From assembly GCA_041667205.1 (NCBI GenBank), contig JBAYFL010000008.1, positions 1-64,000 of the forward strand: a DNA stretch of 64,000 bases, given 5' to 3'. Made by a program: the position numbers and the translations under genes. The notes below the pieces were generated by a model. The model was not told the origin of the DNA, searched no databases, and was given only the letters and a program-made list of their open reading frames with translations. Origin of the DNA: Verrucomicrobiia bacterium. Lineage in GTDB: Bacteria > Verrucomicrobiota > Verrucomicrobiia > CAIQCK01. Positions 1 through 64,000 of this stretch are shown here, piece by piece. Within the stretch, counting starts at the first letter, position 1; the number at the start of each line of letters is the position of its first letter.

Positions 1-310
1 TCTTTTTCGCGCGGCGCGGCGAAACAAAACAGCTCAACCAACCGCACTGTTTACCCCGACTTCGATCTCACGCTTCAGCCCACCGAAGTTTTCACACAGT
101 CTGGCGCTGCAGCGAACCCGGCGGGGGCGTCGCGGTTGCAATCGTTGCGTCCCATGCGCCGGGTCGCTGAGCTTGGGTCGTTAGACAGTGCCATCTTCCG
201 CATCTGGTGGCCGGAGCTTCTTCCTGGAGTAAACTTTCACGCTTGGCTTGACGCGCTCCACCGGTTTGATGCCCCAGAGCCGGCGGACCTTCGGCGGCGC
301 TGGTCTCTTC

Positions 311-949
311 CTACTCACGACCCAACACGCGCCGGCCTTCGATGCGCAAACGGCCCCCGGCGATCAGCCGCACGGCTTCGGGATAGATGCGGTGTTCCTC
401 GACCTGTATGCGGGCGTGCAGCGTTTGCGCCGTGTCGCTGTCGAGCACGGGCACAGCGGCCTGAACAATGATAGGGCCGCTGTCCACGCCGGCGTCCACG
501 AAGTGAACCGTGCAGCCGGCCACCTTCGCGCCGTAGTCGAGCGCCTGCTTCCATGACTGCAAGCCGGGGAACGCCGGCAACAGCGCGGGGTGGATGTTGA
601 TGACGCAGCCGGAAAACGCCTTCAGGAAATCATCCTTGAGCACGCGCATGAAGCCGGCGAGGCAGACCAGTTCCACGTTGCGCTCGCGTAGCGCGGCGAC
701 GTAACGCTGTTCCACGTCCGGCTCCAGTTTGGTGCGGAACTTGCCCGGCAGAATATAGAGCGCCTCGATGCCGGCCTGCCGCGCGCGGTCGAGGATCTTT
801 GCGTTCTCGACATCACTGATGATGACAGCGATCTCGGCAGGGAAACCGGGCTGGGCGCAGGCATCGAGCAACGCCTGGCAGTTGGTGCCGCTGCCGGAAC
901 CGAGCACACCGAGGCGGAGTTTGCGTTGAGGGGGACTTGTTTGGCTCAT
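311..949 (-). CDS. purN: phosphoribosylglycinamide formyltransferase
   Basis: 212 aa with a full-length formyl_trans_N fold: the N-terminal LGVLGSGSGTN loop, the HPALLPAFPG motif and a C-terminal DAGVDSGPII region match the PurN family. Confidence 0.88.
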   Translation of the reverse strand: MSQTSPPQRKLRLGVLGSGSGTNCQALLDACAQPGFPAEIAVIISDVENAKILDRARQAGIEALYILPGKFRTKLEPDVEQRYVAALRERNVELVCLAGFMRVLKDDFLKAFSGCVINIHPALLPAFPGLQSWKQALDYGAKVAGCTVHFVDAGVDSGPIIVQAAVPVLDSDTAQTLHARIQVEEHRIYPEAVRLIAGGRLRIEGRRVLGRE

Positions 950-979
950 CTGAAATCTCGGACTTGAAATCTCAAATGG

Positions 980-2149
980 TCACGCCAGGCATAACGCCAG
1001 TTCGCGCAGCAGTTCGCGCGAACCGCAAGTCTGAACGCGTTCAATGGCGCGCTTCTCGCGCCGATCCACTTCTTGAAAGCTGATACCGATGAGCCGCGCG
1101 GTTTCTTCGAGTGAATGCGCCACGCCGGCGGCATTGAGGCCGTAACGGAGCACGATCACCTGCCGTTGCTTATCCGTCAGGCACTCAAAAAGCCGCTCCA
1201 GCATCGGCCGGATTTCGCGCTGCGCCAGCGTCTCCGCCGGATGCACAGATCGTTCGTCGCGCGCATCACCGCCGTCCGCCCACGCCGTTTCCAGTGACAC
1301 GCGCTGCGGCATCACTTCCAGCCGGCGCAACCGCGGCAGCGCGTTCACGGGCACATGCACCGGCGCACGCTGGCCTTGCAGGAAGCGGAGCATCGCGCCG
1401 CGAATCCACTCCTGCGCGCATGTCGAGAGCCGGCAGCCGGTGGTGTTGGCGGTCTTGTCAATGGCGTGGAGCAGCGCCATGCAGCCTTCCTGAAACGCGT
1501 CGTGAAACTGGTCCGGCCCCGACGCCATCCGGCCCGCGAGGTCATAGACCAGCCGCACCTGCGCGAAAAACAAATCGGTCTGCGCCGCCTTGTAGCGCGG
1601 ATAGTCGCGCTTGATATGCAACTTGAGCTTGTCGCAGAGCGACACCAACTCGTTCGGCAGCAGCCAGCGCCGGCGCGCGGCGGGGATGTCGTCCTCCGCG
1701 CCGAGTTGGAACAGGATGTGCCGCGCCTGCCGGGCGGTGATGTTGCCGGTGAAACTCTCCAGCACGCCGAGGAGCACGTCCTTCTGCGGTTCCACCAGCA
1801 ACGACTGGATCGCCTGCTCCGCGCTCACGCCCTGACGGCCGCCGCGCAGGTCGCGCAACTGCATTTCGATCAGAACGCTCTGGCGAAACTGCGGCCAGCT
1901 CAGCAACTCGGCGAGGAACCGGCGGTAATGCGCCACCGTTTGCCGCAGGCGCTGCTCGCGGCCGGCGTCGAGCGTCTCCACGGACGCGCCGCTCTCGCGA
2001 ACGTAGCGGATCAGCCGCTCATAACCGTCTGCGCAGCCTGACGCGCCGGTTTCCGGCTGGAGCGCGCCGGTTTCTGGAAGTTCTTGCTTGGTGGTCGCCG
2101 CAATCATACGAAACTGACAAACATTACCCCCAGTGGGCGTTTGTGGCAA
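980..2149 (-). CDS. sigma-70 family RNA polymerase sigma factor (non-ECF, group 2/3-like)
   Basis: 389 aa with recognisable region 2 (DLFFAQVRLVYDLAGRM...FQEGCMALLHAIDK), region 3, and a region 4 HTH (LEETARLIGISFQEVDRREKRAIERV). It is too short to be the primary sigma factor. Confidence 0.7.
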   Translation of the reverse strand: MPQTPTGGNVCQFRMIAATTKQELPETGALQPETGASGCADGYERLIRYVRESGASVETLDAGREQRLRQTVAHYRRFLAELLSWPQFRQSVLIEMQLRDLRGGRQGVSAEQAIQSLLVEPQKDVLLGVLESFTGNITARQARHILFQLGAEDDIPAARRRWLLPNELVSLCDKLKLHIKRDYPRYKAAQTDLFFAQVRLVYDLAGRMASGPDQFHDAFQEGCMALLHAIDKTANTTGCRLSTCAQEWIRGAMLRFLQGQRAPVHVPVNALPRLRRLEVMPQRVSLETAWADGGDARDERSVHPAETLAQREIRPMLERLFECLTDKQRQVIVLRYGLNAAGVAHSLEETARLIGISFQEVDRREKRAIERVQTCGSRELLRELALCLA

Positions 2150-2209
2150 TTTCTTAGTGGCGCCGGACCGCTTTACAGCACGGCGGTCTTGCGTCAGAAT
2201 TCAGTTGTC

Positions 2210-3322
2210 ATGCGGAAGCGAAGTCCATATCGGAGGCGTTGCGGTCGGTGGCTGCGGCTGGCCGGATGGCTGGTCGCAATGGCGTTGCCCTTTGTCCATG
2301 CGGAGCCGCCACCCCTCAAGTTTTCGGACTTCATCACCTCCGCGCAACGGACAGATTCTGCGCCGCGCCTCAAGCCGCTCGACAATCTGGACGTAAACTA
2401 CACCAAAAGCGTGCCCACGCCCGGCCCGGAGGCGATTGCCCGTGGCCAGCGCGATGCCGGCGAAGATGTCTTCAGCGCCATCTATGAACGCCCGCTGGCG
2501 CGCGACCTGGCGTTGCAGGTGGACGGCTCGCTGCGGTTTCCGCAGGAACGCCCGCTCACTGAAACCGGCGTCGCCCAAGGCAATCTGGCGGTGAACAACC
2601 TCACCACGCGCGCGGTTTACGCTGGGACGGACGACTGGTCGCTGAAACCGTTTTACTCGCACACGATGTGGAACCATCAGGAGCGCGCGCAGGCGACGGC
2701 GATGGACCGCGCCGCGAGCAGCCTCGGCATGGACGCCGACTGGCAACTGACCAGCCGCACCAAGCTCACCAGCGGATTGCAGAGCCAGCAGGTGGACTAC
2801 ACAACGTCCGCGTCCAGTTACCGCGCTGACATCGCGTCGTTCGGCGTCGAACAGCAACTGACCGGCAAGCTCAAAGCCGCCGCGAGCGTCGGCACCGAGT
2901 TGCGCGAAGAGTTTACCGGCAAGCGCGCGACCAATCCCAATAACGACCTGAACCTGAGCTACGCACTGCCATACGATGCGACGTTGACCGTCGGCCGCCG
3001 GCAGGCGATTCAGGAAAGCTACCAGCCGGACTTCTACGAGGAGATGAACGAGGCCTACTATTCGCGGCTGAGCCAGCGCGTCCTGCCAAACCTCCAAGTG
3101 GACACCTCCGCCGCGCTGGAATTCGCCGGGCGAAACAGCGCGCTCGCCTCCGCCCTACCCACACGCAATGAGTTCTGGCAGTTTCAGCTCGCGCCGAGCT
3201 ATCAACTGCGCGAGGATTTGAGCGCGCAGATCGGCTACAGCCTGAAGGTTTACACCCTGCCCGCTGTGCCGAACCAGCCGCTCGACAACGCCGTGTTCCT
3301 GAGTTTGAAGCTCACTTACTAA
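2210..3322 (+). CDS. hypothetical secreted/outer-membrane protein
   Basis: Internal ATG at 2210 gives MRKRSPYRRRCGRWLRLAGWLVAMALPFVHA, a signal peptide. The protein ends in an aromatic-terminated beta-strand-like tail (AVFLSLKLTY). No family recognised. The gene is divergent from the sigma gene. Confidence 0.45.
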   Translation: MRKRSPYRRRCGRWLRLAGWLVAMALPFVHAEPPPLKFSDFITSAQRTDSAPRLKPLDNLDVNYTKSVPTPGPEAIARGQRDAGEDVFSAIYERPLARDLALQVDGSLRFPQERPLTETGVAQGNLAVNNLTTRAVYAGTDDWSLKPFYSHTMWNHQERAQATAMDRAASSLGMDADWQLTSRTKLTSGLQSQQVDYTTSASSYRADIASFGVEQQLTGKLKAAASVGTELREEFTGKRATNPNNDLNLSYALPYDATLTVGRRQAIQESYQPDFYEEMNEAYYSRLSQRVLPNLQVDTSAALEFAGRNSALASALPTRNEFWQFQLAPSYQLREDLSAQIGYSLKVYTLPAVPNQPLDNAVFLSLKLTY

Positions 3323-3336
3323 ACCGACGAGGACTT

Positions 3337-3759
3337 ATGGCCGATAAAAACATTCCCGATCTCCAAGCCGTGCTTGTCTGCGAAGATGTCCGGCAGGAGA
3401 TGAACCCCGCCAGCCAGACGCTCGTCGGCGTCGTCAATTGCCTCCAGTCGCCGCAGTTTCCCGTCACGGCGTTCAAGCTGTTCATCTGGGTGCGCTGGTG
3501 CGCCGGGCGCGGCCAGTTCACGCAGCGGGTCCGCCTGCTGACGACCGACGAAGTCACGGTGCTGCGCGAGTCCGACTGCACGTTCCAGCTCGCCGACGAA
3601 CATGTCAGCGTCACCAACGTCACGCTCTTCGGCGGTGTGCAATTCGAGCGGCCCGGTGTTTATTGGGTCGAAGTCCACCTCGACGACGAGTTGAAGATCC
3701 ACTTCCCGTTTCCGGTGGTGCAGATCAAGCAGCCGCCGCAGCCGGCGAAGACGGAGTGA
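3337..3759 (+). CDS. hypothetical protein
   Basis: 140-aa ORF that fits the gap between the outer-membrane candidate and the carbonic anhydrase. No recognisable motif. Confidence 0.4.
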   Translation: MADKNIPDLQAVLVCEDVRQEMNPASQTLVGVVNCLQSPQFPVTAFKLFIWVRWCAGRGQFTQRVRLLTTDEVTVLRESDCTFQLADEHVSVTNVTLFGGVQFERPGVYWVEVHLDDELKIHFPFPVVQIKQPPQPAKTE

Positions 3760-3771
3760 ACCAGACTCGCG

Positions 3772-4614
3772 CTAGAAGTTGCGGCGCGGTCTGTTCCTGA
3801 ATGGGGAAATCACCGGCGGACGTTTCGGCGCGGGAGCGTGGGGAGGCTTTTCTTCCACCAACCGGACTTTCGGCGGCGATTCGAGAGTGAGCACCTCGAC
3901 GACCTTGGCGTCCTTCACCGACCAACCCGTGACCGGCTCCGCTTCGCCAATCTTCGTTTCGGACGGCTTCTTCTCTCCGGCATCAGGCTCTGGCGATGCG
4001 AAGGCGGTCTGCATCGTCGAGTTCTGCACGTTGATGGCTTCGGCGAACTGCGCAGCGGCCGCGTCGAGCACCTGGTAGCCGTTCACCAGCCACTCCAGTC
4101 GGCCCGATTGAATGTCCACCAGCAATCCATGCACCGGAGTCTTCGGCCCAATGATCGGGCTGTGGCGGACGAAATCCACGGCCTTCATCACGTTCTGGCG
4201 CTCGCTGGCGAAGACGCCGAAGAACTCGACGAGATTGTCCGGCAACTTTGACCGGTTCACGCCGAGAGCGTTGAAGCGTTCGGTGAGTTGGAGCACGGTG
4301 GTCTGTCCGGCGCGGCAATCGGTGTGGCCGATGACGGCGATTTCCTTCCCGCCTTTCACCACGCAAGCCAGCGCCAACGAACGGATCGTGCTGCTCATCG
4401 AGCCGGTGATGATGTTGCCCGCGTTGCGCAGCCAGATGAACTGTTCTTCCGGCAGGCCGAGCACCTCCGGCATCAGCGGGTTCAGCCGCGGGTCAATGCA
4501 CGTCAGTGCCACCACCGGCAGCGCTTCTGCGAAGTCCGCCACATGCACACCGGCGCGCTTATCGCCGGCCGCGGCGCGGTGGTTGGCATCCAGGATGGTT
4601 TCGAAGAGACGCAT
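3772..4614 (-). CDS. beta-class carbonic anhydrase with Pro/Lys-rich C-terminal extension
   Basis: Zinc ligand motifs CIDPRL and GHTDCRAG lie in the first 110 aa. Roughly 80 aa of low-complexity tail follows (PPKVRLVEEKPPHAPAPKRPP). Confidence 0.8.
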   Translation of the reverse strand: MRLFETILDANHRAAAGDKRAGVHVADFAEALPVVALTCIDPRLNPLMPEVLGLPEEQFIWLRNAGNIITGSMSSTIRSLALACVVKGGKEIAVIGHTDCRAGQTTVLQLTERFNALGVNRSKLPDNLVEFFGVFASERQNVMKAVDFVRHSPIIGPKTPVHGLLVDIQSGRLEWLVNGYQVLDAAAAQFAEAINVQNSTMQTAFASPEPDAGEKKPSETKIGEAEPVTGWSVKDAKVVEVLTLESPPKVRLVEEKPPHAPAPKRPPVISPFRNRPRRNF

Positions 4615-4640
4615 GGCGTCGGCGCGTTCTCAGCGACGGC

Positions 4641-6170
4641 TCAACTCGCTTTCTTATCGCTCTCGTCCTTCTCCATCGCTTTCCTCAGCGCCGGCACCTG
4701 CTCCAGCAGTTTCTCGAACTTGACGCCGGTGAGGCTCTCGATCACGGGCGGCAATTGGCTGATGATGGTGGTCACGTCGCTGGTGAGTTTGCTCGCGCCA
4801 CCGCCGGGGCCGTTGCCGGCGTTGATGATGACCATCTTCTCGGTCTTGGCCAGCGGCTCGCTGATCTTGCCGGCCACGGCCGGGAGGATTTCGACGATCA
4901 TCTGGATGACGGCGGCTTCGTTGTATTGCTTGAACGACTCCGCCTTGAAGCGCATCGCCTCGGCGGTCGCCTTGCCTTGCGCTTCGATGACGTCGGCTTG
5001 GGCCAAGCCGCGCGCCTTGTTCGCGTCGGCCTCGGCGATACCGGTGGCCTTGACGACGTCGGCGCTGGCGAAACCGGTCGCCTTCGTGGCGGACGCGGCG
5101 CCGGCGGCTTCGGTTTCGAGCTGGAATTTCCGCGCATTGGCGAGCGTCTCGACTTTGTAGCGCTCAGCGTCGGCGGGCTTCTGCACCACCGCTTCGAGTT
5201 CCTTCTGCTTGCGCTGGATTTCCTGCTGCTGTAGCTCGATCTGCTTCTGTTTCTCGATGATGCTGACCTGCACTTCCTCGGCCTTCACCAACTGGCCGGT
5301 CTTGAACTTCTGCAAATCGTAGGCGAGGTCGGCCTCGGCTTTCTTCTGGTTCACCGCGGCTTGATACATGGCGACGTTGGATTGATAGTCGCGCTGCGCC
5401 TCGGCGATCTTGGTGTCGGCGGCAAACTTCGCCTCCTGGCCGGCCTGCTGGGCTTGCGCGGAACGGATCATCGAGTCCCGGTCGGCTTCGGCCTGCGCGA
5501 TGATGGCGTCGCGTTTGACCTGCGCGATGCGCGGCTTGCCGAGTGCGTCGAGGTAGCCCTGCGTGTCTCGAATGTCGCGGATGGTGAAGCTGACGATGCC
5601 GAGGCCCATGTTGGCCATGTCGCCGGCGGCCACCTCCTGCACCTTCGAGGCAAACGCGTCGCGGTTCTGGTAGATTTCCTCCACCGTCATCGTGCCGAGA
5701 ATGGCGCGCAAGTGACCCTCTAGCGTCTGCATCGCGATGTTCTTGATGTCCTCGGTGCGTTTGCTCAGGAACTGCTCCGCGGCGGTGGCGATGGAGACGT
5801 CGTCGCCCTTGACCTTGATCTGCGCCACGCCGTCCACCTTCACCGGCACGCCCTTGCTCGTGTAAACCTCCGGCGTCTGCACATCTATGGTGAGCAACTC
5901 CAGCGAGAGCACGTCGGCTTTCTCAATGACCGGGATGATGAACGTGCCGCCGCCCTTGACGATGCGGAAGCCGCGCGAACTGATTTTGCCATCCGGGTCC
6001 GTCACGCGATACTTGCGGCCGGAGATGATCATCACCTCATTCGGGCCGACCTTCGTGTAGCGGCTGGCCCAGACGGTGCCGAAGACAAAGATGACGATGA
6101 CAAGCCCGACGATGGCGACGGCGGCAAACCCCGCGCCTTCCGGCAGCATGGCGGCAAGTGTTGGTATCAT
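4641..6170 (-). CDS. flotillin / SPFH (band-7) family protein (YqiK/FloT-like)
   Basis: 509 aa: N-terminal TM segment, SPFH domain, then a long coiled-coil region with EA/AEA-rich repeats (KAEADLAYDLQK..., ETEAAGAASATKATG...). Confidence 0.88.
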   Translation of the reverse strand: MIPTLAAMLPEGAGFAAVAIVGLVIVIFVFGTVWASRYTKVGPNEVMIISGRKYRVTDPDGKISSRGFRIVKGGGTFIIPVIEKADVLSLELLTIDVQTPEVYTSKGVPVKVDGVAQIKVKGDDVSIATAAEQFLSKRTEDIKNIAMQTLEGHLRAILGTMTVEEIYQNRDAFASKVQEVAAGDMANMGLGIVSFTIRDIRDTQGYLDALGKPRIAQVKRDAIIAQAEADRDSMIRSAQAQQAGQEAKFAADTKIAEAQRDYQSNVAMYQAAVNQKKAEADLAYDLQKFKTGQLVKAEEVQVSIIEKQKQIELQQQEIQRKQKELEAVVQKPADAERYKVETLANARKFQLETEAAGAASATKATGFASADVVKATGIAEADANKARGLAQADVIEAQGKATAEAMRFKAESFKQYNEAAVIQMIVEILPAVAGKISEPLAKTEKMVIINAGNGPGGGASKLTSDVTTIISQLPPVIESLTGVKFEKLLEQVPALRKAMEKDESDKKAS

Positions 6171-6233
6171 ATTCTCGGCTTTCGTTGAGTTGAGCGTTGT
6201 TTCGATGAGTGGGTTGGCGGTGGAAAATCCGGT

Positions 6234-6812
6234 TCAAGAAGCGGCGACGTAAAACTGCGTGCCGACGATGCGAATGATCTTCACGGTCTGTCCGTTGCCG
6301 AACGCCGCGCCGCCTTCGCTGCGGGCCGGCGCGGTGTAACGGCTGCCGCCGTGAATGTAGGCGATCTCACCGACGCCGTTCGCGGCAATCGGCGTGACGA
6401 CCGTGGCCGTCAAGCCGATCACTTGGGCGATCTTCGATTCGCTGGAGCTTTGCGTCCGGCGGAACACCGCACGGAAGAGCCAAAACACGAGCGTTGCAAT
6501 GGCAAACCCGCCCAACGCCGCCACCGGCGCGCTGATCAAGACCGAACTGGTCGCCTCGATCTTCGAGAGAACCATCCCGATGCCGCCGAACGCCGTGATG
6601 AACGAAGCGATCGTGGTGGGGCTGACGGGCGAGAAACCGGGCATGTCGTGCGTGCCGAAGCCCGCCTCGGCATGGCCCTCGGCTCCAAGGGCTTCGTGCC
6701 CGCCCGCGCCCGCATCGTGCCCGCCAAACACGTCCGCCATGAAGGCGCTGACGATGGTGAAAAGCAAACCGACCCCGAAGCAGATGAGATAGACCAAGAA
6801 GACTTTGTCCAT
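6234..6812 (-). CDS. NfeD-like membrane protein (YqiJ-like flotillin partner)
   Basis: Likely start is the internal ATG at 6812 (MDKVFLVYLICFGVGLLF). Multiple TM helices are followed by a C-terminal OB-like domain (GQTVKIIRIVGTQFYV). It sits immediately upstream of the flotillin on the same strand. Confidence 0.7.
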   Translation of the reverse strand: MDKVFLVYLICFGVGLLFTIVSAFMADVFGGHDAGAGGHEALGAEGHAEAGFGTHDMPGFSPVSPTTIASFITAFGGIGMVLSKIEATSSVLISAPVAALGGFAIATLVFWLFRAVFRRTQSSSESKIAQVIGLTATVVTPIAANGVGEIAYIHGGSRYTAPARSEGGAAFGNGQTVKIIRIVGTQFYVAAS

Positions 6813-7216
6813 AGTAACCTCGTTGGCGTGGTTCCGGGCGTAGTTAATGCCTCTCCCTCCCATCAAGCAAGCCCGAAAGCGCCGCCCGCCCTCCCGCACT
6901 CGTTCCGCGCGGCGCAGCGCCCACACACCGCCGCGACTTTTCTGTTGTGCCGCAATCGCCCCGCGCTACACTGCCGCCGAAGCAATCGAAGGAATTATCA
7001 TGGCCGTGCTGATGTCACAACGAGGCTTTAGTGGTTGGTGCAAGCGAATCTCTCCCCGCGTGACACTTTCGACAATTTCTCAACCCCTTTTGCTGCTCAT
7101 CCGCAGCAGTATGGATCACATCCTCGAAACCATTCGAAAGAACCACGCCCACAGTGCCGCGCAGGCAAAGAAGATGTGCTTAATAGCGACCTAGTCAGCG
7201 CACAATCGGAGATAAT

Positions 7217-7912
7217 ATGTCACTCGTCTTAATCATCGTCATCCCCCTCCTCGCAGGGGCATCCTTGTTCGCATTTGCGGTTAGCTGCCGCCAGAAGCGG
7301 GATGCCAGGACTCAAGCCATCAGTCTTGTTGCAAACATCGCGACTATTGTCGGAGTAAGTTTCGCCGTCCTTGCTGTTGTTTACGGTGCCCTTCAGTATG
7401 AGACTTACTTGCGTGAGTTGTCCAAGAAACCGGACATGGAGGTATGCATCTCTCCACGTGTAATTCCTAAGTCTGGATTGATTCGGTATTCCTCACCTTC
7501 TGCACAGTATACAGAGCCAATGAAGATTATCGTAGAAGTCACCAACATCGGGCAAGTCTCAGGTCGAGAAGTGTTGGCCGTGGTGGGCTTCACCCCCAAC
7601 GTGCAAGTTCTAAGCATCGACTACCGCGGTCCTGGTTTTGAAATGCCCACGCAAGGGAAAGCCGTTTTCATGTTATTCAATCACGACGTTCCAATTCTAC
7701 CCGGCGGACCAAGCATGCCTCTCATGGAATTAACGATTAGACTCCAGAGAATGGGACAGGAACGAATTGAGATCGCCCAACTGATGACAAATGTGGAAGG
7801 AAAGCGCTTCAAAATCTATCAGGTATTCCTTGACCCAATCTCAAATAGGTTCAACAACGAAGTTTGCCAATCTGGGCATAAGACCTCCGTGGGGAATTTC
7901 CCATTAGAATGA
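7217..7912 (+). CDS. hypothetical membrane protein encoded on a low-GC islet
   Basis: 231 aa with a GGAGA ribosome-binding site 7 nt upstream. Two N-terminal TM helices, then a soluble domain. The local GC (about 48%) is far below the roughly 65% of the flanks. Confidence 0.55.
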   Translation: MSLVLIIVIPLLAGASLFAFAVSCRQKRDARTQAISLVANIATIVGVSFAVLAVVYGALQYETYLRELSKKPDMEVCISPRVIPKSGLIRYSSPSAQYTEPMKIIVEVTNIGQVSGREVLAVVGFTPNVQVLSIDYRGPGFEMPTQGKAVFMLFNHDVPILPGGPSMPLMELTIRLQRMGQERIEIAQLMTNVEGKRFKIYQVFLDPISNRFNNEVCQSGHKTSVGNFPLE

Positions 7913-8127
7913 CTGAAATTGTTGGGCCATTCGACAGATGAGGCGGCGACGTAGGTTTCCAAAAGTAGTTTTGGGTTCTTAGTATCCGGTCGTCGGATTC
8001 AATTCATGATTCTTAACGAGTTTCAGACCGGTGGCGGCTATCGAAAGCACGTCAGCAATAAGTTTCGTCTGAGGCGCGGGGACGGGAGGCGTGAGGTTTT
8101 GACCTGAGGGTCAATCCAGTCTTGACC

Positions 8128-8448
8128 TCACTTCACGTCAAGCCGGTCCAGCCGCAGGAGAACGGCGCCGAAGTCGAGGACGCGCTGGCCGGGGACGAGG
8201 AAGCAGGCGGGGATGCTGTAGCAGTTGCCATAGCCGCGCCGGAGCATGCCCAACTCCAGCAGGACGGCGCAGTGTTTGCCGATGTTGGTGGCCGGAACAT
8301 GGAGGCGGTTGGAGAGTTCGAGCACCGGCAGGGCCTCGCCTTTGAGGAGTTCGTCGAGGATTCGCCACCGCGTCATGTCCGAAACGGCTGTCAGGAGGCG
8401 TCCCAATGGGATGACGGGTATTTGTCCGGTCGTGGCGGTCGTATTCAT
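8128..8448 (-). CDS. ArsR/winged-helix family transcriptional regulator (putative)
   Basis: 106 aa with a wHTH-like stretch MTRWRILDELLKGEALPVLELSNRLHVPATNIGKHCAVLLELGML. Confidence 0.5.
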   Translation of the reverse strand: MNTTATTGQIPVIPLGRLLTAVSDMTRWRILDELLKGEALPVLELSNRLHVPATNIGKHCAVLLELGMLRRGYGNCYSIPACFLVPGQRVLDFGAVLLRLDRLDVK

Positions 8449-8479
8449 GGCTTTTTCCCTATTTTCCGCAGGATTACAA

Positions 8480-8757
8480 CATATTCCGACGACCTTGGCA
8501 AGCGTTCTACGGGATGGTTGGTTCTTTCGAACAGGTGCGATATTCTTCCTGCCGGGTGGAAAGTTCTTTCTACAGGGTGAGATATTCGTCTTCCAAGATG
8601 GGATATTCTTTCGGACAGGTGTGATATTCCGTCAAACAGGTGGAAGATTCTTTCTATCAGATGTGATATTCTCGCGAACGGGTGTGATGTTCTTTCGGGC
8701 AGGTGGTATATTCCTCCTCACAGATGGGAGAATCTTCCGGACAGGCGGGATATTGTC
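8480..8757. repeat. about 13 tandem copies of a degenerate 19-24 bp direct repeat (period about 21 bp, consensus TATTCTTTCnnACAGGTGnGA)
   Basis: Read directly: ...TATTCTTTCGGACAGGTGTGA TATTCCGTCAAACAGGTGGAAGA TTCTTTCTATCAGATGTGA TATTCTCGCGAACGGGTGTGA... The array is AT-rich and intergenic, between the ArsR-like gene start and the peptidase gene end. Confidence 0.85.
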
Positions 8758-8885
8758 AGTTGGAAGCGTGCCGATTCAACGGCGGAGGTTGAATTCAGTG
8801 ATCGAGGCTGAATCGAAGTCCGTCGCGATTCGCCGCTATGGCCGGACGAACGCCAAGGTTCCCCAGACTTCCCCGCTCTGCCGCG

Positions 8886-10160
8886 CTACAACTGTTTTAG
8901 TTCCCGCTCGATGCCCTTCGCGTCCTTCGTCGGGCCGATCACGGCCAAGCGCAGGCGCGACGCGCGAAACAGATCGCGGGCGATGGCGTGGACTTCCGAC
9001 GCCGTGACTTGTTGGACGCGGTTCACCACCTCGTCCGGTTCAAATATCTTCCGGAAGCCGAGCAGGTGTTCGCCGGCCCACATCATTTGGTTGCTCGTGC
9101 TCTCCAGAGCGAGCCGCATCTGGCCGATGGCGTAGTCCTTGGCGCGACGCACCTCGCCGATTGACGGCGGCTTGGCGGCGGCGCGGGCCAGTTCGCGCAC
9201 TGTCAGCCGCAGCGCCTTTGTAAGCCGCTTGTTGTCGAGGCCGGCTGAGACGATCATCGCGCCGGCGTCGGCGAAGTAGTTGAGCGAACTCTGGATGGAA
9301 TACGCCAGGCCGTGCCGCTCGCGCACCACCTGGAACAGCCGGCTGCTCATGTTCTCGCCGAAGATCACGTTGAGCAGCTTCAGCGCATAGCGCCGGTCGT
9401 CGGAACGGGAGAAGCTGTGCAGGCCGAGCGCCAGGTGGCTCTGCTCGGTCTCCTTGGTCATCAGCCGCACGACGGGGCCGCGTCCGCCCATGCGCGCGGA
9501 CAGGAACCGGTTGCTCCGGCCTTGGCGGATGCGCTTCGCCAACGGCCGCACCGCCTCCAGCAAGCGCGCGTGCTCCAGCGGGCCAGCGGCGGCAATGATC
9601 GTGTTGTTGCCGACGTAGTGCCGCGCCTTGTAGTCGAGCAGGTCGCGGCGCGAGATGGCGTCCATGGTCTTGAGCGTGCCGGTCAGCGACTTGCCCAACG
9701 GCTGGCGCGGCCAGAGCGTCTCGTTCAGAATCTCGTGCACGTGCTGGTCCGGCCGGTCCAGATACATCTGGATTTCTTCCTTGATGACACCGCGTTCCTT
9801 CTCCAGTTCGGCCGCGTCGAACCGCGGCTCCAGATAGATGTCCATCAATACGTCGAGGAGCAGGTCGAGTTTGTCGGCGCTGGCCTTGGCGAAGTAGCAG
9901 GTGTGTTCCTCGCTGGTGAAGGCGTTGAGGTAGCCGCCGATGCCCTCGACCTCCTGGCTGATCTGCTTCGCGCTGCGGCGGCGCGTGCCTTTGAAGAGCA
10001 TGTGCTCGATGAAATGGCTGACGCCGCAAATCCGCGCCGGTTCGTGCCGGCCGCCGACGGCAACCCAGACGCCGAGCGCAACGCTTTGCATCGAGGGCAT
10101 CTCGGCGGTGGCGACCAACAGGGAGTTGTCGAGGCGCGTGACGTGGTAGCGGGCGATCAT
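8886..10160 (-). CDS. M16 family zinc metallopeptidase (insulinase/pitrilysin-like)
   Basis: Inverted zincin motif HFIEHMLFKGT near the N-terminus. Start placed at the internal ATG at 10160 (MIARYHVTRL...). Both halves of the M16 fold are present. Confidence 0.82.
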   Translation of the reverse strand: MIARYHVTRLDNSLLVATAEMPSMQSVALGVWVAVGGRHEPARICGVSHFIEHMLFKGTRRRSAKQISQEVEGIGGYLNAFTSEEHTCYFAKASADKLDLLLDVLMDIYLEPRFDAAELEKERGVIKEEIQMYLDRPDQHVHEILNETLWPRQPLGKSLTGTLKTMDAISRRDLLDYKARHYVGNNTIIAAAGPLEHARLLEAVRPLAKRIRQGRSNRFLSARMGGRGPVVRLMTKETEQSHLALGLHSFSRSDDRRYALKLLNVIFGENMSSRLFQVVRERHGLAYSIQSSLNYFADAGAMIVSAGLDNKRLTKALRLTVRELARAAAKPPSIGEVRRAKDYAIGQMRLALESTSNQMMWAGEHLLGFRKIFEPDEVVNRVQQVTASEVHAIARDLFRASRLRLAVIGPTKDAKGIERELKQL

Positions 10161-10834
10161 GTCATTTTCTTTCGCTCTGCCGCGTCGTGCTGCGCACGCC
10201 AATGCCGGATGTGCTCGACCGCCTCTTTCGGCTCGTCCACGCAGATGAAGATGTCGAGGTCCTCTGGCGAGATGCACTTCGATTTCAGCATCGTCTGCCG
10301 CATCCAGTCGAGCAGGCCACGCCAGTAATCGCGCCCGATCATGACGACGGGAAACCGCTCGATGCGATGCGTCTGGACCAGCGTGATGGCCTCGAAATAC
10401 TCATCCAGCGTGCCGAAACCACCGGGGAAAAGCACGAACGCGTTGGCGTATTTCACGAAACAGACCTTGCGCGTGAAGAAATACCGGAAATCGAGCGGAT
10501 GGTTGATGTAAGGGTTCGGCTTCTGTTCCGACGGCAACTGGATGTTCAGTCCCACGGAAACGCCGCCGGCTTCGCTCGCACCTTTGTTGGCCGCTTCCAT
10601 GATGCCCGGCCCGCCGCCAGTAATGACCGCGAAGCCGCTCTCCACCAACAGCCGTCCGGTCTGCGTGGCTTTGCGATACATCGGATCATTGCGCTTCGTG
10701 CGCGCCGAGCCGAACACCGTCACCGCCGGCCCTATTTTGCTCATGGACTCAAACGAGTCCACGAACTCCGCCATGATGCGGAAAATTCGCCATGGATCAT
10801 CCCGCGTAAAATCTGGTATCGAGGCGCCAAGCAT
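10157..10834 (-). CDS. LOG family protein (TIGR00730, cytokinin riboside 5'-monophosphate phosphoribohydrolase-like)
   Basis: VTVFGSARTK...ITGGGPGIMEAANKGA...PGGFGTLDE motifs. Its stop overlaps the M16 start by 4 nt. Confidence 0.85.
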   Translation of the reverse strand: MLGASIPDFTRDDPWRIFRIMAEFVDSFESMSKIGPAVTVFGSARTKRNDPMYRKATQTGRLLVESGFAVITGGGPGIMEAANKGASEAGGVSVGLNIQLPSEQKPNPYINHPLDFRYFFTRKVCFVKYANAFVLFPGGFGTLDEYFEAITLVQTHRIERFPVVMIGRDYWRGLLDWMRQTMLKSKCISPEDLDIFICVDEPKEAVEHIRHWRAQHDAAERKKMT

Positions 10835-10933
10835 AAGTAAGCCGCCGCAATGTATCGGCCCCGCCGCAGCATGTCAACGAAACGGGCGAGAAACAGGCTA
10901 TAAGGTTCCTGGTCGAGGCGGTGGCTGAAACAC

Positions 10934-11350
10934 TCAACCGGCCTGCTCGCGCGTCTCCATGCGTAGCAGCCAGACGCTCATCGCCAGCACCGCCATCTCC
11001 ACCACCAGCGTTGTCACGCCGAGCCGTCCGCTGAGCGGCCCGAAACAGCCGCACTCCGGCGACAAGCCGCGCGCCAGCGTCACCACGCCCGCCGCCAGAA
11101 AAACCACCGACATGCCCACCATCAGCGCCAGCGCGCCGGTGCGCCACCGCCCGATGACCGCCAGCACGCCGGCGACGACCTCCCACCACGGCAACAACAC
11201 CGCCACCGTCGGCACGAGCGCGTCCGGCAGCAGATCGTAGTCGGTGATGGCGCGGGCGAACGCAATCGGATCGGCGATCTTCAGCGCGCCCGCAACGATG
11301 TAGATGCCGCCGAGCAACCACAGCGCCACACGTGCCGCGAGAGTTTTCAT
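10934..11350 (-). CDS. MauE/DoxX-like membrane protein
   Basis: Four TM helices with a CGCFG motif in the last third, as in the MauE methylamine-utilisation family. It is the last gene downstream of the kinase operon. Confidence 0.55.
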   Translation of the reverse strand: MKTLAARVALWLLGGIYIVAGALKIADPIAFARAITDYDLLPDALVPTVAVLLPWWEVVAGVLAVIGRWRTGALALMVGMSVVFLAAGVVTLARGLSPECGCFGPLSGRLGVTTLVVEMAVLAMSVWLLRMETREQAG

Positions 11351-11409
11351 TTCGTGGCGCATTTCCGTGTTCGAGAAACACCCCTCGGAGTCGTTGTTTC
11401 GCCTCCAAC

Positions 11410-12546
11410 TCAACCCGGCGGCAGGGTGAACCAGAAGGTGCTGCCTTTGCCGACTTCGCTCTCGAGGCCGATCTGGCCGCCGTGGGTTTCGACGGCAAGT
11501 TTGCAGAAGGTCAGGCCCAGGCCGGTGGAGTGGCGGCGCGCTTCCTTGTCCACCTGGCCGAACTTCTCGAAAACCTTCTTATGATGCTCGGCCGGGATGC
11601 CGGGACCGGTGTCGGTCACGGCCACGCGCGCCATCGAGTCCTTGCGGCTGATGGTGACGGTGATCCGTCCGCCGTCGGGAGTGAACTTGACGGCGTTGCC
11701 AATGAGATTGGCGATGATCCGCTGGAGGACGTCTTTGTCGGCATGGACGCTGAGCGCGCCGGACTGAGACTCGATGCTGAGGCAGCGCTGGCCTTTGAGG
11801 ATGCTGAAGGTGTCCACGACGTCCTTGGCGATGGCGGCCACGTCGCACGCCTGGCGGTTCAGCGGCATCTCGCCGGCTTCCATGCGGCTGACATCCAACA
11901 GGGTGGTGACCATGTCGAGGAGCTTGGCGGTGTGTTTGCCGAGGATGTCAATGTAGCCGACTTCCGACGCGTTGAGCTTGGCGGCGACCTTGACTTTGAT
12001 GAGATCCACATAGCCCGCCATCATCGCCAGCGGCGAACGCAGATCGTGGACGACGAGGTGAACGAGGTTGTCGCGGAGGGTTTCGAGTTCGCGGAGGCGC
12101 TCGTAGTTTTCCTTGAGTTGGCGGTTCTGGCATTCGAGTTCCTTCTGGAGCTGCCGGAGCTTGAGGTGGGTCTCGACGCGGGCGTGGACTTCCTCGAACT
12201 GGAACGGCTTGGTGACGTAGTCCACGCCGCCGAGGCCGAACGCCTTGACCTTGTCCATGGTCTCGTTCAAGGCGCTGATGAAGATGACGGGAATGGAGGC
12301 GAGCTGCGGATCGGCTTTGAGGCGCTTGCAGACTTCGTAGCCGTTGATCTCCGGCATGTTGATGTCGAGGAGGATGAGGTCAGGCGGGTCGCTCTTGGCG
12401 GCCCGGAGGGCCATCTCGCCGCTGGGAACGGGACGGGCCTTGTAGCCGCGGCCTTTGAGCATGCCGTTGAGCAGTTGCAGGTTCTCCGGGGTGTCGTCCA
12501 CGACCAGGATGCTGGGGGTGGCGGCAGGAGTCGGTGTGGGTTGCAT
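11410..12546 (-). CDS. hybrid response regulator-histidine kinase (REC-HisKA-HATPase)
   Basis: N-terminal receiver (ILVVDDTPENL...DLILLDINMP...KPF), coiled coil, H-box VHDLRSPLA, and N/G boxes ([20 protein letters not shown]). Confidence 0.85.
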   Translation of the reverse strand: MQPTPTPAATPSILVVDDTPENLQLLNGMLKGRGYKARPVPSGEMALRAAKSDPPDLILLDINMPEINGYEVCKRLKADPQLASIPVIFISALNETMDKVKAFGLGGVDYVTKPFQFEEVHARVETHLKLRQLQKELECQNRQLKENYERLRELETLRDNLVHLVVHDLRSPLAMMAGYVDLIKVKVAAKLNASEVGYIDILGKHTAKLLDMVTTLLDVSRMEAGEMPLNRQACDVAAIAKDVVDTFSILKGQRCLSIESQSGALSVHADKDVLQRIIANLIGNAVKFTPDGGRITVTISRKDSMARVAVTDTGPGIPAEHHKKVFEKFGQVDKEARRHSTGLGLTFCKLAVETHGGQIGLESEVGKGSTFWFTLPPG

Positions 12547-12552
12547 GGTTTG

Positions 12553-14133
12553 TCAGGGCGCTTCCGGCTGCAGGAGATGCAGCAGCCGTTTGTAATCGAA
12601 CCGTTCCATCAACTGCCGCAACGCCCGCGCGAGCGCGGGATCACGCGGCTCAATGCGGGCGATGAGTTCCAGCAGGTGGTCGAGGTCGGCGTTGATGGCG
12701 GCGCGGCGCATCGCGTCCGTCAGGTCGCGTGGCAGGGCCGCCAACGCGGTGCGTTCGATCTTGGTGGTGGCGCTGGCGGGCGAGGGCGCGATGGTTTCGC
12801 CGGCATAGACATATTTCACGCTGAGGAATTCCCGGATGGTTTCCAGCAGCCGGCCCTCGCGGTAGGGTTTGATGATGAAATCGTCGGCGCCGGCGGCGAG
12901 GATGGCGTTGCGGCTCTCCTGGAAGGCGCTGGCGGTAACAACGATGATCCTGACCGGCGGGGCGTCGGGGCGGGAACGGATGCGGCGAATGACTTCGTAA
13001 CCGTCCACGACCGGCATGCGCAGGTCGAGGAGGATGAGGTCGGGGCGCCACTGCTCGTATAGACGCAGCGCCTCTTCGCCATCGGTGGCTTCCGACGTTT
13101 CAAACCCGACGGTTTTGAGCAGAGTGCGGAGCAGAGTGCGGTTGTCCTCAACGTCATCCGCAATGAGCACTCGATATGTGCGCTGACCCGGCTCCAGCCT
13201 CAGCACGTGACGCAGCTCAGTCTTCTGCGCAACCGCGGACGATTCGCCTTTGGCAATGGCAACATCGAACCGAAAAACGCTGCCTTTGCCGGTCTGGCTG
13301 GTCACGGTGATGTCGCCGCCCATGAGCCGGACGAACTCCCGGCTGATGGCCAGACCCAGGCCCGTGCCGCTGCCGGCGTGGCGTCCGGCGCGGGTCTGCT
13401 CGAACGGGTCGAACAGCCGCTCCATTTCCTCCGGCGCGATGCCCGGCCCGGTGTCCTCGACTTCGATTTTCAGGCGCAGGACGTTGCCTTCCATCGCCTG
13501 CGTCTGCGCACGCAGCGTGATGCCACCTTTATCGGTGAATTTTACGGCGTTGCCCATGAGGTTGATGATCACCTGACGCAGCTTGCTCTCATCGGTGACC
13601 ACGTAACGCGACACCTCGCCGACGCGCTCGATGGAGAAGCACAGTTGTTTGTCGTCGGTCCGCAGGCGGAACATCATCTCCACGTCGTGCAGAAACGCGT
13701 GCAAGTCGAAGGTCGTCGGGTTCAACGTCGTGCGACCGGCTTCGATCCGGGAGACTTCGAGGATGTCGTTGATGAGCGCCAGCAGGTGCTCGCCGCTGCG
13801 GTTGATGGTGTCGAGGTGCTGCCGCTGTTGCGGCGTGAGGACCGGATCGCGCTGCATCAACTGCGAAAAGCCGAGGATGGCGTTCATCGGCGTGCGGATC
13901 TCGTGCGACATGTTCGCCAGGAACACGCTCTTGGCGCGATTGGCCGCCTCGGCGGAGCGCTTGGCATCCTCGAGCTGCTGGATGGATTCCTCCAGCTTCT
14001 TCAGAGCTTTCTCGGCACGCTGCCGCTGGGTGTCGGCGTCCTGCATCATACTCAAAGCGATCCGGCGGGACTTCTCCGGGTCGCTTGAGCGGTCGTCGAG
14101 CCGCCGATCCATATTGTTAACGTTGGAAAGCAT
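12553..14133 (-). CDS. hybrid sensor histidine kinase/response regulator (HisKA-HATPase-REC)
   Basis: Coiled coil, then H-box [13 protein letters not shown] boxes, and a C-terminal receiver ([11 protein letters not shown]...[10 protein letters not shown]). Confidence 0.85.
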
Positions 14134-14148
14134 CGCGTCTCCGCTGGG

Positions 14149-15132
14149 TCACACCTTGCCGGGGCTGCTGGGCGCGCCGGCGGCGGGATTGTCGCGCCGC
14201 CAGACCGGAGGATAGGTGGGCGGACGGTTCAACTCACCGCAAAGCCGGTTCACTTCCTCCTTCAACTCGATCACACGCTCCTCGCGTCCGATCATGGCCC
14301 TGTAGAACGCTTCCAGTTCGGCGGTGCGCTCCTTGACCATTTCTTCGAGGTGATCGCGGTGCTGATTCAACTCATCCTCCGTCCGCTTGCGCTCCGTGAT
14401 GTCCTCAGCCACGGTGAGGATGCATCGCTCTCCACCAAACTCGATCATTTCCGCCGACAATCGCGCGACGTGCGGCTCGGCACGCTTGGAGCGGAAGCGA
14501 GCTTCCACATCGCGATAGCTTCCTTCAGTGATGAGTTTCCGGAAAGCCTGCTCCAGTTCCTGCGGATTGGCCCACAACTCTATTTCCGAGGTCGTCTGCC
14601 CGACCACTTCGTCGCGGCTGTAGCCGGTGTATTGCTCGAACGCCTTGTTGACCTCGATATACCGCCGGTCTTTGAGCGAGACGATGGTCATGATCGTCGG
14701 GCTGGCTTGGAACGCCTTGGAGAATTTCTCCTCGGACTTTTGCAGTTTCCCCTCCGCCTGATGTTTGTAGAGCGCCATCTCGATGACCGTCTTCAGTTCG
14801 CGGTCTTCGAACGGTTTGAGGATGTAACCGAACGGCTCCGTCACCTTCGCGCGCTGCAACGTCGTGTCGTCCGCGTAAGCCGTCAGATACACCACCGGCA
14901 AGTGCCACCGCTGGCGGACCTGCTGCGCGGCTTCGATGCCGTCCATCGCGCCCTCCAGCCGTATGTCCATCAGCACGAGGTCAGGCAGCAGTTGGCCGGC
15001 CAGCGTCAGCGCCTTCTCGCCACTGGGCGCCGAGCCGACCACCTGGCAGCCGAGCAGGTCCAGACGCACTTTCAGGTCGGCAGCCACGATCGGCTCGTCT
15101 TCAACAACTAGAATCCGGGGGTGACTATTCAT
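14149..15132 (-). CDS. response regulator with REC + PAS domains
   Basis: Receiver ILVVEDEPIVAADLK...LVLMDIRLEG...ILKPF, followed by a PAS/PAC region and a Pro-rich tail. It is the near-identical paralog of the N-terminus of the 21957..23087 gene. Confidence 0.8.
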   Translation of the reverse strand: MNSHPRILVVEDEPIVAADLKVRLDLLGCQVVGSAPSGEKALTLAGQLLPDLVLMDIRLEGAMDGIEAAQQVRQRWHLPVVYLTAYADDTTLQRAKVTEPFGYILKPFEDRELKTVIEMALYKHQAEGKLQKSEEKFSKAFQASPTIMTIVSLKDRRYIEVNKAFEQYTGYSRDEVVGQTTSEIELWANPQELEQAFRKLITEGSYRDVEARFRSKRAEPHVARLSAEMIEFGGERCILTVAEDITERKRTEDELNQHRDHLEEMVKERTAELEAFYRAMIGREERVIELKEEVNRLCGELNRPPTYPPVWRRDNPAAGAPSSPGKV

Positions 15133-15137
15133 AAATG

Positions 15138-18100
15138 TTACTCTCCCTGCTTGGCTTGAAACGCAATGTGAAAGGCAACGCCATGGTCTCGTGTAATCTC
15201 AACAGCACCACGCAACTTCTCCACCAACATGAACACCAACTGATGACCCAAGGTTCCGGTCTGGTGAACGTCCAACCCTGACGGCAGGCCCACGCCATCG
15301 TCGGCAACCCTCATAACGATCTGTTCCTGCGGCGTCGTCCGCAACTCGACTTCGATTCGCCCCGCCCGCCCGCCGGGAAACCCGTGTTTGAGCGCGTTGG
15401 AAACCAGTTCGTTGATGATGAGGCCGCACGAAACCGCGCGGTCCAGGTCAATGGCAACATCCTCCAGATGCGGCTCCAGCTTGATGTGCGCGGTCTTCGG
15501 TCCGTAGGAACGGAAGAGATGGCTGCAAATATTCTCGATGTAGTTGGCGAAATTCACGTGCGCCAGGTTCTGCGACCGGTAGAGCGTTTCATGCAACAGG
15601 GCCATGGAACGGACACGATTACCGGTTTCTTGCAAAGTGTCGAGCGCCGCTGTGTTCTTGGTGCGGACTGACTGGAGGCTCAGGAGGCTGATCACGATCT
15701 GGAGGTTGTTCTTCACGCGGTGGTGCACTTCCTTGAGGAGAACGGTTTTCTCCTCGAGGGAGGCCCGAATCTCCTCCTCCGCCCGTTTGTGGGCGGTGAT
15801 GTCGCGTGAAACGCCGACGAGACCGGTAATTTTCCCCGTCTTGTCACGCAACGGCACTTTGGTGGTGGACACCCAAGTCACACGGCCGTCCGGCCAGATT
15901 TCCTTTTCCTCCTTGCCCACCATGGACTCGCCCCGGGCTATCACGCGGCGTTCATCCTCAAGCGCCCCGCGCGCGTGCTCTGGCGCGAAGAAATCGGCAT
16001 CCGTCTTGCCCACGGCTTCGCTCGGATTGCGAAGGCCGAACGACCGGCTCATGGCCTCGTTGATCCGCACGAAGCGGCACTCCAAGTCCTTAAAGTAAAT
16101 GTTGTCGGGGATGGTCGTGATCAGGCTGTTGAGAAGGCTTCGTTCCTGTGCCAGCCCTGCCTCCACCCGCTTGCGTTCTGTGATGTCCTGAACCATCACA
16201 AGGTAATACATCGCCCGTCCTTGCTTGTCACGAATGACCGTGGCCACAGCCGAGCACCACACAATTTCCTTGTCCTTCCGGATGTAGCGCTCCTCTGTGC
16301 GATACACCGGAATATCTCCACGCAGGAGCTTCTCGACAGATTCCACGTCCTGTTTGAGGTGCTCTGGATGGGTAATATCCTTGGCGGTAAAGGAGGTAAG
16401 TTCTTCCTCGGTATAACCCAACATTTCGCAGAACGCGGCGTTGGCCTGGATATAGCGAAAATCCGCGCCCACAATGGCCATGCCGCTCGGGCCTTCTTCG
16501 AAGATCTGGCGGAAGCGTTCCTCGCTTTCGCGCAGCTTCTCTTCCGCGTGCTTGCGCTCGCTGATGTCCCGGCAGTCGGAGAGAATGGTTGGCTTGCCGT
16601 TGAGTTCGAACATGTCGGCGCTGATTTCGACCGGGATTCTCCGTCCGTCCTTGGCAACATGCACTCCTTCCCACAGGGCGTGCTTCTTCTCCTTGAGTTT
16701 CTCCATGATCGCAGGGACGAGAGGAATAAATTCGGGAGTGTCAATGTCGGAAAGGTTCTTCTGGACAAGCTCCTCGCGGCTGTAGCCCAGGCGCTGGCAG
16801 GCCACGTCGTTGACTTCGATGATTCTGCCTGGCAATCCATTGTCCCCCGGTCCCTCGGCGACAAACACCGCGTCATAGCTGCTGTTGAAGAGCAAACGGT
16901 ATCGCTCTTCGCTGGTCCGCAGCGCTTCCTCTGCCAGCTTGCGCCCGGTCACATCCCGGAAGCTCCACACCCGTCCCACCGGCCGGCCCTCGATGCATTG
17001 CGGCAGGGAATAGCGTTCAAAAACCCTGCCATCCTTGAATTCCAGCACGTCAAACCCGGTGACCTCAGGATGGGCATAGAGCTTCTGCACTTTGGCGATG
17101 AAGCCTTCCGGGTCTTTCAGTTGACCCAACATCAATTGGATCGCCTGTTGATCGCGGCCGGCAGTCATCAGATCGCGGTTTCTCCACTCAGGGATGAGAT
17201 CCTTTGGAACCCGCCACATACGGATGAACCGCTCGTTAAAATCCACAATCCGCCCTTGGGGATCCACCACCAAAATCCCGTCTGCTGTGGATTCCAAGGT
17301 GGCTTGCAGGAGCGAAACGGAATGACTGAGCGCCTGCTCTCGCTGCTTGCGCTCGGTGATGTCGCGGGCGATGTGGACGCTCCCGATGAGTTTCCCTTCC
17401 GAATCGCGCAGGGGCGAAACCGTTTCGAGGAAATCACCGCTCAGCCGACTCTCATGAGTTTCTGCGGAGTGCTCAAGACCATCCGCAAGCAATAGCCGGT
17501 GCGGGCAGAACTCCGGCGGATCGTCCACCCCATGGACAAGCGAATGGCACGTCTGCCCGATGCATTTGTTCAGCGTCAGGCCCAACTTGGCCGCCATGGA
17601 CCTGTTGGCGCGAACAATCCGATACTCGTTGTCGAGGATCGCGACAAGGTCCGGCACCGCGTCGAACGTCCGTTCCCAATCCTCTTTGGCTTGAAGGATG
17701 TCGTGTTCCGCCCGCTTTCGCTCGGTGATGTCGCGCGCAATGCTGGACGCGCCCACGATCTCGCCCGCAGCATTCCTGATCGGCGAGATGGTGACGGACA
17801 CGTCAATGATTTTCCCGTCCTTCTTCCGTCGCTTGGTCTCCAGGTGGGTGACGACCTCTCCGCGCTTGATCTTGTCCAGTATCTGCGGCAGTTCGTTGGG
17901 CCGGTCCGCCGGGACCAAAACGGAAAGGGGACATCCGACGATCTCCGCCGCCGCGTAACCGTAGAGCTTCTCCGCTCCCGGATTCCAATTCACGACAACG
18001 CCGTCAAGGGTTTTGCCAACGATGGCGTCTTCCGACGACTCGACGATGGCCGCCAGTCGCGAGATGACTCCTTCGGCCACCCGGCGTCCCCGCCGCATCT

Positions 18101-18473
18101 GCGCCTCCCGTATTTCCCGCTCCACGGCGGGCACGAGGCGGGCCAGATTGCTCTTCATCAGATAGTCGTGCGCGCCCGCCTTCATCATCGTCACGGCGGT
18201 GTCTTCACCAATGGCGCCGGAAACAATCAGAAACGGGATGTCCAGTTCGGCCTTTTGCAACAACGCGAGCGCGGAAGGAGCGTCAAACTGCGGCAGGGAA
18301 TAGTCGCAGATGATGACGTCCCACGATTGCCTGACCAGTGCTGTCTTCATCCCGGCAGCGTCTTCGACCCGTTCCGAACGAACTTCGTAGCCCGCCTTCT
18401 GCAACTTGCGAACCACCAAGTCCGCGTCGCTCTCCGAGTCTTCGATCATCAAGAGGCCGAGCGGCTTGGTCAT
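15138..18473 (-). CDS. multi-PAS sensor histidine kinase with N-terminal receiver (REC-PASn-HisKA_2/HWE-type-HATPase)
   Basis: Start taken at the internal ATG at 18473 (MTKPLGLLMIEDSESD), which gives an ATGA overlap with the upstream response regulator. There are several PAS/PAC repeats. The H-box is HHRVKNNLQIVISLLSLQ (HisKA_2-type) and the C-terminal ATPase is HWE/HATPase_c_2-like. Confidence 0.82.
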   Translation of the reverse strand: MTKPLGLLMIEDSESDADLVVRKLQKAGYEVRSERVEDAAGMKTALVRQSWDVIICDYSLPQFDAPSALALLQKAELDIPFLIVSGAIGEDTAVTMMKAGAHDYLMKSNLARLVPAVEREIREAQMRRGRRVAEGVISRLAAIVESSEDAIVGKTLDGVVVNWNPGAEKLYGYAAAEIVGCPLSVLVPADRPNELPQILDKIKRGEVVTHLETKRRKKDGKIIDVSVTISPIRNAAGEIVGASSIARDITERKRAEHDILQAKEDWERTFDAVPDLVAILDNEYRIVRANRSMAAKLGLTLNKCIGQTCHSLVHGVDDPPEFCPHRLLLADGLEHSAETHESRLSGDFLETVSPLRDSEGKLIGSVHIARDITERKQREQALSHSVSLLQATLESTADGILVVDPQGRIVDFNERFIRMWRVPKDLIPEWRNRDLMTAGRDQQAIQLMLGQLKDPEGFIAKVQKLYAHPEVTGFDVLEFKDGRVFERYSLPQCIEGRPVGRVWSFRDVTGRKLAEEALRTSEERYRLLFNSSYDAVFVAEGPGDNGLPGRIIEVNDVACQRLGYSREELVQKNLSDIDTPEFIPLVPAIMEKLKEKKHALWEGVHVAKDGRRIPVEISADMFELNGKPTILSDCRDISERKHAEEKLRESEERFRQIFEEGPSGMAIVGADFRYIQANAAFCEMLGYTEEELTSFTAKDITHPEHLKQDVESVEKLLRGDIPVYRTEERYIRKDKEIVWCSAVATVIRDKQGRAMYYLVMVQDITERKRVEAGLAQERSLLNSLITTIPDNIYFKDLECRFVRINEAMSRSFGLRNPSEAVGKTDADFFAPEHARGALEDERRVIARGESMVGKEEKEIWPDGRVTWVSTTKVPLRDKTGKITGLVGVSRDITAHKRAEEEIRASLEEKTVLLKEVHHRVKNNLQIVISLLSLQSVRTKNTAALDTLQETGNRVRSMALLHETLYRSQNLAHVNFANYIENICSHLFRSYGPKTAHIKLEPHLEDVAIDLDRAVSCGLIINELVSNALKHGFPGGRAGRIEVELRTTPQEQIVMRVADDGVGLPSGLDVHQTGTLGHQLVFMLVEKLRGAVEITRDHGVAFHIAFQAKQGE

Positions 18474-18925
18474 TGCGACCTCACTTTCGGCGGCGGCTCG
18501 TTCAAGCCCTGCCAATACGCGCCCAACAGTTTGATGGCGGCGTCGAACTGCACAAAATCCACCTGTTTGCGGATGTAGCTGTTGACGCCGAGATCGTAGG
18601 CGGCCGCCACATCCTGTTCTTCCTTCGAGGAGGTGAGGATGATCACGAGCAGACGGCGGGTGCGCTTGTTGGCGCGGACCCGGCGCAAGACCTCCAAGCC
18701 GTCCACTTTGGGCAGCTTGAGATCGAGCAAGATCAGGACGGGCAGTTGGGACACGTCACGCCCAGCGTGCATGCCGCCTCCGAACAGGTAATCCAGCGCC
18801 TCCTGGCCATCCTCGACCACCACGAGTTTGCTGGTGATGCAAGCCCGTTGCAGCGCCCGCTGGGTCAGAGCGACATCGCTCGGATTATCTTCGACAAGCA
18901 AGATGGTTTCTGACGTATCACTCAT
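18470..18925 (-). CDS. single-domain response regulator (CheY-like receiver)
   Basis: 151 aa: ILLVEDNPSDVAL...LILLDLKLPKVDGLEVL...KPVDF. ATGA overlaps at both ends. Confidence 0.85.
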   Translation of the reverse strand: MSDTSETILLVEDNPSDVALTQRALQRACITSKLVVVEDGQEALDYLFGGGMHAGRDVSQLPVLILLDLKLPKVDGLEVLRRVRANKRTRRLLVIILTSSKEEQDVAAAYDLGVNSYIRKQVDFVQFDAAIKLLGAYWQGLNEPPPKVRSQ

Positions 18926-21390
18926 GACGTTTCATCCAGCGTGAAGTAGAAAGTTGTGCCCTGATTCACCTGCGCCTCGGCCCATATCCGGCCTCCGTGG
19001 CGCTGAATGATGCGCTGCACGGTGGCCAGTCCAATGCCTGTGCCCGGAAATTCCGAGGCTTTGTGCATGCGTTGAAACGCGCCAAACAGTTTCTTGGCGA
19101 AAGCCATATCAAAACCCGCGCCATTGTCACGCACGAAATAGGCCGGGCGGTCCTTCACATACGTCAGCCCAAACTCAATGCGTGCCGCAGGCCGCTTGCT
19201 GGTAAACTTGACGGCGTTACCCAGCAGGTTGGTCAGCGCGATCCTCAGCAACCGCTCATCGCCCTGGCCCGTCAGCCCCTGCTGGATCACAAACTCCAGT
19301 TGCCGGTGCGGCAAGTCTTCCTGCAACCGGAGGACGATGCTCTCTGCCAGACCGGTAAGGTCCACGGGATTCGGCCGCATCTCGGCGCGAGTCACGCGGG
19401 ACAGCTTCAGCAGGTCGTCAATCAACTGGCCCATGCGTTGTGTTTCAGCACGGATGCGGCTCAGGTATTGGCGCGCACGCTCGTCCAGCCGCCCACTGTA
19501 GTCCTCCAACAACGCCAAGCTCCAGCCGTCAATGCCGCGCAACGGCGCCGTCAGGTCGTGCGACACCGAGTAAGCGAAGCTTTCCAACTCTTGGTTGGCG
19601 ACGGCAAGCTGGATGGTGCGATCCGCCACGCGTTGCTCCAGTTCCGTGTTGAGTTTGCGGATCTCCTCTTCCGCCAGTTTGCGGCCGGTAATGTCGAAGT
19701 TCACGCCCACGACATTGGTGACCTGACCTTTCTCGTCGGCGATCACACTCGCGGCCGCCTGGATGTGGCGGACCGTGCCGTCGCTCGCGCGAATGATGCG
19801 AAAGTTGAAGTATCCCGCCTTCTTCTCTGTGACAGCCCGGCGCATCTGGCGTTCGACCTGGGTCACGTCTTCCGCGTGGATCATCTCCGCCCATCGCGGG
19901 TAGGTCATGGGTTCTGTCATGAGAAGGCCATACATCTCGAACATCCGGTCGTCCCATGTGACCGCGTTGGAGATGACATCCCATTCCCAAACGCCCATCA
20001 CCGCGGCCTCAGTGGCCAGCGCCAGACGATGGCTGTAGGCCCGCAACTCTTGCTCCGCCTGTTTGCGCTCGGTGATGTCCACCAGAATGGACGCGATGAT
20101 GCCGGGGCCGGTCCGGAAAACGCGCACGTCGTAGAACCCGAAAACGCGCTCGTCCTTGTAGGGCATTTCGAAAGCCTGCGGTCCCAGTTCACCCCGGGCC
20201 ACTTTGCGGTGGATTTCAAGGATCTCCGTGTCCCGGAGGTTTGGGAACACTTCCTCGATTGTTTCTCCGACCAAATTCCGGTGATCCCTGCCGATGATGC
20301 GTCCGGCCGCCGGATTCGTTCCGGTGAGCAACAAACGCGAGTCGGATTCAAGGCGGTAGAAGTGCATCGCCGCGGGTGAAGATTCCACGATACTGCGGAA
20401 CTTCTCTTCCGACTCCCGCAGTGCTTCCTCAGCCCGTTGGCGTTCTGTAATCTCTTGCTTCAGTCCGTCGTTGGCCCGCGCCAAATCGGCGGTGCGCTCC
20501 AGAACACGGTGTTCCAGCGAGGCTTGCATCGTCCGCAACTGTTCAAACAGTTTGTCGAAGGCGACGCTGAGCACGTCAATCTCGTCACGCTCGTCCATCT
20601 CCTGCGGCGTCATCCGCGAAATCTCTGACGTGGCAGCGATTTCCCGGATGTGCCGCGCCATCAGCGACAACCGCCGCGACACCACGAGGTGGAACGCAAT
20701 GATGATCAGCCCGAACAGGAAGGCCAGCCACGTGGCCATGACCATCTGTTTCCAGCTCATCTCGGAAGCCATGGCCAAAGCCACCGTTTCAACGGGGATC
20801 GCAACCGTATCCAGTCCCGCCACGTCCCCGACCTCCCGGTGGAAGCCCGCCGTCGCGCCATATTGCTTCACCAACGCGGCGGGTGCGTCCTTCGGGTCGC
20901 CGTGGCAGCGCATACATTCCGCTTTCATCCGCCGAACCTTGAACTGCGCGACATAGCGCTGGCCGTTGATCTGAATCTGTTCGGTCTTCTGGCTGACTGT
21001 GGGGTTTCGGCGGAAGAAATCAATGGCCTGCAGTTCTTGCGGGGTGGCCTGATTGACCGGATTGCGTGGATTGTCGGAGACAAAACGAACGATGTAGCCG
21101 GGAAACTTCTTCTGGACTTTCTCGAAGACGCTTTGCGAGACGAACATGGGCGACATCATTTCGGGGATGTATTCCTTATTGCCCACAATCCTCTGGATGA
21201 CCGGGTGCATTGTCTCGGAAACGTATTCGCGGATGGCCAGGTTGAACTCCATCGCCATCGCTGCCTGCTGGCCAACCCGGTCGCTGGCGTGATGCTGACT
21301 CGTCACGTAGGTTTCGCGAAAAATAAAAATCGAGAACAGGATGGCGACGATGCCAAACGGCAGGAGAAACCGCATCGCGATGCTTCTCAT
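18922..21390 (-). CDS. sensor histidine kinase with periplasmic CXXCH (heme-c, Tll0287/DUF3365-like) sensor domain, PAS domains, HisKA, HATPase
   Basis: An N-terminal TM helix, then an extracytoplasmic domain of about 190 aa containing KAECMRCHGDPKD (CXXCH), then a second TM helix, HAMP-like and PAS/PAC modules, H-box SHDLTAPLRGI, and N/G boxes. Confidence 0.8.
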   Translation of the reverse strand: MRSIAMRFLLPFGIVAILFSIFIFRETYVTSQHHASDRVGQQAAMAMEFNLAIREYVSETMHPVIQRIVGNKEYIPEMMSPMFVSQSVFEKVQKKFPGYIVRFVSDNPRNPVNQATPQELQAIDFFRRNPTVSQKTEQIQINGQRYVAQFKVRRMKAECMRCHGDPKDAPAALVKQYGATAGFHREVGDVAGLDTVAIPVETVALAMASEMSWKQMVMATWLAFLFGLIIIAFHLVVSRRLSLMARHIREIAATSEISRMTPQEMDERDEIDVLSVAFDKLFEQLRTMQASLEHRVLERTADLARANDGLKQEITERQRAEEALRESEEKFRSIVESSPAAMHFYRLESDSRLLLTGTNPAAGRIIGRDHRNLVGETIEEVFPNLRDTEILEIHRKVARGELGPQAFEMPYKDERVFGFYDVRVFRTGPGIIASILVDITERKQAEQELRAYSHRLALATEAAVMGVWEWDVISNAVTWDDRMFEMYGLLMTEPMTYPRWAEMIHAEDVTQVERQMRRAVTEKKAGYFNFRIIRASDGTVRHIQAAASVIADEKGQVTNVVGVNFDITGRKLAEEEIRKLNTELEQRVADRTIQLAVANQELESFAYSVSHDLTAPLRGIDGWSLALLEDYSGRLDERARQYLSRIRAETQRMGQLIDDLLKLSRVTRAEMRPNPVDLTGLAESIVLRLQEDLPHRQLEFVIQQGLTGQGDERLLRIALTNLLGNAVKFTSKRPAARIEFGLTYVKDRPAYFVRDNGAGFDMAFAKKLFGAFQRMHKASEFPGTGIGLATVQRIIQRHGGRIWAEAQVNQGTTFYFTLDETS

Positions 21391-21484
21391 AGTCCAACCT
21401 CCTCAACATCCGCAATCACCCGGCGGAATGGCCACGTCATTGCAACTCGAAACATTTCCACGACTCTCCATGTGGCGCCATGAG

Positions 21485-21934
21485 CTACTGTTTCCATTTG
21501 GGCAACGGCAACTCGTTCAGCAACAGCCAGTAAAAACCCAGTTGCTGGACAGCTTCCGTGAATTCGGTGAAGTCCACCGGTTTGCGAACGTAACTGTTCG
21601 CGCCCAAGCTGTAGCTCTGGGTCAGGTCTTGCTCTTCCTGCGACGAGGAAAGAATGACGACTGGCAGGAGCCGGGTCCGCTCATCGGCGCGGATGCGGCG
21701 GAGCACGTCCAACCCCGATACCTTGGGCAGCTTCAGGTCCAAAAACACGACCGCAGGCATCTGGGTCGTGTCGCGTTTGGCGTGGACGCCGGTGCCATAG
21801 AGATAGTCCAAGGCCTCGGCCCCGTCCCTCACCACCACGAGCTTGTTGATCAGGTTGATCTTGGTGAACACGCGTTTGACAAGTTGTTCGTCGTCAGCGG
21901 TGTCCTCGACCAAAAGGATCGTTGTGCCTTTCAT
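21485..21934 (-). CDS. single-domain response regulator (CheY-like receiver)
   Basis: 149 aa and a paralog of 18470..18925 (ILLVEDTADDEQL...VVFLDLKLPKVSGLDVL). Confidence 0.85.
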   Translation of the reverse strand: MKGTTILLVEDTADDEQLVKRVFTKINLINKLVVVRDGAEALDYLYGTGVHAKRDTTQMPAVVFLDLKLPKVSGLDVLRRIRADERTRLLPVVILSSSQEEQDLTQSYSLGANSYVRKPVDFTEFTEAVQQLGFYWLLLNELPLPKWKQ

Positions 21935-21956
21935 GTTGTTGACTCCTTCCTATGTG

Positions 21957-23087
21957 TCATGCCGGTGGAGGCAAGGTAAAGAAAAACGTCGCGCCCTGAC
22001 CCAGCGCGCCCTCCGCCCGCACCTTGCCGCCGTGCCGGTGAATGATGCGTTGCACCGTGGCCAGGCCGATGCCCGAACCGGGAAACTCGCTGGTGGTGTG
22101 CAACCGCTGGAACGCGCCGAAGAGTTTGTCCGCGTAGGCCATCTCGAAACCCGCGCCATTGTCGCGGACGAAATACTCGGTCGGGCCTTCCGCCTGACGC
22201 GAGACACCAAACTCGACGCGGGCACTGGCCTGCTTGCCCGTGAACTTCCATGCGTTGTCCAGCAGGTTCTCCAACGCCACCCGCAGCAGACGTTCATCGC
22301 CAATGACTTCCAGCCCGGCCGGGCAGCGAAACTCGACCTCGCGTTTCGGCCCGCGCTCGCGAAGCTCCGCCACGACCGTCTGCGCCAGCGCGCTCAGGCT
22401 GACCTTCTCCCGGCGCATTTCCCTGCGCGACGTGTGGGAGAGCGCCAGCAAGCCGTCTATCAACTGGCCCATGCGCTGGGCTGCCGCCCGGATGCGCTGA
22501 AGGTAATCCTTCGCCTGCTGGTCGAACTTGTCGCCCCAGTCATCGAGCAGCGCCTTGCTGAAACCGTCCATCGCCCGCAGCGGCGCCCGCAAATCGTGCG
22601 AGACCGAGTAGGAAAACGACTCGATCTCTTTCATCGCGGTCTGCAATTCCGACGTGCGTTCGAGGACGCGCTGTTCGAGCGTCTCGTTCAACCGACGGAT
22701 TTCTTCCTCCGTCTGATGTTTGTAGAGCGCCATTTCGATAACCGTCTTCAATTCGCGGTCTTTGAACGGTTTGAGAATGTAACCGAACGGCTCCGTCACC
22801 TTGGCCCGCTCCACCGTCGTGTCATCCGCGTAGGCCGTCAGATACACCACCGCCAGATGCCACCGCTGCCGCATCTGCTGCGCTGCCTCGATGCCGTCCA
22901 TCGCCCCTTCCAACCGGATATCCATCAACACCAAGTCGGGCAACATTTGTCCCGCCAGCGTCAAGGCTTTCTCGCCACTGGACGCTGAGCCGACCACCTT
23001 GCAGCCCAGCATCTCCAGACGCATCTTCAGGTCGGCCGCCACGATGGGCTCGTCTTCAACAACCAGGACTCGCGCTTGCTCATTCAT
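21957..23087 (-). CDS. hybrid response regulator-histidine kinase (REC-HisKA-HATPase)
   Basis: The receiver is nearly identical to that of 14149..15132, and is followed by H-box SHDLRAPLRAM and N/G boxes. It overlaps the upstream kinase stop by 4 nt. Confidence 0.85.
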   Translation of the reverse strand: MNEQARVLVVEDEPIVAADLKMRLEMLGCKVVGSASSGEKALTLAGQMLPDLVLMDIRLEGAMDGIEAAQQMRQRWHLAVVYLTAYADDTTVERAKVTEPFGYILKPFKDRELKTVIEMALYKHQTEEEIRRLNETLEQRVLERTSELQTAMKEIESFSYSVSHDLRAPLRAMDGFSKALLDDWGDKFDQQAKDYLQRIRAAAQRMGQLIDGLLALSHTSRREMRREKVSLSALAQTVVAELRERGPKREVEFRCPAGLEVIGDERLLRVALENLLDNAWKFTGKQASARVEFGVSRQAEGPTEYFVRDNGAGFEMAYADKLFGAFQRLHTTSEFPGSGIGLATVQRIIHRHGGKVRAEGALGQGATFFFTLPPPA

Positions 23088-25417
23088 AAACGTTCTTCTC
23101 CGTATTTTGCCTGAAACGCGATGCGAAAGACAGTCCCTTGATTCTGGCCCACATCCACCGTGCCGTGCAACTTCTCCGCCAGCATGAACACCAACTGATG
23201 ACCCAGAGTGCTCGTCTGGCGGATATCCTGTCCCGGAGGCAAGCCCACGCCGTCATCAGCAACCTTCAAAACAACATGGCCTTCCGGTGTCGCCTGCAAT
23301 TCGACCGCGATCTTCCCAGGTCGTCCGCCGGGAAAGGCGTGTTTCAGCGCGTTGGAAACCAGTTCGTTAACGATCAGGCCGCAAGAGACCGTCTGGTCCA
23401 AGTCAATGGCTACGTTCTCCAAATGTGGCTCCAGCTTGATATGCGCTGCCTTCGGCCCGTAGGAGCGAAAGAGGTGGCTGCATACATCCTCGATGTAGTG
23501 GGCGAAGTTCACTCGCGCCAGGCTTTGCGAAAGGTAAAGCGTTTCATGCAGCAGGGCCATCGAGCGGACGCGATTGGCGGTTTCCTGCATGGCATCGAGC
23601 GCCTCCGGGTTCTTGATGCGCACGGCATGGAGGTTCAGGAGGCTGATCACGATTTGAAGGTTATTCTTCACGCGGTGATGCACCTCTTTCAAGAGGACGG
23701 TCTTCTCCTTGAGAGAAGCCCGGATCGCATCCTCCGCCCGCTTCTGTTCGGTAATGTCCTGCACGGTGCCCGCGGATCGAATGGGCCGGCCTTGTGAATC
23801 ATAGAAGGTTTCCGCCCGCTCGCGGACATGTTTCACCCGACCATCCGGCATGAGCAGACGATGCGTGATGTCGTAGGGGATCTTGTTGTTGACCGAATCA
23901 TCGAAGGTCTGTTGAACCATTTCCCTGTCTTCCGGGTGGACTGCCTTCCGAAACACCTCATACAATGCACCGGGAACCCCGTGGTCCACCTCGAAAATGC
24001 GATAGATCTCATCCGTCCAGATCAGCTTGCTGGTGACGAGGTCCGCCTCCCAACTGCCGATGTGTCCGATGCGCTGGGCTTCAATCAGGCGCGCTTCGCT
24101 CGTCCGTAACGCCTCCTCAACCCGCTTGCGCTCGGTGACGTCGCTCAACACACCATCCGTGCTCATCAGATGCCCCTCCTCACAAACCGGCATCCAGCGG
24201 TCTTCGATGCACTTCAGAGTTCCGTCTTTGCAGCGCCACCATTCCTCGTCACGAATCGCGACCCTGTCCGCCGGCTGCAGTTTCAACTGCTCAAACCGTC
24301 TCTTCTGCTCGTCAAATCTTCCCTTGTAGATCACCCGTGACAAGAAAACGACGCGCCCTCCCATGTTCTGGATGTCTTCCAAGGTGTATCCGAACATCTT
24401 CTCAAACGCCGGGCTGAGGTAGCGAAACTCGTGCGTCCGCGCATCCACGCTGTAGATCGCATCCTCAATGTGCGCGGCGATTCGTTGGAACTTCTCCTCA
24501 CTCTCGCGCAACGCCGCCTCAATCCGCTTGCGATCGGTGATGTTGAACAGCGTGGTCCGGCTCGCCACAAAGTTGCCCTTGTCATCCTGAATGGCCGTCG
24601 AGTTCAGCAACACCGGCAGCACCGTGCCGCCTTTCCGAATCAACTCCGTCTCGATGTCGCTAACCCACCCGCGCTCCTTCAGCACGGGAAATGTCCGCTC
24701 GTAAACCTGCAAGCCCGCGGGCGTGAGCAGGTCGGTCAGTTTCATCTTCCCGACGACCTCCTCCCGTTCATACCCGATCCACTTGAGTTCGGTGTCATTG
24801 ATCCGGATGAAGACGCCCTCTTTGTCCAGCGAGTGATAGCCGCACGGCGCGTTGTCGTAGAGGTCCTGGATAACCCGGGACGATTCCTTCAGCAGTTCCT
24901 CCGCCTGCTTGCGTTCGGTGATGTCCTGGACCGTGCCGATGAACCGCGTGGGCCGGCCCGTCACAGAATCACAAACGAACTCGGCATGTTCGTGGACGAT
25001 GCGCCCCGCCCCGTCGGGACGCAGAATGCGGTGTTCAACATCATAGCGTTTATGTTCGCGGAGCGCCGTTTGGACTTCGGCCCACACCCTGGCCCGATCT
25101 TCCGGCGCAATGGCGTTGCCAAACAATTCATGTGTCACCTGCACCGCGCCCGGCTCGTAACCGAAAATGCGGAACGTTTCATCCGACCACCACAGCGAAT
25201 TCTGCGAGAAGTCATCCGGGTTTCGCAACTCCGCCTCCCAACTGCCCACGTGCGCGATGCGTTGCGCGGCGGCCAGGTGGGTTTCGGTGCGGCGCACTGC
25301 CTCCTCGGCTCGCTTGCGTCTGGAAAACCCCTTCTTAATCTTGAAGGCTGCCCGGTTCGGTCGAGACGAAGGAGTCTCTCGCAAAACGCTTCCGCCGGCT
25401 TTGGATGAAGCCTTCAT
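23084..25417 (-). CDS. multi-PAS sensor histidine kinase (HisKA_2/HWE-type), paralog of 15138..18473
   Basis: PAS/PAC repeats, then HHRVKNNLQIVISLLNLH and a C-terminus about 85% identical to the other PAS kinase. The start is uncertain: the ATG at 25417 is chosen to avoid overlapping the divergent GH78 gene, though the ORF extends to 25783. Confidence 0.75.
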   Translation of the reverse strand: MKASSKAGGSVLRETPSSRPNRAAFKIKKGFSRRKRAEEAVRRTETHLAAAQRIAHVGSWEAELRNPDDFSQNSLWWSDETFRIFGYEPGAVQVTHELFGNAIAPEDRARVWAEVQTALREHKRYDVEHRILRPDGAGRIVHEHAEFVCDSVTGRPTRFIGTVQDITERKQAEELLKESSRVIQDLYDNAPCGYHSLDKEGVFIRINDTELKWIGYEREEVVGKMKLTDLLTPAGLQVYERTFPVLKERGWVSDIETELIRKGGTVLPVLLNSTAIQDDKGNFVASRTTLFNITDRKRIEAALRESEEKFQRIAAHIEDAIYSVDARTHEFRYLSPAFEKMFGYTLEDIQNMGGRVVFLSRVIYKGRFDEQKRRFEQLKLQPADRVAIRDEEWWRCKDGTLKCIEDRWMPVCEEGHLMSTDGVLSDVTERKRVEEALRTSEARLIEAQRIGHIGSWEADLVTSKLIWTDEIYRIFEVDHGVPGALYEVFRKAVHPEDREMVQQTFDDSVNNKIPYDITHRLLMPDGRVKHVRERAETFYDSQGRPIRSAGTVQDITEQKRAEDAIRASLKEKTVLLKEVHHRVKNNLQIVISLLNLHAVRIKNPEALDAMQETANRVRSMALLHETLYLSQSLARVNFAHYIEDVCSHLFRSYGPKAAHIKLEPHLENVAIDLDQTVSCGLIVNELVSNALKHAFPGGRPGKIAVELQATPEGHVVLKVADDGVGLPPGQDIRQTSTLGHQLVFMLAEKLHGTVDVGQNQGTVFRIAFQAKYGEERL

Positions 25418-25565
25418 TGGGTTCCGCAGGTTGCCATGCGCTAGCCTTAACGAAAACGAAAAAACGGCAAGCTTAATCTGCCTGTCGTTTCCGGCCGGCT
25501 TGTTTCGCGCTCCCTTGTCTTCCGTCGGATTGACTTGGCAAAGGCGGGCGGGTATTCGATGAAGC

Positions 25566-28010
25566 ATGAAGCTTGGCATCTTACGATACTTCGTGTTGGT
25601 CTTCTCTCTGGCCACGTCCATATCATGCTCGTTGTCCGCTGCGGTCGGCGACGCAACTGCGCCATCGTTTGTCGCGGCCAGACCGATCTGGCCGAAGGGG
25701 CGTGAGACGGAGAAGAATCTGTTCGTCGGATTTCGCGCCAGCTTCCAAGCACCGGCCAAGGGGCGCGTGTGGCTGCGCGCCACAGGCTCGACGTTGTATC
25801 GGGTATGGCTGAACGGCGAGTTCCTCGCGCACGGGCCGGCCCGCGCGGCGCACGGCTTCTATCGCGTGGACGAACTCGACATCACGAGCCGGCTCAAGCC
25901 CGGCGCGAACCTCGTTGCGCTCGAGGTCGCCGGCTACAACGTGAACAGCTTCTACCTGCTCGACCAGCCGTCGTTCCTGCAAGCGGAGGTGGTCGCCGAC
26001 GGCAAGGTGCTGGCGAGCACCGGCGGCGCGGGCTGGGCGTTTGAGGCGACGGTGCTGCGCGAGCGCGTGCAGAAGGTGCAGCGTTATAGCTTTCAGCGGC
26101 CGTTCACGGAGGTCTATCGCCTCGCGCCGAGCTGTGATGCTTGGCGACGGGATGCGGCGGCGCGTGTGGAAACGGCGAAGTGCGCGGTGATGCCGGCGAA
26201 GGCGTTGCTGCTGCGGCGGATCGCGCAGCCGGACTACGTGCTGCGCCAGCCGTCGTGGCGCGTGTCGGGCGGCGAGTTGCGGACCGGCGTGACGGTGGCG
26301 AAGCCTTGGAAGGACCGTTCGCTCACCGGCATCGGGCCGAAGCTCGGCGGTTATCTCGAAAAGGAGTTGGAGACGATTCCGTCGCTGGAATTGCAAACCG
26401 TCGCCAACGCCAGCAGCACGCCGATCAACCAGCCGTATGCGCCCGGCCAGTCGCTGTCGCTGCGCGCGAACGGCTACGAGATCGCCGACTTCGGCTGCAA
26501 CCTCACCGGCTTCATCGGCGCGCGCGTCAACTGCCGCGGCAAGACGCGGCTCGTGCTCGCTTTCGACGAGATTCTTTCCAACGGCGACGTGGACTTCAAA
26601 CGGCTGGGCTGCGTCAACGCCGTTGTCTGGGAACTGGAGCCGGGCAGCTACGAACTGGAGTCGTTCGAGCCTTACACGCTGCGTTACCTGAAGCTCATGT
26701 CGCTCGGCGGCGATTGCGCCGTGGAGCGGCTCTGGCTGCGCGAGTTTGTCTCCGCGGGCGTCGGCCAGGCGCAGTTCGCGGCAAGCGACGAGCGGTTCAA
26801 CCGCCTCTTCGCGGCCGGGCGCGAGACGTTCCGCCAGAACTCGCTCGACATCTTCATGGATTGCCCGTCGCGCGAGCGGGCGGGCTGGCTCTGCGACAGC
26901 TTCTTCACGGCGCGCGTGGCGCTCGACCTCTGCGGCGACACGCGGATCGAGCGATGCTTCCTGGAGAACTTCCAGTTGCCGGCGAAGTTCGTGCATCTGC
27001 CGGATGGGATGCTGCCGATGTGCTATCCGGCCGACCATTACAACGGCCAGTTCATCCCGAACTGGGCGCTCTGGTTCGTCGTGGAACTGGACGAATACCT
27101 TGCCCGCAGCGGCGACCGCGCGCTCGTGGACGCGTTGCGCGGGCGTGTGCTGAAGTTGTTCGAGTTCTTCAAGCAATACCGCAACGAGGACGGCCTGCTG
27201 GAGAAACTGCCGAGCTGGGTCTTCGTCGAGTGGAGCAAGGCCAACAGCTTCGTGCAGGACGTGAACTATCCGTCGAACATGCTCTACGCCGCCGCGATGG
27301 CCGCTGCCGGCCGGATGTATGGCGTCGAGGACATGGTGCGCGAGGCCGGGCGCATCCGCGAGACGGTTCGCAAGCAGTCGTTCGACGGCGAGTTCTTCGT
27401 GGACAACGCCGTGCGCAAGGACGGCAAGCTCGCCGTCACGCGCAACCGCACGGAGGTCTGCCAATACTTCGCCTTCTTCTTCGACGTGGCCTCGCCGCAG
27501 TCGCACGCGAAGCTCTGGCGGACGCTCGTGACCGACTTCGGCCCGCAGCGCAAGCAGACCAAGGCCCACGCCGACGTGCATCCGGCGAACGCGTTCATCG
27601 GCAACGTGCTGCGGCTGGAACTGCTCTCGCGCAACGGCCTCTGCCAGCAACTGCTCGACGAGTCGCTCGCCTACCATCTCTACATGGCCGACCGCACCGG
27701 CACGCTCTGGGAGAACGACGGCGCCTACGCAAGCTGCAACCACGGATTCGCCTCGCACTGCGGCGTCCACGTGCTCTACCGCGACGTGCTCGGCCTGCAC
27801 GACGTGGACACGGTGAAGAAGACGGTCGCGCTGCGGTTCAGCGACTTGAAGCTCGACTGGTGCGAAGGCGTTCTCCCGACGCCGGACGGCCCGGTGACGC
27901 TGCGCTGGCGCAAGGACAGCGGCAAGCTCCTCTACCAACTCACAACACCCGCCGGCTACGCCGTCACGGTGAAAAACCTCAGCGCCCTCGAACTAGTCCG
28001 ACAACCGTGA
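25566..28010 (+). CDS. alpha-L-rhamnosidase family glycoside hydrolase (GH78-like), secreted
   Basis: Signal peptide MKLGILRYFVLVFSLATSISC, and an (alpha/alpha)6 catalytic-domain signature DCPSRERAGWLCD typical of Bac_rhamnosid6H. 814 aa. Confidence 0.72.
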   Translation: MKLGILRYFVLVFSLATSISCSLSAAVGDATAPSFVAARPIWPKGRETEKNLFVGFRASFQAPAKGRVWLRATGSTLYRVWLNGEFLAHGPARAAHGFYRVDELDITSRLKPGANLVALEVAGYNVNSFYLLDQPSFLQAEVVADGKVLASTGGAGWAFEATVLRERVQKVQRYSFQRPFTEVYRLAPSCDAWRRDAAARVETAKCAVMPAKALLLRRIAQPDYVLRQPSWRVSGGELRTGVTVAKPWKDRSLTGIGPKLGGYLEKELETIPSLELQTVANASSTPINQPYAPGQSLSLRANGYEIADFGCNLTGFIGARVNCRGKTRLVLAFDEILSNGDVDFKRLGCVNAVVWELEPGSYELESFEPYTLRYLKLMSLGGDCAVERLWLREFVSAGVGQAQFAASDERFNRLFAAGRETFRQNSLDIFMDCPSRERAGWLCDSFFTARVALDLCGDTRIERCFLENFQLPAKFVHLPDGMLPMCYPADHYNGQFIPNWALWFVVELDEYLARSGDRALVDALRGRVLKLFEFFKQYRNEDGLLEKLPSWVFVEWSKANSFVQDVNYPSNMLYAAAMAAAGRMYGVEDMVREAGRIRETVRKQSFDGEFFVDNAVRKDGKLAVTRNRTEVCQYFAFFFDVASPQSHAKLWRTLVTDFGPQRKQTKAHADVHPANAFIGNVLRLELLSRNGLCQQLLDESLAYHLYMADRTGTLWENDGAYASCNHGFASHCGVHVLYRDVLGLHDVDTVKKTVALRFSDLKLDWCEGVLPTPDGPVTLRWRKDSGKLLYQLTTPAGYAVTVKNLSALELVRQP

Positions 28011-28110
28011 GGTTTTTCGTTGTGATTCATGGTTTGAACTCCGATGATGCTTTTGGTTCCACTGGATCAGGTGCAGTGAACCGCCTGATGTAACACAGTG
28101 GCGGTGAGTC

Positions 28111-28728
28111 ATGGCAGCGACGAACGACATCTCCGTGACAGACCTGCTGGCGCGCGCGCGGACCGGCGATGAGCGCGCGGCGAACGAGCTTTTCGCGCGC
28201 TGCCGCAACTACCTCGCCGTCGTCGCGCGGGCGCAAGTTGAGAGCTGGCTTCGCGCCAAGGCTGACGCCTCCGACCTCGTGCAGGAAACGCTCGTGGAGG
28301 CGAACCGTGACCTCCGGCAGTTCCGCGGCACGACCGAGGCCGAGTGGCTCGCGTGGCTCCGGCAAATCCTCTCCCGCAACGCCGCCGATTTCGTCCGACG
28401 TTATCGCGGCACCGACAAACGCCAGCAGCGGCTCGAAGTTCCGCTCGCGCCACTGCCAGATCACTCGTCGCTCGCCGCCGGCCTCGAGCCGCGCGACACC
28501 GGCGAAACGCCGACGCAACAAATCATGCGGCTGGAGCGCGAGATTCAGATCGCCGACGCGCTCACGCGGCTGGAGCCGGATTACCAGGAGATCATCATCC
28601 TGCGAAACCTGGAGCGGCTGCCGTTCGAGGAGGTCGCGCAGCGCATGAACCGCTCCCGCCCCGCCGCGCAGATGCTCTGGATGCGCGCGGTGAAGAAATT
28701 GCATGAGGAGATGAAACGTGGCGGCTGA
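28111..28728 (+). CDS. ECF-type sigma-70 family sigma factor
   Basis: Region 2 (DASDLVQETLVEANRDLRQFRG) and a region 4 HTH (QEIIILRNLERLPFEEVAQRMNRSRPAAQMLWMRAVKKL). It overlaps the downstream kinase gene by 11 nt. Confidence 0.82.
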   Translation: MAATNDISVTDLLARARTGDERAANELFARCRNYLAVVARAQVESWLRAKADASDLVQETLVEANRDLRQFRGTTEAEWLAWLRQILSRNAADFVRRYRGTDKRQQRLEVPLAPLPDHSSLAAGLEPRDTGETPTQQIMRLEREIQIADALTRLEPDYQEIIILRNLERLPFEEVAQRMNRSRPAAQMLWMRAVKKLHEEMKRGG

Positions 28729-30361
28729 ACCGAACGGCAACGACGACGCCCTTGCCGCCGCGCTCGACAGTTACCTCGCGGAGTTGCAGGCGGGCCGCAA
28801 GCCAGATCGCGCGTCGTTCGTCGCGCGGCATCCGGAACTGGCGGCGATGCTTGATTGTGTTGAGGCGCTCGACCAACTCGCGCCGCCGCCTTCCAGCGCC
28901 CATGCCGAGACGATTGATTCGAGTTCCGACGGACAGCCGCCGCGACAATCACAACCCAAACCTCTTGCTGACTTCGACCGCTACGAGTTGCTGGGGGAAA
29001 TCGGCCGCGGTGGCATGGGCGTCGTTTACAAGGCGCGGCAGAAGGGACTCGACCGCGTCGTGGCGCTGAAGATCATTCTTGCCGGCCAGCTCGCGTCGCC
29101 GGAGGTTGTGCGCCGTTTTCTGGCCGAATCGCGCGCAGCGGCGCGGCTGCAACACCCGAACATCGTCCGCGTCTTCGAGGCCGGCGAGTTCCAAGGCCGC
29201 CACTTCTTCGCAATGGAGCACGTCGCCGGCTCCAACCTCGCCGCGCTGGCGAGCCGCGGGCCGCTCGATCCCGTGGACGCCGCGCGACTGGTCTGCACCG
29301 TCGCGCGCGCCGTGGAGCACCTGCATTCGCAGGGCATCGTCCACCGCGACTTGAAGCCGTCGAATATCCTGCTCGACGAGAAAGGCCAGCCGTTCGTCAC
29401 CGATTTCGGTCTGGCGAAGCTGCTCGACGCGCAGAGCCAGGTCACGCAGTCCGGCGTGATTGCCGGCACGCCGAGCTACATGCCGCCGGAGCAGGCGGCG
29501 GGGCGCACGGCGGAGGTCGGGCCACGCAGCGATGTTTACAGCCTCGGCGCGATCCTCTACGAACTGCTCGCCGGCCGGCCGCCGTTCCGCGCCGAGTCGC
29601 CGCTCGACACGCTGGTGCAGGTGATCGAGAGCGAGCCGACGCTGCTGCGCGACGTAAACCCGCGCGTGCCGCGCGAACTGGAACTGGTCTGCCTGCGCTG
29701 CTTGGAAAAATCCCCCGACGCACGTTATCCATCCGCGGCGGCGCTGGCCGACGACCTGGAGCGTTTCCTAAAAGGCGAGACGGTGGAAGCGCGGCCGCAA
29801 GGCGCATGGCACCAAGCGCGGCGTTGGGCGCGGCGCGAGCCGGCGCTGGCGTCGCGGCTGATCGGCCTCACCATTTGCGCGGTAGTCGCCCAAGTGAAAT
29901 ACTCGGCCGTCCACAACGTCCCACTGGAACTGCACGTCAATGTGATGACAACGCTGGCGGTGTGGATGCTGGTGTCGGTCGTCTGCCAATGGTTCCTGCG
30001 GAACGAACGCCGGGCTGGTATCGCGCGATTCGTCTGGGCCGGCGCCGACGTGCTGCTGCTCACGGCGGTGCTGAAGGTGGACGATGCGTTCCTCAGCCCG
30101 CTGATCGTCGGCTACCCAATGCTGGTGGTGGCGTCGGGGCTGTGGTTTCGCGTGCCGCTGGTGGCGTTTACGACGGTCATGGCCGCGCTCGTTTACAGCG
30201 CACTGGTGTTCGACAACTACTGCCGTGGCAACGGGCAAGGCCAGTGGAACTGGCACGCCATTTTCGTGGTGGCGCTGGCCATCATCGGATTTATCGTCGC
30301 CTACCAGGTCCGCCGCGTCCGCGCGCTCAGCCGGTTCTACGAAGGCCGTCCAGTGCCATAG
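28718..30361 (+). CDS. serine/threonine protein kinase with C-terminal multi-TM domain
   Basis: GRGGMGVVYKA...VALKII, HRDLKPSNILL, DFGLAK and APE (PPEQ) motifs. About 5 predicted TM helices in the C-terminal 180 aa. Confidence 0.88.
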   Translation: MAAEPNGNDDALAAALDSYLAELQAGRKPDRASFVARHPELAAMLDCVEALDQLAPPPSSAHAETIDSSSDGQPPRQSQPKPLADFDRYELLGEIGRGGMGVVYKARQKGLDRVVALKIILAGQLASPEVVRRFLAESRAAARLQHPNIVRVFEAGEFQGRHFFAMEHVAGSNLAALASRGPLDPVDAARLVCTVARAVEHLHSQGIVHRDLKPSNILLDEKGQPFVTDFGLAKLLDAQSQVTQSGVIAGTPSYMPPEQAAGRTAEVGPRSDVYSLGAILYELLAGRPPFRAESPLDTLVQVIESEPTLLRDVNPRVPRELELVCLRCLEKSPDARYPSAAALADDLERFLKGETVEARPQGAWHQARRWARREPALASRLIGLTICAVVAQVKYSAVHNVPLELHVNVMTTLAVWMLVSVVCQWFLRNERRAGIARFVWAGADVLLLTAVLKVDDAFLSPLIVGYPMLVVASGLWFRVPLVAFTTVMAALVYSALVFDNYCRGNGQGQWNWHAIFVVALAIIGFIVAYQVRRVRALSRFYEGRPVP

Positions 30362-31484
30362 GCGAAGGCGCAGACGACACGCCGAGTGCCTGGCGCAGGA
30401 CGGCGGCGATCCATTGCAGCTCGGCGACATCGCGGTCGGCGAGGAGACCGAATTTCCGGCCGGCGCGCGGATGAACCTGTAGCTCCATCACCGGCCGGTC
30501 GTTGACTTTTACCCCACTGGGGCCGACACAGATTGCGGCAAGTTCGTCGCGCGCCCATTCCTGTGTGCGCGCGCGGAAGAAACCAACGTGGGCAATACGG
30601 AGCCGGTCGGCCATCGCGTGGATCGTCGCCCGGCGCTGGCCCAACCTGAATGCCACAGCCAGAACGCCGACGACACCGGCAAAGAACAGCACGAGCAACC
30701 CGGTGATCGCTGCGACGACCGCCCACCAGATCACGCCGAAGATCAGGAGGGCCTTGTTGTCACGCCAAATACCGGTGGGCGGCACGGTGAGCGCAAAACC
30801 ATCCGGCTGCGGCTCCAGCGTCACATTGCTGCCGGCCGGCTGGTTCAGGTCATTTTGCTCCGCAATCGTTTCGCCGTAGCGCATCGGCTCGACGACGGTT
30901 TCAACGGTGACCTTGCCCGGTGCAAGGACGCGCCCGGGCGTAGCGAGGTTGCAACGGCAGGCCAGATCGTCGCCGAGCGCCTGCAACCACTCGCGCGGAT
31001 AACCGAGCGCGACAAGAAATGGCTTCGGTTTGCCACAAGCAGCATCCAGCGCCGCGAGGCTGCCGAGGAAACTTGGCGCGGTCGCCGGATCCGTCACGCG
31101 GACGTTGAACTGCCTGATGGCATCCGCCGGCTGGCGGCGCGACCAGCGAATCAGTCCCGCTAGCTCCGTCGTGCGCAACACGCCGTCGCGCAGTTCGATC
31201 TCACACTGGCCGATGAGCACAAACAAACCGACCGCCATCGGCGGAATACCGGCAAAGAAAAACGGCAGGCCAAAGAGCGCGAACAGGAAACCAAAAAGGT
31301 TGCCGTCGAGCGACGCCAGCACCATCCAGATGACCGCGAACAAGCTGAAACCCGCGCCAAAGCCGAGCGGCACCAAGCCGATGAACCGCAGCGGGCCGAT
31401 GGAGCGCCGCGGCAACTCGTAACGCACACCGCCACCGTGCAGCAGTTCGCGAACAACGATGGCCGCGGGCAACGGAGCGTTCAT
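30327..31484 (-). CDS. hypothetical polytopic membrane protein
   Basis: 385 aa with TM helices near both termini. No family recognised. It is convergent with the kinase gene. Confidence 0.5.
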
Positions 31485-31875
31485 GTCGAAGCGGAGGATA
31501 GCACCAAGCGCACGTTGTGTCTCGCTTCGTCAATCTTGTGCCATCATTCTCGGCATTGACCGATTCCTCGACATGTGCCGCACGACGCTCAACGTCACCG
31601 GCGACCTAGTCTGCGCAGTCGTCGCCGCCCGCGGCGAGCAGCAGCCGACGACGTAGCGACACGGCCAGCCCGGTCTCAGAAACTCCTGCAAGAACTGCAA
31701 GAACTGGAAGTTGCATTCTGCCATCGGCGCGTTATCCTCGCGCCTGTCATCACCGCAAGCTGCAAGCAGTCAGGGCCAGTGAAGCCGCCCGCGGACGCAA
31801 AGAATCGCAAAAACCAACCGCTCCGTGGCGCGTTGTCTTCCGACATCCGGACCGTTTGCAGCGCCACGAAAAGGA

Positions 31876-33168
31876 CAAATGAAGCTTCAAATCGGCCTCA
31901 GCCGGAAAATAGCCATCGGCTTTGCGTTGGCGCTGCTGATCTTGATGGCCATCGGCGCCGTGTCTTATCGCAGCACCGTCCAGTTCGCCGAGTCGGCCAA
32001 CATCGTGACCCGTTCCCATCGGGTCATCGCGAAGCTAGAGGCCACCCTCGGCGATTTGGCGAACGCCGAAAGCGAGGCACGTGGCTACGTTATCACCGGA
32101 GATGAAAGTTATCTCGGTCTCTATCGCCGGTTTGCCGCCGACGTCGAGACCAGTGTCGAACGACTGCGCGCGCTGGCGATGGATCCCGCCATCAAAGAAG
32201 GTATTGTGAACCTGGAAAGATTGGTTGAGCAGCGTCTCGCCAAGCTCAGGAAGAGCGTCGAGACACGCAAGCTGGAAGGCCTCGAGGCGGCGGGCAAACT
32301 GGCGGGGCCGGGCAAGAAACTGATGGACGAAGTGCGCCAGGCCGTTAACGATATCGAAGATCAGGAGAGAAAGCTGCTTGATGAACGCGACCGGCTTGCA
32401 AAGTCATTGGCCAGCCGCACCATCACGGTCGTCATCCTCGGCAGCTTGCTGGCCGTTCTAGTGGCGGCCGCGAGCACGATCGTTCTGACCTCGGACATTG
32501 CGCATCGGGAGCGACTGGAGAAAGAGGTCATGGAAATCAGCGAACGCGAACAACGCCGGATCGGCCAGGACTTGCACGACGGCCTGTGCCAGCGGCTCAC
32601 GGGCACCGCGTTGCTCAACCGCAGTCTTCAGCAAAAGCTCGTGGCCAAGTCCATGGCCGAAGCGGCTGAAGCGGGGCGTGTCACGGAATTGATCAACAAC
32701 AGCATCGAGGAGGCGCGTCGTATGACACGCGGTCTGCACCCGGTGCCGGACGAGCCTACGGGTCTGATGATTGCCCTGCGGGAACTGGCGGCTGGCACGC
32801 AGAGCCTGAGCAAGCTCGCCTGCCATTTCAACTGCCCCGAAGCGGTGGCCATCCCAGATCGAACGGCGGCCACGCACCTGTTTCGCATTGCTCAGGAAGC
32901 AACACAAAATGCCATGCGCCATGCGAAAGCCTCGAACATCACAATCTCTCTTCAGGCCGATGAGAACACGATTGCGCTGACGGTAAGCGATGACGGCTGC
33001 GGTTTGCCAGAGCATCGGCAGCGCAAAGGCATGGGTTTGGAGATTATGGACTACCGCGCCCGCGCCGTCGGTGCTACACTGGCCGTGCGGCGCGGTGAAG
33101 AGCGTGGCACCGTAATGTCCTGCACGTTGCCCAGAGACGCGTTCAGTCCGCGCGAAGCGACGTCATGA
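31876..33168 (+). CDS. CHASE3-domain sensor histidine kinase (HisKA_3/NarX-type)
   Basis: Start at the internal ATG (MKLQIGLSRKIAIGFALALLILMAIG). CHASE3-like periplasmic region, TM helix, H-box EQRRIGQDLHDGLCQRL (HisKA_3), and HATPase. ATGA overlap with the next gene. Confidence 0.78.
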   Translation, partial: QMKLQIGLSRKIAIGFALALLILMAIGAVSYRSTVQFAESANIVTRSHRVIAKLEATLGDLANAESEARGYVITGDESYLGLYRRFAADVETSVERLRALAMDPAIKEGIVNLERLVEQRLAKLRKSVETRKLEGLEAAGKLAGPGKKLMDEVRQAVNDIEDQERKLLDERDRLAKSLASRTITVVILGSLLAVLVAAASTIVLTSDIAHRERLEKEVMEISEREQRRIGQDLHDGLCQRLTGTALLNRSLQQKLVAKSMAEAAEAGRVTELINNSIEEARRMTRGLHPVPDEPTGLMIALRELAAGTQSLSKLACHFNCPEAVAIPDRTAATHLFRIAQEATQNAMRHAKASNITISLQADENTIALTVSDDGCGLPEHRQRKGMGLEIMDYRARAVGATLAVRRGEERGTVMSCTLPRDAFSPREATS

Positions 33169-33842
33169 GCCACAAGAAGCAAACCAAGGCCAAGAGACGG
33201 ATCTTGGTTGTTGACGACCATCCGTTGTTGCGGGAGGGCATCGCTCGACTTATTAACGATCAGCCCGACCTCGTGGTCAGTGGCGAAGCGGAAGACCGGG
33301 CTGGCGCTTTGGCGGTCATGGATGCCGCCAAGCCCGACTTGGCGGTGGTGGACATCTCACTTAAAGACCAAAACGGGTTGGAGCTGATCAAAGACTTCAG
33401 GGTGCAGTTCCCCAGTTTGCTAATACTGGCGCTCTCCGTGCATGATGAGTCCATCTACGCCGAGCGCGCCCTGCGCGCTGGCGCGCGCGGCTACGTCATG
33501 AAGCGCGAAGCTTCAGAGAAAGTGCTGGAAGCCATCCGCAGCGTGCTGGATGGCAACGTTTATATCAGCGACCGGATTGCGGCGGGCATTCTGGACAAGG
33601 TTACCGGCTATCCCGCGGGGCCGGTGCGCTCGGCGTTGGATGTTCTGAGCGACCGTGAAATGGAAGTGCTCATGTGGATCGGCAAAGGCTACGGTTCCAG
33701 CCAAATCTCCAAACATCTTCACATCAGCGTGAAGACCGTTGAGGCGCACCGGGCCAACATCAAGCTTAAGCTCAATCTTCCCTCCAGCAGCGAATTGCTC
33801 CAATGCGCCATTGGCTGGGCCCAGCACATGGGCGAAATCTGA
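33165..33842 (+). CDS. NarL/FixJ-family response regulator (REC + LuxR-type HTH)
   Basis: ILVVDDHPLLREG...LAVVDISLKD receiver plus a C-terminal LSDREMEVLMWIGKGYGSSQISKHLHISVKTVEAHRANIKLKL. Confidence 0.88.
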   Translation: MSHKKQTKAKRRILVVDDHPLLREGIARLINDQPDLVVSGEAEDRAGALAVMDAAKPDLAVVDISLKDQNGLELIKDFRVQFPSLLILALSVHDESIYAERALRAGARGYVMKREASEKVLEAIRSVLDGNVYISDRIAAGILDKVTGYPAGPVRSALDVLSDREMEVLMWIGKGYGSSQISKHLHISVKTVEAHRANIKLKLNLPSSSELLQCAIGWAQHMGEI

Positions 33843-33978
33843 CCGCGGACGTCGCTGCCGGATTGGGGCGGTAGGGGATCCTCCCTAGGATGGGTAGTGA
33901 AAATTCCCCAATCCGAAACGGGCGCGCCCCTCATTGTGCCGGGAGCGTGTCAGCCTGTAGCGTCTGGCAGTTAGAAAG

Positions 33979-34683
33979 ATGGAAGTCATGGCTTCAAAAG
34001 AAACTGCCGGCGTAGCGTCGAAGAAACGGGTGTTGCTGGTGGATGACCACGCGGTCGTTCGCATGGGATTGACCGGTTTGATCAACGTGGAACCCGATCT
34101 TGTGGTTTGCGGCGAGGCGGAGGACGAGAGCCAGGCGATCACCGCGGCCAAGGAACTCCAGCCCGATGTTGCGGTGGTGGACTGGTCGCTGAGGAACAGG
34201 GACGCCTCGGAATTGATCACAACTCTGTGCCACCAACACCCGCAATTGCCTGTGCTGGTGCTCTCCGTCCATGAGGAACATCTTTACGGCGAACAGGCCA
34301 TTCGCGCGGGCGCGCGAGCCTACATCATGAAGCATGAGGCCACCGAAAAGCTCATCGAAACAATCCGCCGTGTGGCCGCCGGCGAAGCCCTGCCGGGCCA
34401 AAAGGCAGCCGCGAAATCTTCAACAGCCGGCTTTGGCGAATGGCCGCCCGAGAAGGTCGCCTTGCTGAAAACACTGACGGAGACTGAAACGAACGCGCTG
34501 AGGCTGATTGCCAATGGTTACTCGTCCTCTCACATCGCGGAGTTGCTTGTGCTGCGCCTCAAAAACTTCAACGCACTACAAGAGAGTTTGAAAACCAAAC
34601 TGCGATTGAGCAGCACGGCCGAACTGTTCCAAACCGCGCCTCGTTGGGTTGCTGAATCGCATCGTGCGGCGCGCATGGGTTGA
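33979..34683 (+). CDS. NarL/FixJ-family response regulator (second, orphan copy)
   Basis: VLLVDDHAVVRMG...VAVVDWSL receiver plus a LuxR-like HTH (LTETETNALRLIANGYSSSHIAELL). Confidence 0.75.
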   Translation: MEVMASKETAGVASKKRVLLVDDHAVVRMGLTGLINVEPDLVVCGEAEDESQAITAAKELQPDVAVVDWSLRNRDASELITTLCHQHPQLPVLVLSVHEEHLYGEQAIRAGARAYIMKHEATEKLIETIRRVAAGEALPGQKAAAKSSTAGFGEWPPEKVALLKTLTETETNALRLIANGYSSSHIAELLVLRLKNFNALQESLKTKLRLSSTAELFQTAPRWVAESHRAARMG

Positions 34684-34749
34684 GCAACGCGCGCGCATCC
34701 CTAGAGGCTGCTAGGAGTTTTTCCTTAGAAAGGTTTAGGGGGCCGCCTA

Positions 34750-35277
34750 ATGGCGCATGCCGGCTTGGTGGCTCAAGATTGCAGTGTCATGAAAACCAAA
34801 TCTGAAAGCACTGATTGGAAGGAGAAGGGGCAATGCCACGGCGTGATCGTTCACGAAGACCTGCCGACAGAGTTGCGCGCCAAGAGACTGTGGAGCCAAC
34901 TCGTCCACGACATGGGACAGGGCGTGCGATGCGACGCTACGTATCAGCCCGCCGAGCGGATCAAAGAGTTGTTGGACTTCAACCAAGCCGGTCTGACTGA
35001 CATCGTGATCGTTTCCGTGCATGACCTCGCCCGGTTCTTTTTTGGAGCAGCGGGATGGTTGAACGATTGGCTGAACGCCAAGTCCTGCCTGCCGCGCGCA
35101 TTGTTCGTCCTCCACGACGGGAAAGAGGACAACCAAGCGGTTGGATTCCTACGAGCGATTTCCGAATCCGCCGGCGTAACCTTGTTTAGCCGCGGCCGCG
35201 AAGTCGGCAACGACCCGCCTCTCAGCAATTCGAAACATGACCGTCGGCGGGCGGAAGATCTGGCGTTGGCGTCGTAG
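34750..35277 (+). CDS. hypothetical protein
   Basis: Open frame with no recognisable motif. The start may instead be the internal ATG at 34789. Confidence 0.3.
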   Translation: MAHAGLVAQDCSVMKTKSESTDWKEKGQCHGVIVHEDLPTELRAKRLWSQLVHDMGQGVRCDATYQPAERIKELLDFNQAGLTDIVIVSVHDLARFFFGAAGWLNDWLNAKSCLPRALFVLHDGKEDNQAVGFLRAISESAGVTLFSRGREVGNDPPLSNSKHDRRRAEDLALAS

Positions 35278-35330
35278 CAGGCGGCAGTAAGGGAAATCAA
35301 GACATGAGGCCGATCCCCTGCCACATCAAA

Positions 35331-36077
35331 ATGCCCAGGCGCGGTTTCACCCTGGTTGAGTTGATGACCGTGACTGCCATCATCGGTGTTCTGTCCGGAA
35401 TCCTGGTTGCCGGCGCTGGATATCTTCAGCAAAGGGCACTGAGATCGCGCACCTTGGCCACTCTTGCGCAGGTTTCCACGGCCATAGAGATGTTCCATGC
35501 AGACAAGGGCGGGTATCCACCGGATTTCACCTGCACAACAGATAGCAATGTGCTCATAGCCAACCAGTATGTCTGGCCTTGCGAAGCCCTGTGGTTCTGG
35601 TTGGAGTATTGGGGGCCGCATCAGCAGTATCCCAAGCAACCCTACCTTCATTTCAAGCGCGACCAAGTGATAGCGGGCGAGACCAAGATCCATGCACGGT
35701 ATGATCAGTCTGCCTGCAAGTATCACCGGATCGTTGACGCGTGGGGTAACCCGATGAACTACAAGAGTGCCAACGGAAACAGCTACAGGTTCACCGACGG
35801 CAACTACGTGCCGCGCCAGAACCGGCAGAGTTACGACTTGTGTTCCTACGGCGCGGATAACACCACCTGGAAAGATATGGAAAAGCCATTCGATCGCCAG
35901 AAAGAACTGAGGCTCGATCAGATGACAACAGTGGTCCACTACAACGGGCGGGATCATGGTCAGATACCCAACTATCTATTCAAGCCTTTCGACACCCAAG
36001 TTTCCGCCGGCGGCAAGATGAAGCTTTGTTTCGCCGGTGCAGACAACGACGACATCAACAACTGGCAACGGCGATGA
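35331..36077 (+). CDS. prepilin-type N-terminal cleavage/methylation domain protein (type II secretion / type IV pilin-like pseudopilin)
   Basis: MPRRG|FTLVELMTVTAIIGVLSGILV is a classic class III signal peptide. Start chosen at 35331 to give a short leader. Confidence 0.8.
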   Translation: MPRRGFTLVELMTVTAIIGVLSGILVAGAGYLQQRALRSRTLATLAQVSTAIEMFHADKGGYPPDFTCTTDSNVLIANQYVWPCEALWFWLEYWGPHQQYPKQPYLHFKRDQVIAGETKIHARYDQSACKYHRIVDAWGNPMNYKSANGNSYRFTDGNYVPRQNRQSYDLCSYGADNTTWKDMEKPFDRQKELRLDQMTTVVHYNGRDHGQIPNYLFKPFDTQVSAGGKMKLCFAGADNDDINNWQRR

Positions 36078-36338
36078 TTCAACACTTGATGCGCTTGGAG
36101 GATTTCCATTTGACACCAATCGGCGTCATCTTGGGCGGCAGGGAAACGCCTCTTATTGCCTCTATCCGCTTCTCAACATCTCCATCGCAGTTCCTCCACC
36201 GCCGGTTCAACGAACACAAATGGAGACGGCTGCAATCATGGTGGCCAACAAGCTTGGCAGACCATCACGCGCCGCACCCTGTCTTCACCGTGCGCCGGCG
36301 GCAGTCCCGGAACGGTGCCTAGCCAAACAAAGGATTTC

Positions 36339-38534
36339 ATGAGGTTGGTTATCGTATCAAACAGGCTTCCATTCACGATCGCTGAGAACGATGGCGTTCT
36401 AACACATGTGCCCAGTCCGGGCGGTGTGGCGACAGGGCTGGGGGCATACCTGGCATCGCCACGGGAAGGCAGGGTATTCAAGGAAAGCCTCTGGGCCGGT
36501 TGGCCGGGATGGTCGGGAGCTGAAAACAGGGCTCCCGATGTTCAAAAACGCGCGCTCGAACTCGGCGCGGCTCCCGTGTTCGTCAGTGAGGTTGCGATGG
36601 ACGGTTTCTATCACGGGTTTTGCAACAAGACCCTCTGGCCGCTGTTTCATTGTTTTCCCACTTACGCGACATACGAAGAGTCGTTCTGGGAATCCTATCG
36701 GGCCGTCAATGAGACGTTTTGCGAGCAGCTTTCAAAGGTTCTCAAACCGGACGATATGGTCTGGGTGCATGATTACCAGTTGATGCTTCTGCCAAGGTTG
36801 CTGCGGAAACGCATGGAAGACCTGTCCATCGGTTTCTTCCTCCACATACCATTCCCGCCGCGGGAGGTTTACCAGTTACTGCCCCACAGTTGGAGGACGG
36901 AGATACTGGAGGGGGTGATGGGCGCCGATCTGGTGGGATTTCACACCAACGATTACGCCCAGAATTTTTTGCAGTCCGTTCTCCGGTTCCTGGGACACGA
37001 CCATGCCGTAGGCACCATTGTGGCCGGAGATCGCCCGGTCAAAGTGGATACGTTTCCCATGGGTATAGATGTTCAGAAGTATTACGACGCGGCGCTTTCG
37101 GATGGGGCGGTCATCGCGCAAAACGAACTGCGGAAGTCACTTGGCCAATACCGCCTGATTCTCTCCGTGGACAGGCTGGATTACACCAAGGGCATCTTGA
37201 ATCGCCTGGAGGGATTTGAACGGTTCCTGGAAAAGAACCCGCGATGGCATAAACAGGTTGTGCTGGTTCTCATCGTTGTGCCGTCGCGCATCGGTGTGGA
37301 CAACTATCAACTGATGAAGCAACGGATTGACGAAATCGTGGGCCGGATCAACGGGAAATACGGCGCTGTCGGCTGGGTGCCGATTCATTACCAGTTTGCA
37401 GCGCTGGATCTTGACCATCTGGCCAGTCTGTATCGCGTATGTGATGTCGCTTTGGTGACGCCCTTGCGCGATGGCATGAACCTGATAGCCAAGGAGTATG
37501 TGGCGTCCTGCACCGACGGAAGCGGCGTGTTGATTCTGAGCGAGTTGGCGGGTGCCTCAAAGGAGCTTGGCGAGGCGATCCTGATCAACCCGAACTACCG
37601 GGAGGAGATCGCCCATGCGATCGCCGAAGCCCTGGCGATGTCGGCCGATGAGCAGCGCTCGCGTATTGAAATCATGCAGGAACGACTGCGTGAGTATGAT
37701 GTCTTCAAGTGGGCGGACGATTTCATCCGGCAACAGCTCGTCATGAGCGAGGCGCGCGGTCGTTATCGCGCACGGGTCCTAAACGCCTCGGCGCGCAAGC
37801 AGATTGTCGAACGATTCAAGGCCGCTTCTTCCCGCATCGTGTTCACGGACTACGATGGCACGCTGGTGCCGTTCACCGGGGCGCCCCAATTGGCGAAGCC
37901 GGATTCATCACTGGTGGAACTGCTCACGCGGCTGGCCGAGCATCCGCAGACGACGGTGGCCCTGGTAAGCGGGCGCGACAAAGTGACATTGGAGCAATGG
38001 TTTGGAATGCTGCCAATCGCCTTGATCGCAGAACATGGCGCATGGGTGCGCGAAGCGAACGGTCCATGGCAGATGCTCAAACGACCTGATCCAGCTTGGC
38101 GCAAGAACGTCCTTGCCATGATGCAAAGGCATGTGGTCCGTCTGCCAGGTTCGTTCATCGAGGAGAAGGAATTCTCGGCGGTCTGGCACTACCGCAGGGC
38201 CGACCCCGACCTTGCCAAGGTCCGGGCCGGCGAGTTGATGGACGAGTTGATTTCCTTTACCGCCAACGCTGACGTGCAAGTTCTGCGAGGAAGCAAAGTG
38301 GTGGAAATACGGGAAGGTGGTGTCTCCAAAGGACGGGCAGCAGCACATGTTCTCGCGCAGCATCCCTCCGAATTCGTGCTGGCCGCCGGCGACGACTGGA
38401 CCGACGAGGACCTCTTCAAAGCCATGCCGAAACATGCCTACACGATCAAGGTGGGAGTGTTACCGTCGCGGGCGCGTTATTTCATTCGTCAATATCGGGA
38501 CGCCCGAAAATTGATGGAAGATATCATCCAATGA
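36339..38534 (+). CDS. otsAB: bifunctional trehalose-6-phosphate synthase / trehalose-6-phosphate phosphatase (OtsA-OtsB fusion)
   Basis: N-terminal GT20 domain ([12 protein letters not shown]..., [23 protein letters not shown]), then a C-terminal HAD phosphatase domain ([13 protein letters not shown], ...[12 protein letters not shown]). Start at the internal ATG at 36339. Confidence 0.85.
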
Positions 38535-38599
38535 ACGACGGGGCGCTCCGGTGCTCATAACCCACTTTGGCGTGTGTGGCCGGTAGAGAAGCCCGTAGT

Positions 38600-39481
38600 T
38601 CAGTAGGTGCGTTTCAGCAGGTAATCCGCCAGCGCACGCAATGCCTCACCGGCTTTTCCAAAACGCGCGACCGCTTTCAGCGTGGACGCCGTCCAGCGCG
38701 CGGCTTCAGCGCGCGATTTCTCCAAGCCGAGCAGCGACGGGTAGGTGGCTTTGTTCGCCTTCGCGTCCTTGCCGGCGGTCTTGCCGAGTTGCTCGGTCGT
38801 GGCGGTGCAGTCGAGGATGTCGTCAATGATCTGAAAAGCGACGCCGAGGCCGTGGCCGTAGGCGGTGACCGCCTTGAGCTGCGCGGTCGTGGCGTTGCCG
38901 GCCATCGCACCGAGCCGGACGCAGGTGCGGATCAACGCCGCCGTCTTGCGCTCGTGGATGTAGCGAAGGTCGTCGAAGCTCACCGCGCGGTTCTCGCCTT
39001 CGAGGTCTTCCACCTGTCCGGCGATCAGCTCCAGGCTGCCGCCGGCTCGCGCCAGTTCCAGCACGAACCTCACCGTTGGATGGCGCGGCTGCGGTTTGGT
39101 CTGAGCGATAATCTCGAACGCCTGCGTCAGCAAGCCGTCGCCGGCGAGGATGGCGATGCCTTCGCCAAAGACTTTGTGCGACGTCGGCTTGCCGCGGCGG
39201 AAATCGTCGTTGTCCATCGCCGGCAGGTCGTCGTGGATGAGCGAGTAGGTGTGGACCATCTCGACGGCGCAGGCCGACGGCAGCGCGTTCTTGATCTTGC
39301 CGCCGACCGCTTCGCACGCGGCGAGCACCAGGATCGGCCGCAGCCGCTTGCCGCCGGCTTGGAGGGAGTAGCGCATCGCCTTGTGGATCGTGGTGGGCCG
39401 CGTTTGTTCCGATGGCAGCGCGCGATCCAACGCGGCATCCACCAGCCGCAGGCGTTCATCTAAATAGCTTTTCAGTTCCAT
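38600..39481 (-). CDS. polyprenyl diphosphate synthase (FPP/GGPP synthase, IspA-like)
   Basis: First Asp-rich motif LIHDDLPAMDNDDFRRGKPT and second motif FQIIDDILD. Start at the internal ATG at 39481. Confidence 0.85.
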   Translation of the reverse strand: MELKSYLDERLRLVDAALDRALPSEQTRPTTIHKAMRYSLQAGGKRLRPILVLAACEAVGGKIKNALPSACAVEMVHTYSLIHDDLPAMDNDDFRRGKPTSHKVFGEGIAILAGDGLLTQAFEIIAQTKPQPRHPTVRFVLELARAGGSLELIAGQVEDLEGENRAVSFDDLRYIHERKTAALIRTCVRLGAMAGNATTAQLKAVTAYGHGLGVAFQIIDDILDCTATTEQLGKTAGKDAKANKATYPSLLGLEKSRAEAARWTASTLKAVARFGKAGEALRALADYLLKRTY

Positions 39482-39519
39482 GCTGATTCCTGAATTCGAT
39501 TTTTTCCGGGGCGCGCTGT

Positions 39520-39978
39520 GTGTATCGTAGCTCCATGCAGTGGTGCAAGCAGAAGTTTCCGGCGTTGGTGTTGTTGCTCGGCGGCGCGGCGATCCTGGCC
39601 GCAGTGCTGACCTTTTCGCCGGGCGCGGACGGTTGGGGCGACAACGGCCGCTGGCGGTTGCCACCGTGCTCGTTCAAGACGTTCACCGGCTGGATGCTCG
39701 GCCGCCCGCTGCCGTGCGCGACATGCGGTTTTACACACGCGTTCGCCTACGCCGCGCGCGGGCGGTTCGCCGAGGCGTTTCGCGAACAACCAGCCGGCGC
39801 GGTGACGTTCTTGGCCATGCTGGCGATGATGGCCGGCGCTGGCTGGACGCTGGCGACCGGCTCGCCACCGGTGCAATTGCGGCGATGGCAGTGGATCACG
39901 CTCGGCATCGCGGGCGGGGCGCTGCTGTTGGCGGCGTGGGCTTGCAAACTGTGGGAGGCGTTCTACGCCGTCCGGTAG
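39520..39978 (+). CDS. DUF2752 domain membrane protein
   Basis: PPCSFKTFTGWMLGRPLPCATCGFTHAF matches the CPxxxxTG..CPxCGxTR signature of DUF2752. Flanked by TM helices. Confidence 0.6.
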   Translation: MYRSSMQWCKQKFPALVLLLGGAAILAAVLTFSPGADGWGDNGRWRLPPCSFKTFTGWMLGRPLPCATCGFTHAFAYAARGRFAEAFREQPAGAVTFLAMLAMMAGAGWTLATGSPPVQLRRWQWITLGIAGGALLLAAWACKLWEAFYAVR

Positions 39979-40008
39979 CGAGTTTGAAGCTCGTGTGACG
40001 ACGGGCGC

Positions 40009-41250
40009 TTACGAGAGCTTGAAGAACTGCCGCAGGCTCTTCTTTCCTTGTTGTCCGATGCGGCTCGAAACTCGCTGCCAAGCCTTGGATGGTTTTTCGG
40101 GAGTCTGTTTGCGGTGTTCTTCCTTGCTGGCGTTGAAAGCAAAGTTCTCCAGTTCGATGGACGCCGGAAGTTGGGGCGCCCCGACAACCAGCGGCGCGCC
40201 CATGTTGATGGCTTCCACCGCCTCCGCAGCAAAGGGGATTTCCAGATCGAACGGTCGCGACAGCGCAGTCTCAACCTGGCTCCGCTCCAGATCGTTGCGC
40301 TTGAAAAGATGGTTCAGCACGAGGCGCACGTTGTTGCGGGGATAGTGCCGGAAATCGAAGAATTCCAGCATGGCCTTCATGGTGGCGATGGAGGCCATGT
40401 CGGGTGCCATGATGGCCATGATCTCCTGCGCGGCGTCCAACCCTGCCAAGGTGGTGTTGCGCATGTCGTCGGGCAGGTCCAGCACCACGTAATGATAGTT
40501 CTGGCTCAGCAGGGTCAACATGCGCGAAAGTTGCTCCGGCTTGAGCGCCGACATTGTCTCAGCGCGACCCGGCGCCGGCAGCACGAACGCGCCGCTGCTG
40601 TGCGGCAGCAGCAGCTTGTTCAGCATGTCAATTTCGATTTCCTCGGCCGGCACCGTAGAAATCTCGTCCCAACTGGTGCGTGCCGTCAGATTGAGCATGA
40701 GTGCGCTGTGACCAGCCACATGCGCCAAGTCCACCAGCACGGTGGGCTGGCTCCACAACTGGGCCAGGCCCGTTGCCATGTTGGCCGCCAAGGTGGACAC
40801 GCCGACGCCGCCGCGCAGCGAGTAGGCTGCAATGACCTTGCCCTCGATCCGTTGCGTCTGGCCCTCTCTCGGACGCTCGCCGGCACGGCGCAGCAAGACC
40901 TTGATCCGCGCCAGCAGTTCGGGCGCGTGGAAAGGCTTGGTCAGGTAGTCGTCGGCCCCGGCATCAAGGAAGCGAATCTTCTCTTCCTGGGAACTCTGGG
41001 CGGTCAGGATGATCACCGGCATGTGGGCGAATTCCGGTTTGCGCCTGAGACGGCGGCAGACTTCATGGCCGTCCAATTGCGGCATCACCACGTCGAGGAT
41101 AAGCAGATCCGGCTCATGTTCCTCCAATTTCTCCAGGGCTTCCGCGCCGTCTTGGGCGGTATGCACTTCATAACCTTCGCGCTCCAAGGCATGAGAGAGC
41201 GTTCGCAACGTGCTGCTATCGTCGTCTGCGATGAGAATTACGGCTGCCAT
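40009..41250 (-). CDS. response-regulator receiver fused to MinD/ParA-family ATPase (CpaE-like)
   Basis: Receiver ILIADDDSSTLR...LLILDVVMPQLDG...TKPF, then a deviant Walker A SLRGGVGVSTLAANMA and a ParA/MinD-like core. Confidence 0.8.
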   Translation of the reverse strand: MAAVILIADDDSSTLRTLSHALEREGYEVHTAQDGAEALEKLEEHEPDLLILDVVMPQLDGHEVCRRLRRKPEFAHMPVIILTAQSSQEEKIRFLDAGADDYLTKPFHAPELLARIKVLLRRAGERPREGQTQRIEGKVIAAYSLRGGVGVSTLAANMATGLAQLWSQPTVLVDLAHVAGHSALMLNLTARTSWDEISTVPAEEIEIDMLNKLLLPHSSGAFVLPAPGRAETMSALKPEQLSRMLTLLSQNYHYVVLDLPDDMRNTTLAGLDAAQEIMAIMAPDMASIATMKAMLEFFDFRHYPRNNVRLVLNHLFKRNDLERSQVETALSRPFDLEIPFAAEAVEAINMGAPLVVGAPQLPASIELENFAFNASKEEHRKQTPEKPSKAWQRVSSRIGQQGKKSLRQFFKLS

Positions 41251-41384
41251 AAATCCATTGTTGCGAGTTGAGTTTGCTCTTGCGCCGCGCAACCGGCGCA
41301 GCGCCATCGTTTGTCCGCCAGCCTGAAAAACTAAGCCATCGCCAAATCAAAGGCGAGATGAAAGCTCAGATCCTCCGCGGTTGG

Positions 41385-42569
41385 TCATTTGCCGAGGACT
41401 TGTTCCGTCGCCAGTCGTTCGGCGATCTCGATCAACGCGCCGCTGGCAGTGCCTTGCGGGTCGCTGGACACCATGGGCATACCCATCCGATTGGCCTCTG
41501 AGCAGGCGTCGGTGGCTGTTGGCACAACGCCCACCAGTTGGCAACCCATCGTGCTCAGCACCTCGGCGACGTCCACCGAAATCGGCAGCGGCTGGCGGTT
41601 GACCACCACCACGCCGATGCGGACGGGAATCACGCCCAGTTGCTGGAGCAGGTCTGTCATCACTTTACCCGCCACCACACACGTCGGAGTGCGATCAATC
41701 ACCACCACCACAAAGTCGCAGTGCTTCACCGCCGCCTGACATGCCGCGGAAGCATGGCTCTGTAGATCCAAGATCACGTATTGTCCCAAGCCGGCCAGCG
41801 CGCGCGTCAACGCGTCGACCATGTCAGAACCGAGTTCCTTGAAGTCCTCGGCGCGTTGTGGCCCCAACAGCAGGCTCAGGCCTGACGGCAGTTTCACCAA
41901 ACACCGCTCGACTTCCCGCGAGGTGATTTTATCCGGCTCCAGCTTCATCAGTGTATTGAGGCCGCTCAACGCCGCCCGGCTCTTCTTGTAGAAGAAAGGG
42001 TCGTAGAAGGCGCTGTAAGAACCCAGCAACTCCGCCGCGATGACCTCCTTGTGCTTCTTGGCGAGCGCGGCGGCAACATTGAGCGCGACGGTGGTGGTGC
42101 CGACGCCGCCGCGCGCGCCGATGACGCCGATCGTCTTCCCCGCCTTCGCCCCCTGGACCTGTTTCAACTGGGCCGCCTGCACCTTGTGCCGCTCGATGGC
42201 ATAGTGCAGGGTGCGGTGCAGCGTCTTGGGTTGCACCTGGCCTTTGACCAGAAAATCCTGCGCGCCCTGCCGCACCGCCTCGATGGCGACGGCCTCGTCG
42301 CTGACACCCGTCAACGCCACGACGGGCACGTTGGGCGCTTCTTTTCGCACCGCCGTGAACGTCGCCATGCCCTCGCTGTCGGGAAGCATGAAATCCAGCA
42401 ACACCAGGTCAATCGTCTGCGTGCGCAACTTCTCCAACCCCTCGCTGAGACGCTCGGCGCGTTGGATCACGAAAGCCCCCTCGCCGGCCTTGGTCAACGC
42501 CTCGGTGATCACGCGCGCGTCCACCGCGTTATCTTCCACTAGAAGAATGTTGTATGCCTTGGTGCTCAT
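41385..42569 (-). CDS. response-regulator receiver fused to MinD/ParA-family ATPase (CpaE-like), paralog
   Basis: Receiver ILLVEDNAVDAR...LVLLDFMLPDSEG...VKGQ, then GARGGVGTTTVALNVA and a ParA/MinD core. Confidence 0.8.
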   Translation of the reverse strand: MSTKAYNILLVEDNAVDARVITEALTKAGEGAFVIQRAERLSEGLEKLRTQTIDLVLLDFMLPDSEGMATFTAVRKEAPNVPVVALTGVSDEAVAIEAVRQGAQDFLVKGQVQPKTLHRTLHYAIERHKVQAAQLKQVQGAKAGKTIGVIGARGGVGTTTVALNVAAALAKKHKEVIAAELLGSYSAFYDPFFYKKSRAALSGLNTLMKLEPDKITSREVERCLVKLPSGLSLLLGPQRAEDFKELGSDMVDALTRALAGLGQYVILDLQSHASAACQAAVKHCDFVVVVIDRTPTCVVAGKVMTDLLQQLGVIPVRIGVVVVNRQPLPISVDVAEVLSTMGCQLVGVVPTATDACSEANRMGMPMVSSDPQGTASGALIEIAERLATEQVLGK

Positions 42570-42636
42570 GGTGTTTCTCTCCTACTGACGACCGTCGTTG
42601 CTCCTGCGCTTGCGGAAGGAAAACGTCTTCATCGGG

Positions 42637-43014
42637 TCATCCCTGCGTGATGTTGTGCAGCTCAACAGCGACCCGCTTGAATTCTTCCTCGATCCGGCAG
42701 ATCAACTCGGCGGCTCCCTCCAGTTTTCCAGAACCGGCGAGTTGTTCCAGTTGCAGAGAGACTGCCGTCAGGTTGCTGGCACCGACGTTCAGACTGCTGC
42801 CCTTGATCGTGTGCGCCGCCCGTTTTAGCCCGGTGAAGTCACCCGCCGCGAGCGTCTCGCGCATCGCCACCAGCCGCTGGGCCGTGTCGCTTTCAAATGC
42901 GGAGAACACATCCTTCAGAAACGCCACATCGCCGTCGCCGATCTCGCGCAACCGCTCAATCGCCGCGGCATCCACCGCTGGCTTCTCTTGCCCCAAGCGA
43001 TCAGGTGTTTCCAT
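42637..43014 (-). CDS. Hpt (histidine phosphotransfer) domain protein
   Basis: 125 aa carrying the HTIKGSSLNVGA motif with the phosphorylatable His. Confidence 0.75.
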   Translation of the reverse strand: METPDRLGQEKPAVDAAAIERLREIGDGDVAFLKDVFSAFESDTAQRLVAMRETLAAGDFTGLKRAAHTIKGSSLNVGASNLTAVSLQLEQLAGSGKLEGAAELICRIEEEFKRVAVELHNITQG

Positions 43015-43167
43015 ATTCGGCCTCCATTGCCGCCGTCATCCCGCAGCCGTTGCCGCACACACGGGACCGCGGCCGCCTGTCAATTTTTCTGAACCTCACT
43101 TCTCGATCCAGTCAATGCATCCAACCGCAACTGGCCGGAAGTGTAGTTTTGGCAGCCGGGTTTGTCC

Positions 43168-43349
43168 ATGCAGGAGTTTTGATTGTCGGAACTCCATGAG
43201 AATGTCCCCATCATAACTCTTTAGAAATGTCCCCTTTGGGGCGGAGTTGCGTTAGCAACTCCGGCCACAACATGGAGACATTAACGATGAGTCGGAAGGA
43301 ACGGGATCGGTTGACGGTCATGATCGGGATCATGCAGGAGTTTTGATTG
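43168..43349. repeat. two 19-bp direct repeats (CATGCAGGAGTTTTGATTG at 43168-43186 and 43331-43349) flanking a perfect 8-bp-stem hairpin (GGAGTTGCgttaGCAACTCC, 43243-43262)
   Basis: Read directly in the roughly 400-bp intergenic region upstream of the Hpt gene. Confidence 0.7.
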
Positions 43350-43410
43350 CACACGCGGAGCCTGCCGTGAACTTCCCGGCGTCCGGCCCTTCGCCTGGAT
43401 GACGGCCGTC

Positions 43411-44901
43411 TCACACCGGCCACGGACCTTTGAAACCAGTCTCGGCCAACTTCAGTTTGTGGAGATGGGCGAAGAGGCGGAACTTCCGCGCGTGGTCGCC
43501 GCTGAAGAGGAGGTTGTGGTGGCCTTTGACCATGCAGGCGTCCTCGCGATCGGTGATGGCGATCTCGACATTGGTGGTGCAACCGCCCGCCGGCGGCATT
43601 GCGTGCGATTTTACGACGCGGCCGGCATACACGTCGAGCGCCGGTTCCTTGCCGGGATAGTAATGGATCATCGTCACCGGCTCGTCGGGCTTCCAGAAAA
43701 CTTGGATGGCGCAACTTCCCTCGTTCGTGTGCGCGAACCGCCGCAGCAGATACGGCAACTCCGGCCCGGCCGGCCCGCGCATCCGCGTCGCGCAAGTGCA
43801 ATGCGATGCGTAGTAGTGGTTGCGCTCGGTGTCATAGCAGGGGTTGTGCTGGAAGCCCGGCTGGCCGAGCAGCAACTGGCCGAGCAGTTGGCCGTAGGCG
43901 GCGGGCATGTCGTTCTCGCAGATCGCCGGCACCAACGCGCTGTTGAGCGCGGAGAAACTCATGCACGGCTTGAGCATCCCGCGCCGCAAGCAGGTCATCG
44001 CCACGCCGTCGGCTCGCTCCTCGGCCAGCAGCTTCTTCAACGTCAAGTGCGCCCGCGCGGCGTTCTCCAGCGCCTCGCGCATGATGCCGCGTTTCTCCTT
44101 CGCTCTGCCGCTGAACCGCGCGATGAAGCGCCGCGCCTCCGCGCCGAGCGCGACCTTGCCGAACTCATCGGCGTAGCGATCGAACGGGATGACGCTGATC
44201 TTCGTGCCAAAGAACGTCTCGACGATCTCACCCGGCTTCTTCACGTCGGTGACGCTGAGCAGCTTGCTCTGCGCCATGAGCTTCTTTGTGTTGATCATCC
44301 GCAAGCTGCTCTCGATGGCGTCCATGTTCTCCAGCGACTGGATGAAATAAACGCCCGGCCGCCGATACGCCGTCACCGACCCGTGTTTCACGCCGAGGCC
44401 GATGTAGAAGATCGCGGGAATGCCGAGCTTGTCGGCGGCCTTCAGCAACAACTCGGCGTGCGCGAGGCTGCGGTTGTAGAACATCACCAGCAGCAACCCG
44501 TCCGGCTTCTGAGTTTCCAGTTCCTGTGCCAGCCGCTGCGCGCCGGCATCGTCAGCGATGGACGAGTCATCCATCACGAGCTTCAGGCCGAGCTTCTGTT
44601 CCATCTTCCGCAGCGCGGCTGCGTATTGCCGCTGCCGGCCCTCGGCGTCGTAGTCGTTGCCCGGCCAGCTCCACCAGTCGTCCGTCTTTGTCTTGAATGT
44701 CTTCGATGGCGGATAGAGAAACGCCACGCGCACCGTCGCGCCCTGCTTCGCCGCCCGCGACGCTGCCGCGTTCTCCGCCGCGTCGGCGATCATCGGAGCG
44801 AGCGCCATTCCGCCTAACGCCGCGCTGGCGATGGCGAGAAACTCCCGCCGGTCCAGTTGGCAGCCACACGCGCAGCTTGAATCATGACCATGCTTGTTCA
44901 T
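43411..44901 (-). CDS. TAT-signal exported protein of unknown function (paralog of 52498..54015)
   Basis: N-terminus MNKHGHDSSCACGCQLDRREFLAIASAALGGMALA: a twin-arginine motif preceded by a CxCxC cluster. A C-terminal region is conserved with its paralog (E-D ... PGF..P..DT ... HC..TRM ... GDH). Confidence 0.65.
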   Translation of the reverse strand: MNKHGHDSSCACGCQLDRREFLAIASAALGGMALAPMIADAAENAAASRAAKQGATVRVAFLYPPSKTFKTKTDDWWSWPGNDYDAEGRQRQYAAALRKMEQKLGLKLVMDDSSIADDAGAQRLAQELETQKPDGLLLVMFYNRSLAHAELLLKAADKLGIPAIFYIGLGVKHGSVTAYRRPGVYFIQSLENMDAIESSLRMINTKKLMAQSKLLSVTDVKKPGEIVETFFGTKISVIPFDRYADEFGKVALGAEARRFIARFSGRAKEKRGIMREALENAARAHLTLKKLLAEERADGVAMTCLRRGMLKPCMSFSALNSALVPAICENDMPAAYGQLLGQLLLGQPGFQHNPCYDTERNHYYASHCTCATRMRGPAGPELPYLLRRFAHTNEGSCAIQVFWKPDEPVTMIHYYPGKEPALDVYAGRVVKSHAMPPAGGCTTNVEIAITDREDACMVKGHHNLLFSGDHARKFRLFAHLHKLKLAETGFKGPWPV

Positions 44902-44914
44902 CGCATTCTCCTTC

Positions 44915-46540
44915 TCAGCGTTTGGATTTCGCTTTGCCAGCCTTGCTAGATTCCGCCGGCCCGGCCTGTCTTCGAAACTCCGTCTCCAGCGCCTGCCACT
45001 TCGCTTCCATCGCCTGCGCCCGCTCCGGCTGTTCCTTCACGAGGTTCTTTCTCTCGCAGCGGTCGGTGCTCAGGTCGAACAACTCCCACGTGTCCTCATC
45101 CTCGCGCGCCGAGACCAGCTTCCAGTCACCCATTCGCAGCGCGCGGTTGCCCTCGTGGTTGAAGAAAAGGAACTCGCGCGTCACCGCGCCGTCGCGCGCG
45201 AATGCCGGCGCGAGGCTCTTTCCAGGCAACGGCGGCGCGCCGGCAGGCAGCGCGGCTTTTCCTCCGGCCAGATCGAGCAGCGTGGGCGCGAAGTCAATCA
45301 CGTGGCCAACATCGCGCCGCAGTTCGTCGCGCGCGCTGATGCCCTTCGGCCAGTGGACGATCAGCGGCGTCGAGACGCCGCCCTCGTTCACCCAGACCTT
45401 TTGGCGTCGGAACGGCGAGTTGCTGGCGCTCGCCCAGCCGGGGCCGACGCAGAGGAACGTCTGCCACGATCCCGGCGCCGCCGCGCGGTCGTGGCCGTCG
45501 CCGCGCACCATCAACGTCGCGTCCGCGCCGTTATCGGAGAGGAAGAAGATGACCGTGTTTTCCAGCGCGCCCATCGTTCGGAGCTGTTCCACCACGCGGC
45601 CGATCTCGCGATCCATCCGGTCCACCATCGCTGCATGGATGGCCATCTTCGTCGCCTGAAACCGCCGCTGCTCGTCCGTCAGGCTTTGCCACGCGACGGC
45701 GTAACGGCTTTCGCCCGGCCCGACCTTTTCGAGCAGGTCCGGCTTGAAATAGCGCGGCGAGAGTTTCTCGTCTCGCAGCGCCAGGTCGCAGTTGACGATG
45801 CCCATCTCGCGCAACCGGCGCCACCGCCGTTCGCGCACCACGTCCCAGCCTTCGAGGTAGCGGTCGCGATACTTCGCGATGTCCTCCTGCGGCGCGTGCA
45901 GCGGGAAGTGAGGCGAGATGAATGCGAGGTAGAGGAAAAACGGCTGCGCGGCGTGGTTGGCCGCGTGGTCCTTCATAAAACCGATGGAGCGGTTGGCGAA
46001 CTCCGTCGTCGCGTAGTAGCCGCTGTCCGGCTTCACCGGCGGTGCTTGCACGTCGTCCACCCAGTGTTGCACCGGCGAGAAATAGCGATCCCAATCCTGG
46101 AACCAGTAGGAGTGGTCGAAGCCGCCATCCGCCACCGGCTTCGGCGCGCCGAGCACATGCCACTTGCCGGCGTGATAGCTGCGATAGCCGAGCGGCTTGA
46201 GGCAATGCGGCAGCAACCGCGCCCACGCCGGCAGCCGGCCGCGCGGCGGGTCCATGCGGATTTGTTGCGCGTAGTAACCGCTCATGATGCACGAGCGCGT
46301 CGGCCAGCAACGCGCCGTGTTGTAGAACTGCGTGAACCGCAGGCCGTTCGCGGCGAGGCGGTCGAGGTTCGGCGTGGCAATCTCGCCACCGTAGCAGCCC
46401 GGGTCGGAGAACCCCATGTCGTCGGCGAGGATGATGACGAAGTTCGGCTTCGCGTCGGCGGCGGAGGCAAACCACAGAAGACACGGAAGAAGGAGAAGAA
46501 GAAGCGAGCGAGAACGCCGAGTAGATTGTCTTGAGCGCAT
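44915..46540 (-). CDS. sulfatase (Cys-type, formylglycine-dependent)
   Basis: Signal peptide, PNFVIILADDMG, and active site CWPTR. The Lys-rich tail ends ...SKAGKAKSKR. Start at the internal ATG at 46540. Confidence 0.88.
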   Translation of the reverse strand: MRSRQSTRRSRSLLLLLLPCLLWFASAADAKPNFVIILADDMGFSDPGCYGGEIATPNLDRLAANGLRFTQFYNTARCWPTRSCIMSGYYAQQIRMDPPRGRLPAWARLLPHCLKPLGYRSYHAGKWHVLGAPKPVADGGFDHSYWFQDWDRYFSPVQHWVDDVQAPPVKPDSGYYATTEFANRSIGFMKDHAANHAAQPFFLYLAFISPHFPLHAPQEDIAKYRDRYLEGWDVVRERRWRRLREMGIVNCDLALRDEKLSPRYFKPDLLEKVGPGESRYAVAWQSLTDEQRRFQATKMAIHAAMVDRMDREIGRVVEQLRTMGALENTVIFFLSDNGADATLMVRGDGHDRAAAPGSWQTFLCVGPGWASASNSPFRRQKVWVNEGGVSTPLIVHWPKGISARDELRRDVGHVIDFAPTLLDLAGGKAALPAGAPPLPGKSLAPAFARDGAVTREFLFFNHEGNRALRMGDWKLVSAREDEDTWELFDLSTDRCERKNLVKEQPERAQAMEAKWQALETEFRRQAGPAESSKAGKAKSKR

Positions 46541-46578
46541 GTTTCCTTCCGTGTGTTCCGTGTCTTCCGTGGTTCTCT

Positions 46579-48081
46579 TCAATTGTTGGCGGCCAACCCC
46601 CGCGCGGTGCTTCCCTTCTTTCTCAACTTCGCCAGCAGTTCGTCGAGATGCTTCACTATGTCCGGATGTTCGTTGTAGAGGTTCGTCGTCTCGTTCGGGT
46701 CTTTCTCCAAGTCGTAGAGTTGGCCCGCTGGCGCGTCGGACTTGAGTTGGCCGGCGGCGGTGTAGTCGCTGTTCTTGCGGCCAATCTTCCACGGCTGCAT
46801 CCATGGTCCTTTCTCATCAGTCGAAAAACCGCCGGAGCCACGCTTTGGGAAGAGCAACCACTTGCCCTCACGAATAGCGAGGCCACCCGTGCCGATGAAT
46901 GTTGCGAACGTCCGCACCGGCTTGCGGCCCGGTGTGTCGAGCAGCGCCGGCAACGCGTTGAAACTGTCCGGCCCCTCGTCCGAGCCGAGGTTGCGTCCCA
47001 GCACGGCGGCGAACGTCGCCAGCATGTCGGTCAGCGCGATGAAATCGCCCGTGCGCGTGCCCGCCGGGATGCAGCCGGGCCAGCGTGCGATGAACGGCAC
47101 GCGATGGCCTCCTTCCCACACATCGGTCTTCTGGCCGAGCAGGTCGCCGTTCGCGAGATGGCCGGCTTTCACGGCGTCTCGATGCAACACGCCGCCGTTG
47201 TCGCTCGTGAAGAAAACGAGCGTCTTCTCCGCGAGGCCGAGACGGTCGAGCGCGCCGAGCACTTCGCCGACGGCCCAGTCGAGTTCCTGGATGTAGTCGC
47301 CATACGCGCCGATGCCGCTGCTGCCTTGGAAGCGTTTGCCGGGCGTGACCGGCACATGGACGTTCATCGTGCCGTAGTAGAGGAAGAATGGCCGCTCCTT
47401 GTTCCGCTCGATGAACTTCACCGCCTTCTCCGTGTGCAACGCGCAAAGCTCGTCGTGCTTCACCAGCGCGGACTTGCCGCCTTGCAGGACGCCGTGCGGA
47501 AACTTCGGCGGCTGCGCGGGCAGAATCTTGATCGGGTCGTTCGGGTCGAGGTCGACGACACGATGGTTGTCCACGACCACCTGCGGCGGCTCGTTGTGCG
47601 TCATCGCGGTGCCGAAGAACGAATCGAAACCGCACTCCAGCGGCCCCGGCTTGAGGTCGCCGTTCCAATCCGGTTGCTTTACGCCGTAGCCAAGGTGCCA
47701 CTTGCCGACAAGCGCCGTGGCGTAGCCCGCCGATTTGCAGAGCGAGGCGATGGTCGTTCGCTCCGGCTCGACGAGGCAGTCGCGGTTCCACCTGCGCCCG
47801 ATGCGGTAATACTCGCGGCCCGTGATGATCGCATAGCGCGTCGGCGTGCAAACGGCGCAAGGCGAGTGTGCGTCAGTGAAGAGCCGTCCTTGTTGCGCGA
47901 GCCGATCAATGGCCGGCGTCTTGACCTTCGTCGCGCCGTAGCAGCCGAGGTCGCCGTAGCCAAGATCGTCGGCGAGGATAAAGACGATGTTGGGCTTCTG
48001 GATTGGCTCTGCGGAGTGGAGCGACACTGACGAAGCTAGGAACAGGGCGGCGAGGAAGATGCGGAGTGGTTTCATGGTCAT
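46579..48081 (-). CDS. sulfatase (Cys-type)
   Basis: Signal peptide, PNIVFILADDLGYGDLGCYG, and active site CTPTR. Confidence 0.9.
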   Translation of the reverse strand: MTMKPLRIFLAALFLASSVSLHSAEPIQKPNIVFILADDLGYGDLGCYGATKVKTPAIDRLAQQGRLFTDAHSPCAVCTPTRYAIITGREYYRIGRRWNRDCLVEPERTTIASLCKSAGYATALVGKWHLGYGVKQPDWNGDLKPGPLECGFDSFFGTAMTHNEPPQVVVDNHRVVDLDPNDPIKILPAQPPKFPHGVLQGGKSALVKHDELCALHTEKAVKFIERNKERPFFLYYGTMNVHVPVTPGKRFQGSSGIGAYGDYIQELDWAVGEVLGALDRLGLAEKTLVFFTSDNGGVLHRDAVKAGHLANGDLLGQKTDVWEGGHRVPFIARWPGCIPAGTRTGDFIALTDMLATFAAVLGRNLGSDEGPDSFNALPALLDTPGRKPVRTFATFIGTGGLAIREGKWLLFPKRGSGGFSTDEKGPWMQPWKIGRKNSDYTAAGQLKSDAPAGQLYDLEKDPNETTNLYNEHPDIVKHLDELLAKLRKKGSTARGLAANN

Positions 48082-49550
48082 TTCTTCTGCACGGCGGGAT
48101 ATGGGCGTTCAGGAACGAGACGTTGCCCATCGGAAAAACCTTCCGGCCTTCCGGCCAGCCGCTGGATGAGACGCTGACGCCATTGTTTCACCGCGGGGAG
48201 CTTTGAGAGGTCGCGTTCCTCGCGTGGATCGCGGTCGAGGTCGAACAACTGCTCCGTGCAGTCCGTGGGACGCCAGATGTATTTGAAGTGGCCGTCGGTA
48301 AGCGCGTGAAACGCCTGAGCTTTGCTGTAGCAGGGCGCGTGTTCGAAATGCAGCCAGTCGCGCGTCACGCGTCCCGTGCCGCGCAATACCGACACGAGGC
48401 TGACACCGTCGGCGGATTTCGGACGGTTGATGTGCGCCAGTTCCGCCAGAGTCGGCAGAATGTCTTCGAGACAGACCGGCTGGTCGCAACGTCCGCCTGC
48501 CTTGAAGCCGAGCGACGGCGAGCCGCAGATGACGAACGGGATGTTGGCGGCGCCTTCATACGGCTCGCACTTGCGGAAATAACCGTGGTCGCCGAGCAGT
48601 TCGCCGTGGTCGGAGGAGACCACGATGACCCACGCGCGCCCGGCCTTCTCGCTGCGGGCCTTGAAATCGGCGATCAGCGGGCCGAACTGTTCGTCGAGAT
48701 GCTCGATCAACCCGAAGTAGCCGGCCTGCGCGCGCCGCAGCGGCTCGCCTTCCAAGCGCACGCGATGTCCGCCTTTGTCGCCTGTCGGCGAGAGCGCCGC
48801 CCAATCCACCCAGTCGCCGTGCGCCGGGCGCGGCAGCTCCTTTTTCAGAAGCGCGTCGAAAAACTTCTTCGGCGGGAACAACGGCGGATGCGGCGCGTAG
48901 AACGACGCGGTCAGGAATAATGGCTTCGCGGCGGGCGTGGCATTCACGACCTGTCGGGATTGCCGGACGATCCACGCAGTCGGGTGCAGATCGTCGGGGA
49001 GAGGCCACGGCGCGGCGGGCCAGAGGTTGCAGTTCAGCCCCAGTTTCGCGATCACGTTGCGAATGCCGCCGCATTCCTGCGCGGCTTTCTTCAAGTCGGT
49101 GTCGTAATCGTCGTCCGACACATAGGTCGAACCGAGGACTTGTTTCTGGTAGCCGCAGGTGCCGCTCGCAGACTGCTGGTGCATGTTGCGGCCGACCAGC
49201 ACGGTGGCATAACCGGCGTCCGCCAGCAGGCCCGGCAGGGTGGGCGTCGTAATCGGCCGGGCGCCGTAGCCCACGATTCCACTGGCCTGCGGCGAAGTGC
49301 CGGTCAGCAACGCGTAGCGCGCGGGAATGCACGACGGCACGGTAGAATACGCCCGCCGGAAGAGTATTCCCTGCCGAGCAAGCTCGTCCAACTGCGGCGT
49401 GCGCACGACCGGATGGCCGAGCGCCGACAGGCAGTCGCCGCGCATCTGGTCGGGCATCAAGAACAAGATGTCCGGCTTCTCCGCGGCCCGCGCGTAGAGC
49501 GATGGCGCGAGCAGCACGGCAGAGAGTGTAAGTAATTGGAAAGCCTTCAT
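48078..49550 (-). CDS. sulfatase (Cys-type, choline-sulfatase-like subgroup)
   Basis: MKAFQLLTLSAVLLAPSLYA signal peptide, PDILFLMPDQMRGD, and active site CIPAR. ATGA overlap with the previous gene. Confidence 0.85.
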   Translation of the reverse strand: MKAFQLLTLSAVLLAPSLYARAAEKPDILFLMPDQMRGDCLSALGHPVVRTPQLDELARQGILFRRAYSTVPSCIPARYALLTGTSPQASGIVGYGARPITTPTLPGLLADAGYATVLVGRNMHQQSASGTCGYQKQVLGSTYVSDDDYDTDLKKAAQECGGIRNVIAKLGLNCNLWPAAPWPLPDDLHPTAWIVRQSRQVVNATPAAKPLFLTASFYAPHPPLFPPKKFFDALLKKELPRPAHGDWVDWAALSPTGDKGGHRVRLEGEPLRRAQAGYFGLIEHLDEQFGPLIADFKARSEKAGRAWVIVVSSDHGELLGDHGYFRKCEPYEGAANIPFVICGSPSLGFKAGGRCDQPVCLEDILPTLAELAHINRPKSADGVSLVSVLRGTGRVTRDWLHFEHAPCYSKAQAFHALTDGHFKYIWRPTDCTEQLFDLDRDPREERDLSKLPAVKQWRQRLIQRLAGRPEGFSDGQRLVPERPYPAVQKK

Positions 49551-51019
49551 GGACGACTTCTTCCTTTCTCCTGTGCTCGTTTGAGCAACGCCGACATCTT
49601 CTTCACGAGGTCGGGCTTTTCGGCGTAGAGGTTCTTCGTTTCGGCAAGATCGTCGTCGAGGTTGTAGAGCTGGCCCGGGATGTTGACGACACCCGGCTTC
49701 GCCGCTTTGGCTTTGGCGGCTTTCGCGGCTCGCGCGACTCTCAGAGGCGCAGCCAACGTCTGCGGCGGGATGAGCTTCCACGGCCCTTCGCGAATGGCAA
49801 AGATGCCGTTGCCGCTGTGATGGATGGTGAACAGCCGCAAAGGCGCGTCACGCTTCTCGCCGAGGAGCGCGGGCAGAATGTTGAAGCTGTCCTCGGCGAC
49901 GTCATCGGGCAGCTTTGCGCTGAGAATCGCGGCGACGGTAGCCATGAGATCGCCGTGACAGACGGTTTCGTCGCAGACGCGGCCGGCGGGAGTTTTTCCG
50001 GGCCAGCGCGCCACCAGCGGCACGCGATGGCCGCCCTCGTAGATGTCGCCCTTGTAGCCGCGCAACGGGCCGCTCGGTTTGTGGCCGGCCTTGATCAACG
50101 ACTGCATGTCCGTGTAGGGCGAATGGCCGTTGTCGGCGGCGAAGAAAACGAGCGTGTTGCCGGCGAGCTTGTGGCGGTCGAGCGCGGCGAGCACCTCGCC
50201 GACGGCCCAATCGGTTTCCATGATGAAGTCGGCGATGGCCGATATGCCGCTCTTGCCGCGGAACCGCGCCGACGGGGCGACGGGCTCGTGCGGCGAGGTG
50301 AGCGTGAAGTAGAGGAAAAACGGTTTGCCGGCGGCGGCGCGCTGGCCGATGTAGTCAGTCGCGCGGCGGGCGAGCGTCGGCAGAATTTCGTCGAACTTCC
50401 AACCCGGCAGCATCGGGCCGGGCCGGCCATCAAGGTTTTGCTCGGCCTTCTGCGCGGTGGGCTGGCCGACGGTGCGGTCGTTCTCGATGAAGCAGTAGGG
50501 CGGATAATTTGGCACGTCGGTGCCGAAGTAGTAGTCAAATCCGCGTGTGGTCGGGCCTTCGGCGATGGGCTGGGTGAAATCCGGCGGCTTGTTCGTGTCG
50601 GGACGCGGCCATTGCCAGCCGAGGTGCCACTTGCCGATGCAGGCGGTGGCGTAGCCGTGCTGGCGCAACAGCGAGGGCACAGTGAGCCGGCCAGCCTCAA
50701 TGAGCGGTGGGTCATAGGGCACAAGCACGCCGCGTTTCAGCCGCGTGCGCCACGCGTAACGGCCCGTCAAAATGCCGTAGCGCGTTGGCGAACAAACCGC
50801 CGAGCCGCTGTGCGCGTCGGTGAAGCGCACGCCTTCGCGCGCGAGTCGGTCCACGGCGGGCGTCGGGGTTTTCGAGCCAGCGTTGTAGCAACCGAAGTCG
50901 CCGATGCCCATATCGTCGCCGAGGATAAAGACGATGTTGGGTTTCGACTGCGTGTCGGCGGCGGCGGAGTTGCAGCAGAGGACACAGAGCAACACGGGAA
51001 TGAACGCGAGGTGTTTCAT
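49547..51019 (-). CDS. sulfatase (Cys-type)
   Basis: PNIVFILGDDMGIGDFGCYN and active site CSPTR. Internal AKAAKAKAAK insertion. Start at the internal ATG at 51019. Confidence 0.88.
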   Translation of the reverse strand: MKHLAFIPVLLCVLCCNSAAADTQSKPNIVFILGDDMGIGDFGCYNAGSKTPTPAVDRLAREGVRFTDAHSGSAVCSPTRYGILTGRYAWRTRLKRGVLVPYDPPLIEAGRLTVPSLLRQHGYATACIGKWHLGWQWPRPDTNKPPDFTQPIAEGPTTRGFDYYFGTDVPNYPPYCFIENDRTVGQPTAQKAEQNLDGRPGPMLPGWKFDEILPTLARRATDYIGQRAAAGKPFFLYFTLTSPHEPVAPSARFRGKSGISAIADFIMETDWAVGEVLAALDRHKLAGNTLVFFAADNGHSPYTDMQSLIKAGHKPSGPLRGYKGDIYEGGHRVPLVARWPGKTPAGRVCDETVCHGDLMATVAAILSAKLPDDVAEDSFNILPALLGEKRDAPLRLFTIHHSGNGIFAIREGPWKLIPPQTLAAPLRVARAAKAAKAKAAKPGVVNIPGQLYNLDDDLAETKNLYAEKPDLVKKMSALLKRAQEKGRSRP

Positions 51020-51027
51020 GGCGGTTC

Positions 51028-52488
51028 TCACTTGGCTCCTTTCTTCGCGGCACGCTTCGCTGAGGGCTTGAGGCTCAGGTCTTCCAGCTTCGGCTCGACG
51101 CCGAGCTTGCGGCAGTCGGCATCCACGCTGGCGCTCCAGTCTTCCCAAAGCTTGCGCAACGCGGCGAGCTTGTCGGGATGCTTCGCGGCGAGGTCGTGCT
51201 GCTCGCTGAGGTCCTCGGCGAGGTTGAAAAGCATGTAGCGAGCGGGCGTTTGCTTCGGGCCGGGCTGCTCGCTGCCTTCCGTGGACCAGACCATCTTCCA
51301 ATCGCCCTGGCGCGCGGCGAAGTTGTTGCTCCGTGTGCGACAGCGCCAGAAGAGCGTGTCATGCGGCGCGCCGATCTTTTCGCCGCTGAGGTAGGGCAGG
51401 AGGTTAACGCCGTCGAGAGTTGGTGTCCCGGCTTCAGCCGGTTCGGAGCCGCCTGAAGGCGGGACACCAACACCGGCGGCGGCGAGCGCAGTGGCGTGAA
51501 TGTCCATCGTAATGACCGGCTGGCGATAGACAGTGCCGGGCTTGATCACACCGGGCCATTGCGCGAGCAACGGCACGCGGATGCCGCCTTCGAAAGTCTC
51601 GCATTTCGAGCCGCGCAACGGTGTGTTGCGGGAGCCGTTGACGGCGTTGCGCGTGGTCGGCCCGCCGTTGTCGTTGTGGAAAAAGATCAGTGTGCGGTCG
51701 AGCTGGCCGGTCTCCCTGAGCTTGGCGAGCACCGCACCGACGGCGTCGTCCACGGCGCTGAGCATGGCGGCATAGACGCGACGTTGTTTGTCTTCGATGT
51801 GGGCGAAGCGTTGCAGGTATTTCTCCGTGGCCTGCACCGGTGTGTGGACGGCGTTGAAGGCGAGATAGAAGAACCACTTCTTGCCGCGATGTTTCTCGAC
51901 GAACCGCACCGCTTCGCGACCCCACGCATCCTGCAAATACTCCGTCGCCGGCTCGGGCGTGACGCCGCGCACGACCATGAGCCGGCCGCCGCGCTTGCCC
52001 TTGCCAGGGACGATGCCGGGCAGGTTGTGGCTGCCGCCGCCGAGGATGCCGAAGAACTCGTCGAAGCCGCGCTCGGTCGGACGGAACCCCTCGGTAGTGC
52101 CGAGGTGCCATTTGCCGGTCATGCCGGTCGCGTAGCCGGCGGCCTTGAGCCGTTGCGGGAGCGTGACGACGGCGCGAGGCAGCGGGCCAGTGACGCCGTC
52201 GAGGTCTTCGTTGCCGGAGCGTTGCTGGTAACGACCGCTCATCAACGCTGCGCGCGTCGGCGTGCAAAACGAGCCGGCGGCGTGGGCGTCGGTGAACCGC
52301 GCGCCGCGCTTCGCCAGCGAATCAATGTTCGGCGTCGGGATGTCCTTGCAGCCGTGGCAGCCGATGTCGGCATAGCCCATGTCATCGGTGAGGATGATGA
52401 GGATGTTCGGATTATGGATTGGCGTGTCCGCGGCGGCACTGCTGTAGAGGACACAGAACAACACAAGGATGAGCGCGAGGTTTTTCAT
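51028..52488 (-). CDS. sulfatase (Cys-type)
   Basis: PNILIILTDDMGYADIGCHG and active site CTPTR. Basic tail ...SAKRAAKKGAK. Confidence 0.9.
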   Translation of the reverse strand: MKNLALILVLFCVLYSSAAADTPIHNPNILIILTDDMGYADIGCHGCKDIPTPNIDSLAKRGARFTDAHAAGSFCTPTRAALMSGRYQQRSGNEDLDGVTGPLPRAVVTLPQRLKAAGYATGMTGKWHLGTTEGFRPTERGFDEFFGILGGGSHNLPGIVPGKGKRGGRLMVVRGVTPEPATEYLQDAWGREAVRFVEKHRGKKWFFYLAFNAVHTPVQATEKYLQRFAHIEDKQRRVYAAMLSAVDDAVGAVLAKLRETGQLDRTLIFFHNDNGGPTTRNAVNGSRNTPLRGSKCETFEGGIRVPLLAQWPGVIKPGTVYRQPVITMDIHATALAAAGVGVPPSGGSEPAEAGTPTLDGVNLLPYLSGEKIGAPHDTLFWRCRTRSNNFAARQGDWKMVWSTEGSEQPGPKQTPARYMLFNLAEDLSEQHDLAAKHPDKLAALRKLWEDWSASVDADCRKLGVEPKLEDLSLKPSAKRAAKKGAK

Positions 52489-52497
52489 GATCGTATC

Positions 52498-54015
52498 TCA
52501 GCACTCCGGAACCATCTTGAAACCCATCAGGCTGGCGAGTTGGTGGACGGCTTTTGTATGATCACCGTAGAAGACAACGCGATGCAGCAGCGTGCGAATG
52601 TCGCGATACTTCTTCATGTCGGCGCACCAGTTCACCATCATCTTCTGCGCATCGCCGTTAACTGCGGTGGTAATCTGCGTGCGGCAGCCGCGGTCGTCGA
52701 ACTGGCGCGGCTTGCCCTCGATGATCCTGCCGGTGCTGAACAGCATCGCCTCGTCGTCAATGAACTTCGCGCAGGTGATCGGCTGGCCCACGCGCATGGC
52801 CACCTCCAGCGACGCGCCGCGGTTGTCGTCGCGGTGCGTGCGGATGTTGAACGGCGCGCGCGGCGTGCCAGGGCCGTTCATCCGCGTCGGCGAGACGCAG
52901 TGGGCGTGGATGACGGCGTTCAGGGAGGTGTCGAACAGCGGATCGGTGATGAAGCCTGGTTTGCCGAACGCGTAGGCGAACAGCAGCATCGTCAACGTGC
53001 TGTCGAGGTCGGCCTCGCACGCGCCGACGAAACCCTCGTCGCACAACTGCGCGAAGCCGAGGCACGGGTAGCCGAGAATCTGGATCGGGATGCCGCCGAG
53101 ACAGTTGACGGCGATCGCCTGCGCCTTGGCGTCGGCCATGAGTTGCTTCATCGCCAGATACATCTTCGCCGACTTGATGATCTCGGCCTTGCTCGGCTCG
53201 ACGATCTTCTTGGCGGGCTTGATGAACAAGCTGCGGGCGATTTCGGTGGCGAGCCGTTCATCCACCGCTTTGTGCGCGGCGATCAACTGCTCGGTAGTGA
53301 CATCCACGACCTCCGGCCCGATCCGCTCGCGAATGTCCTTCGCACGCGCGCCGGCCTTCGCCGAGGCGAGCAGGAGTTTGCTCTGACGCATCTGGCCAAC
53401 GGCCTTCAAAAGCGCGATGGCCGTGGCAAGGTCGCGCCAGTCGCGCGAGGCCATCAATACCACGCGTTTGCCCTCGCGCTGGGCCTGGCTGACATACATC
53501 CACTGATGTCCGCTGTAAGGCTGGCTGAAGACGACGACGGGCTTGCCGCAGTTGACGATGCCGGCGAGGTCGCCACGGATACCAAGATGGATGCACAACA
53601 CGCCCGCCACATCGTCGCGCGCAGCGATTTTCGGCACGGCTTCCTTCGCACTGACCACCAAGTCACCACCGACCAGTTCCACTTCGGGAAACTTCGGCAT
53701 CAGCTTGGCGATGAACTTCTCGAACTTCGCCTTCTCCGCCGGCGCGTCGAACTCCGGCTTCGGCCAGGCGCCCGCGCCGCCGAGATAGACCGTGTAAATC
53801 TTCACCTTCGGCGCTGATAGCGACGCGACCGCTTCGCTCGTCGCGAAACTGCTGGCGCCCATTAACCAGCCGCCCGCGGCCGCCGTCGCTTCGAGAAACC
53901 GCCGCCGGCTCATCCGCGCCGCGCAGCCCGCGTGCGCACAGCCGCCACACGTTGACGCAGGGCAGATATTGGAAGTTTCAGTGGTGTTGGACTCTCCTTG
54001 TTTGATCGTGTTCAT
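52498..54015 (-). CDS. TAT-signal exported protein of unknown function (paralog of 43411..44901)
   Basis: N-terminus ...CPASTCGGCAHAGCAARMSRRRFLEATAAAGGWLMGA: a Cys cluster then a twin-arginine motif. It shares the C-terminal conserved blocks with its paralog. Confidence 0.65.
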   Translation of the reverse strand: MNTIKQGESNTTETSNICPASTCGGCAHAGCAARMSRRRFLEATAAAGGWLMGASSFATSEAVASLSAPKVKIYTVYLGGAGAWPKPEFDAPAEKAKFEKFIAKLMPKFPEVELVGGDLVVSAKEAVPKIAARDDVAGVLCIHLGIRGDLAGIVNCGKPVVVFSQPYSGHQWMYVSQAQREGKRVVLMASRDWRDLATAIALLKAVGQMRQSKLLLASAKAGARAKDIRERIGPEVVDVTTEQLIAAHKAVDERLATEIARSLFIKPAKKIVEPSKAEIIKSAKMYLAMKQLMADAKAQAIAVNCLGGIPIQILGYPCLGFAQLCDEGFVGACEADLDSTLTMLLFAYAFGKPGFITDPLFDTSLNAVIHAHCVSPTRMNGPGTPRAPFNIRTHRDDNRGASLEVAMRVGQPITCAKFIDDEAMLFSTGRIIEGKPRQFDDRGCRTQITTAVNGDAQKMMVNWCADMKKYRDIRTLLHRVVFYGDHTKAVHQLASLMGFKMVPEC

Positions 54016-54100
54016 CTCGTCACCTCTGGAGTTGTGGCAGCGCTGAACGGCTTCCGTCGCGGCGGCAGATTATGCCTGCTGCACGGCACTTTGAAAACCT

Positions 54101-54442
54101 TCATTCCCTACGATCCACGCCGTGCGCTGCTCGCTGCGGCTTTGGCCGGCAGATTTTCTCCCAGCCGGGGTTGTTCCATTTCACCGGATAACCCGCGCAC
54201 TGCTCCGGTCTCGCGGCATAAACGGTGCAGTCGTTCCCGTTCAGGAACAGGCACGGCGACGCGGGATCGCCTTTGATGGCGAGATCACGCCGGTCGCGCG
54301 CCAGATCGGTGTAACGCTGGATGAATTCTTGCTCGGTGAGCTTCAACACCGCCGCCAACCGCGTGATGTCGGCATCGGTCAGATGAATCTGTCCCGGAAT
54401 CCGGCAGCATTCACCGCAGCGCGTGCACTTAAACTCCGTCAT
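54101..54442 (-). CDS. YkgJ-family (UPF0153) Cys-cluster Zn/Fe-binding protein
   Basis: MTEFKCTRCGECCRIPGQIHLTDADI... plus a distal ...PCLFLNGNDCTVY...QCAGYP matches the CxxCxxCC pattern of YkgJ. Start at the internal ATG at 54442, which overlaps the upstream sulfatase stop by 1 nt (TGATG). Confidence 0.65.
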   Translation of the reverse strand: MTEFKCTRCGECCRIPGQIHLTDADITRLAAVLKLTEQEFIQRYTDLARDRRDLAIKGDPASPCLFLNGNDCTVYAARPEQCAGYPVKWNNPGWEKICRPKPQRAAHGVDRRE

Positions 54443-55842
54443 CACTTTGAGTCTTCCAACTGTGACTGCACCGGTGTGACGGTGGCGCGGTGGCGCTTCA
54501 CTTCCTTCGCGATGTCGGCGAGCACGCCGGGATGGTCCTTGGCGACGTCGAACCGCTCGCCCGGATCGCGGCCGAGGTGGAACAGCAGCGGCGGATTGTG
54601 CTGCGCGACCGGATCCTTGTCGTAGCCGGAGCGCGTGATGAAGTGCGCCTTGAACGGCCCCTTGCGCACGGCAAAAAGCTGCGTGCCGCGATAGTAAAAC
54701 ATCGTGTCGCGTTTGCATGGGCCGGCGCCGAAGAGCAGCGGCGACATGTCCACGCCGTCGAGAAACAGATCGCGCGGGAGCGTCGCGCCGGCGAGCGCGG
54801 CGAATGTCGGCAGCAGGTCGAGCGAACTGGCCAGCTCGCGGTTCACGATGCCAGGCTTGATCCGGCCGGGCCACCACGCGATGCCCGGCTCGCGCATGCC
54901 GCCTTCCCAAGTCGAGCCTTTGCCGTCGCGCAACAGGCCCGCGGAACCGCCGTGCGTGTCGAAGATCAGCCACGGGCCGTTGTCGCTGGTAAAAAAGACC
55001 AGCGTGTTCTCCGCCAGCCCCTCGGCGCGCAACGTATCGAGCACTTGGCCGACGCTCCAGTCGAGTTCCTCCACCACGTCGCCGTAAAGCCCGCGCCGGC
55101 TCTTGCCGTGGAATTTCTCCGAAGCGAACAGCGGCACATGCGGGAAGTTATGGGCGAAGTAGAGGAAGAACGGTTTCGCCTTGTTGGCGCGGATGAACTT
55201 CAACGCCTCGGCGGTGTAACGCGGCGTGAGTTGGGTCTGGTCGGGGCCGCGTTCGAGAACGACAGCATCGCGCATGAACGGCGGTTTCCAATACTCGCTC
55301 TTCGGCTCGAAAAACGCCGCGCGCCCCTTTGGCCCGGCGCTCGCGTCGCGATCCATGTCGTTGGAGTAGGGAATGCCGAAGTAGGAATCGAAGCCGTGGC
55401 TGGTGGGCAGGAATTGCGGATGATGGCCGAGGTGCCACTTGCCGACGCAGCCGGTGGCGTAACCGCGCGACTTGAGCATCCGCGCGATGGTCAGTTCATT
55501 TGCAGGCAGGCCGCCCTTGGAGTCGGGAAAGAGCACGCGGCGTTTGTCGCTGCACATGCCGCTGCGGATCGGCAGCCGGCCCGTCATCAACGCTGCCCGG
55601 CTCGGCGTGCAGACCTCCGCCGCGACGTAGAAGTCGGTGAAGCGCATGCCCTGCGCCACCATGCGGTCGAGGTTCGGCGTGCGGATGCTCGGATGCCCGT
55701 AGCAAGCAAGGTCGCCGTAGCCCATATCATCGGCGAGAATGACGATGATGTTCGGGCGCTCCCCGGCGGCGCGGGCCACAGCAACGCTGACGACGAGCAA
55801 AACGGCAACGGCACAGGATTGGATGAAGCGCTGTGATTTCAT
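54442..55842 (-). CDS. sulfatase (Cys-type)
   Basis: MKSQRFIQSCAVAVLLVVSVAVARA signal peptide, PNIIVILADDMGYGDLACYG, and active site CTPSR. Confidence 0.9.
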   Translation of the reverse strand: MKSQRFIQSCAVAVLLVVSVAVARAAGERPNIIVILADDMGYGDLACYGHPSIRTPNLDRMVAQGMRFTDFYVAAEVCTPSRAALMTGRLPIRSGMCSDKRRVLFPDSKGGLPANELTIARMLKSRGYATGCVGKWHLGHHPQFLPTSHGFDSYFGIPYSNDMDRDASAGPKGRAAFFEPKSEYWKPPFMRDAVVLERGPDQTQLTPRYTAEALKFIRANKAKPFFLYFAHNFPHVPLFASEKFHGKSRRGLYGDVVEELDWSVGQVLDTLRAEGLAENTLVFFTSDNGPWLIFDTHGGSAGLLRDGKGSTWEGGMREPGIAWWPGRIKPGIVNRELASSLDLLPTFAALAGATLPRDLFLDGVDMSPLLFGAGPCKRDTMFYYRGTQLFAVRKGPFKAHFITRSGYDKDPVAQHNPPLLFHLGRDPGERFDVAKDHPGVLADIAKEVKRHRATVTPVQSQLEDSK

Positions 55843-55921
55843 AGAGTTTTCGCAAAAGCTCCCGCCGCCGCTTGGGCGGCCGAGAAACAAACAACCACAA
55901 TGAGCGATGGCGACCGGTGGC

Positions 55922-56614
55922 TCATCTTATGCCGGCCGATTGCATTTGCTTGAGGGCCTCCAACTGTTGCTGGTGGTATTCTTCACGCTCAGGCCTGTGC
56001 GGCGTCTGCAAGTGGCCCTTGATGTATTCCGTCGCCCCTTTCACGCCGCCGTATCTCTCCGCATACGCGTGCATGTCCTCTGCATGACCGTTGGGCATCA
56101 CGATATGCCAACGGCCGTTGCCGTCACGCATCGCCGTCGGCTTCTGCGGCGGATTGGGCCACAGGCCCGGCTTGCCGCCTTTGTTCGTGGACTGTTGCGA
56201 CATACCGATGGCTTTCGGGGGCGGAGGCGGAGCCGCCATGATGTTTTCGGGCTGAATGACGGCCGTTTCATTTCCTTTGGCCAGCGTCACGCTGCGGTTG
56301 CCGTAATCCACCTCCATCACGGTGACGCCGCCGGGCAACTGGTCGCCTTTGCGCACGAATCGCGCCCGCACGCCGGTTCTCTCCAAACTCGCTTCGGCGT
56401 AACTTCCTTGGCGAATCATGCCGGTGACACGCCACTCCGCGGCAAACTCGGGCACAGCGCTGCCCGTTGTTGGATCCTGTGCCATGATTGTTGGCACAGC
56501 CAGACAGAAGACGAAAATCAGCTTCTTCACAAAGAAAAATCCGTTCGGCGCTGCTGCGCTTTCTACTCCGAACCGACGGAAATACAAGCCTGCGATTCCT
56601 TCACCGTGCCACAA
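55922..56614 (-). CDS. hypothetical secreted protein
   Basis: Signal-peptide-like IFVFCLAVPTIMA near the N-terminus (the true start is possibly a non-ATG codon), and a Pro-rich linker. No family recognised. Confidence 0.4.
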   Translation of the reverse strand: MWHGEGIAGLYFRRFGVESAAAPNGFFFVKKLIFVFCLAVPTIMAQDPTTGSAVPEFAAEWRVTGMIRQGSYAEASLERTGVRARFVRKGDQLPGGVTVMEVDYGNRSVTLAKGNETAVIQPENIMAAPPPPPKAIGMSQQSTNKGGKPGLWPNPPQKPTAMRDGNGRWHIVMPNGHAEDMHAYAERYGGVKGATEYIKGHLQTPHRPEREEYHQQQLEALKQMQSAGIR

Positions 56615-56644
56615 CTCTCACGCCCGGCTGAGGTGGAGTTTGCT

Positions 56645-57952
56645 TCACGCCTGCTTGCGCTTGCGCTTCTTGCCGGCTTTGCCTTTCTTCGGCTCGTCAG
56701 AGGCGACTTTGCCTTTGGCGGGACTGAGCTTGTCGAGGACGGCCTGCAGACGCGCGCGGGCGGCCTTGGTGTCGTCGCTGGCCGAGTCGGCGGGGACAGG
56801 CTTCTCCACGAACGGCGCGTCGCTCATGTCGAACAACTCGCCGCTTTGGGTGAGCTTGTAGCCTTGCTCGCGGACATACCACTTCGCGCCAAGCTGGACA
56901 AAGATCCAATCGCGCGGTGTGCCTTTCTCGCCGCGCAGCTGCGGCGCGAAGCTGCGGCTGTCGAACGTCACGCCTTCCGGCATCTTCGCGCCGCCAAGCT
57001 CGGCGAACGTCGCGAAGAAATCGCTGAAGTCCACGAGGTCGTTGAGGACCTTGCCTGCGGGCATCGTGCCTTTCCAACTCGCGATGAGCGGCACGCGGCT
57101 GCCGCCTTCGAGCACGGTGCCTTTCTGGCCATTAATCTTGCGTCCGTTGATGATGGACCGGTCGGCGCCGAACTTCGCCGTGCCGTTGTCGCCGGTGAAC
57201 ACGATGAGCGTCTTCTCGCGCAGGCCGAGCTTGTCGAGTTCCGCGACGAGCTGGCCGACCTGCTTGTCGAGGTAGGCGACGTTATCGTCGTAGAAATCCT
57301 TCTTGCCATCGCCCTTGCTGTCTGGCGTGCGCAGGATCGGGCCGTGGATGAGATGCGTCGGGTAGTAGAAGTAGAACGGCTGCTCGCGATGCCGCCGGAG
57401 AAAGTCCAGCGTGAAGTCCATGCACGCGTCGGGGCAGTAAACGTCCTGCTTGGTCTCGACGAGTTGGCCGTTCTTGGTGTAGCTCGTCCTCCAATACCAT
57501 CCGCCCGCGGTCGGGTCAGTAAGCCATTCGTCGAAGCCCCAATCGCCCGGCGTGTCGCCCATCTGCCGCCACTTGCCGGTCATGCCCGTGGCGTAACCAG
57601 CCTGCTTCATTGTGCGAGCAAGCGATGGTTCGTCCTTGAACGATGGCCGACCGGCGCTTGGATTCGTCGAGCCGCCGGTGCGGAAACCGTAGCGGCCGGT
57701 GTTGATCGTGCAGCGCGACGGCCCGCAGAGCGGCGTCGAGTAACACTGCGTGAAACGCGCGCCGGTCTCGGCGAGCTTGTCGAGGTTTGGCGTCTTGCCC
57801 TTGAACCGGTCGGAACCGTAGCAACTGACGCCGTCGAGGCCGTAGTCGTCGGAGAGAATGAAAAGGATGTTGGGTTTCTGCGGATCAGCGGCGCTGGTGG
57901 ACCACGGAACACACAGAAGACACGGAAGGATGAGTTGGAGAGTTCGTTTCAT
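56645..57952 (-). CDS. sulfatase (Cys-type) with polybasic C-terminal tail
   Basis: PNILFILSDDYGLDGVSCYG and active site CGPSR. The tail ends ...EPKKGKAGKKRKRKQA. Confidence 0.9.
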   Translation of the reverse strand: MKRTLQLILPCLLCVPWSTSAADPQKPNILFILSDDYGLDGVSCYGSDRFKGKTPNLDKLAETGARFTQCYSTPLCGPSRCTINTGRYGFRTGGSTNPSAGRPSFKDEPSLARTMKQAGYATGMTGKWRQMGDTPGDWGFDEWLTDPTAGGWYWRTSYTKNGQLVETKQDVYCPDACMDFTLDFLRRHREQPFYFYYPTHLIHGPILRTPDSKGDGKKDFYDDNVAYLDKQVGQLVAELDKLGLREKTLIVFTGDNGTAKFGADRSIINGRKINGQKGTVLEGGSRVPLIASWKGTMPAGKVLNDLVDFSDFFATFAELGGAKMPEGVTFDSRSFAPQLRGEKGTPRDWIFVQLGAKWYVREQGYKLTQSGELFDMSDAPFVEKPVPADSASDDTKAARARLQAVLDKLSPAKGKVASDEPKKGKAGKKRKRKQA

Positions 57953-57964
57953 GGTGGGTGTTCC

Positions 57965-59341
57965 TTATGTGGTTGCTGCGTCTTTCTTTGCTTTCTTGCG
58001 TTGTTTCCTCTGCTTCTTGTCGCCGTCGGCCTTCTTGCGCGTCTTGGTTGCGCCAGCCGCAGGATTGAGCTTGTCGAGCACGCCCTGCAATTGCGCGCGC
58101 GCGGCGTTGGCTTCGGCATTTTGTGAATCGGCGGAAACCGGCTTCTGCGCGAACGGCGCGTCCTTCATGTCGAAGAGTTGGCCGCTCTCGGTCAGCTTCC
58201 AACCGTCGTTGCGGGCATACCACTTCGCGCCGAGTTGCACGTAAGTCCACTCGCGCGGCTTGCCTTTCTCACCGCGCAACTGCGGCGCGAAACTCCGACT
58301 GTCAAACGTGAGGTTCTCCGGCATCTTCGCGCCGGCCACTTCGGCAAATGTCGCGTAGAAGTCGCTGAAGCCCACAAGGTCCTTCAGCAAACGGCCGGCG
58401 GGCGTCACGCCTTTCCAGTTGGCGATAAGCGGCACGCGGCTGCCGCCTTCGTTCACTTGGCTCTTGCGGCCGTCCACGGGCCGGCCGTTGATGGTGCCGA
58501 CGGGGACGCTGCCGTTGTCGCCGGTGAAGACAATGAGCGTCTTCTCGCGCAGGTTCATCTCGTCAAGAGTGGCAACGAGCTTGCCGACAACCTTGTCGAG
58601 GTAAGTGATGTTGTCGGTGTAGAGCGGATTATCGCCTTTGCCTTTGCTCTTTCGCGCGCCTTTGACCTTCTCCTTGCTGCCTTCCTTGCTGTCGGGCGTC
58701 GCCAGAATCGGTCCGTGAATGAGCGTCGTCGGGTAATAGACGAAGAACGGCCCGTCGCGGTGACGCTTGATGAAGTCCACGACGAACTCGTGAAACATAT
58801 CGGGCGCATAGCTCGTGTCGGTCACCGGCACAACCTGGCCGTTCTTGTTGAGCGCGGGCTTCCAGTAGCGCTCGCCCCTGGACTTGTCCCATCGCAGGAA
58901 CTCATCCCAACCCCACGCGCGGCCTTCCTCGGCCGTTTCGAGGTATGAGAGATGGCTCCACTTGCCCGCAAGCGCGGTGGCGTAGCCGGCTTGCTTGAGC
59001 GTCTTGGCGATGCAAACCTCTTTGTCCGGCTTCGCCGCCGCTCCACAGCCGTTGTCGAGCACGCCGGTGCGGAAAGCGTAGCGGCCGAACATGCACAGCG
59101 CCCGCGACGGCGCGCACAGCGGCGCAGAGTAACATCGCTCGAATCTCACGCCGCCCGCCGCGAGCGAGTCGAGGTTCGGCGTCTTAAACGCGCCACCGTA
59201 GCACCCGACGCCCGGAATACCGTAGTCGTCGGCGAGGATGAAAATGATGTTCGGTTTGGCGGGCTTGTCTTCGGCCGCTTGCAGCGAGGCCAACGGCGAC
59301 AGCAACAGTGCGCAGACAATCAGAGTGATGAGATGTTTCAT
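57965..59341 (-). CDS. sulfatase (Cys-type) with polybasic C-terminal tail, paralog of 56645..57952
   Basis: PNIIFILADDYGIPGVGCYG and active site CAPSR. The tail ends ...TKTRKKADGDKKQRKQRKKAKKDAATT. Confidence 0.9.
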   Translation of the reverse strand: MKHLITLIVCALLLSPLASLQAAEDKPAKPNIIFILADDYGIPGVGCYGGAFKTPNLDSLAAGGVRFERCYSAPLCAPSRALCMFGRYAFRTGVLDNGCGAAAKPDKEVCIAKTLKQAGYATALAGKWSHLSYLETAEEGRAWGWDEFLRWDKSRGERYWKPALNKNGQVVPVTDTSYAPDMFHEFVVDFIKRHRDGPFFVYYPTTLIHGPILATPDSKEGSKEKVKGARKSKGKGDNPLYTDNITYLDKVVGKLVATLDEMNLREKTLIVFTGDNGSVPVGTINGRPVDGRKSQVNEGGSRVPLIANWKGVTPAGRLLKDLVGFSDFYATFAEVAGAKMPENLTFDSRSFAPQLRGEKGKPREWTYVQLGAKWYARNDGWKLTESGQLFDMKDAPFAQKPVSADSQNAEANAARAQLQGVLDKLNPAAGATKTRKKADGDKKQRKQRKKAKKDAATT

Positions 59342-59362
59342 GTTGTTCCCGATGTTGAGTTG

Positions 59363-60751
59363 TTATCGCTTCTGCCCCTTTTTCGCCCGCTTCTTTTCCT
59401 TCTTCTTCGCTTTGTCTTTCGGCATTGAGGGTGGCGCCAACTGGGTGTTCCAGTCGTCCCACATGGCCTTGAGTTCCTTGACCTTCTCCGGCTGCTTGGA
59501 GGCGAGGTTGTTCTTCTCGCCTATATCCGTAGCGAGGTCGAACAACTCCGGCGGGTTGTTATCCATGTCGCCGTGGACAAGCTTCATATCGCCATGCCGG
59601 ATGGACCACATGCCGTCAATGCGCCAGCACAGCGTCTGGTGCGGGCGCTCCTTGTTTTCGCCGGTCAGATGGGGCAGCAGGTTGACGCCGTCGAGTTTCC
59701 ACGCGGGATCAACCGTCCCGCCCGCCGCCGCCACACAGGTCGGCATCACGTCGAGTTGGATGACGGCGCGATCCTCCACCTTGCCGGCGGGCAACTTGGC
59801 TTTCCATTGCATCATCCACGGCAGGCGCGTGCCGCCCTCCCAGCAGGTGTGTTTGTGGCCGCGCAACACGCCGTTACCCTCGCGATGGCCGGGTGCGCCG
59901 TTGTCGCTGATGAAAAAGATGAGCGTATTCTCCTCCAGCTTCAGCGCGCGCAGCTTGCCGAGCACCACGCCGACGGCGTCGTCCATCGCCGAGAGCATGC
60001 CGTCGAAGTCGCGGCGCTTCGGGTCGCTGATGTGTGCGAAGCGTTTCAGATATTTGTCCGTCGCCTGATGCGGCGAGTGGACGGCATTGAACGGCAGGTA
60101 GAGAAACCACGGGGCGTCCTTGTGCTTCTCGATCCATTCCGACGCCCGCGCAGCGAATGCGTCGGTGGTGTATAACTCCTTGTCCTTCACACTCTGCACT
60201 TCTGGCGAGACGCGGGAGTCAATGAAACCCTTCGGCGTGAAATAGGAGCCGGGATTGCCGGTGACGCCAAAGTATTCGTCAAAGCCGCGCTTCATCGGCA
60301 GATGCTCCGCGTCGTTGCCGAGGTGCCATTTCCCGATCGCGCACGTCGCGTAGCCCAGCGTCTTCATGCGGTTGGCCAGCGTCGTCTCCGTCAACGGCAG
60401 GCCGCGACCTGGCGCCATGTTGTTGTTCTCATGGCCGAAGCGCTGTTGATAGCGCCCGGTATTCAGCCCCGCGCGCGAGGGCGAGCAGAGCGGCGCGGAG
60501 ACGTAGCCGCTGGTGAACCGGATGCCGTTGGCGGCGATGGTATCAATGTTCGGCGTCGGCACTTCCTTGAACCCGTAGCAGCCCAGTTCGCCGTAACCGA
60601 GATCGTCCGCGTAGAGAATGAGGACGTTGGGCTTCGGAGATGCCCCAGCGTCGGCGCAAATGCCATCGGGCAAGGTGATGGTCGAAACAAGGCCAACGAA
60701 GCTGAGGATGCTCAAAAACGGTTTTACTCTGGTCATGGTCGCTCCTTTCAA
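59363..60751 (-). CDS. sulfatase (Cys-type) with polybasic C-terminal tail
   Basis: PNVLILYADDLGYGELGCYG and active site CSPSR. The tail ends ...PKDKAKKKEKKRAKKGQKR. Confidence 0.9.
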   Translation of the reverse strand: MKGATMTRVKPFLSILSFVGLVSTITLPDGICADAGASPKPNVLILYADDLGYGELGCYGFKEVPTPNIDTIAANGIRFTSGYVSAPLCSPSRAGLNTGRYQQRFGHENNNMAPGRGLPLTETTLANRMKTLGYATCAIGKWHLGNDAEHLPMKRGFDEYFGVTGNPGSYFTPKGFIDSRVSPEVQSVKDKELYTTDAFAARASEWIEKHKDAPWFLYLPFNAVHSPHQATDKYLKRFAHISDPKRRDFDGMLSAMDDAVGVVLGKLRALKLEENTLIFFISDNGAPGHREGNGVLRGHKHTCWEGGTRLPWMMQWKAKLPAGKVEDRAVIQLDVMPTCVAAAGGTVDPAWKLDGVNLLPHLTGENKERPHQTLCWRIDGMWSIRHGDMKLVHGDMDNNPPELFDLATDIGEKNNLASKQPEKVKELKAMWDDWNTQLAPPSMPKDKAKKKEKKRAKKGQKR

Positions 60752-60829
60752 ATGCGCAACGGTGGCAGAGAAAACACCGCTGCCGCGCGGTGGTTTCGAC
60801 CTTTCTTGAACAAAACCGGCGCGTGCGGT

Positions 60830-61870
60830 TTATGGGGCGATTTTGAGGATGCGGCTGTTGTAGCTGTCCACAATGTAGAGAACGCCGTCGGTGTGGACAT
60901 AGATGCCGTGCGGGCGGGCTAACTCGGTCTTGAGCGGGTCGGCGGCGAGCGCGGCGCCTTTCCTGTCGGTGCCGGCCACGCGAACCAGCTTGCGAGTCTT
61001 GGGAATATATTTGCGGACAACGTTGTTCTCGGCGTCGGCGATGAGGATGTTGTCCTGGAGGTCGGGGTAGAGATGCTTCGGGCCGTTCATCTCGGCCTTG
61101 AGCGCGTCGCTGCCGTCGCCGCTGAAACCTTTGTTGCCCGTGCCGGCCACGGTGCGGATTTTACCGGCCTTGTCCACGACGCGTAGCGCGTGGCCGCTGC
61201 GTTCGAGGATGTAGATGTTTCCCTTCGAGTCCACGCAGACTGCGCGCGGGTCTGCGAGCGGGCTGCTCACGGCGTCGGCGCCGTCGGTGGGCACGCCGCG
61301 CTGGCCGTTGCCAGCGACGGTCTTGACGAGGCCGGTTTTCATGTCCATCGCGCGGATGCGGCGGTTGCCGAGGTCGCAGATGTAGAGCTGCCGGCCGGCG
61401 CGGTCGAGCGCGATGCTGAAGGTGCCGTTGAACTTCGCCTTCGCGGCGGGGCCGCCGTCGCCGCTGAAGCCTTTCTCGCCGTTGCCGGCAATGGTGGTGA
61501 TGATGCCGCTCTTCGCGTCAATCTTGCGGACGCAGTGGTTCAGCGTGTCGGCGATGAGCAGGTCGCCGTTGGGCTCGACGATGAGGTTGTGCGGGAAATG
61601 GAGTTGCGCCTTCGCCGCGGGGCCGCCGTTGCCTGAGAAACCCTTCCCGCCCTCGCCGGCGATGGTCTTGACGACGCCTTTCGCGTCCACCCTCAGGATG
61701 CGCCCGCTTTCCTCGCAGATGAACATGTTGCCCTTCGCATCGAGGGCCGCTCCGAACGGCTCGTGCAGGTTCGCGCTGTCGCAGCCTGCGACGAGCGTGA
61801 GTTTGCCGGCGTGGGCGGCGGTGGCGAGAACAAGGAGCGGAAGAAGTGGAATCAGGGTATTGAATCTCAT
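60830..61870 (-). CDS. NHL-repeat beta-propeller protein, secreted
   Basis: Signal peptide MRFNTLIPLLPLLVLATAAHA. Six repeats of the form ...GNGxxGFSGDGGPA...AxLxxPxGIAxDxxGNLYIAD. Confidence 0.8.
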   Translation of the reverse strand: MRFNTLIPLLPLLVLATAAHAGKLTLVAGCDSANLHEPFGAALDAKGNMFICEESGRILRVDAKGVVKTIAGEGGKGFSGNGGPAAKAQLHFPHNLIVEPNGDLLIADTLNHCVRKIDAKSGIITTIAGNGEKGFSGDGGPAAKAKFNGTFSIALDRAGRQLYICDLGNRRIRAMDMKTGLVKTVAGNGQRGVPTDGADAVSSPLADPRAVCVDSKGNIYILERSGHALRVVDKAGKIRTVAGTGNKGFSGDGSDALKAEMNGPKHLYPDLQDNILIADAENNVVRKYIPKTRKLVRVAGTDRKGAALAADPLKTELARPHGIYVHTDGVLYIVDSYNSRILKIAP

Positions 61871-61874
61871 GGCG

Positions 61875-62921
61875 TCATTTCCTCATGGCTTGGCCGATGG
61901 CGCGGAGTTGCTCGACGAACGGCGCGGGAATCAGGCCGCTTTTCTGGATTGGCACGTCGAACGTCACGACGCCGCCTTTCGCCGCGAGCTGGCGCGTGGT
62001 GGCGATGATCGCGTCGTCAGGCATCTGCGGCCGGTCGCCGCGGCACCACGTCGAGCCGAGATACGTGAGGATCTGGAACTGCACCTTCCGCCCTTCGCAC
62101 TCCAGCCAACGGCCGGGACAAGCCTCCACCGCCTTGCCAAACTCCTTCAGGTTCACCTCGCCCGCCGCGTAATCCTCGTGCCGCGTGAACACGATAACCG
62201 GCACCTTCACGCCGGGATTGAACGCGACGATAGCGTCCGGGTTGCCCGCCTTCAGCGCGCGCGCGAAGCTGGCGAAATTCGGCTCATCGTCGAAGCGATA
62301 CATCTGGTCGGGAAAATAACAGCCGTCAATCCACCACCCCGCGACGCTCTTGCCCCAGCGCTGCGACCACTCGCGGATCACCGACTCCCATCGTTGTTGG
62401 AAAGCCGCCAGCCGGCCGCCCACCGGTTCGCCGGGCAACTGCCAGCCGCCCGTCCGTCCCCAGAGCCAGCCGAGCTTTTGCCGCGCCACGGGATCGGCCG
62501 CGGGCGCGCCGCTCGGCAGATAAACCATCAGCCGGATGCCGCGGGCCGCCAGCGCCGCTGCCACGTCGGCCACGAGATCGCGGCGCGAGCACTTGCTCGG
62601 TGTGATGCCGACGAGCTTGTCATAGGTGGCGTTCGGCGCGCAGAAGTGGCCGGAGTTTTGGCCAATGGTGAAGAGCAGATACCGCGCGCCGGTCGAGGCC
62701 AACTGATCCACCAAGCCGGGCACGTCGAAGCGGTTGACCTGCTCGTTCCAAGCCTCGGCGGTGAGTTCCGCACCGCCTTTGCTGCTGGGGGCCGCGCCGA
62801 GGTAATGCGTCATGACACCCCACTTGGCCTGATGAAACCAATCGGTCGGCTCAGCGGCGGCTGTTATCGTCGCGGCGGTTGTCAGCAGCAGCGTTGTGAG
62901 GAACAAAGCATTGCGTGGCAT
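61875..62921 (-). CDS. secreted glycoside-hydrolase-like protein (GH29 alpha-L-fucosidase-like TIM barrel, tentative)
   Basis: Signal peptide, then QAKWGVMTHYLGA, which resembles the AKFGIFIHWG block of GH29. A later WWIDGCY motif. The assignment is weak. Confidence 0.4.
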   Translation of the reverse strand: MPRNALFLTTLLLTTAATITAAAEPTDWFHQAKWGVMTHYLGAAPSSKGGAELTAEAWNEQVNRFDVPGLVDQLASTGARYLLFTIGQNSGHFCAPNATYDKLVGITPSKCSRRDLVADVAAALAARGIRLMVYLPSGAPAADPVARQKLGWLWGRTGGWQLPGEPVGGRLAAFQQRWESVIREWSQRWGKSVAGWWIDGCYFPDQMYRFDDEPNFASFARALKAGNPDAIVAFNPGVKVPVIVFTRHEDYAAGEVNLKEFGKAVEACPGRWLECEGRKVQFQILTYLGSTWCRGDRPQMPDDAIIATTRQLAAKGGVVTFDVPIQKSGLIPAPFVEQLRAIGQAMRK

Positions 62922-62986
62922 TGGCGTTCTCCTTTATGAACGGCGACGGACCAGCGGCGCGGCGGGACAGGGATGCCTGCGACAGG

Positions 62987-64000
62987 TCACAGCTCCCCGC
63001 CGAGGATGCCGCCGAGACGGCTAAGGTCGTCGTCGTTGTAATACTCGACACGGATGAAACCGCCGACCGTTTGCGGATGGATGGTGACCTTGGTGCCGAG
63101 CTTGCGGCAGATGCCGTTCTCAATGGCGAGGACGTGCGGCGGTTTCTCGGCGTCGGCGCCGCGCTTGCGGCGGATCGGCTGGCGGCGGCCGGTGGTGGCC
63201 TTGATGCGCTCGACCAACCTCTCGGTGTCGCGGACGTTGAGGCCGTCGCGCAAGACGCGCTCGGCGACGATGGTCATTTCGTCGGTGATGGTCAGGCCGA
63301 GGATGACCTTGGCGTGGCCGACGGAAAGCTGGCCGTCGCGGACCCAGGCCTGCGCCTGTTCCGGCAGGCCGAGCAGGCGCAACGCATTCGCCACGGTGGC
63401 GCGGTTCTTGCCGACCTGCTGGGCCACCTGCTCCTGCGTCAGTCCAAACTTTTCCATCAACTGCTGATAGCCGTGCGATTCCTCGATGGGGTTGAGGTCC
63501 TGGCGCTGGAGGTTTTCGATGAGCGCCAACTCCAGCGAATCACGGTCGTCAGCGGTGCGGACGACGATCGGCACGGTGGCCAGTCCGGCCTCGCGCGCGG
63601 CGCGGAGACGGCGCTCGCCGGCGATGAGTTCGTAGCCCTGGCCGTCGGCGGCACGGCGGACGATGAGGGGCGAGACGATGCCGTGCTCGCGGATGGAGGC
63701 GACGAGTTCTTCCAACGCCTCGTGTTCGAACTTCGTGCGCGGCTGAAACGGGTTGGCGCGAATCTTGCCGATCTCGACCTGCGCGACGGCGTCAGCGGAC
63801 GGCGCAGGCGGGGCAAGGGGCGCGGGCGGAGCCGATGGCGCAACGGGCGGCGCTGCAACCGTGACGGGCGCGGCAATTGCCGATGGCGCAGGTGGGGGCA
63901 CGGGCACCGGCATGGTCATTGGCACGGCTGTTGGTGTGGTTGCCGTCTTGGACAACCCGCGCTGGATGAGCGCGTCCAGTCCTTTTCCAAGCGCTTTCTT
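62987..64000 (-). CDS. parB: ParB/Spo0J chromosome-partitioning protein (5'-partial; continues beyond the window end)
   Basis: ParB box I/II (GKIRANPFQPRTKFEHEALEELVASIREHGIVSPLIVR...YELIAGERRLRAAREAGL) and an HTH. Reverse-complementing the last 60 nt gives KKALGKGLDALI, the conserved ParB N-terminal motif. That motif lies upstream of the ORF-track ATG, so the true start is outside the window. Confidence 0.85.
   Translation of the reverse strand, partial: KKALGKGLDALIQRGLSKTATTPTAVPMTMPVPVPPPAPSAIAAPVTVAAPPVAPSAPPAPLAPPAPSADAVAQVEIGKIRANPFQPRTKFEHEALEELVASIREHGIVSPLIVRRAADGQGYELIAGERRLRAAREAGLATVPIVVRTADDRDSLELALIENLQRQDLNPIEESHGYQQLMEKFGLTQEQVAQQVGKNRATVANALRLLGLPEQAQAWVRDGQLSVGHAKVILGLTITDEMTIVAERVLRDGLNVRDTERLVERIKATTGRRQPIRRKRGADAEKPPHVLAIENGICRKLGTKVTIHPQTVGGFIRVEYYNDDDLSRLGGILGGEL

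Follow-up and report, generated by a model that had tools for sequence, protein, structure and literature searches.

A phased array of 21-bp direct repeats as the probable operator of a neighbouring winged-helix gene in Verrucomicrobiota

Arrays of direct repeats that are situated beside the gene of the protein binding them are known to date from plasmid partition and replication systems, and not from stand-alone chromosomal genes. In the ParR/parC and TubR/tubC systems, direct repeats are located upstream of the binder's gene, and a cooperative filament or ring covers and represses the promoter (PMC6009700). The tubC site of pBtoxis is composed of seven 12-bp repeats in two sets, while the small helix-turn-helix protein StbA autoregulates and binds ten direct repeats that are phased on one face of the DNA in its own promoter, the stbS repeats being 9 bp in length with an 11-bp period and arranged as two sets of five (bioRxiv 10.1101/2022.04.29.490116). 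Iterons are found near the gene of a replication initiator, which autoregulates, and these repeats furthermore serve titration and handcuffing (PMC6090056).

In the present study, a tandem array of 21-bp direct repeats from a Verrucomicrobiia genome was compared with these systems. The window, i.e. the whole stretch of 64,000 nucleotides that was analysed, harbours this array in the 437-bp spacer between the stop codon of an M16 peptidase gene and the start codon of a gene encoding a small winged-helix protein, referred to here as the regulator. The features of this part of the window are as follows:

8128-8448, minus strand: gene (regulator) of a 106-aa winged helix-turn-helix protein that has an ArsR/SmtB-like fold and presumably binds the array
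8473-8501, minus strand: candidate sigma-70-like promoter of the regulator gene, with TTGCCA at 8501-8496, a 17-nt spacer and TGTAAT at 8478-8473, the latter preceded by TG
8512-8763, minus strand: indel-free array of 12 direct repeats of 21 bp, the outermost unit of which (8743-8763) is degenerate
8774-8794: inverted repeat ATTCAAC-N7-GTTGAAT, immediately distal to the array
8886-10160, minus strand: M16 peptidase gene

An initial annotation of this DNA had assigned the two flanking genes as an ArsR-like regulator and an M16 peptidase, and both assignments were borne out, the former by a match to HTH_20 and an ArsR-like fold. Based on the sequence comparisons presented below, we consider it probable (roughly 60%) that the array represents a cooperative, iteron-like operator that is bound by the adjacent winged-helix protein and that regulates this protein's own gene; binding of the array by the adjacent protein is, as a claim of its own, judged probable to about the same degree. 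Together with the gene, the array most likely forms a control module bound by its own product, and is less likely to be random repeat DNA or coding sequence. A search of the literature yielded no description of the regulator family or of its array.

Tandem Repeats Finder reported periods of 21, 42 and 63 over positions 8522-8754, and a repeat search of the spacer retrieved seven long copies with a start-to-start spacing of exactly 21 bp. The lag-21 self-identity of the array (0.65) was above that of all 37,804 control windows that served as the null (99.9th percentile 0.476, maximum 0.516), so that the tandem array reported previously is real. Its extent required partial revision: where about 13 copies of 21 bp had been placed at 8480-8757, the period was found to hold, the count was found to be 12 and the repeat was found to run from 8512, positions 8480-8511 being no part of the repeat and holding the candidate -35 box. 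In the frame of the initial annotation, 11 clear units are present at 8522-8752; in the frame counted from the ATG, 12 units occupy 8512-8763, and the array ends 64 nt upstream of the regulator start codon. The unit consensus on the regulator sense strand is GTyrGAAAGAATatCcCACCy (position 4 given as r or m), and its plus-strand form, TATTCTTTCnnACAGGTGnGA, agrees with the consensus given earlier. Each unit contains two conserved blocks, GAAAGAAT and CCACC (gene sense strand), approximately one helical turn apart, with a core consisting of GAA at positions 9-11 and of C, A and C at positions 17, 18 and 20. As the 21-bp unit corresponds to two helical turns, all 12 sites are located on one face of the DNA and in one orientation. 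The array was also correctly described as AT-rich (GC content of 47-48%, compared with 62% for the window) and as distinct from a CRISPR, its units being contiguous and without spacers.

Within the window, the repeat is confined to the array. All junction-motif matches in the 64 kb (9/9, with 1.9 expected by chance) fall inside it, and a weight-matrix scan of the window returned nothing above shuffled sequence outside the array; the search for further copies that had been advised in the initial annotation thus retrieved none outside the array, which is not dispersed in this stretch. A scan with the unit matrix of 5 kb on either side in 12 other loci of the regulator family likewise yielded nothing above shuffled sequence, and the array as a dispersed element or as the mark of a local regulon was rejected on these null outcomes of the pattern and matrix scans of the window and the 12 loci.

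The sole inverted repeat detected within the array is a 10-nt pair with its arms 77 nt apart. The inverted repeat at 8774-8794 is kept, with one mismatch, in the orthologous locus L041 (loci carrying homologues of the regulator are designated here by L numbers), and could mark where the M16 transcript ends, act as a nucleation site or serve as an operator of the conventional dimer type. Thirteen nucleotides of the core of the promoter-proximal unit (TTCGAAAGAACCA; compare 8519-8540) recur exactly, in inverted orientation, at 7124-7145, ~80 nt upstream of a 231-aa ORF described below; this copy scores 7.3 bits on the full unit matrix, which is within chance, and is probably not a site. The likeness of TGTGATAT to a DnaA box was dropped, as it requires a one-base deletion and as other clades do not possess such a sequence.

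At 8491-8511, a degenerate segment resembling the repeat is present, and the -35 box of the candidate promoter starts 2 nt past the GAAC core of this segment. A -35/-10-like pair together with the 21-bp register counted from the ATG is conserved in the window and in L007, L008, L009 and L041, and the promoter and leader are 84% identical to those of L041, compared with 68% for the array. The candidate promoter is missed by a simple scan for the sigma-70 consensus, because its second hexamer carries a G at position 2, and it is therefore proposed on the basis of its conservation. As the last site abuts the candidate -35 box of the gene, the regulator would be transcribed according to how fully the array is occupied. 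In L017, L021 and L022, the periodicity reaches to ~30 nt from the start codon, so that the promoter must lie inside the array at these loci.

The regulator was shown to possess a winged helix-turn-helix fold of the ArsR type. It scores above the cut-off for the Pfam family HTH_20 (30 bits vs 27) and below the cut-offs for HTH_5 (arsR; 20.6 bits vs 22) and for the curated ArsR subfamily NF033788 of NCBIfam (31 bits vs 55), while a profile of the regulator family matches ArsR/SmtB structures. The comparison with Pfam and NCBIfam returned only HTH_20/ArsR-type matches and no Rep family. PADLOC yielded only a weak match, to the HTH domain of Csa3, and membership in a defence system was rejected on this outcome. 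In an alignment of 22 sequences, no conserved Cys or His sensor ligands were present, with the exception of H59, which is part of the recognition helix. Residues N55, K58 and H59 of this helix are almost invariant across the family, and the recognition helix as a whole varies more than helix 2 or the C-terminal segment. The C-terminal ~35 residues (70-106) are predicted to form beta strands, with the highly conserved PGQRALDFGAVLLRLDRLD, replacing the usual alpha-5 helix. The regulator belongs with the ArsR/SmtB metalloregulators at the level of the fold only. It differs from them in having no conserved metal or redox ligands, in the replacement of the alpha-5 dimerisation helix by a beta segment and in its presumed target, which is an asymmetric direct-repeat array and not a single palindromic operator of the 12-2-12 type.

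Among the described array-binding systems, ParR, TubR and StbA would be the closest functional analogues, with iterons and Rep proteins as a further parallel. As in ParR/parC and TubR/tubC, the array is located upstream of, and reaches, the promoter of the binder's own gene, here abutting the candidate -35 box in an arrangement that the array-bearing loci have kept, and the regulator, like TubR, carries a helix-turn-helix DNA-binding domain. However, the ParR and TubR systems are borne by plasmids or prophages and include a ParM or TubZ motor, whereas the locus described here is chromosomal and a motor gene is absent. Their repeats are also shorter and split into blocks, compared with 8-18 contiguous copies of 21 bp in the present family, and specific sequence similarity to these systems is lacking here. 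The likeness to StbA/stbS of R388 comprises a small helix-turn-helix protein, phased direct repeats in its own promoter and the lack of a dedicated NTPase, with binding being presumed in the present case. StbA, in contrast, is encoded on a plasmid, its PadR-like fold lacks a wing, and it also recognises smaller sets of repeats at other promoters; neither the 5 kb on either side nor the 64-kb window yielded further sites here.

Classical iterons are spaced by roughly two helical turns, and Rep proteins are larger, with two winged-helix domains. The array resembles iteron arrays in that tandem repeats of ~17-22 bp are positioned at approximately two turns beside the gene of their binder, with 12 units in the present case. 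Conversely, Rep origins carry DnaA boxes and AT-rich unwinding elements, neither of which was seen here, and the locus has no Rep-family initiator and no plasmid or chromid context. The module thus cannot be assigned to the partition or Rep systems, as it lacks features that define them, i.e. a motor gene, a match to a Rep family and a plasmid setting. The features that set the module apart are its chromosomal, stand-alone setting, its occurrence in one phylum, its strictly conserved 21-bp period and the fast turnover of the array.

Homologues of the regulator were found only in metagenome-assembled genomes of Verrucomicrobiota. A search among 1.84 billion cluster representatives retrieved 206 representatives at E<=1e-10, corresponding to at least 206 clusters at 50% identity; several genomes carry two to four paralogues, and the homologues that were examined span 41-96% identity. 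No relatives of the regulator were present in IMG/VR, INPHARED, PLSDB or PHROGs (72,556 plasmids covered), and a phage or plasmid origin was rejected on this absence from viral, phage and plasmid collections, the window locus itself being situated on a 360-kb contig among housekeeping genes. The neighbourhoods of the homologues are unrelated to one another (ThiC, aminotransferases, methyltransferase, FtsK and others). In an all-against-all clustering of the neighbouring ORFs of 30 loci, only the regulator gene and its antisense shadows were found to recur, and a conserved partner such as a motor, an integrase or a toxin was rejected on this result.

The array was shown to accompany the regulator gene across much of this family. 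All of the first four homologous loci that were inspected carry a 21-bp-period array ~90-140 bp upstream of the start codon, and 21 of 30 genome loci, scored over the 470 bp upstream of the regulator gene, exceed the 99.9th percentile of the null for lag-21 periodicity. The nine remaining loci include N-terminally truncated or frameshifted copies (L013, L016 and L024) and C-terminal remnants (L028 and L035), the remainder being relatives below ~45% identity. An upstream repeat signal was seen in a subset of the metagenome loci, mostly closer homologues, and its top lags are 21, 42 or 63, while more distant or truncated loci display background lags only; the 21-bp-period array co-occurs with the family gene in most of the closer metagenome loci. 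Across loci, the arrays comprise 8-18 units over 250-380 bp and end ~50-140 nt before the start codon. The sequence of the unit differs between clades, the period is always 21, 42 or 63, a purine-rich block (GAAGAA-like) recurs in most arrays and 21 of 29 arrays are A-rich on the sense strand. Cross-clade alignment of the unit consensus sequences is unreliable beyond close clades, and no universal motif other than the purine-rich block is therefore claimed. At L028 (4167-5093), a 42-bp-period array of ~8 copies (4578-4950) was observed between a divergent, distant member of the family (4167-4511, minus strand) and a C-terminal remnant (5001-5093, plus strand), an arrangement that suggests gene replacement around a retained array.

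Constraint within the array was assessed against L041 and L042, which are syntenic orthologues located downstream of M16, encode a protein of 96% identity and possess the same number of units (12) in the same register as the window array. Identity between the window and L041 was 96% for the regulator gene, 81.5% for the third codon positions of M16, 84% for the promoter and leader and 68% for the array overall. Within the unit, positions 9-11 (GAA) and 17, 18 and 20 (C, A, C) were 91-99% identical, compared with 33-75% for the remaining positions, the non-core positions changing faster than the synonymous-site proxy (M16 third codon positions). Higher-order periods of 42, 63 and 84 in the arrays represent block duplications, and these super-periods, together with the fast change of non-core positions, point to unit turnover by unequal exchange. 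The fixed, bipartite core with its blocks about one turn apart is the signature of a protein-binding array and not of neutral slippage. Three further assemblies of the species carry an identical intergenic sequence, and copy-number polymorphism was rejected, none being present among the four assemblies and one orthologue. The third codon positions of the regulator gene itself were observed to be 93.5% identical (window 8128-8448 compared with L041 1501-1821; a small sample of 107 codons), the corresponding value for M16 being 81.5%; the high value for the regulator could reflect unusually strong constraint or recent gene exchange.

Protein and array were furthermore shown to vary in a paired manner. 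The unit core AGCAAGAnAGCCGC is common to six genomes in which the recognition helix and the wing are identical or nearly so (VPATNISKHCVVLHRCGILKRDYG-LYKI, with T for N55 in L045). L021 and L022 have a common helix and a common core, and the same is true of the window and L041. The paralogues L007 and L009, which derive from one genome, differ at helix positions 53, 57, 60, 61 and 62 and in the second block of the unit. This pattern fits a conserved core contact combined with diverging specificity contacts; it is supportive and not decisive, since shared ancestry alone would give co-variation. The earlier proposal of a cooperative protein-binding array that is tied to the adjacent gene is supported, as far as sequence comparison can tell, by co-occurrence, by constraint on the core and by protein-array pairing.

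In the proposed mechanism, the adjacent protein would bind the units in a head-to-tail manner, with one protomer or dimer per unit, and would polymerise cooperatively over ~250 bp, by which transcription of the regulator gene would be coupled to occupancy of the promoter-proximal site. Repression would be the most likely outcome, judging from ParR, TubR, StbA, omega and Rep, although an array in an upstream position may instead act by activation. What we infer is which protein binds, how many molecules occupy each unit, whether the regulation is negative or positive and what the module does in the cell. Certain observations argue against this reading. The invariance of N55, K58 and H59, when set against units that are diverse between clades, implies either that a short, purine-rich core is read or that another factor binds. 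Furthermore, the units are asymmetric direct repeats, and ArsR/SmtB proteins classically bind palindromes as symmetric dimers. Finally, the placement of the array with respect to the promoter varies, as exemplified by L017, L021 and L022. If the operator reading is correct, an entire family of small, ArsR-like proteins is equipped with its own private, phased array of 8-18 sites and would offer a natural set of diverged protein-operator pairs for the study of asymmetric direct-repeat reading by winged-helix proteins and of their polymerisation on DNA, as well as an entry point to gene regulation in a phylum whose promoters and regulators are almost entirely uncharacterised.

The array could alternatively serve as a centromere-like or chromosome-organising site, where a coating complex would act in pairing, anchoring or insulation or as a roadblock, autoregulation being secondary. 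Such a role would agree with the size and uniformity of the arrays (250-380 bp, 8-18 units, one helical face), with a regulator that has no conserved sensor residues (Cys is not conserved), with the position of the module at the border of a variable gene slot (see below) and with the precedent of StbA, which binds a centromere and has no NTPase of its own (bioRxiv 10.1101/2022.04.29.490116). It is nevertheless regarded as rather unlikely: no recurrent ParA-, ParM- or TubZ-like partner is found nearby, the setting is chromosomal without plasmid or phage relatives, a chromosome has no obvious need for such sites and several paralogues are possible per genome. A role for the array that is independent of the regulator, either as curved, A-tract-phased DNA or as a set of sites for a global protein, both of which would tune the promoter, appears quite unlikely. 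Paralogues of one genome have different units, a difference for which one global factor would not account, the conserved positions include bases outside A-tracts (CCACC), and the array is present only with the regulator family and decays together with it. What speaks for such an element is the purine-rich, A-rich block at every second helical turn (the sense strand being A-rich in 21/29 arrays), the location of the array on the upstream side of the -35 box, the region in which curved DNA and UP-like elements exert their effect, and the invariant recognition-helix residues, which do not account for the diversity of the units. A neutral slippage minisatellite would be compatible with the super-periods of 42, 63 and 84 and with the fast turnover of non-core positions, but not readily with the conservation of position, period, size and core bases across genera, nor with the equal copy number in four assemblies of the species and in L041. 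A structured or sponge RNA is likewise disfavoured, as the array is located upstream of the candidate promoter, the window contains no Rfam 15 match and no tRNA, and the folding z-scores (0.46 and -1.55) are no better than those of shuffles on either strand; a known or structured RNA was rejected on the latter three results. Minisatellite and RNA are, as one class of explanation, considered very unlikely.

The layout of ~21-bp direct repeats beside a winged-helix gene is the classic layout of iterons (PMC6090056), and the segment represents an insertion relative to a close relative, both of which would suit replication-origin iterons or the remnant of an integrated plasmid with a Rep-like adjacent protein. 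This origin is, however, extremely unlikely in view of a protein of 106 aa with a single winged helix and no Rep family match, the absence of homologues from 72,556 plasmids and from phage collections, the housekeeping genes that flank the locus on its 360-kb contig, the lack of any AT-rich unwinding element or DnaA box seen at the locus and the lack of replication or partition genes recurring nearby. Of still lower and indeed almost negligible probability is a heptad-repeat protein (IFFRTGV) encoded by the plus-strand ORF at 8246-9007. This ORF is open across the entire array in the window, 21 bp corresponding to seven codons, and similar ORFs have been annotated in some assemblies (L002 and L006). 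However, the frame contains three stops in L041 and L042, two of these being inside the array, and the arrays of L007, L009, L006 and L012 are stopped in all six frames. Conservation within the unit displays no three-base periodicity, the blocks GAA and CAC being fixed, the translation has no Pfam match and the ORF overlaps the regulator and M16 genes in antisense. Based on the stops in the orthologue frames and in the four other arrays, the ORF was rejected as a conserved gene, in agreement with its earlier description as probably non-coding.

Turning to the genomic surroundings of the probable operator and its regulator gene, comparison with close relatives revealed that both are part of a segment with variable content, for which the following features were identified:

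6879-8879: 2.0-kb segment comprising two cargo ORFs in addition to the regulator gene and its array, replaced by 51 bp in L040 (5782-5832)
6926-7003, plus strand: promoter-like element of ~70 nt, with the core GACTTTGnnGTTGTGCCGCAnCCGCCnCGCGCTACACTGCCGCCGAAGCAATC followed by a Shine-Dalgarno sequence and ATG, heading the cargo genes that are convergent with the regulator gene
7000-7194, plus strand: cargo ORF of 64 aa, low GC, no family match
7217-7912, plus strand: cargo ORF of 231 aa, membrane-anchored, low GC, no family match
L007 5786-5884 and 6928-7024, L008 8634-8702, L041 3158-3222, L047 2779-2859 and L061 2207-2286, minus strand: further copies of the promoter-like element

In L040, the M16 protein of which is 90% identical, M16 and NfeD are adjacent, homology with the window breaking at 8880 and resuming at 6878, and no clear terminal repeats were detected at the borders of the 6879-8879 segment. 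A third relative carries different genes after M16, while L042 keeps M16, the array and the regulator and differs in the convergent gene, which encodes a 447-aa HEAT-repeat protein (1875-3218, minus strand). The ~70-nt element is represented by seven copies in six loci of the closest clade, all of which are beside regulator loci and head differing convergent genes; no further copy was found in the 64-kb window or in other loci. The convergent genes differ between close orthologues and specify HEAT, LRV/HEAT and no-family proteins (L007 5430-5816 and 5978-6949, minus strand; L047 1693-2781, minus strand). In L009, the convergent position is occupied by a CAP12/Pycsar-type TIR-domain gene (5398-6159, minus strand), where the ~70-nt element was not detected. 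These comparisons suggest that the convergent position is a hot spot for accessory genes, and the differing cargo around a conserved regulator and array indicates that the module is situated at one border of a variable slot.

A more speculative reading of this arrangement, to which we assign only a small chance, is that the motor-less, chromosomal nucleoprotein module marks and controls one border of an exchangeable accessory-gene cassette slot, the other border being formed by the ~70-nt element that drives the cargo convergently, and that the bound filament or convergent transcription would switch the cargo on or off. If true, this would represent a new kind of control of accessory-gene hot spots, beyond that of an autoregulated repressor. 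The operator reading, if correct, would likewise make the module a possible marker of variable accessory-gene slots.

The arrays also bear on the annotation and assembly of these genomes. Spurious ORFs were observed to have been annotated across arrays by gene callers (L002 103-600 and L006 3706-3924), and the arrays explain such intergenic ORF calls. The loci L011, L014, L018, L020, L033, L034 and L054 are located at or near contig ends or are cut within the gene, which suggests that paralogous genes and arrays break metagenome assemblies; arrays may thus contribute to the contig ends near these loci. In addition, an unrelated 21-bp repeat, CATCCGACAAACACGTCCCCG, is present in 2.4 copies at L008 4534-4584 (identical in L003 and L004, 3534-3584), ~100 bp distal to the main array.

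Follow-up and report, generated by a model that had tools for sequence, protein, structure and literature searches.

A conserved cluster of nine two-component genes in an uncultured Verrucomicrobia bacterium, consistent with a multi-kinase phosphorelay

Introduction

Receiver-controlled histidine kinases have their prototype in the Lvr pathway of Leptospira (LvrA/LvrB/LvrC), where both the mechanism of receiver control and kinase-to-kinase transfer have been established (PMC5863495, PMC13269768). In this pathway one kinase transfers phosphate to the N-terminal receiver of the following kinase, which has a Rec-DHp-CA architecture, and thereby activates it; the last step leads to a receiver-fused effector that does not bind DNA and is encoded elsewhere (PMC5863495, PMC13269768). 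Multiple HisKA_2/HWE and HisKA kinases, with single-domain receivers integrating the cues, are also combined in the Caulobacter LovK/SkaH/SpdS-SpdR system and the alphaproteobacterial HWE/HisKA_2 stress networks. These networks control surface attachment (PMC6530869; see also PMC5964349); their genes are scattered, and they end in the DNA-binding SpdR or in PhyR-NepR-EcfG. A kinase gene followed directly by a receiver gene is the arrangement of the Cph1-Rcp1 and bacteriophytochrome-response regulator pairs, in which the regulator is a dimeric single-domain protein.

Among sensor domains, signalling-fused members of the sCache_heme family (DUF3365/Tll0287) are reported to bind NO tightly with a slow off-rate and not to bind O2 (PMC12889525), and NO sensing has been established for one signalling-type haem-Cache member only, in a preprint. 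The characterised sCache_heme receptor consists of Cache_heme-HAMP without an enzymatic output and works with a partner Ser/Thr kinase (bioRxiv 10.64898/2026.05.25.727664). MauE is a DsbB-like disulfide-forming membrane protein (bioRxiv 10.64898/2026.03.05.709764).

Here we describe a signalling gene cluster from an uncultured Verrucomicrobia bacterium and compare it with these systems. We propose, with a probability of about 0.55, that it encodes a conserved multi-kinase phosphorelay built of three recurrent modules, working as a serial receiver-controlled cascade whose output leaves the cluster.

Results

Organization and conservation of the cluster

Positions 10934-25417 of the window, the 64,000-nucleotide stretch of DNA analysed here, are filled by ten open reading frames on the minus strand, comprising nine consecutive two-component genes (g1-g9) and a MauE gene (g10) (Table 1). 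The coordinates agreed with those of a preliminary description of this DNA, and the Pfam search returned the same domain order from g1 to g10. The g1-g2, g4-g5 and g5-g6 junctions are ATGA overlaps, read directly at 23084-23087, 18922-18925 and 18470-18473 and conserved in the relatives. The gaps from g1 to g10 are, in order, -4, 22, 94, -4, -4, 5, 15, 6 and 47 nt, that is, 5-94 nt apart from the three overlaps, and 159 nt separate g10 from the next gene. The stop/start overlaps and the 5-, 6- and 15-nt gaps are too small for promoters, and no terminator-like sites were found between the cluster genes.

Table 1. Features of the cluster and of the putative output genes in the window.
Feature	Position	Strand	Domains or remarks
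g1, cytoplasmic sensor kinase, 777 aa	23084-25417	-	PAS x4, HisKA_2, HATPase (Pfam)
g2, receiver-controlled kinase, 376 aa	21957-23087	-	REC, HisKA, HATPase (Pfam)
g3, single-domain receiver, phytochrome-RR type	21485-21934	-	REC (Pfam)
g4, membrane sensor kinase, 822 aa	18922-21390	-	Tll0287-like, 2 TM, PAS x2, HisKA, HATPase
g5, single-domain receiver, phytochrome-RR type	18470-18925	-	REC (Pfam)
g6, receiver-controlled multi-PAS kinase, 1111 aa	15138-18473	-	REC, PAS x5-6, HisKA_2, HATPase
g7, REC-PAS protein	14149-15132	-	REC, PAS, coiled coil (Pfam and tail)
g8, hybrid kinase	12553-14133	-	HisKA, HATPase, REC, helical tail
g9, receiver-controlled kinase, 378 aa	11410-12546	-	REC, HisKA, HATPase (Pfam)
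g10, MauE-family four-TM protein	10934-11362 (or 11413)	-	MauE (PF07291), Pfam E=2.6e-25
g3-g4 spacer, 94 nt	21391-21484	-	the one gap with room for an internal promoter
Upstream region	25418-25565	-	common to g1 and a divergent rhamnosidase gene
Stand-alone Hpt	42637-43014	-	Pfam Hpt E=1.6e-14; HTIKGS motif
RP1, REC-ParA/MinD-type ATPase	41385-42569	-	co-operonic with Hpt
RP2, REC-ParA/MinD-type ATPase	40009-41250	-	co-operonic with Hpt

The same order and spacings, including the 4-nt overlaps, were observed in five other Verrucomicrobia species-level metagenome-assembled genomes, and order and spacing are also kept in a more distant sister lineage; hence the arrangement is not due to chance. 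The lineage consists of uncultured freshwater/groundwater Verrucomicrobia. Genes g2 and g4-g9 form the conserved core, with protein identities of 75-95% across the genomes that keep its order and spacing, and the cluster is intact in L007 and L004/L005, where the flanks differ. Each of the remaining genes is missing somewhere: g1 is deleted in L004, leaving a 49-aa remnant, and absent in L005, g3 is absent in L008 and the ERZ1426827 contig, and in L026 g1 is joined directly to g7-g8-g9. Some relatives thus do without g1, g3 or g10, and by its gene content the network is no fixed machine.

Directly preceding g1, about 70 nt are kept even where the flank differs (window compared with L003 and L007), and a weak hairpin with a T-run lies at 25484-25466 within this upstream region. 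The g3-g4 spacer holds a conserved near-palindrome (GGAAACGTTTCC in relatives), and its mean column identity in an alignment of six species is 78%, with TGGAAA..TT and ACAAC blocks kept and no terminator-like site in the spacer. Because spacing is conserved across species, the layout fits one transcription unit with translational coupling, and the cluster is probably co-transcribed. The single coupled operon claimed previously thus stands as to co-direction, tight packing and conserved overlaps, but there may be more than one transcript, since the g3-g4 spacer could hold an internal promoter.

Kinases, receivers and the comparison with Lvr

Six kinase cores and seven receivers were identified with Pfam, where four and six had been counted before. 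The H-boxes are intact in all six kinases, and the acidic pocket, Asp, Thr/Ser and Lys are kept in every receiver. The g1 and g6 kinases, earlier taken to be HWE-type, belong to HisKA_2 instead, as this model matches with 95-96 bits compared with 24 bits for HWE_HK and both have a DDGVG G1 box. Five of the six kinase genes directly precede a gene that is, or starts with, a receiver, g9 being the exception. Half of the kinases (g2, g6 and g9) have a receiver alone as their first domain and therefore need an upstream kinase. The cluster also contains about a dozen cytoplasmic PAS domains. Pfam found no DNA-binding domain in any of the ten proteins, in line with the preliminary description.

Like Lvr, the cluster contains cytoplasmic kinases that are probably co-operonic and have no DNA-binding domain, and g2 and g9 have exactly the Lvr-type Rec-DHp-CA architecture. 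Partial matches were obtained for g2, g4, g8 and g9 to the LvrA model and for the g6 receiver to the LvrB model. As no NCBIfam Lvr score comes near its cut-off (about 220 compared with 1200 bits), these proteins are not Lvr orthologues. No RsbW-like LvrC was found. Nine genes instead of two, a haem sensor in the periplasm, about 12 PAS domains and an origin in a verrucomicrobium rather than a spirochaete further set the cluster apart from Lvr. Unlike the alphaproteobacterial networks, its genes are contiguous and include no PhyR or NepR.

The haem sensor kinase g4 and its neighbors

The only membrane sensor in the cluster is g4, whose Tll0287-like match (E=4e-33) is well above the PF11845 cut-off. 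It is laid out as TM1, a periplasmic haem-c Cache domain (Tll0287-like/sCache_heme, CMRCH), TM2, a weak HAMP match, two PAS domains and HisKA-HATPase, with the TM-like segments at about 3-30 and 213-245. The CxxCH and its siting between two TM helices are shared with the sCache_heme NO receptors. The CxxCH pair, at 159 and 162, provides the sole periplasmic cysteines, and the haem domain has no axial Cys; lack of the axial Cys of the stand-alone members is the signalling-type (Cluster 2) configuration (PMC12889525). In contrast to the characterised receptor, g4 is a complete histidine kinase. By analogy, g4 is predicted to sense, probably, periplasmic NO or redox state via covalent haem c.

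The receiver gene g5 overlaps its neighbors on both sides, and these overlaps are kept in all five relatives. It is 58% identical to its paralogue g3, in which the acidic pocket, Asp, Ser/Thr and Lys are likewise all present. The best solved-structure relatives of g5 are the bacteriophytochrome response regulators RcpA/RcpB and Rcp1, with 139 bits compared with 39 for CheY, and g3 is also nearest to these structures. The g2 and g4 cores carry an SHDL-x-APLR H-box, which we take to be typical of Cph1-type kinases. Unlike Cph1-Rcp1, the cluster has no phytochrome PAS-GAF-PHY, the input being a haem-c Cache (g4) or a receiver (g2), and a third, receiver-fronted gene is added to the pair. Trios resembling g4-g5-g6 (module A) are also found in Chloroflexia, Anaerolineae, Myxococcales and Cellvibrionaceae. 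In these groups the receiver corresponding to g5 has 53-73% identity to it, and the third gene has a g6-like REC-PAS start and ends in HK-REC, an HD-GYP-type HD or GGDEF-EAL. We propose that g4 would phosphorylate g5 and the N-terminal receiver of g6.

The duplicated HisKA_2 kinases and the g8-g9 pair

In module B, the g1|g2 and g6|g7 junctions lie within direct DNA repeats that are spaced 7955 nt apart. The g1 and g6 kinases are 79.5% identical in DHp and 73% in CA but only 30% in the PAS region, while the g2 and g7 receivers are 88% identical in amino acids and 85% in nucleotides. The kinase core of g2 is 60% identical to that of g4, which indicates that g2 is a mosaic paralogue of a g7-like receiver and a g4-like core. 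Grouping of the paralogues follows the gene rather than the genome; hence the duplication is old and conserved. No TM segment was found in g1, which has its H-box, HHRVKNN, at residue 580, and the L003 and L007 proteins, 88-95% identical across residues 1-777, support its start at 25417. The g7 receiver resembles PhyR-type receivers; g2 and g7 score 96 bits with NCBIfam PRK09191, below the cut-off, and PhyR structures are among their relatives. The C-terminal coiled coil of g7 is nearly invariant in six species, and Pfam found no enzymatic or DNA-binding domain in the protein. The HisKA_2 kinases may phosphorylate the PhyR-type receivers, g1 acting on g2 and g6 on g7. Since both the DHp helices and the g2/g7 receiver surfaces are almost identical, g1 and g6 probably share their receivers, with no insulation between the two kinases.

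Module C begins with g8, which consists of a coiled coil, HisKA-HATPase-REC and a helical tail of ~70 aa and has no sensor domain. Members of the g8 family, about 59-62% identical, occur widely in Planctomycetes/Verrucomicrobia. The tail motif was the same in four of the five homologues fetched and no conserved His was found in the tail among orthologues; a search with the tail alone gave no matches, and a single-sequence structure model contained helices only, at low confidence (pLDDT 55). The gene after a g8-type kinase has a g9-type receiver (60-72% identical) both in Lacunimicrobium album and in L037, where the whole protein is 55-60% identical; in the planctomycete case the receiver is 72% identical and fused to SpoIIE. 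The sensor-less g8 would phosphorylate the g9 receiver, and the coiled-coil protein g7 may control g8.

The MauE gene

Like DsbB-like MauE, g10 shows the PF07291 match, four TM-like segments and a CGC active-site motif, here at residue 104. Unlike the MauE systems it has no adjacent MauD, methylamine dehydrogenase or thioredoxin-fold partner, and it closes a signalling cluster, in only part of the lineage. A MauE gene follows g9 in L003-L005 and is absent there in L007, L025, L026 and L031. Hence g10, previously listed as the end member, is by its distribution an accessory or hitch-hiking gene rather than the pathway end; it probably encodes a DsbB-like thiol oxidase, riding on the 3' end of the cluster in some lineages.

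Candidate outputs outside the cluster

DNA-binding regulators are encoded nearby, namely an ECF sigma factor (28111-28728, 2.7 kb upstream) and two REC-GerE regulators (6-9 kb upstream), but each has a kinase partner of its own: the sigma factor goes with a Ser/Thr kinase and the REC-GerE genes with a CHASE3-HisKA_3 kinase. Further away, 17 kb from the cluster with unrelated genes between, lie the Hpt and the two REC-ParA genes. The REC-ParA proteins match Response_reg with 76 and 121 bits as well as AAA_31/ParA/BcsQ (Pfam), and the phospho-acceptor Asp is present. The Hpt-RP1-RP2 unit is conserved in L027-L031. In one sister lineage only (L025, L031), the Hpt lies a few kb from g9, in an operon that abuts g9 beside a REC-GerE gene and a tad locus that encodes Flp pilins, RcpC, a secretin and a CpaE-like protein; no tad locus was found within the window. 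Because g9 has no receiver-fronted successor and the Hpt/REC-ParA genes are near g9 in the sister lineage, the final effector is most likely outside the cluster, as had been suggested. The Hpt is a candidate relay partner of the hybrid kinase g8, the two REC-ParA ATPases are candidate terminal effectors, and the output is possibly linked to the control of a Tad/Flp pilus or surface attachment.

Discussion

What is directly established for this cluster is its anatomy, its domain content, its intact phospho-acceptors, the conserved order and spacing, the recurrence of its modules and the paralogy of its genes. The cluster could instead have arisen by passive pile-up, in which independent two-component modules with unlinked targets accumulated by tandem duplication/recombination with no integrated function or common transcript. 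We consider this unlikely, yet it deserves weight, since the modules occur separately in other phyla, duplication is evident, some relatives have lost g1, g3 or g10, L026 joins g1 straight to g7-g8-g9 and the g3-g4 spacer could hold a promoter. However, the order and exact spacing of the core are kept at 75-95% protein identity despite different flanks, the tightest junctions leave no promoter room, three kinases need an upstream kinase, and the paralogue interaction surfaces are conserved and not diverged.

A chemotaxis-like role, with g3 and g5 as CheY-like proteins binding the motility apparatus directly, would agree with their lack of an output domain and with the pilus locus near the cluster in the sister lineage. 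It is improbable, because no CheA, CheW, MCP, CheB or CheR is encoded in the cluster or its flanks and g5 is nearest to phytochrome-associated regulators. Also improbable is a partner switch like the general stress response, leading from HisKA_2 kinases via PhyR-like receivers to the nearby ECF sigma factor: although g1 and g6 are HisKA_2 kinases and the g2/g7 receivers are PhyR-like, no receiver of the cluster is fused to a sigma-like domain, no NepR-like gene was found with Pfam, and the scores for the PhyK and PhyR families fall far short of the curated cut-offs. The ECF gene moreover overlaps the Ser/Thr kinase gene, which is likely its own regulator, and this flank is absent from L007 and the sister lineage.

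We therefore favor the multi-kinase phosphorelay. A branched relay was proposed in the preliminary description; a relay without DNA-binding output is retained here, but the anatomy points more to serial receiver-controlled cascades. We infer each phosphotransfer step from gene adjacency and family-level pairing, and the NO signal and the output are inferred as well. In g2, g6 and g9, the phosphorylated N-terminal receiver would free the catalytic domain as in Leptospira LvrB, and the cytoplasmic PAS domains would add further inputs. The signal would exit via g9 and/or via g8 to the stand-alone Hpt, toward receivers encoded elsewhere, for which the two REC-ParA/MinD ATPases are the best candidates. 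All parts come from known families, and the cluster is a large but fairly ordinary case of a known kind of network.

Organization of the signalling cluster

The ORF listing and translation showed that the cluster consists of ten consecutive minus-strand genes, nine for two-component signalling proteins (g1 to g9, in the order of transcription) and one for a MauE protein (g10). The order of genes and domains obtained with Pfam was identical to that of the preliminary description, the three ATGA overlaps which it reported are all genuine in the sequence, and no DNA-binding domain was detected by Pfam in any of the ten proteins, in agreement with the claimed absence of such an output. Its count of four kinase cores and six receivers had to be changed to six and seven, respectively. 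Overall, the cluster is real and had been described largely accurately. The gaps from g1 to g10 are -4, 22, 94, -4, -4, 5, 15, 6 and 47 nt, and another 159 nt separate g10 from a LOG-family gene. The acidic pocket, the Asp, the Thr/Ser and the Lys are intact in the alignment of all seven receivers, whose Pfam Response_reg scores are 48-100 bits, and the H-box is intact in all six kinases. Five of the six kinase genes are directly followed by a gene that is, or starts with, a receiver, g9 being the only exception. The cluster can be divided into three recurrent modules: g4-g5-g6, a HisKA_2 kinase with a PhyR-type receiver behind it (g1-g2 and g6-g7), and g8-g9. The only membrane proteins of the cluster are g4 and g10, with two and four TM segments, respectively. 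For g1, the public gene call starts at 25297 (737 aa), while an ATG at 25417 gives a protein of 777 aa. This longer form is matched from its first residue, with 88-95% identity, by the g1 orthologues of two homologous loci (L003 and L007), and about 70 nt upstream of its ATG are kept even where the flank differs.

Features of the signalling cluster and of neighboring regions in the window
Feature	Position	Strand	Domains or content
Cluster g1-g10	10934-25417	-	
g1		-	PAS x4, HisKA_2, HATPase
g2		-	REC, HisKA, HATPase
g3		-	REC
g4		-	Tll0287-like, HAMP (weak match), PAS x2, HisKA, HATPase
g5		-	REC
g6		-	REC, PAS x5-6, HisKA_2, HATPase
g7		-	REC, PAS
g8		-	HisKA, HATPase, REC
g9		-	REC, HisKA, HATPase
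g10		-	MauE
g3-g4 spacer	21391-21484		94 nt
g7/g8 junction	14134-14151		single stop and spacer
Sigma-70-like site	10849-10877	-	TTGACA-17-TACATT
ECF sigma and Ser/Thr kinase pair	28111-30361	+	
ECF sigma gene	28111-28728	+	
Ser/Thr protein kinase gene	28718-30361	+	
NarL-type system	31825-34683	+	CHASE3-HisKA_3 kinase, then two REC-GerE regulators
REC-ParA/MinD-type ATPase	40009-41250	-	canonical receiver fused to ATPase
REC-ParA/MinD-type ATPase	41385-42569	-	canonical receiver fused to ATPase
Stand-alone Hpt	42637-43014	-	HTIKGS motif
Sulfatase genes (at least nine)	~44900-60800		also fucosidase, NHL-repeat protein, CxxCxxCC protein

Conservation and transcription of the cluster

The window lies in a metagenome contig of 360 kb (ENA ERZ27249449, k141_32193), and all its relatives at the GTDB species level are MAGs of uncultured Verrucomicrobia, obtained from lake water and groundwater. 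Orthologues of g4 with 80-91% identity were found in six Verrucomicrobia MAGs, five of which have the same gene order and spacing (-4 / 22 / 93-99 / -4 / -4 / 5 / 15-33 / 6). A more distant sister lineage also carries g2-g4-g5-g6-g7-g8-g9, with g7 to g9 being 75-86% identical. The sequences flanking the cluster are different in L007, in L004/L005 and in the sister lineage, so it moves as one block. Its membership varies: g1 is deleted in L004, where a remnant of 49 aa is left, and missing in L005, and g3 is absent from L008 and the sister lineage. Downstream of g9, the MauE gene is present only in the window and in L003-L005 and is lacking in L007, L025, L026 and L031. Because g1, g3 and the MauE gene are each missing somewhere, the conserved core consists of g2 and g4 to g9.

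The conserved spacing and the overlaps, together with the lack of any terminator-like site in the intergenic gaps of the cluster, are indirect evidence for a single transcription unit, although the terminator scan carries little weight, as its count equals the shuffled expectation. The sigma-70 promoter scan was likewise at chance level (3 found, 3.8 expected from shuffled sequence). Its top match in the 19 kb scanned lies in the gap between g10 and the LOG-family gene, which fits a signalling unit ending at g10. The g3-g4 spacer is 78% conserved among six species and contains a near-palindrome, GGAAACGTTTCC in the relatives and GGAAATGTTTCG in the window, and therefore an operator or an internal promoter element may be located there. 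No Rfam family reached the gathering threshold anywhere in the window, either as riboswitch or as sRNA. Taken together, the reading of the cluster as an operon that lacks a DNA-binding output and acts on an effector encoded elsewhere is reasonable on this comparative evidence.

Kinase and receiver families

Each of g2, g4, g8 and g9 matched HisKA and HATPase_c over the Pfam cut-offs and belongs to the HisKA type, with the H-boxes SHDL, SHDL, SHEIR and VHDL, respectively. The kinases g1 and g6 had been labelled as HWE-type. HWE kinases, according to Karniol and Vierstra in 2004, reportedly have HWE_HK as the best match of the DHp domain and are further marked by W-x-E in their G1 box. Both proteins scored 95.5 (g1) and 96.3 bits (g6) with HisKA_2 (PF07568, cut-off 22.3), whereas HWE_HK gave 24 bits, just over its cut-off. 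The HisKA_2 H-box HHRVKNNLQ is present in both, followed by a HATPase domain, and the G1 box reads DDGVGLP, against the HWE signature. Hence g1 and g6 are HisKA_2 kinases.

The nearest solved relatives of the single receiver g5 are bacteriophytochrome response regulators, RcpA/RcpB and Rcp1 (5ic5, 5brj, 1k68, 1i3c and 1k66, E = 1e-22 to 1e-40), and its gene lies beside a kinase gene as expected for the Rcp1 family; g3 is a paralogue of g5 with 58% identity. No GAF or PHY domain of a phytochrome system was detected by Pfam in any of g1 to g9. Other known pathways were also searched for. None of the receiver proteins carries the sigma-like domain of the PhyR-NepR-EcfG system, and the PhyR subfamily model scored 96 bits against a cut-off of 240, covering the REC part alone. 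CheA, CheW and MCP are absent from the cluster and from the annotated genes of the window (about 0-52 kb), and the curated names of NCBIfam gave sub-threshold partial matches only.

Duplicated kinase-receiver pairs

A direct DNA repeat with a spacing of 7955 nt and 77-87% nucleotide identity was found in the cluster. One copy covers the 3' end of g6 and the 5' end of g7, and the other the 3' end of g1 and the 5' end of g2. Between g1 and g6, the DHp and CA domains are 79.5% and 73% identical, the PAS regions only 30%, and the receivers of g2 and g7 are 88% identical. The protein g2 is a mosaic of a g7-like receiver and a g4-like kinase core (60%). In the identity matrices the paralogues cluster according to gene rather than genome, so the duplication is older than the species split. 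Ongoing gene conversion was rejected, because orthologues are always closer than paralogues and the identity of paralogues is no higher within a genome than between genomes. Since the interaction helices stayed nearly identical after this old duplication, the two sensors g1 and g6 would converge on shared receivers rather than insulated ones, as this conservation suggests.

In one metagenome contig (L026, 2375-5688), which was compared with L031 and the 52-kb ERZ1426827 contig, a g1-like kinase is joined straight to g7-g8-g9, and g2 to g6 are missing. Another contig encodes an identical g8 protein, but g2-g4-g5-g6-g7-g8-g9 are present and the contig begins exactly at the g1|g2 junction. The g1|g7 joint of L026 is either a true recombination deletion between paralogous junctions or a repeat-induced mis-assembly.

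The g4-g5-g6 module and its candidate haem sensor

The pattern of g4, g5 and g6 recurs in loci of Chloroflexia, Anaerolineae, Myxococcales and Cellvibrionaceae. There, the first gene encodes a PAS/GAF or Cache kinase with a HisKA core of the g4 type, the second a single receiver like g3/g5 (53-73% identity), and the third a g6-like REC-PAS front ending in HK-REC, an HD-GYP-type HD domain or GGDEF-EAL. Since the output is swapped whereas the kinase gene, the single-receiver gene and the N-terminal receiver of the third protein are kept, the pattern argues that a g4-type kinase talks to both the single receiver and the receiver-fronted protein.

The periplasmic domain of g4 is Tll0287-like (DUF3365, PF11845), with 115 bits against a cut-off of 24.1 (E = 4e-33). 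A CMRCH motif, which holds the only periplasmic cysteines of g4, is found at residues 159-163 between the TM segments (about 3-30 and 213-245). This domain was recently reclassified in a 2026 preprint as a haem-c Cache domain, sCache_heme, about 99% of whose members have CxxCH (PMC12889525), and g4 combines PF11845 and CxxCH in an extracytoplasmic position. Covalent haem and selective NO binding have been reported for one signalling-type member only, which lacks the axial Cys, bound NO with an off-rate like that of H-NOX/NosP and formed no stable O2 complex (PMC12889525). Because g4 shows the signalling-type configuration, the most plausible cue, by analogy, would be NO or redox. The cytoplasmic PAS domains of the cluster, about a dozen, are predicted to supply further inputs; the LOV-type NCRF motif is not present in the cluster proteins.

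The MauE protein g10 (PF07291, 89.6 bits, cut-off 27) has a CGC motif at residue 104 that is conserved in L004 and L005. Its gene is lacking in half of the loci that show the cluster end and is therefore best treated as accessory or hitch-hiking. Neither MauD nor methylamine dehydrogenase of a mau cluster is encoded beside g10, whose neighbors are a kinase gene and the LOG-family gene. MauE proteins can substitute for DsbB in E. coli, for which a CXC motif is needed (bioRxiv 10.64898/2026.03.05.709764), and any connection of g10 with thiol chemistry at the haem sensor in the periplasm is speculation.

The predicted step from g8 to g9

The hybrid kinase g8 lacks a sensor domain. Its N-terminal coiled coil is conserved, and the protein ends in a helical C-terminal tail of about 70 aa. 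Planctomycetes and their relatives have abundant homologues with identities of about 59-62%, usually with PAS or CHASE8/HAMP sensors. In Lacunimicrobium album, the gene after the g8 homologue encodes REC-SpoIIE, whose receiver is 72% identical to that of g9, and at another locus (L037) the g8-type kinase is followed by a g9-like REC-HisKA-HATPase protein. Here again, kinase and receiver front stay the same and the output is exchanged, which supports g8 to g9-REC as a cognate phosphotransfer step. In L. album, a type II CRISPR-Cas locus (Cas9, Cas1 and Cas2; L036, 15628-18634) lies some 4-5 kb downstream of the genes for the g8-type kinase and REC-SpoIIE and is probably unrelated.

The tail of g8 was considered as a hidden Hpt or DNA-binding domain. 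Its motif is present in four of the five homologues read, and a single-sequence AlphaFold model of low quality gave five short helices at a pLDDT of 55. The candidate was rejected, as there is no Pfam match and no His is conserved among the orthologues. When the 104-aa tail served as query in a word-indexed homologue search, no match was obtained, not even the protein itself, which we attribute to a limit of this search for short queries. It was also considered whether g7 and g8 are one split gene, since they share a frame, separated by a single stop and a spacer (15 nt in the window), in every genome examined (window, L003-L007 and L026). Against this reading, the stop codon varies among TGA, TAG and TAA, the spacer encodes a ribosome-binding site, and no g7-g8 fusion occurs among the best 120 relatives of g8. 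The frame is not unusual, because g8 and g9 are in frame too, and it could reflect an old fission of a REC-PAS-HK-REC protein or coincidence.

Candidate outputs in the window and the sister lineage

The stand-alone Hpt gene and the two REC-ParA/MinD-type ATPase genes (RP1 and RP2) form a three-gene unit that is conserved, also in L027-L031. No curated family scored over its cut-off for the receiver-ParA-type ATPase fusion. In the sister lineage, this unit lies tail-to-tail against g9, followed by a REC-GerE regulator and then a Tad/Flp locus with two Flp pilins, DUF362, RcpC/CpaB, secretin and a CpaE/TadZ-like gene. The metagenome scan for REC-ParA relatives gave eight loci, with one informative long contig. 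Because the unit adjoins g9 in the sister lineage, the leading hypothesis for the output, from adjacency in this one lineage only, would be g8-REC to Hpt to REC-ParA, or g9 to REC-ParA. The candidate parts of such a phosphorelay (g8, Hpt and two REC-ParA) are all present in the window, 17 kb apart, and adjacent in the sister lineage only; no tad locus was found in the window.

Other regulators are encoded nearby. An ECF sigma gene and the Ser/Thr protein kinase gene whose start it overlaps likely form a kinase-regulated pair, which is divergent from the cluster, beyond a rhamnosidase gene. A NarL-type system is located 6-9 kb upstream of g1. The ECF sigma factor and the REC-GerE regulators each have their own kinase partner and are not conserved beside the cluster. 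The region at 44-64 kb contains a sulfatase array, which represents a large locus for polysaccharide desulfation as is typical of Verrucomicrobia. The rhamnosidase, fucosidase and sulfatase genes fit a lake and groundwater lifestyle.

Proposed signalling route and its significance

A mechanistic precedent is the Lvr system of Leptospira. There, LvrA transfers phosphate to the LvrB receiver, and this creates a coiled coil in the linker and releases the catalytic domains; the next protein, phosphorylated by LvrB, is LvrC, in which a receiver is joined to an anti-sigma domain (PMC5863495, PMC13269768). Like LvrB, the prototype of receiver-controlled kinases, g2 and g9 are pure Rec-DHp-CA proteins with no further domain, whereas in g6 PAS domains sit between the receiver and the kinase core (Rec-PAS(n)-DHp-CA). 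Orthology to the Lvr proteins was ruled out by the best scores for NF047465 and NF047466 of NCBIfam (221.6 bits against 1200 and 96.2 bits against 500). By analogy, the cluster most plausibly represents two or three LvrB-like cascades in series.

A more far-reaching reading is an NO- or redox-responsive, partly cross-wired kinase cascade that ends at the REC-ParA ATPases and pilus control, which we consider unlikely, with a probability of about 0.15. The haem-c Cache kinase g4 would bring the NO or redox information into this closed cascade and pass it to g6, after which g6 or g1 would phosphorylate g2 and g7. While g2 would feed back to g3, g5 and the receiver of g6, phosphorylated g7 would turn on the sensor-less g8, which would activate g9. 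The signal would leave through the stand-alone Hpt to the two REC-ParA/MinD ATPases, which would position or gate Tad/Flp pili. If true, this would provide Verrucomicrobia with a transcription-independent route from NO to surface attachment.

All components fall into families already described. There are characterised examples of cascades in which kinases act on kinases and no transcription factor serves as output, and large two-component clusters that lack DNA-binding outputs are known from other phyla. Therefore the present assignment is a useful annotation and not a surprise. To our knowledge, there are hardly any studies of signal transduction in Verrucomicrobia. The cluster offers a compact and conserved test bed, with three LvrB-type receiver-controlled kinases at one locus, paralogous kinase-receiver pairs whose interaction surfaces have been retained since duplication, and, in g4, a full histidine kinase with the newly described haem-c Cache front as candidate NO sensor. 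If the wiring deduced for the cluster holds, it would show how kinase-to-kinase cascades combine the inputs of many PAS domains and a gas or redox cue from the periplasm, and how such a network reaches a non-transcriptional output.

Follow-up and report, generated by a model that had tools for sequence, protein, structure and literature searches.

A putative heme-c sCache_heme sensor histidine kinase in a multi-kinase gene cluster of a Verrucomicrobia bacterium

The kinase gene and its signaling cluster

The window, that is, the whole 64-kb stretch of DNA that was analyzed, carries on its minus strand a run of signaling genes, which are listed in Table 1 together with the features of the sensor kinase under study. 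The heme kinase gene is the fourth of the local run and the third of a nine-gene signaling cluster conserved in Verrucomicrobia. Its ORF (coordinates with the stop codon counted in) starts with an ATG codon that is kept across six related loci and is preceded, 7-8 nt upstream, by a GAGGAGG ribosome-binding site. Five orthologs were found in Verrucomicrobia MAGs, all of 822 aa and 83-91% identical; the identity over the sensor domain is 81-88% and that of the kinase core is similar, such that the sensor domain is, by this measure, under purifying selection. The related MAGs were recovered from groundwater and, in the LacPavin sample, from the water column of a lake. An NCBIfam search of the kinase gave no named equivalog at the cut-off.

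The kinase had been proposed in the preliminary description to head the relay. In fact, three signaling genes on the same strand precede it across a 94-bp gap, so it is not the head of the operon, although it is the only transmembrane sensor kinase of the cluster. The most distal of these genes occurs in the closest relatives (L001 and L005) only, and its true start probably lies downstream of position 25783, as the alignments begin at residue 92 or 123. Consensus scans of the 94-bp gap for a promoter or terminator stayed at background, and a conserved GTGGAAACGTTTC element in the gap, considered as a possible sigma-54 promoter, was dropped given its wrong spacing.

On the downstream side, ATGA overlaps tie together the heme kinase, the 151-aa receiver and the next kinase, whose start was set at the ATG at 18473. 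From this arrangement the 151-aa receiver is the probable cognate response regulator of the heme kinase; in the Chloroflexi locus L007, a 72%-identical receiver directly follows a related kinase core. The HisKA-HATPase-REC hybrid kinase gave only sub-threshold TorS/BarA-like matches in NCBIfam. The last gene encodes a MauE-like protein with four hydrophobic segments, overlaps the gene before it by 4 nt and is syntenic in L001-L003. Its position at the end of the operon had been taken to fit a redox function of the sensor; the gene is real, but the linkage is kept only in close Verrucomicrobia relatives, and because no MauE gene lies at four distant homolog loci, it does not independently favor a redox role. 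The rest of the window yielded no further MauE gene. Genes for cytochrome c maturation or nitrogen-oxide metabolism were found neither in the window nor beside four distant homologs.

Table 1. Genes of the signaling cluster and features of the heme sensor kinase, in window coordinates.
Feature	Position	Strand	Evidence
PAS x4-HisKA_2-HATPase kinase	23084..25783	-	Pfam; L001 and L005 only
REC-HisKA-HATPase kinase, first gene of conserved cluster	21957..23087	-	Pfam, synteny
Stand-alone receiver, 149 aa, upstream	21485..21934	-	Pfam; BLASTP 58% identity to 151-aa receiver (paralog)
sCache_heme sensor histidine kinase (predicted), whole gene, 822 aa	18922..21390	-	ORF, translation, Pfam architecture, orthologs
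TM1 / uncleaved signal anchor, residues 7-25, RFLLPFGIVAILFSIFIFR	21316..21372	-	hydropathy peak and two N-terminal positive charges
Predicted periplasmic sCache_heme (Tll0287-like/DUF3365) sensor domain, residues 26-212	20755..21315	-	PF11845, 5B82 match, AF2
Met79-Ser80 dyad, candidate distal pocket residues / sixth ligand	21151..21156	-	invariance
CMRCH heme-c attachment motif, residues 159-163 (C159, C162, putative proximal ligand H163)	20902..20916	-	translation, homolog invariance
TM2, residues 216-237	20680..20745	-	hydropathy; four positive charges after
HAMP-like linker, residues 237-286	20533..20682	-	PF00672 E=0.0031, 18.2 bits vs cut-off 25, sub-threshold
Cytoplasmic PAS-A, residues 358-441	20068..20319	-	PAS_9 E=2.6e-4, 21.7 bits, below cut-off 27
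Cytoplasmic PAS-B, residues 461-571	19678..20010	-	PAS_3 E=2.8e-15, PAS E=5.8e-9, PAS_4 E=1.7e-10
HisKA dimerization/phospho-acceptor domain, residues 603-666	19393..19584	-	PF00512 E=9.7e-13
HATPase_c catalytic domain, residues 710-821	18928..19263	-	PF02518 E=1.3e-22
Stand-alone receiver, 151 aa	18470..18925	-	Response_reg E=9e-18; ATGA overlap with heme kinase stop
REC-PAS x5-6-HisKA_2-HATPase hybrid kinase	15138..18473	-	Pfam; ATGA overlap with upstream receiver; syntenic L001-L005, L021
REC-PAS protein, conserved C-terminal GREERVIELKEEVN tail	14149..15132	-	Pfam, motif scan
HisKA-HATPase-REC hybrid kinase, C-terminal extension ~90 aa	12553..14133	-	Pfam
REC-HisKA-HATPase kinase	11410..12546	-	Pfam
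MauE-family membrane protein, last cluster gene	10934..11413	-	PF07291 E=2.6e-25, 89.6 bits vs cut-off 27

Topology and the predicted heme-c sensor domain

The protein runs from TM1 into a periplasmic domain of 187 aa and, after TM2, through a weak HAMP and a pair of PAS domains to HisKA and HATPase_c. Hydropathy of transmembrane strength (Kyte-Doolittle, 19-residue window, >1.6) is reached by just two segments, at about residues 7-25 and 216-237; the roughly 187 aa between them agree with the domain of about 190 aa previously placed between two TM helices. In the AF2 model, residues 4-69 form one unbroken helix that includes TM1. Hydropathy, the positive-inside charge pattern and the architecture predict that residues 26-212 are extracytoplasmic, because TM2 leads directly into parts that are necessarily cytoplasmic, a HAMP-like helix followed by the kinase core. 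The CXXCH is thus placed between the TM helices and not in a cytoplasmic segment, a location that the preliminary description had named as fatal to its proposal. A significant HAMP match occurs at the same position in 22 of 58 subfamily members, and the TIGR00229 sensory_box profile spans residues 325-449 in the PAS-A region. The H-box reads SHDLTAPL, with His611 at 19558-19560, and the N, G1, F and G2 boxes (NLLGNAVKF, DNGAG, FGAF and GTGIGL) are all there, such that the kinase core is, by its motifs, of class I (HisKA) with its H/N/G1/F/G2 boxes intact.

The sensor domain matches PF11845 (Tll0287-like/DUF3365) over residues 33-199 with E=4e-33 and 115.3 bits against a cut-off of 24.1, and the match covers profile positions 2-144 of 144. 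Tll0287 (5B82) is the best match both by sequence (E=1.4e-5, CXXCH columns aligned) and by fold (Foldseek E=9e-9, target TM 0.71, all 161 residues; mean AF2 pLDDT of the domain 84.8), with WalK, GSU0935, LuxQ, DcuS, CHASE4 and dCache domains among the lesser Foldseek matches. The RNP, YG/YP and GD motifs are common to the kinase sensor and the Tll0287-type proteins (hhalign probability 98.9-99.3). In this way, the family check that the preliminary description had proposed came out in its favor, and the histidine kinase with a Tll0287/DUF3365-like c-type-heme sensor was borne out; reading the sequence alone had rightly picked a periplasmic heme-c sensor kinase. The PAS-like label given to the fold did not hold, as the family was renamed sCache_heme and moved from PAS-like to Cache in a February 2026 preprint (Deshpande et al., 10.64898/2026.02.01.703092), which also names histidine kinases among the commonest partners of the domain. 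These matches confirm the sensor as a typical sCache_heme domain, one unremarkable case within a large, already known family, to which they add a Verrucomicrobia example. The profile search retrieved 4,850 representative clusters at E<=1e-3; a kinase domain is present in 40 of the 58 subfamily representatives, and sCache_heme-PAS-HisKA-HATPase is the usual layout. The first homolog matches were short (<=430 aa). Their reading as HAMP-only receptors was dropped, as frameshifts in long-read assemblies had broken up a kinase gene in most of these cases. The kinase is otherwise ordinary, its predicted architecture being the commonest among the closest representatives, and its fusion to HAMP-like, PAS, HisKA and HATPase_c domains, with no third Cys, places it by sequence in the signaling-linked, Cys-less class of sCache_heme proteins. 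We are highly confident that it is a heme-c sCache_heme sensor kinase.

The heme-c motif lies in KAECMRCHGDPKD, residues 156-168 of the kinase, and agrees with the canonical heme-c motif, CMRCH, reported earlier. C159 and C162 are the only cysteines among the 822 residues. Together with H163 they are unchanged in 31 aligned sensor domains, query included (21-82% identity), and in 142 of 142 further representatives, each standing for a different cluster at 50% identity. Across the window, the ORFs of all six frames that reach 80 aa contain only four CXXCH motifs, and from its sole Cys pair, its invariance and this rarity we judge the CXXCH of the kinase to be beyond chance. The AF2 model puts it in a short helix (157-163) flanked by strands 144-154 (beta3) and 190-199 (beta4); a helix insertion with CXXCH between beta3 and beta4 is the defining trait of sCache_heme, the motif is 99% conserved family-wide and both sCache_heme proteins tested carry heme c (10.64898/2026.02.01.703092). 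Attachment of heme c to the kinase sensor is predicted accordingly from the motif.

The putative distal heme site and likeness to named sensors

Met79 and Ser80 are unchanged in 142/142 representatives and in 58/58 full-length proteins, being as invariant as the CXXCH in this subfamily, and position 79 is Leu in two distant GGDEF-linked homologs. This conservation makes Met79 a candidate sixth heme ligand, and the strictly conserved Met-Ser dyad offers a concrete target for mutagenesis. The dyad is absent from the preprint that defines sCache_heme, in which neither "Met" nor "methionine" occurs (10.64898/2026.02.01.703092). We tried to place the axial Cys68 of Tll0287 on the kinase; the local profile-profile alignment begins only at residue 96, a forced global alignment puts it opposite S85 with near-zero confidence and an ungapped extrapolation arrives at F83. 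The N-terminal helices of both proteins align unreliably. A sequence link between Met79 and Met60 of GSU0935 was also sought and given up, the domain-only profile having matched neither 3B42 nor 3B47 at E<=10.

The CHH receptor of P. azotoformans (sCache_heme-HAMP, "Cluster 2"; Deshpande et al., 2026, 10.64898/2026.02.01.703092 and 10.64898/2026.05.25.727664) has the same succession of TM1, periplasmic CXXCH sCache_heme domain, TM2 and HAMP-type linker and, likened by description, is likewise without the axial Cys and joined to signaling machinery. However, it stops after HAMP and uses a separate Ser/Thr kinase, whereas the kinase here goes on to a pair of PAS domains and a HisKA/HATPase_c core of its own, and a stand-alone receiver is encoded downstream. 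Tll0287 of Thermosynechococcus elongatus, the founding structure, shares CXXCHG, (K/D)x(R)NP and Y(G/P)...GD with the kinase sensor, but it is soluble, stands alone at ~190 aa and ligates its heme axially through Cys68 and His145, of which the Cys belongs to a conserved VCKPVG motif; unlike this "Cluster 1" protein, the kinase has no such Cys and possesses a two-helix membrane anchor and the kinase fusion. The chemoreceptors GSU0582 and GSU0935 of Geobacter sulfurreducens (3B47, 3B42), which have been put in the same family as sCache_heme (10.64898/2026.02.01.703092), likewise hold a periplasmic PAS/Cache-like domain with a single c-type heme between two TM helices. Their distal ligand is labile, water or Met60, with a His-to-Met spacing of 84 residues that equals that of H163 and M79; they differ in their MCP output and in their domain-swapped dimer crystals. 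The canonical sCache kinases WalK, CitA and DcuS have the same TM-sCache-TM-(HAMP/PAS)-HisKA-HATPase layout, but no cofactor, small-molecule ligands and no CXXCH helix insertion between beta3 and beta4.

Proposed signal and relay

The best explanation as a whole, in which we place moderate confidence, is that of a heme-c sCache_heme kinase that would relay an NO or redox signal to His611 and the receiver network; the heme attachment, the nature of the signal, the sixth ligand and the partners in phosphotransfer are all inferred. The kinase would work as a class-I dimer in a Verrucomicrobia bacterium, with one heme c covalently held via C159 and C162 and with H163 as proximal ligand. The distal site would be without the Cys of the stand-alone Tll0287-type proteins and might take a labile ligand, for which water and the invariant Met79 are the two candidates. 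The coordination of the heme would shift when a diatomic gas binds, NO being the likeliest, or when the redox state of the heme changes, and this shift would pass through TM2 and the HAMP-like linker such that autophosphorylation at His611 is modulated. The phosphoryl group is expected to reach first the translationally coupled 151-aa stand-alone receiver and from there a multi-kinase network (REC-PAS-HisKA_2, REC-PAS and hybrid kinases) without a DNA-binding output inside the cluster. The kinase and its coupled receiver would be a reasonable model for the control of a classical kinase by a heme-c ligand. No sCache_heme histidine kinase with an experimental test was found in the literature searched.

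NO is our tentative choice as the primary signal, by analogy with one characterized protein of different output (HAMP only, coupled Ser/Thr kinase) that is likened by description: the signaling-linked, Cys-less sCache_heme of P. azotoformans binds NO, which leaves with a koff of ~6e-4 s-1, and gives no stable complex with O2, and the stand-alone Cys/His protein looked redox-type (Deshpande et al., 10.64898/2026.02.01.703092). The output of the downstream kinase in P. azotoformans was altered by NO and not by redox change alone (Deshpande et al.). Redox as the primary signal seems rather unlikely. The same kinase would then read the periplasmic redox state, with Met79 binding the ferrous heme (low spin) and dissociating, or giving way to water, in the ferric form, a switch that would drive the transmembrane signal and that has been proposed for the sensors of GSU0582 and GSU0935. 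The Met79-Ser80 dyad, as invariant as the CXXCH, agrees with such a switch, as does GSU0935, which is among the Foldseek matches, whose heme ligands His144 and Met60 show the same 84-residue spacing and whose reduction brings about a high-spin to low-spin change ascribed to Met binding; the origin of related MAGs in the lake water column and groundwater can be added. However, the only signaling-linked sCache_heme system tested responded less to heme oxidation or reduction alone than to NO, 3B42 and 3B47 gave no sequence match, the fold match to GSU0935 is weak (E=8.9e-3, TM 0.37) and Leu replaces Met79 in the two distant family members. Moreover, a Met ligand is compatible with gas sensing, because NO and CO displace the Met of GSU0582 and GSU0935 and bind in its place. 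We consider this redox switch doubtful as the explanation of the kinase.

The preliminary description had listed redox or O2, NO and CO as possible signals; NO and redox stand as options, and O2 is the least likely, because the only signaling-linked member tested bound NO and formed no stable O2 complex. FixL and DosP are cytoplasmic heme O2 sensors, and heme-based O2 sensors are common. Direct sensing of O2 by the kinase through a stable oxy-ferrous complex of their kind is nevertheless very improbable, as both sCache_heme proteins tested formed no such complex but autoxidized and made superoxide. No more credible is a structural or absent heme, with the Cache pocket taking a small-molecule ligand such as an organic acid or amine as in CitA and DcuS: the Cache-like fold and the weaker Foldseek matches to ligand-binding Cache domains (DcuS, LuxQ, PacA, TlpA) speak for it, but the subfamily shows no exception to the CXXCH and the proximal His, the motif is nearly universal in the family, both proteins tested carry heme c and the heme of Tll0287 sits in the pocket region.

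Returning to the heme-c sensor kinase that we favor, it is conceivable, as a speculation, that the Met-Ser dyad marks a His/Met-ligated sCache_heme class in which displacement of the Met by NO, CO or oxidation is the switch, whereas for the P. azotoformans protein a water ligand has been inferred. By feeding a conserved nine-gene multi-kinase network without transcription-factor output that ends at a MauE-type protein, such a sensor might couple the state of the periplasmic heme to redox functions of the envelope.

A probable heme kinase of the sCache_heme family

The heme kinase, a histidine kinase gene with an ATG start and a GAGGAGG ribosome-binding site, runs for 822 codons, and its start codon is kept in six related loci. 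Hydropathy gives exactly two segments of transmembrane (TM) strength, at about residues 7-25 and 216-237, and KAECMRCHGDPKD, with its CMRCH motif, falls in the 187-residue stretch that they enclose; the entire protein has no cysteines other than C159 and C162. The preliminary description had placed a domain of about 190 residues carrying CMRCH between two TM helices, and this observation is confirmed, predicted topology included, as the CXXCH falls between the two predicted segments; its interpretation is supported, minor corrections aside.

The proposed DUF3365/Tll0287 membership holds, with a Pfam match above the cut-off. By sequence, the sole significant solved relative of the sensor domain is Tll0287 (PDB 5B82), with the CXXCH aligned, and the same structure is the top match (Foldseek E=9.3e-9, target TM 0.71) of an AlphaFold2 model covering residues 1-256 (mean pLDDT 84.8), followed by the Cache-type sensors WalK, GSU0935, LuxQ, CHASE4, dCache domains and DcuS. 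The fold had been called PAS-like; it was moved to Cache and named "sCache_heme" in the February 2026 preprint of Deshpande, Xing, Gumerov, Crane and Zhulin (bioRxiv 10.64898/2026.02.01.703092), which reports 99% conservation of the CXXCH and places histidine kinases among the commonest fusion partners. In our model, the CXXCH is carried by a short helix (157-163) that is flanked by strands 144-154 and 190-199; according to that preprint, this insertion defines the family. The heme kinase is an uncharacterised new member of a kind already known and abundant.

Features of the heme kinase and of the window (numbers in nucleotides unless residues are stated)
Feature	Position	Strand	Evidence
Heme kinase ORF	18922-21390	-	
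PF11845 Tll0287-like	residues 33-199		E=4e-33, 115 bits vs cut-off 24.1 (Pfam)
HAMP, sub-threshold	residues 237-286		E=0.0031 (Pfam)
PAS_9, sub-threshold	residues 358-441		E=2.6e-4 (Pfam)
PAS_3	residues 477-564		E=2.8e-15 (Pfam)
HisKA	residues 603-666		E=9.7e-13 (Pfam)
HATPase_c	residues 710-821		E=1.3e-22 (Pfam)
CMRCH	residues 159-163; 20902-20916	-	within KAECMRCHGDPKD
Ten-gene run	10934-25783	-	
REC-PAS protein	14149-15132	-	
94-bp gap	21391-21484	-	
REC-HisKA kinase	21957-23087		
Rhamnosidase gene	25566-28010	+	Bac_rhamnosid6H, E=8e-18
Antisense ORF, 771 aa	25623-27938	-	
Ser/Thr kinase gene	28718-30361	+	Pkinase, E=2e-52
Receiver-ATPase genes	40009-41307, 41385-42569	-	
Sulfatase genes	44915-46804, 49547-51301, 54442-55890, 59363-60751		

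Conservation and candidate signal

Across 31 aligned sensor domains (21-82% identity), C159, C162 and H163 are invariant, as are S80, D106, P108, N110, N113, P166, P170 and Y177. When 1.84 billion representative proteins were searched with a profile, 4,850 clusters matched at E<=1e-3, of which 917 also passed E<=1e-30; the top 150 of the 4,850 are nearly all long multidomain proteins with the sensor domain at about residues 26-211, and the CXXCH, M79, S80, N110, N113 and F183 are invariant in 142 of 142 representatives from these matches. Predicted domains in 58 full-length representatives (HATPase_c in 40, HisKA 38, PAS 38, receiver 30, HAMP 22) indicate that the heme kinase has the commonest architecture of its subfamily. 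Its five orthologs, each of 822 aa and 83-91% identical, belong to Verrucomicrobia MAGs whose sources include a lake water column (LacPavin sample) and groundwater, and their sensor domains are conserved to the same degree as the kinase core. Position 184 is H, Y, C or N even between close orthologs, such that His184 is an unlikely heme ligand. The orthologs at loci L002 and L004 have a third cysteine (GFCRG) where the heme kinase has His184 (GFHRE).

Two proteins were tested in bioRxiv 10.64898/2026.02.01.703092: the stand-alone Cys/His member of P. putida behaved like a redox protein, and the membrane-bound, Cys-less, HAMP-linked member of P. azotoformans bound NO tightly (koff ~6e-4 s-1) and formed no stable O2 complex. 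According to a follow-up preprint, output via HAMP is altered by NO, more than by redox change alone (bioRxiv 10.64898/2026.05.25.727664). The heme kinase shows both sequence-level marks of the signalling class, fused signalling modules and absence of the axial Cys, whereas Tll0287-type proteins carry this Cys in a conserved VCKPVG motif that has no counterpart here. By analogy with the one tested relative, we tentatively favor NO as the likeliest signal. The main rival, somewhat less likely, is redox sensing in which a Met ligand binds to and leaves the heme, the on/off mechanism put forward for Geobacter GSU0582 and GSU0935. It fits both the invariance of Met79 and the spacing of this residue from the proximal His, which at 84 residues is identical to that of Met60/His144 in GSU0935, but Leu replaces Met79 in two distant GGDEF-linked relatives, and neither profile-profile alignment nor sequence search established a structural equivalence of Met79 to Tll0287 Cys68 or GSU0935 Met60. 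The invariant Met-Ser dyad is put forward as a candidate element of the distal pocket or as a candidate sixth ligand; it is the single, small novelty of this analysis.

The gene cluster and the proposed relay

The heme kinase had been described as heading the relay; it is not first in its cluster, as a PAS-HisKA_2 kinase, a REC-HisKA kinase and a 149-aa receiver lie upstream on the same strand, followed by the 94-bp gap. Of the ten genes in this uninterrupted minus-strand run, nine are signalling genes, among them six for kinases or hybrid kinases, with a total of six receiver domains, and the other is the MauE gene; none of the ten encodes a DNA-binding or enzymatic output domain. All nine genes of the core (REC-HK, REC, heme kinase, REC, REC-PAS-HK, REC-PAS, HK-REC, REC-HK, MauE) are syntenic in loci L001-L003; L004, L005 and L021 keep the order, and the sequence stops, or no MauE match is found, before the last gene. 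The upstream PAS-HisKA_2 kinase is present in L001 and L005 only. As the cluster's only TM sensor kinase, the heme kinase is plausibly its sole extracytoplasmic input. The 149-aa and 151-aa receivers are paralogs (58% identical) and the H-box region of the REC-HisKA kinase resembles that of the heme kinase, which suggests duplication of a kinase-plus-receiver module. The MauE-like gene reported at the operon's end is real, overlapping the preceding gene by 4 nt, but it lends no independent support to a redox role, since it was not found at four distant homolog loci and the association is confined to close relatives.

The kinase boxes (H611, N, G1, F, G2) are intact. The heme kinase's stop codon and the start of the 151-aa stand-alone receiver gene overlap (ATGA), and the receiver gene likewise overlaps the start of the REC-PAS-HisKA_2 kinase gene (ATGA). 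At the Chloroflexi locus L007, a receiver 72% identical to the 151-aa one comes directly after a related kinase core, an arrangement that favors a cognate pairing of kinase and receiver. A change in the ligand or redox state of the heme c would thus be transmitted as a conformational change through TM2 and the HAMP-like linker, altering autophosphorylation at H611; the phosphoryl group would pass to the 151-aa receiver and the signal from there into the multi-kinase network.

The 94-bp gap holds an element conserved across seven loci, with the consensus GTGGAAACGTTTC...TGTGACAAC (alignment A3). It may act as an operator or an internal promoter; neither sigma-70 nor sigma-54 spacing could be recognised in the gap, and no terminator was found there. 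The REC-PAS protein has a conserved C-terminal tail near 14289, GREERVIELKEEVNRLxxELNRPxxYPP, and several kinase-less sCache_heme-HAMP proteins (P0018, P0023, P0025, P0043) end in the same motif, GRE.R[MV]IELK.EVN.LL..LG. No Pfam family covers this motif; the two systems may share it as a small module for output or interaction.

Surrounding genes and homolog loci

The window also holds sulfatases, a rhamnosidase, a trehalose synthase/phosphatase fusion, further two-component genes, a Ser/Thr kinase and ParB. Genes for cytochrome c maturation or for nitrogen-oxide metabolism are absent from its 64 kb. The CHH (sCache_heme-HAMP) receptors are linked to Ser/Thr kinases (bioRxiv 10.64898/2026.05.25.727664); here the Ser/Thr kinase gene lies ~7 kb from the heme kinase, and two more (4946-5968 and 15751-16758) flank a distant sCache_heme kinase at L026, which may be chance or reflect a looser link. 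Two adjacent genes each fuse a receiver to a ParA/BcsQ-like P-loop ATPase. Positions 43411-60751 contain four sulfatase genes and several large ORFs without a Pfam match; polysaccharide-degrading Verrucomicrobia typically have such gene content, in agreement with the taxonomy assigned from related MAGs.

Related loci match the minus-strand ORF antisense to the rhamnosidase gene at 69-83% identity (tblastn) because its frame travels with that gene; we rejected it as a real gene and regard it as a shadow ORF, conserved in GC-rich DNA. At the homolog loci L021-L026, which come from metagenome assemblies, the kinase gene is in many cases called as 2-3 pieces (a sensor fragment and the remainder), such that database matches resemble short sCache_heme-HAMP proteins; at L025, the sensor fragment is separated from the next kinase-type gene by a transposase.
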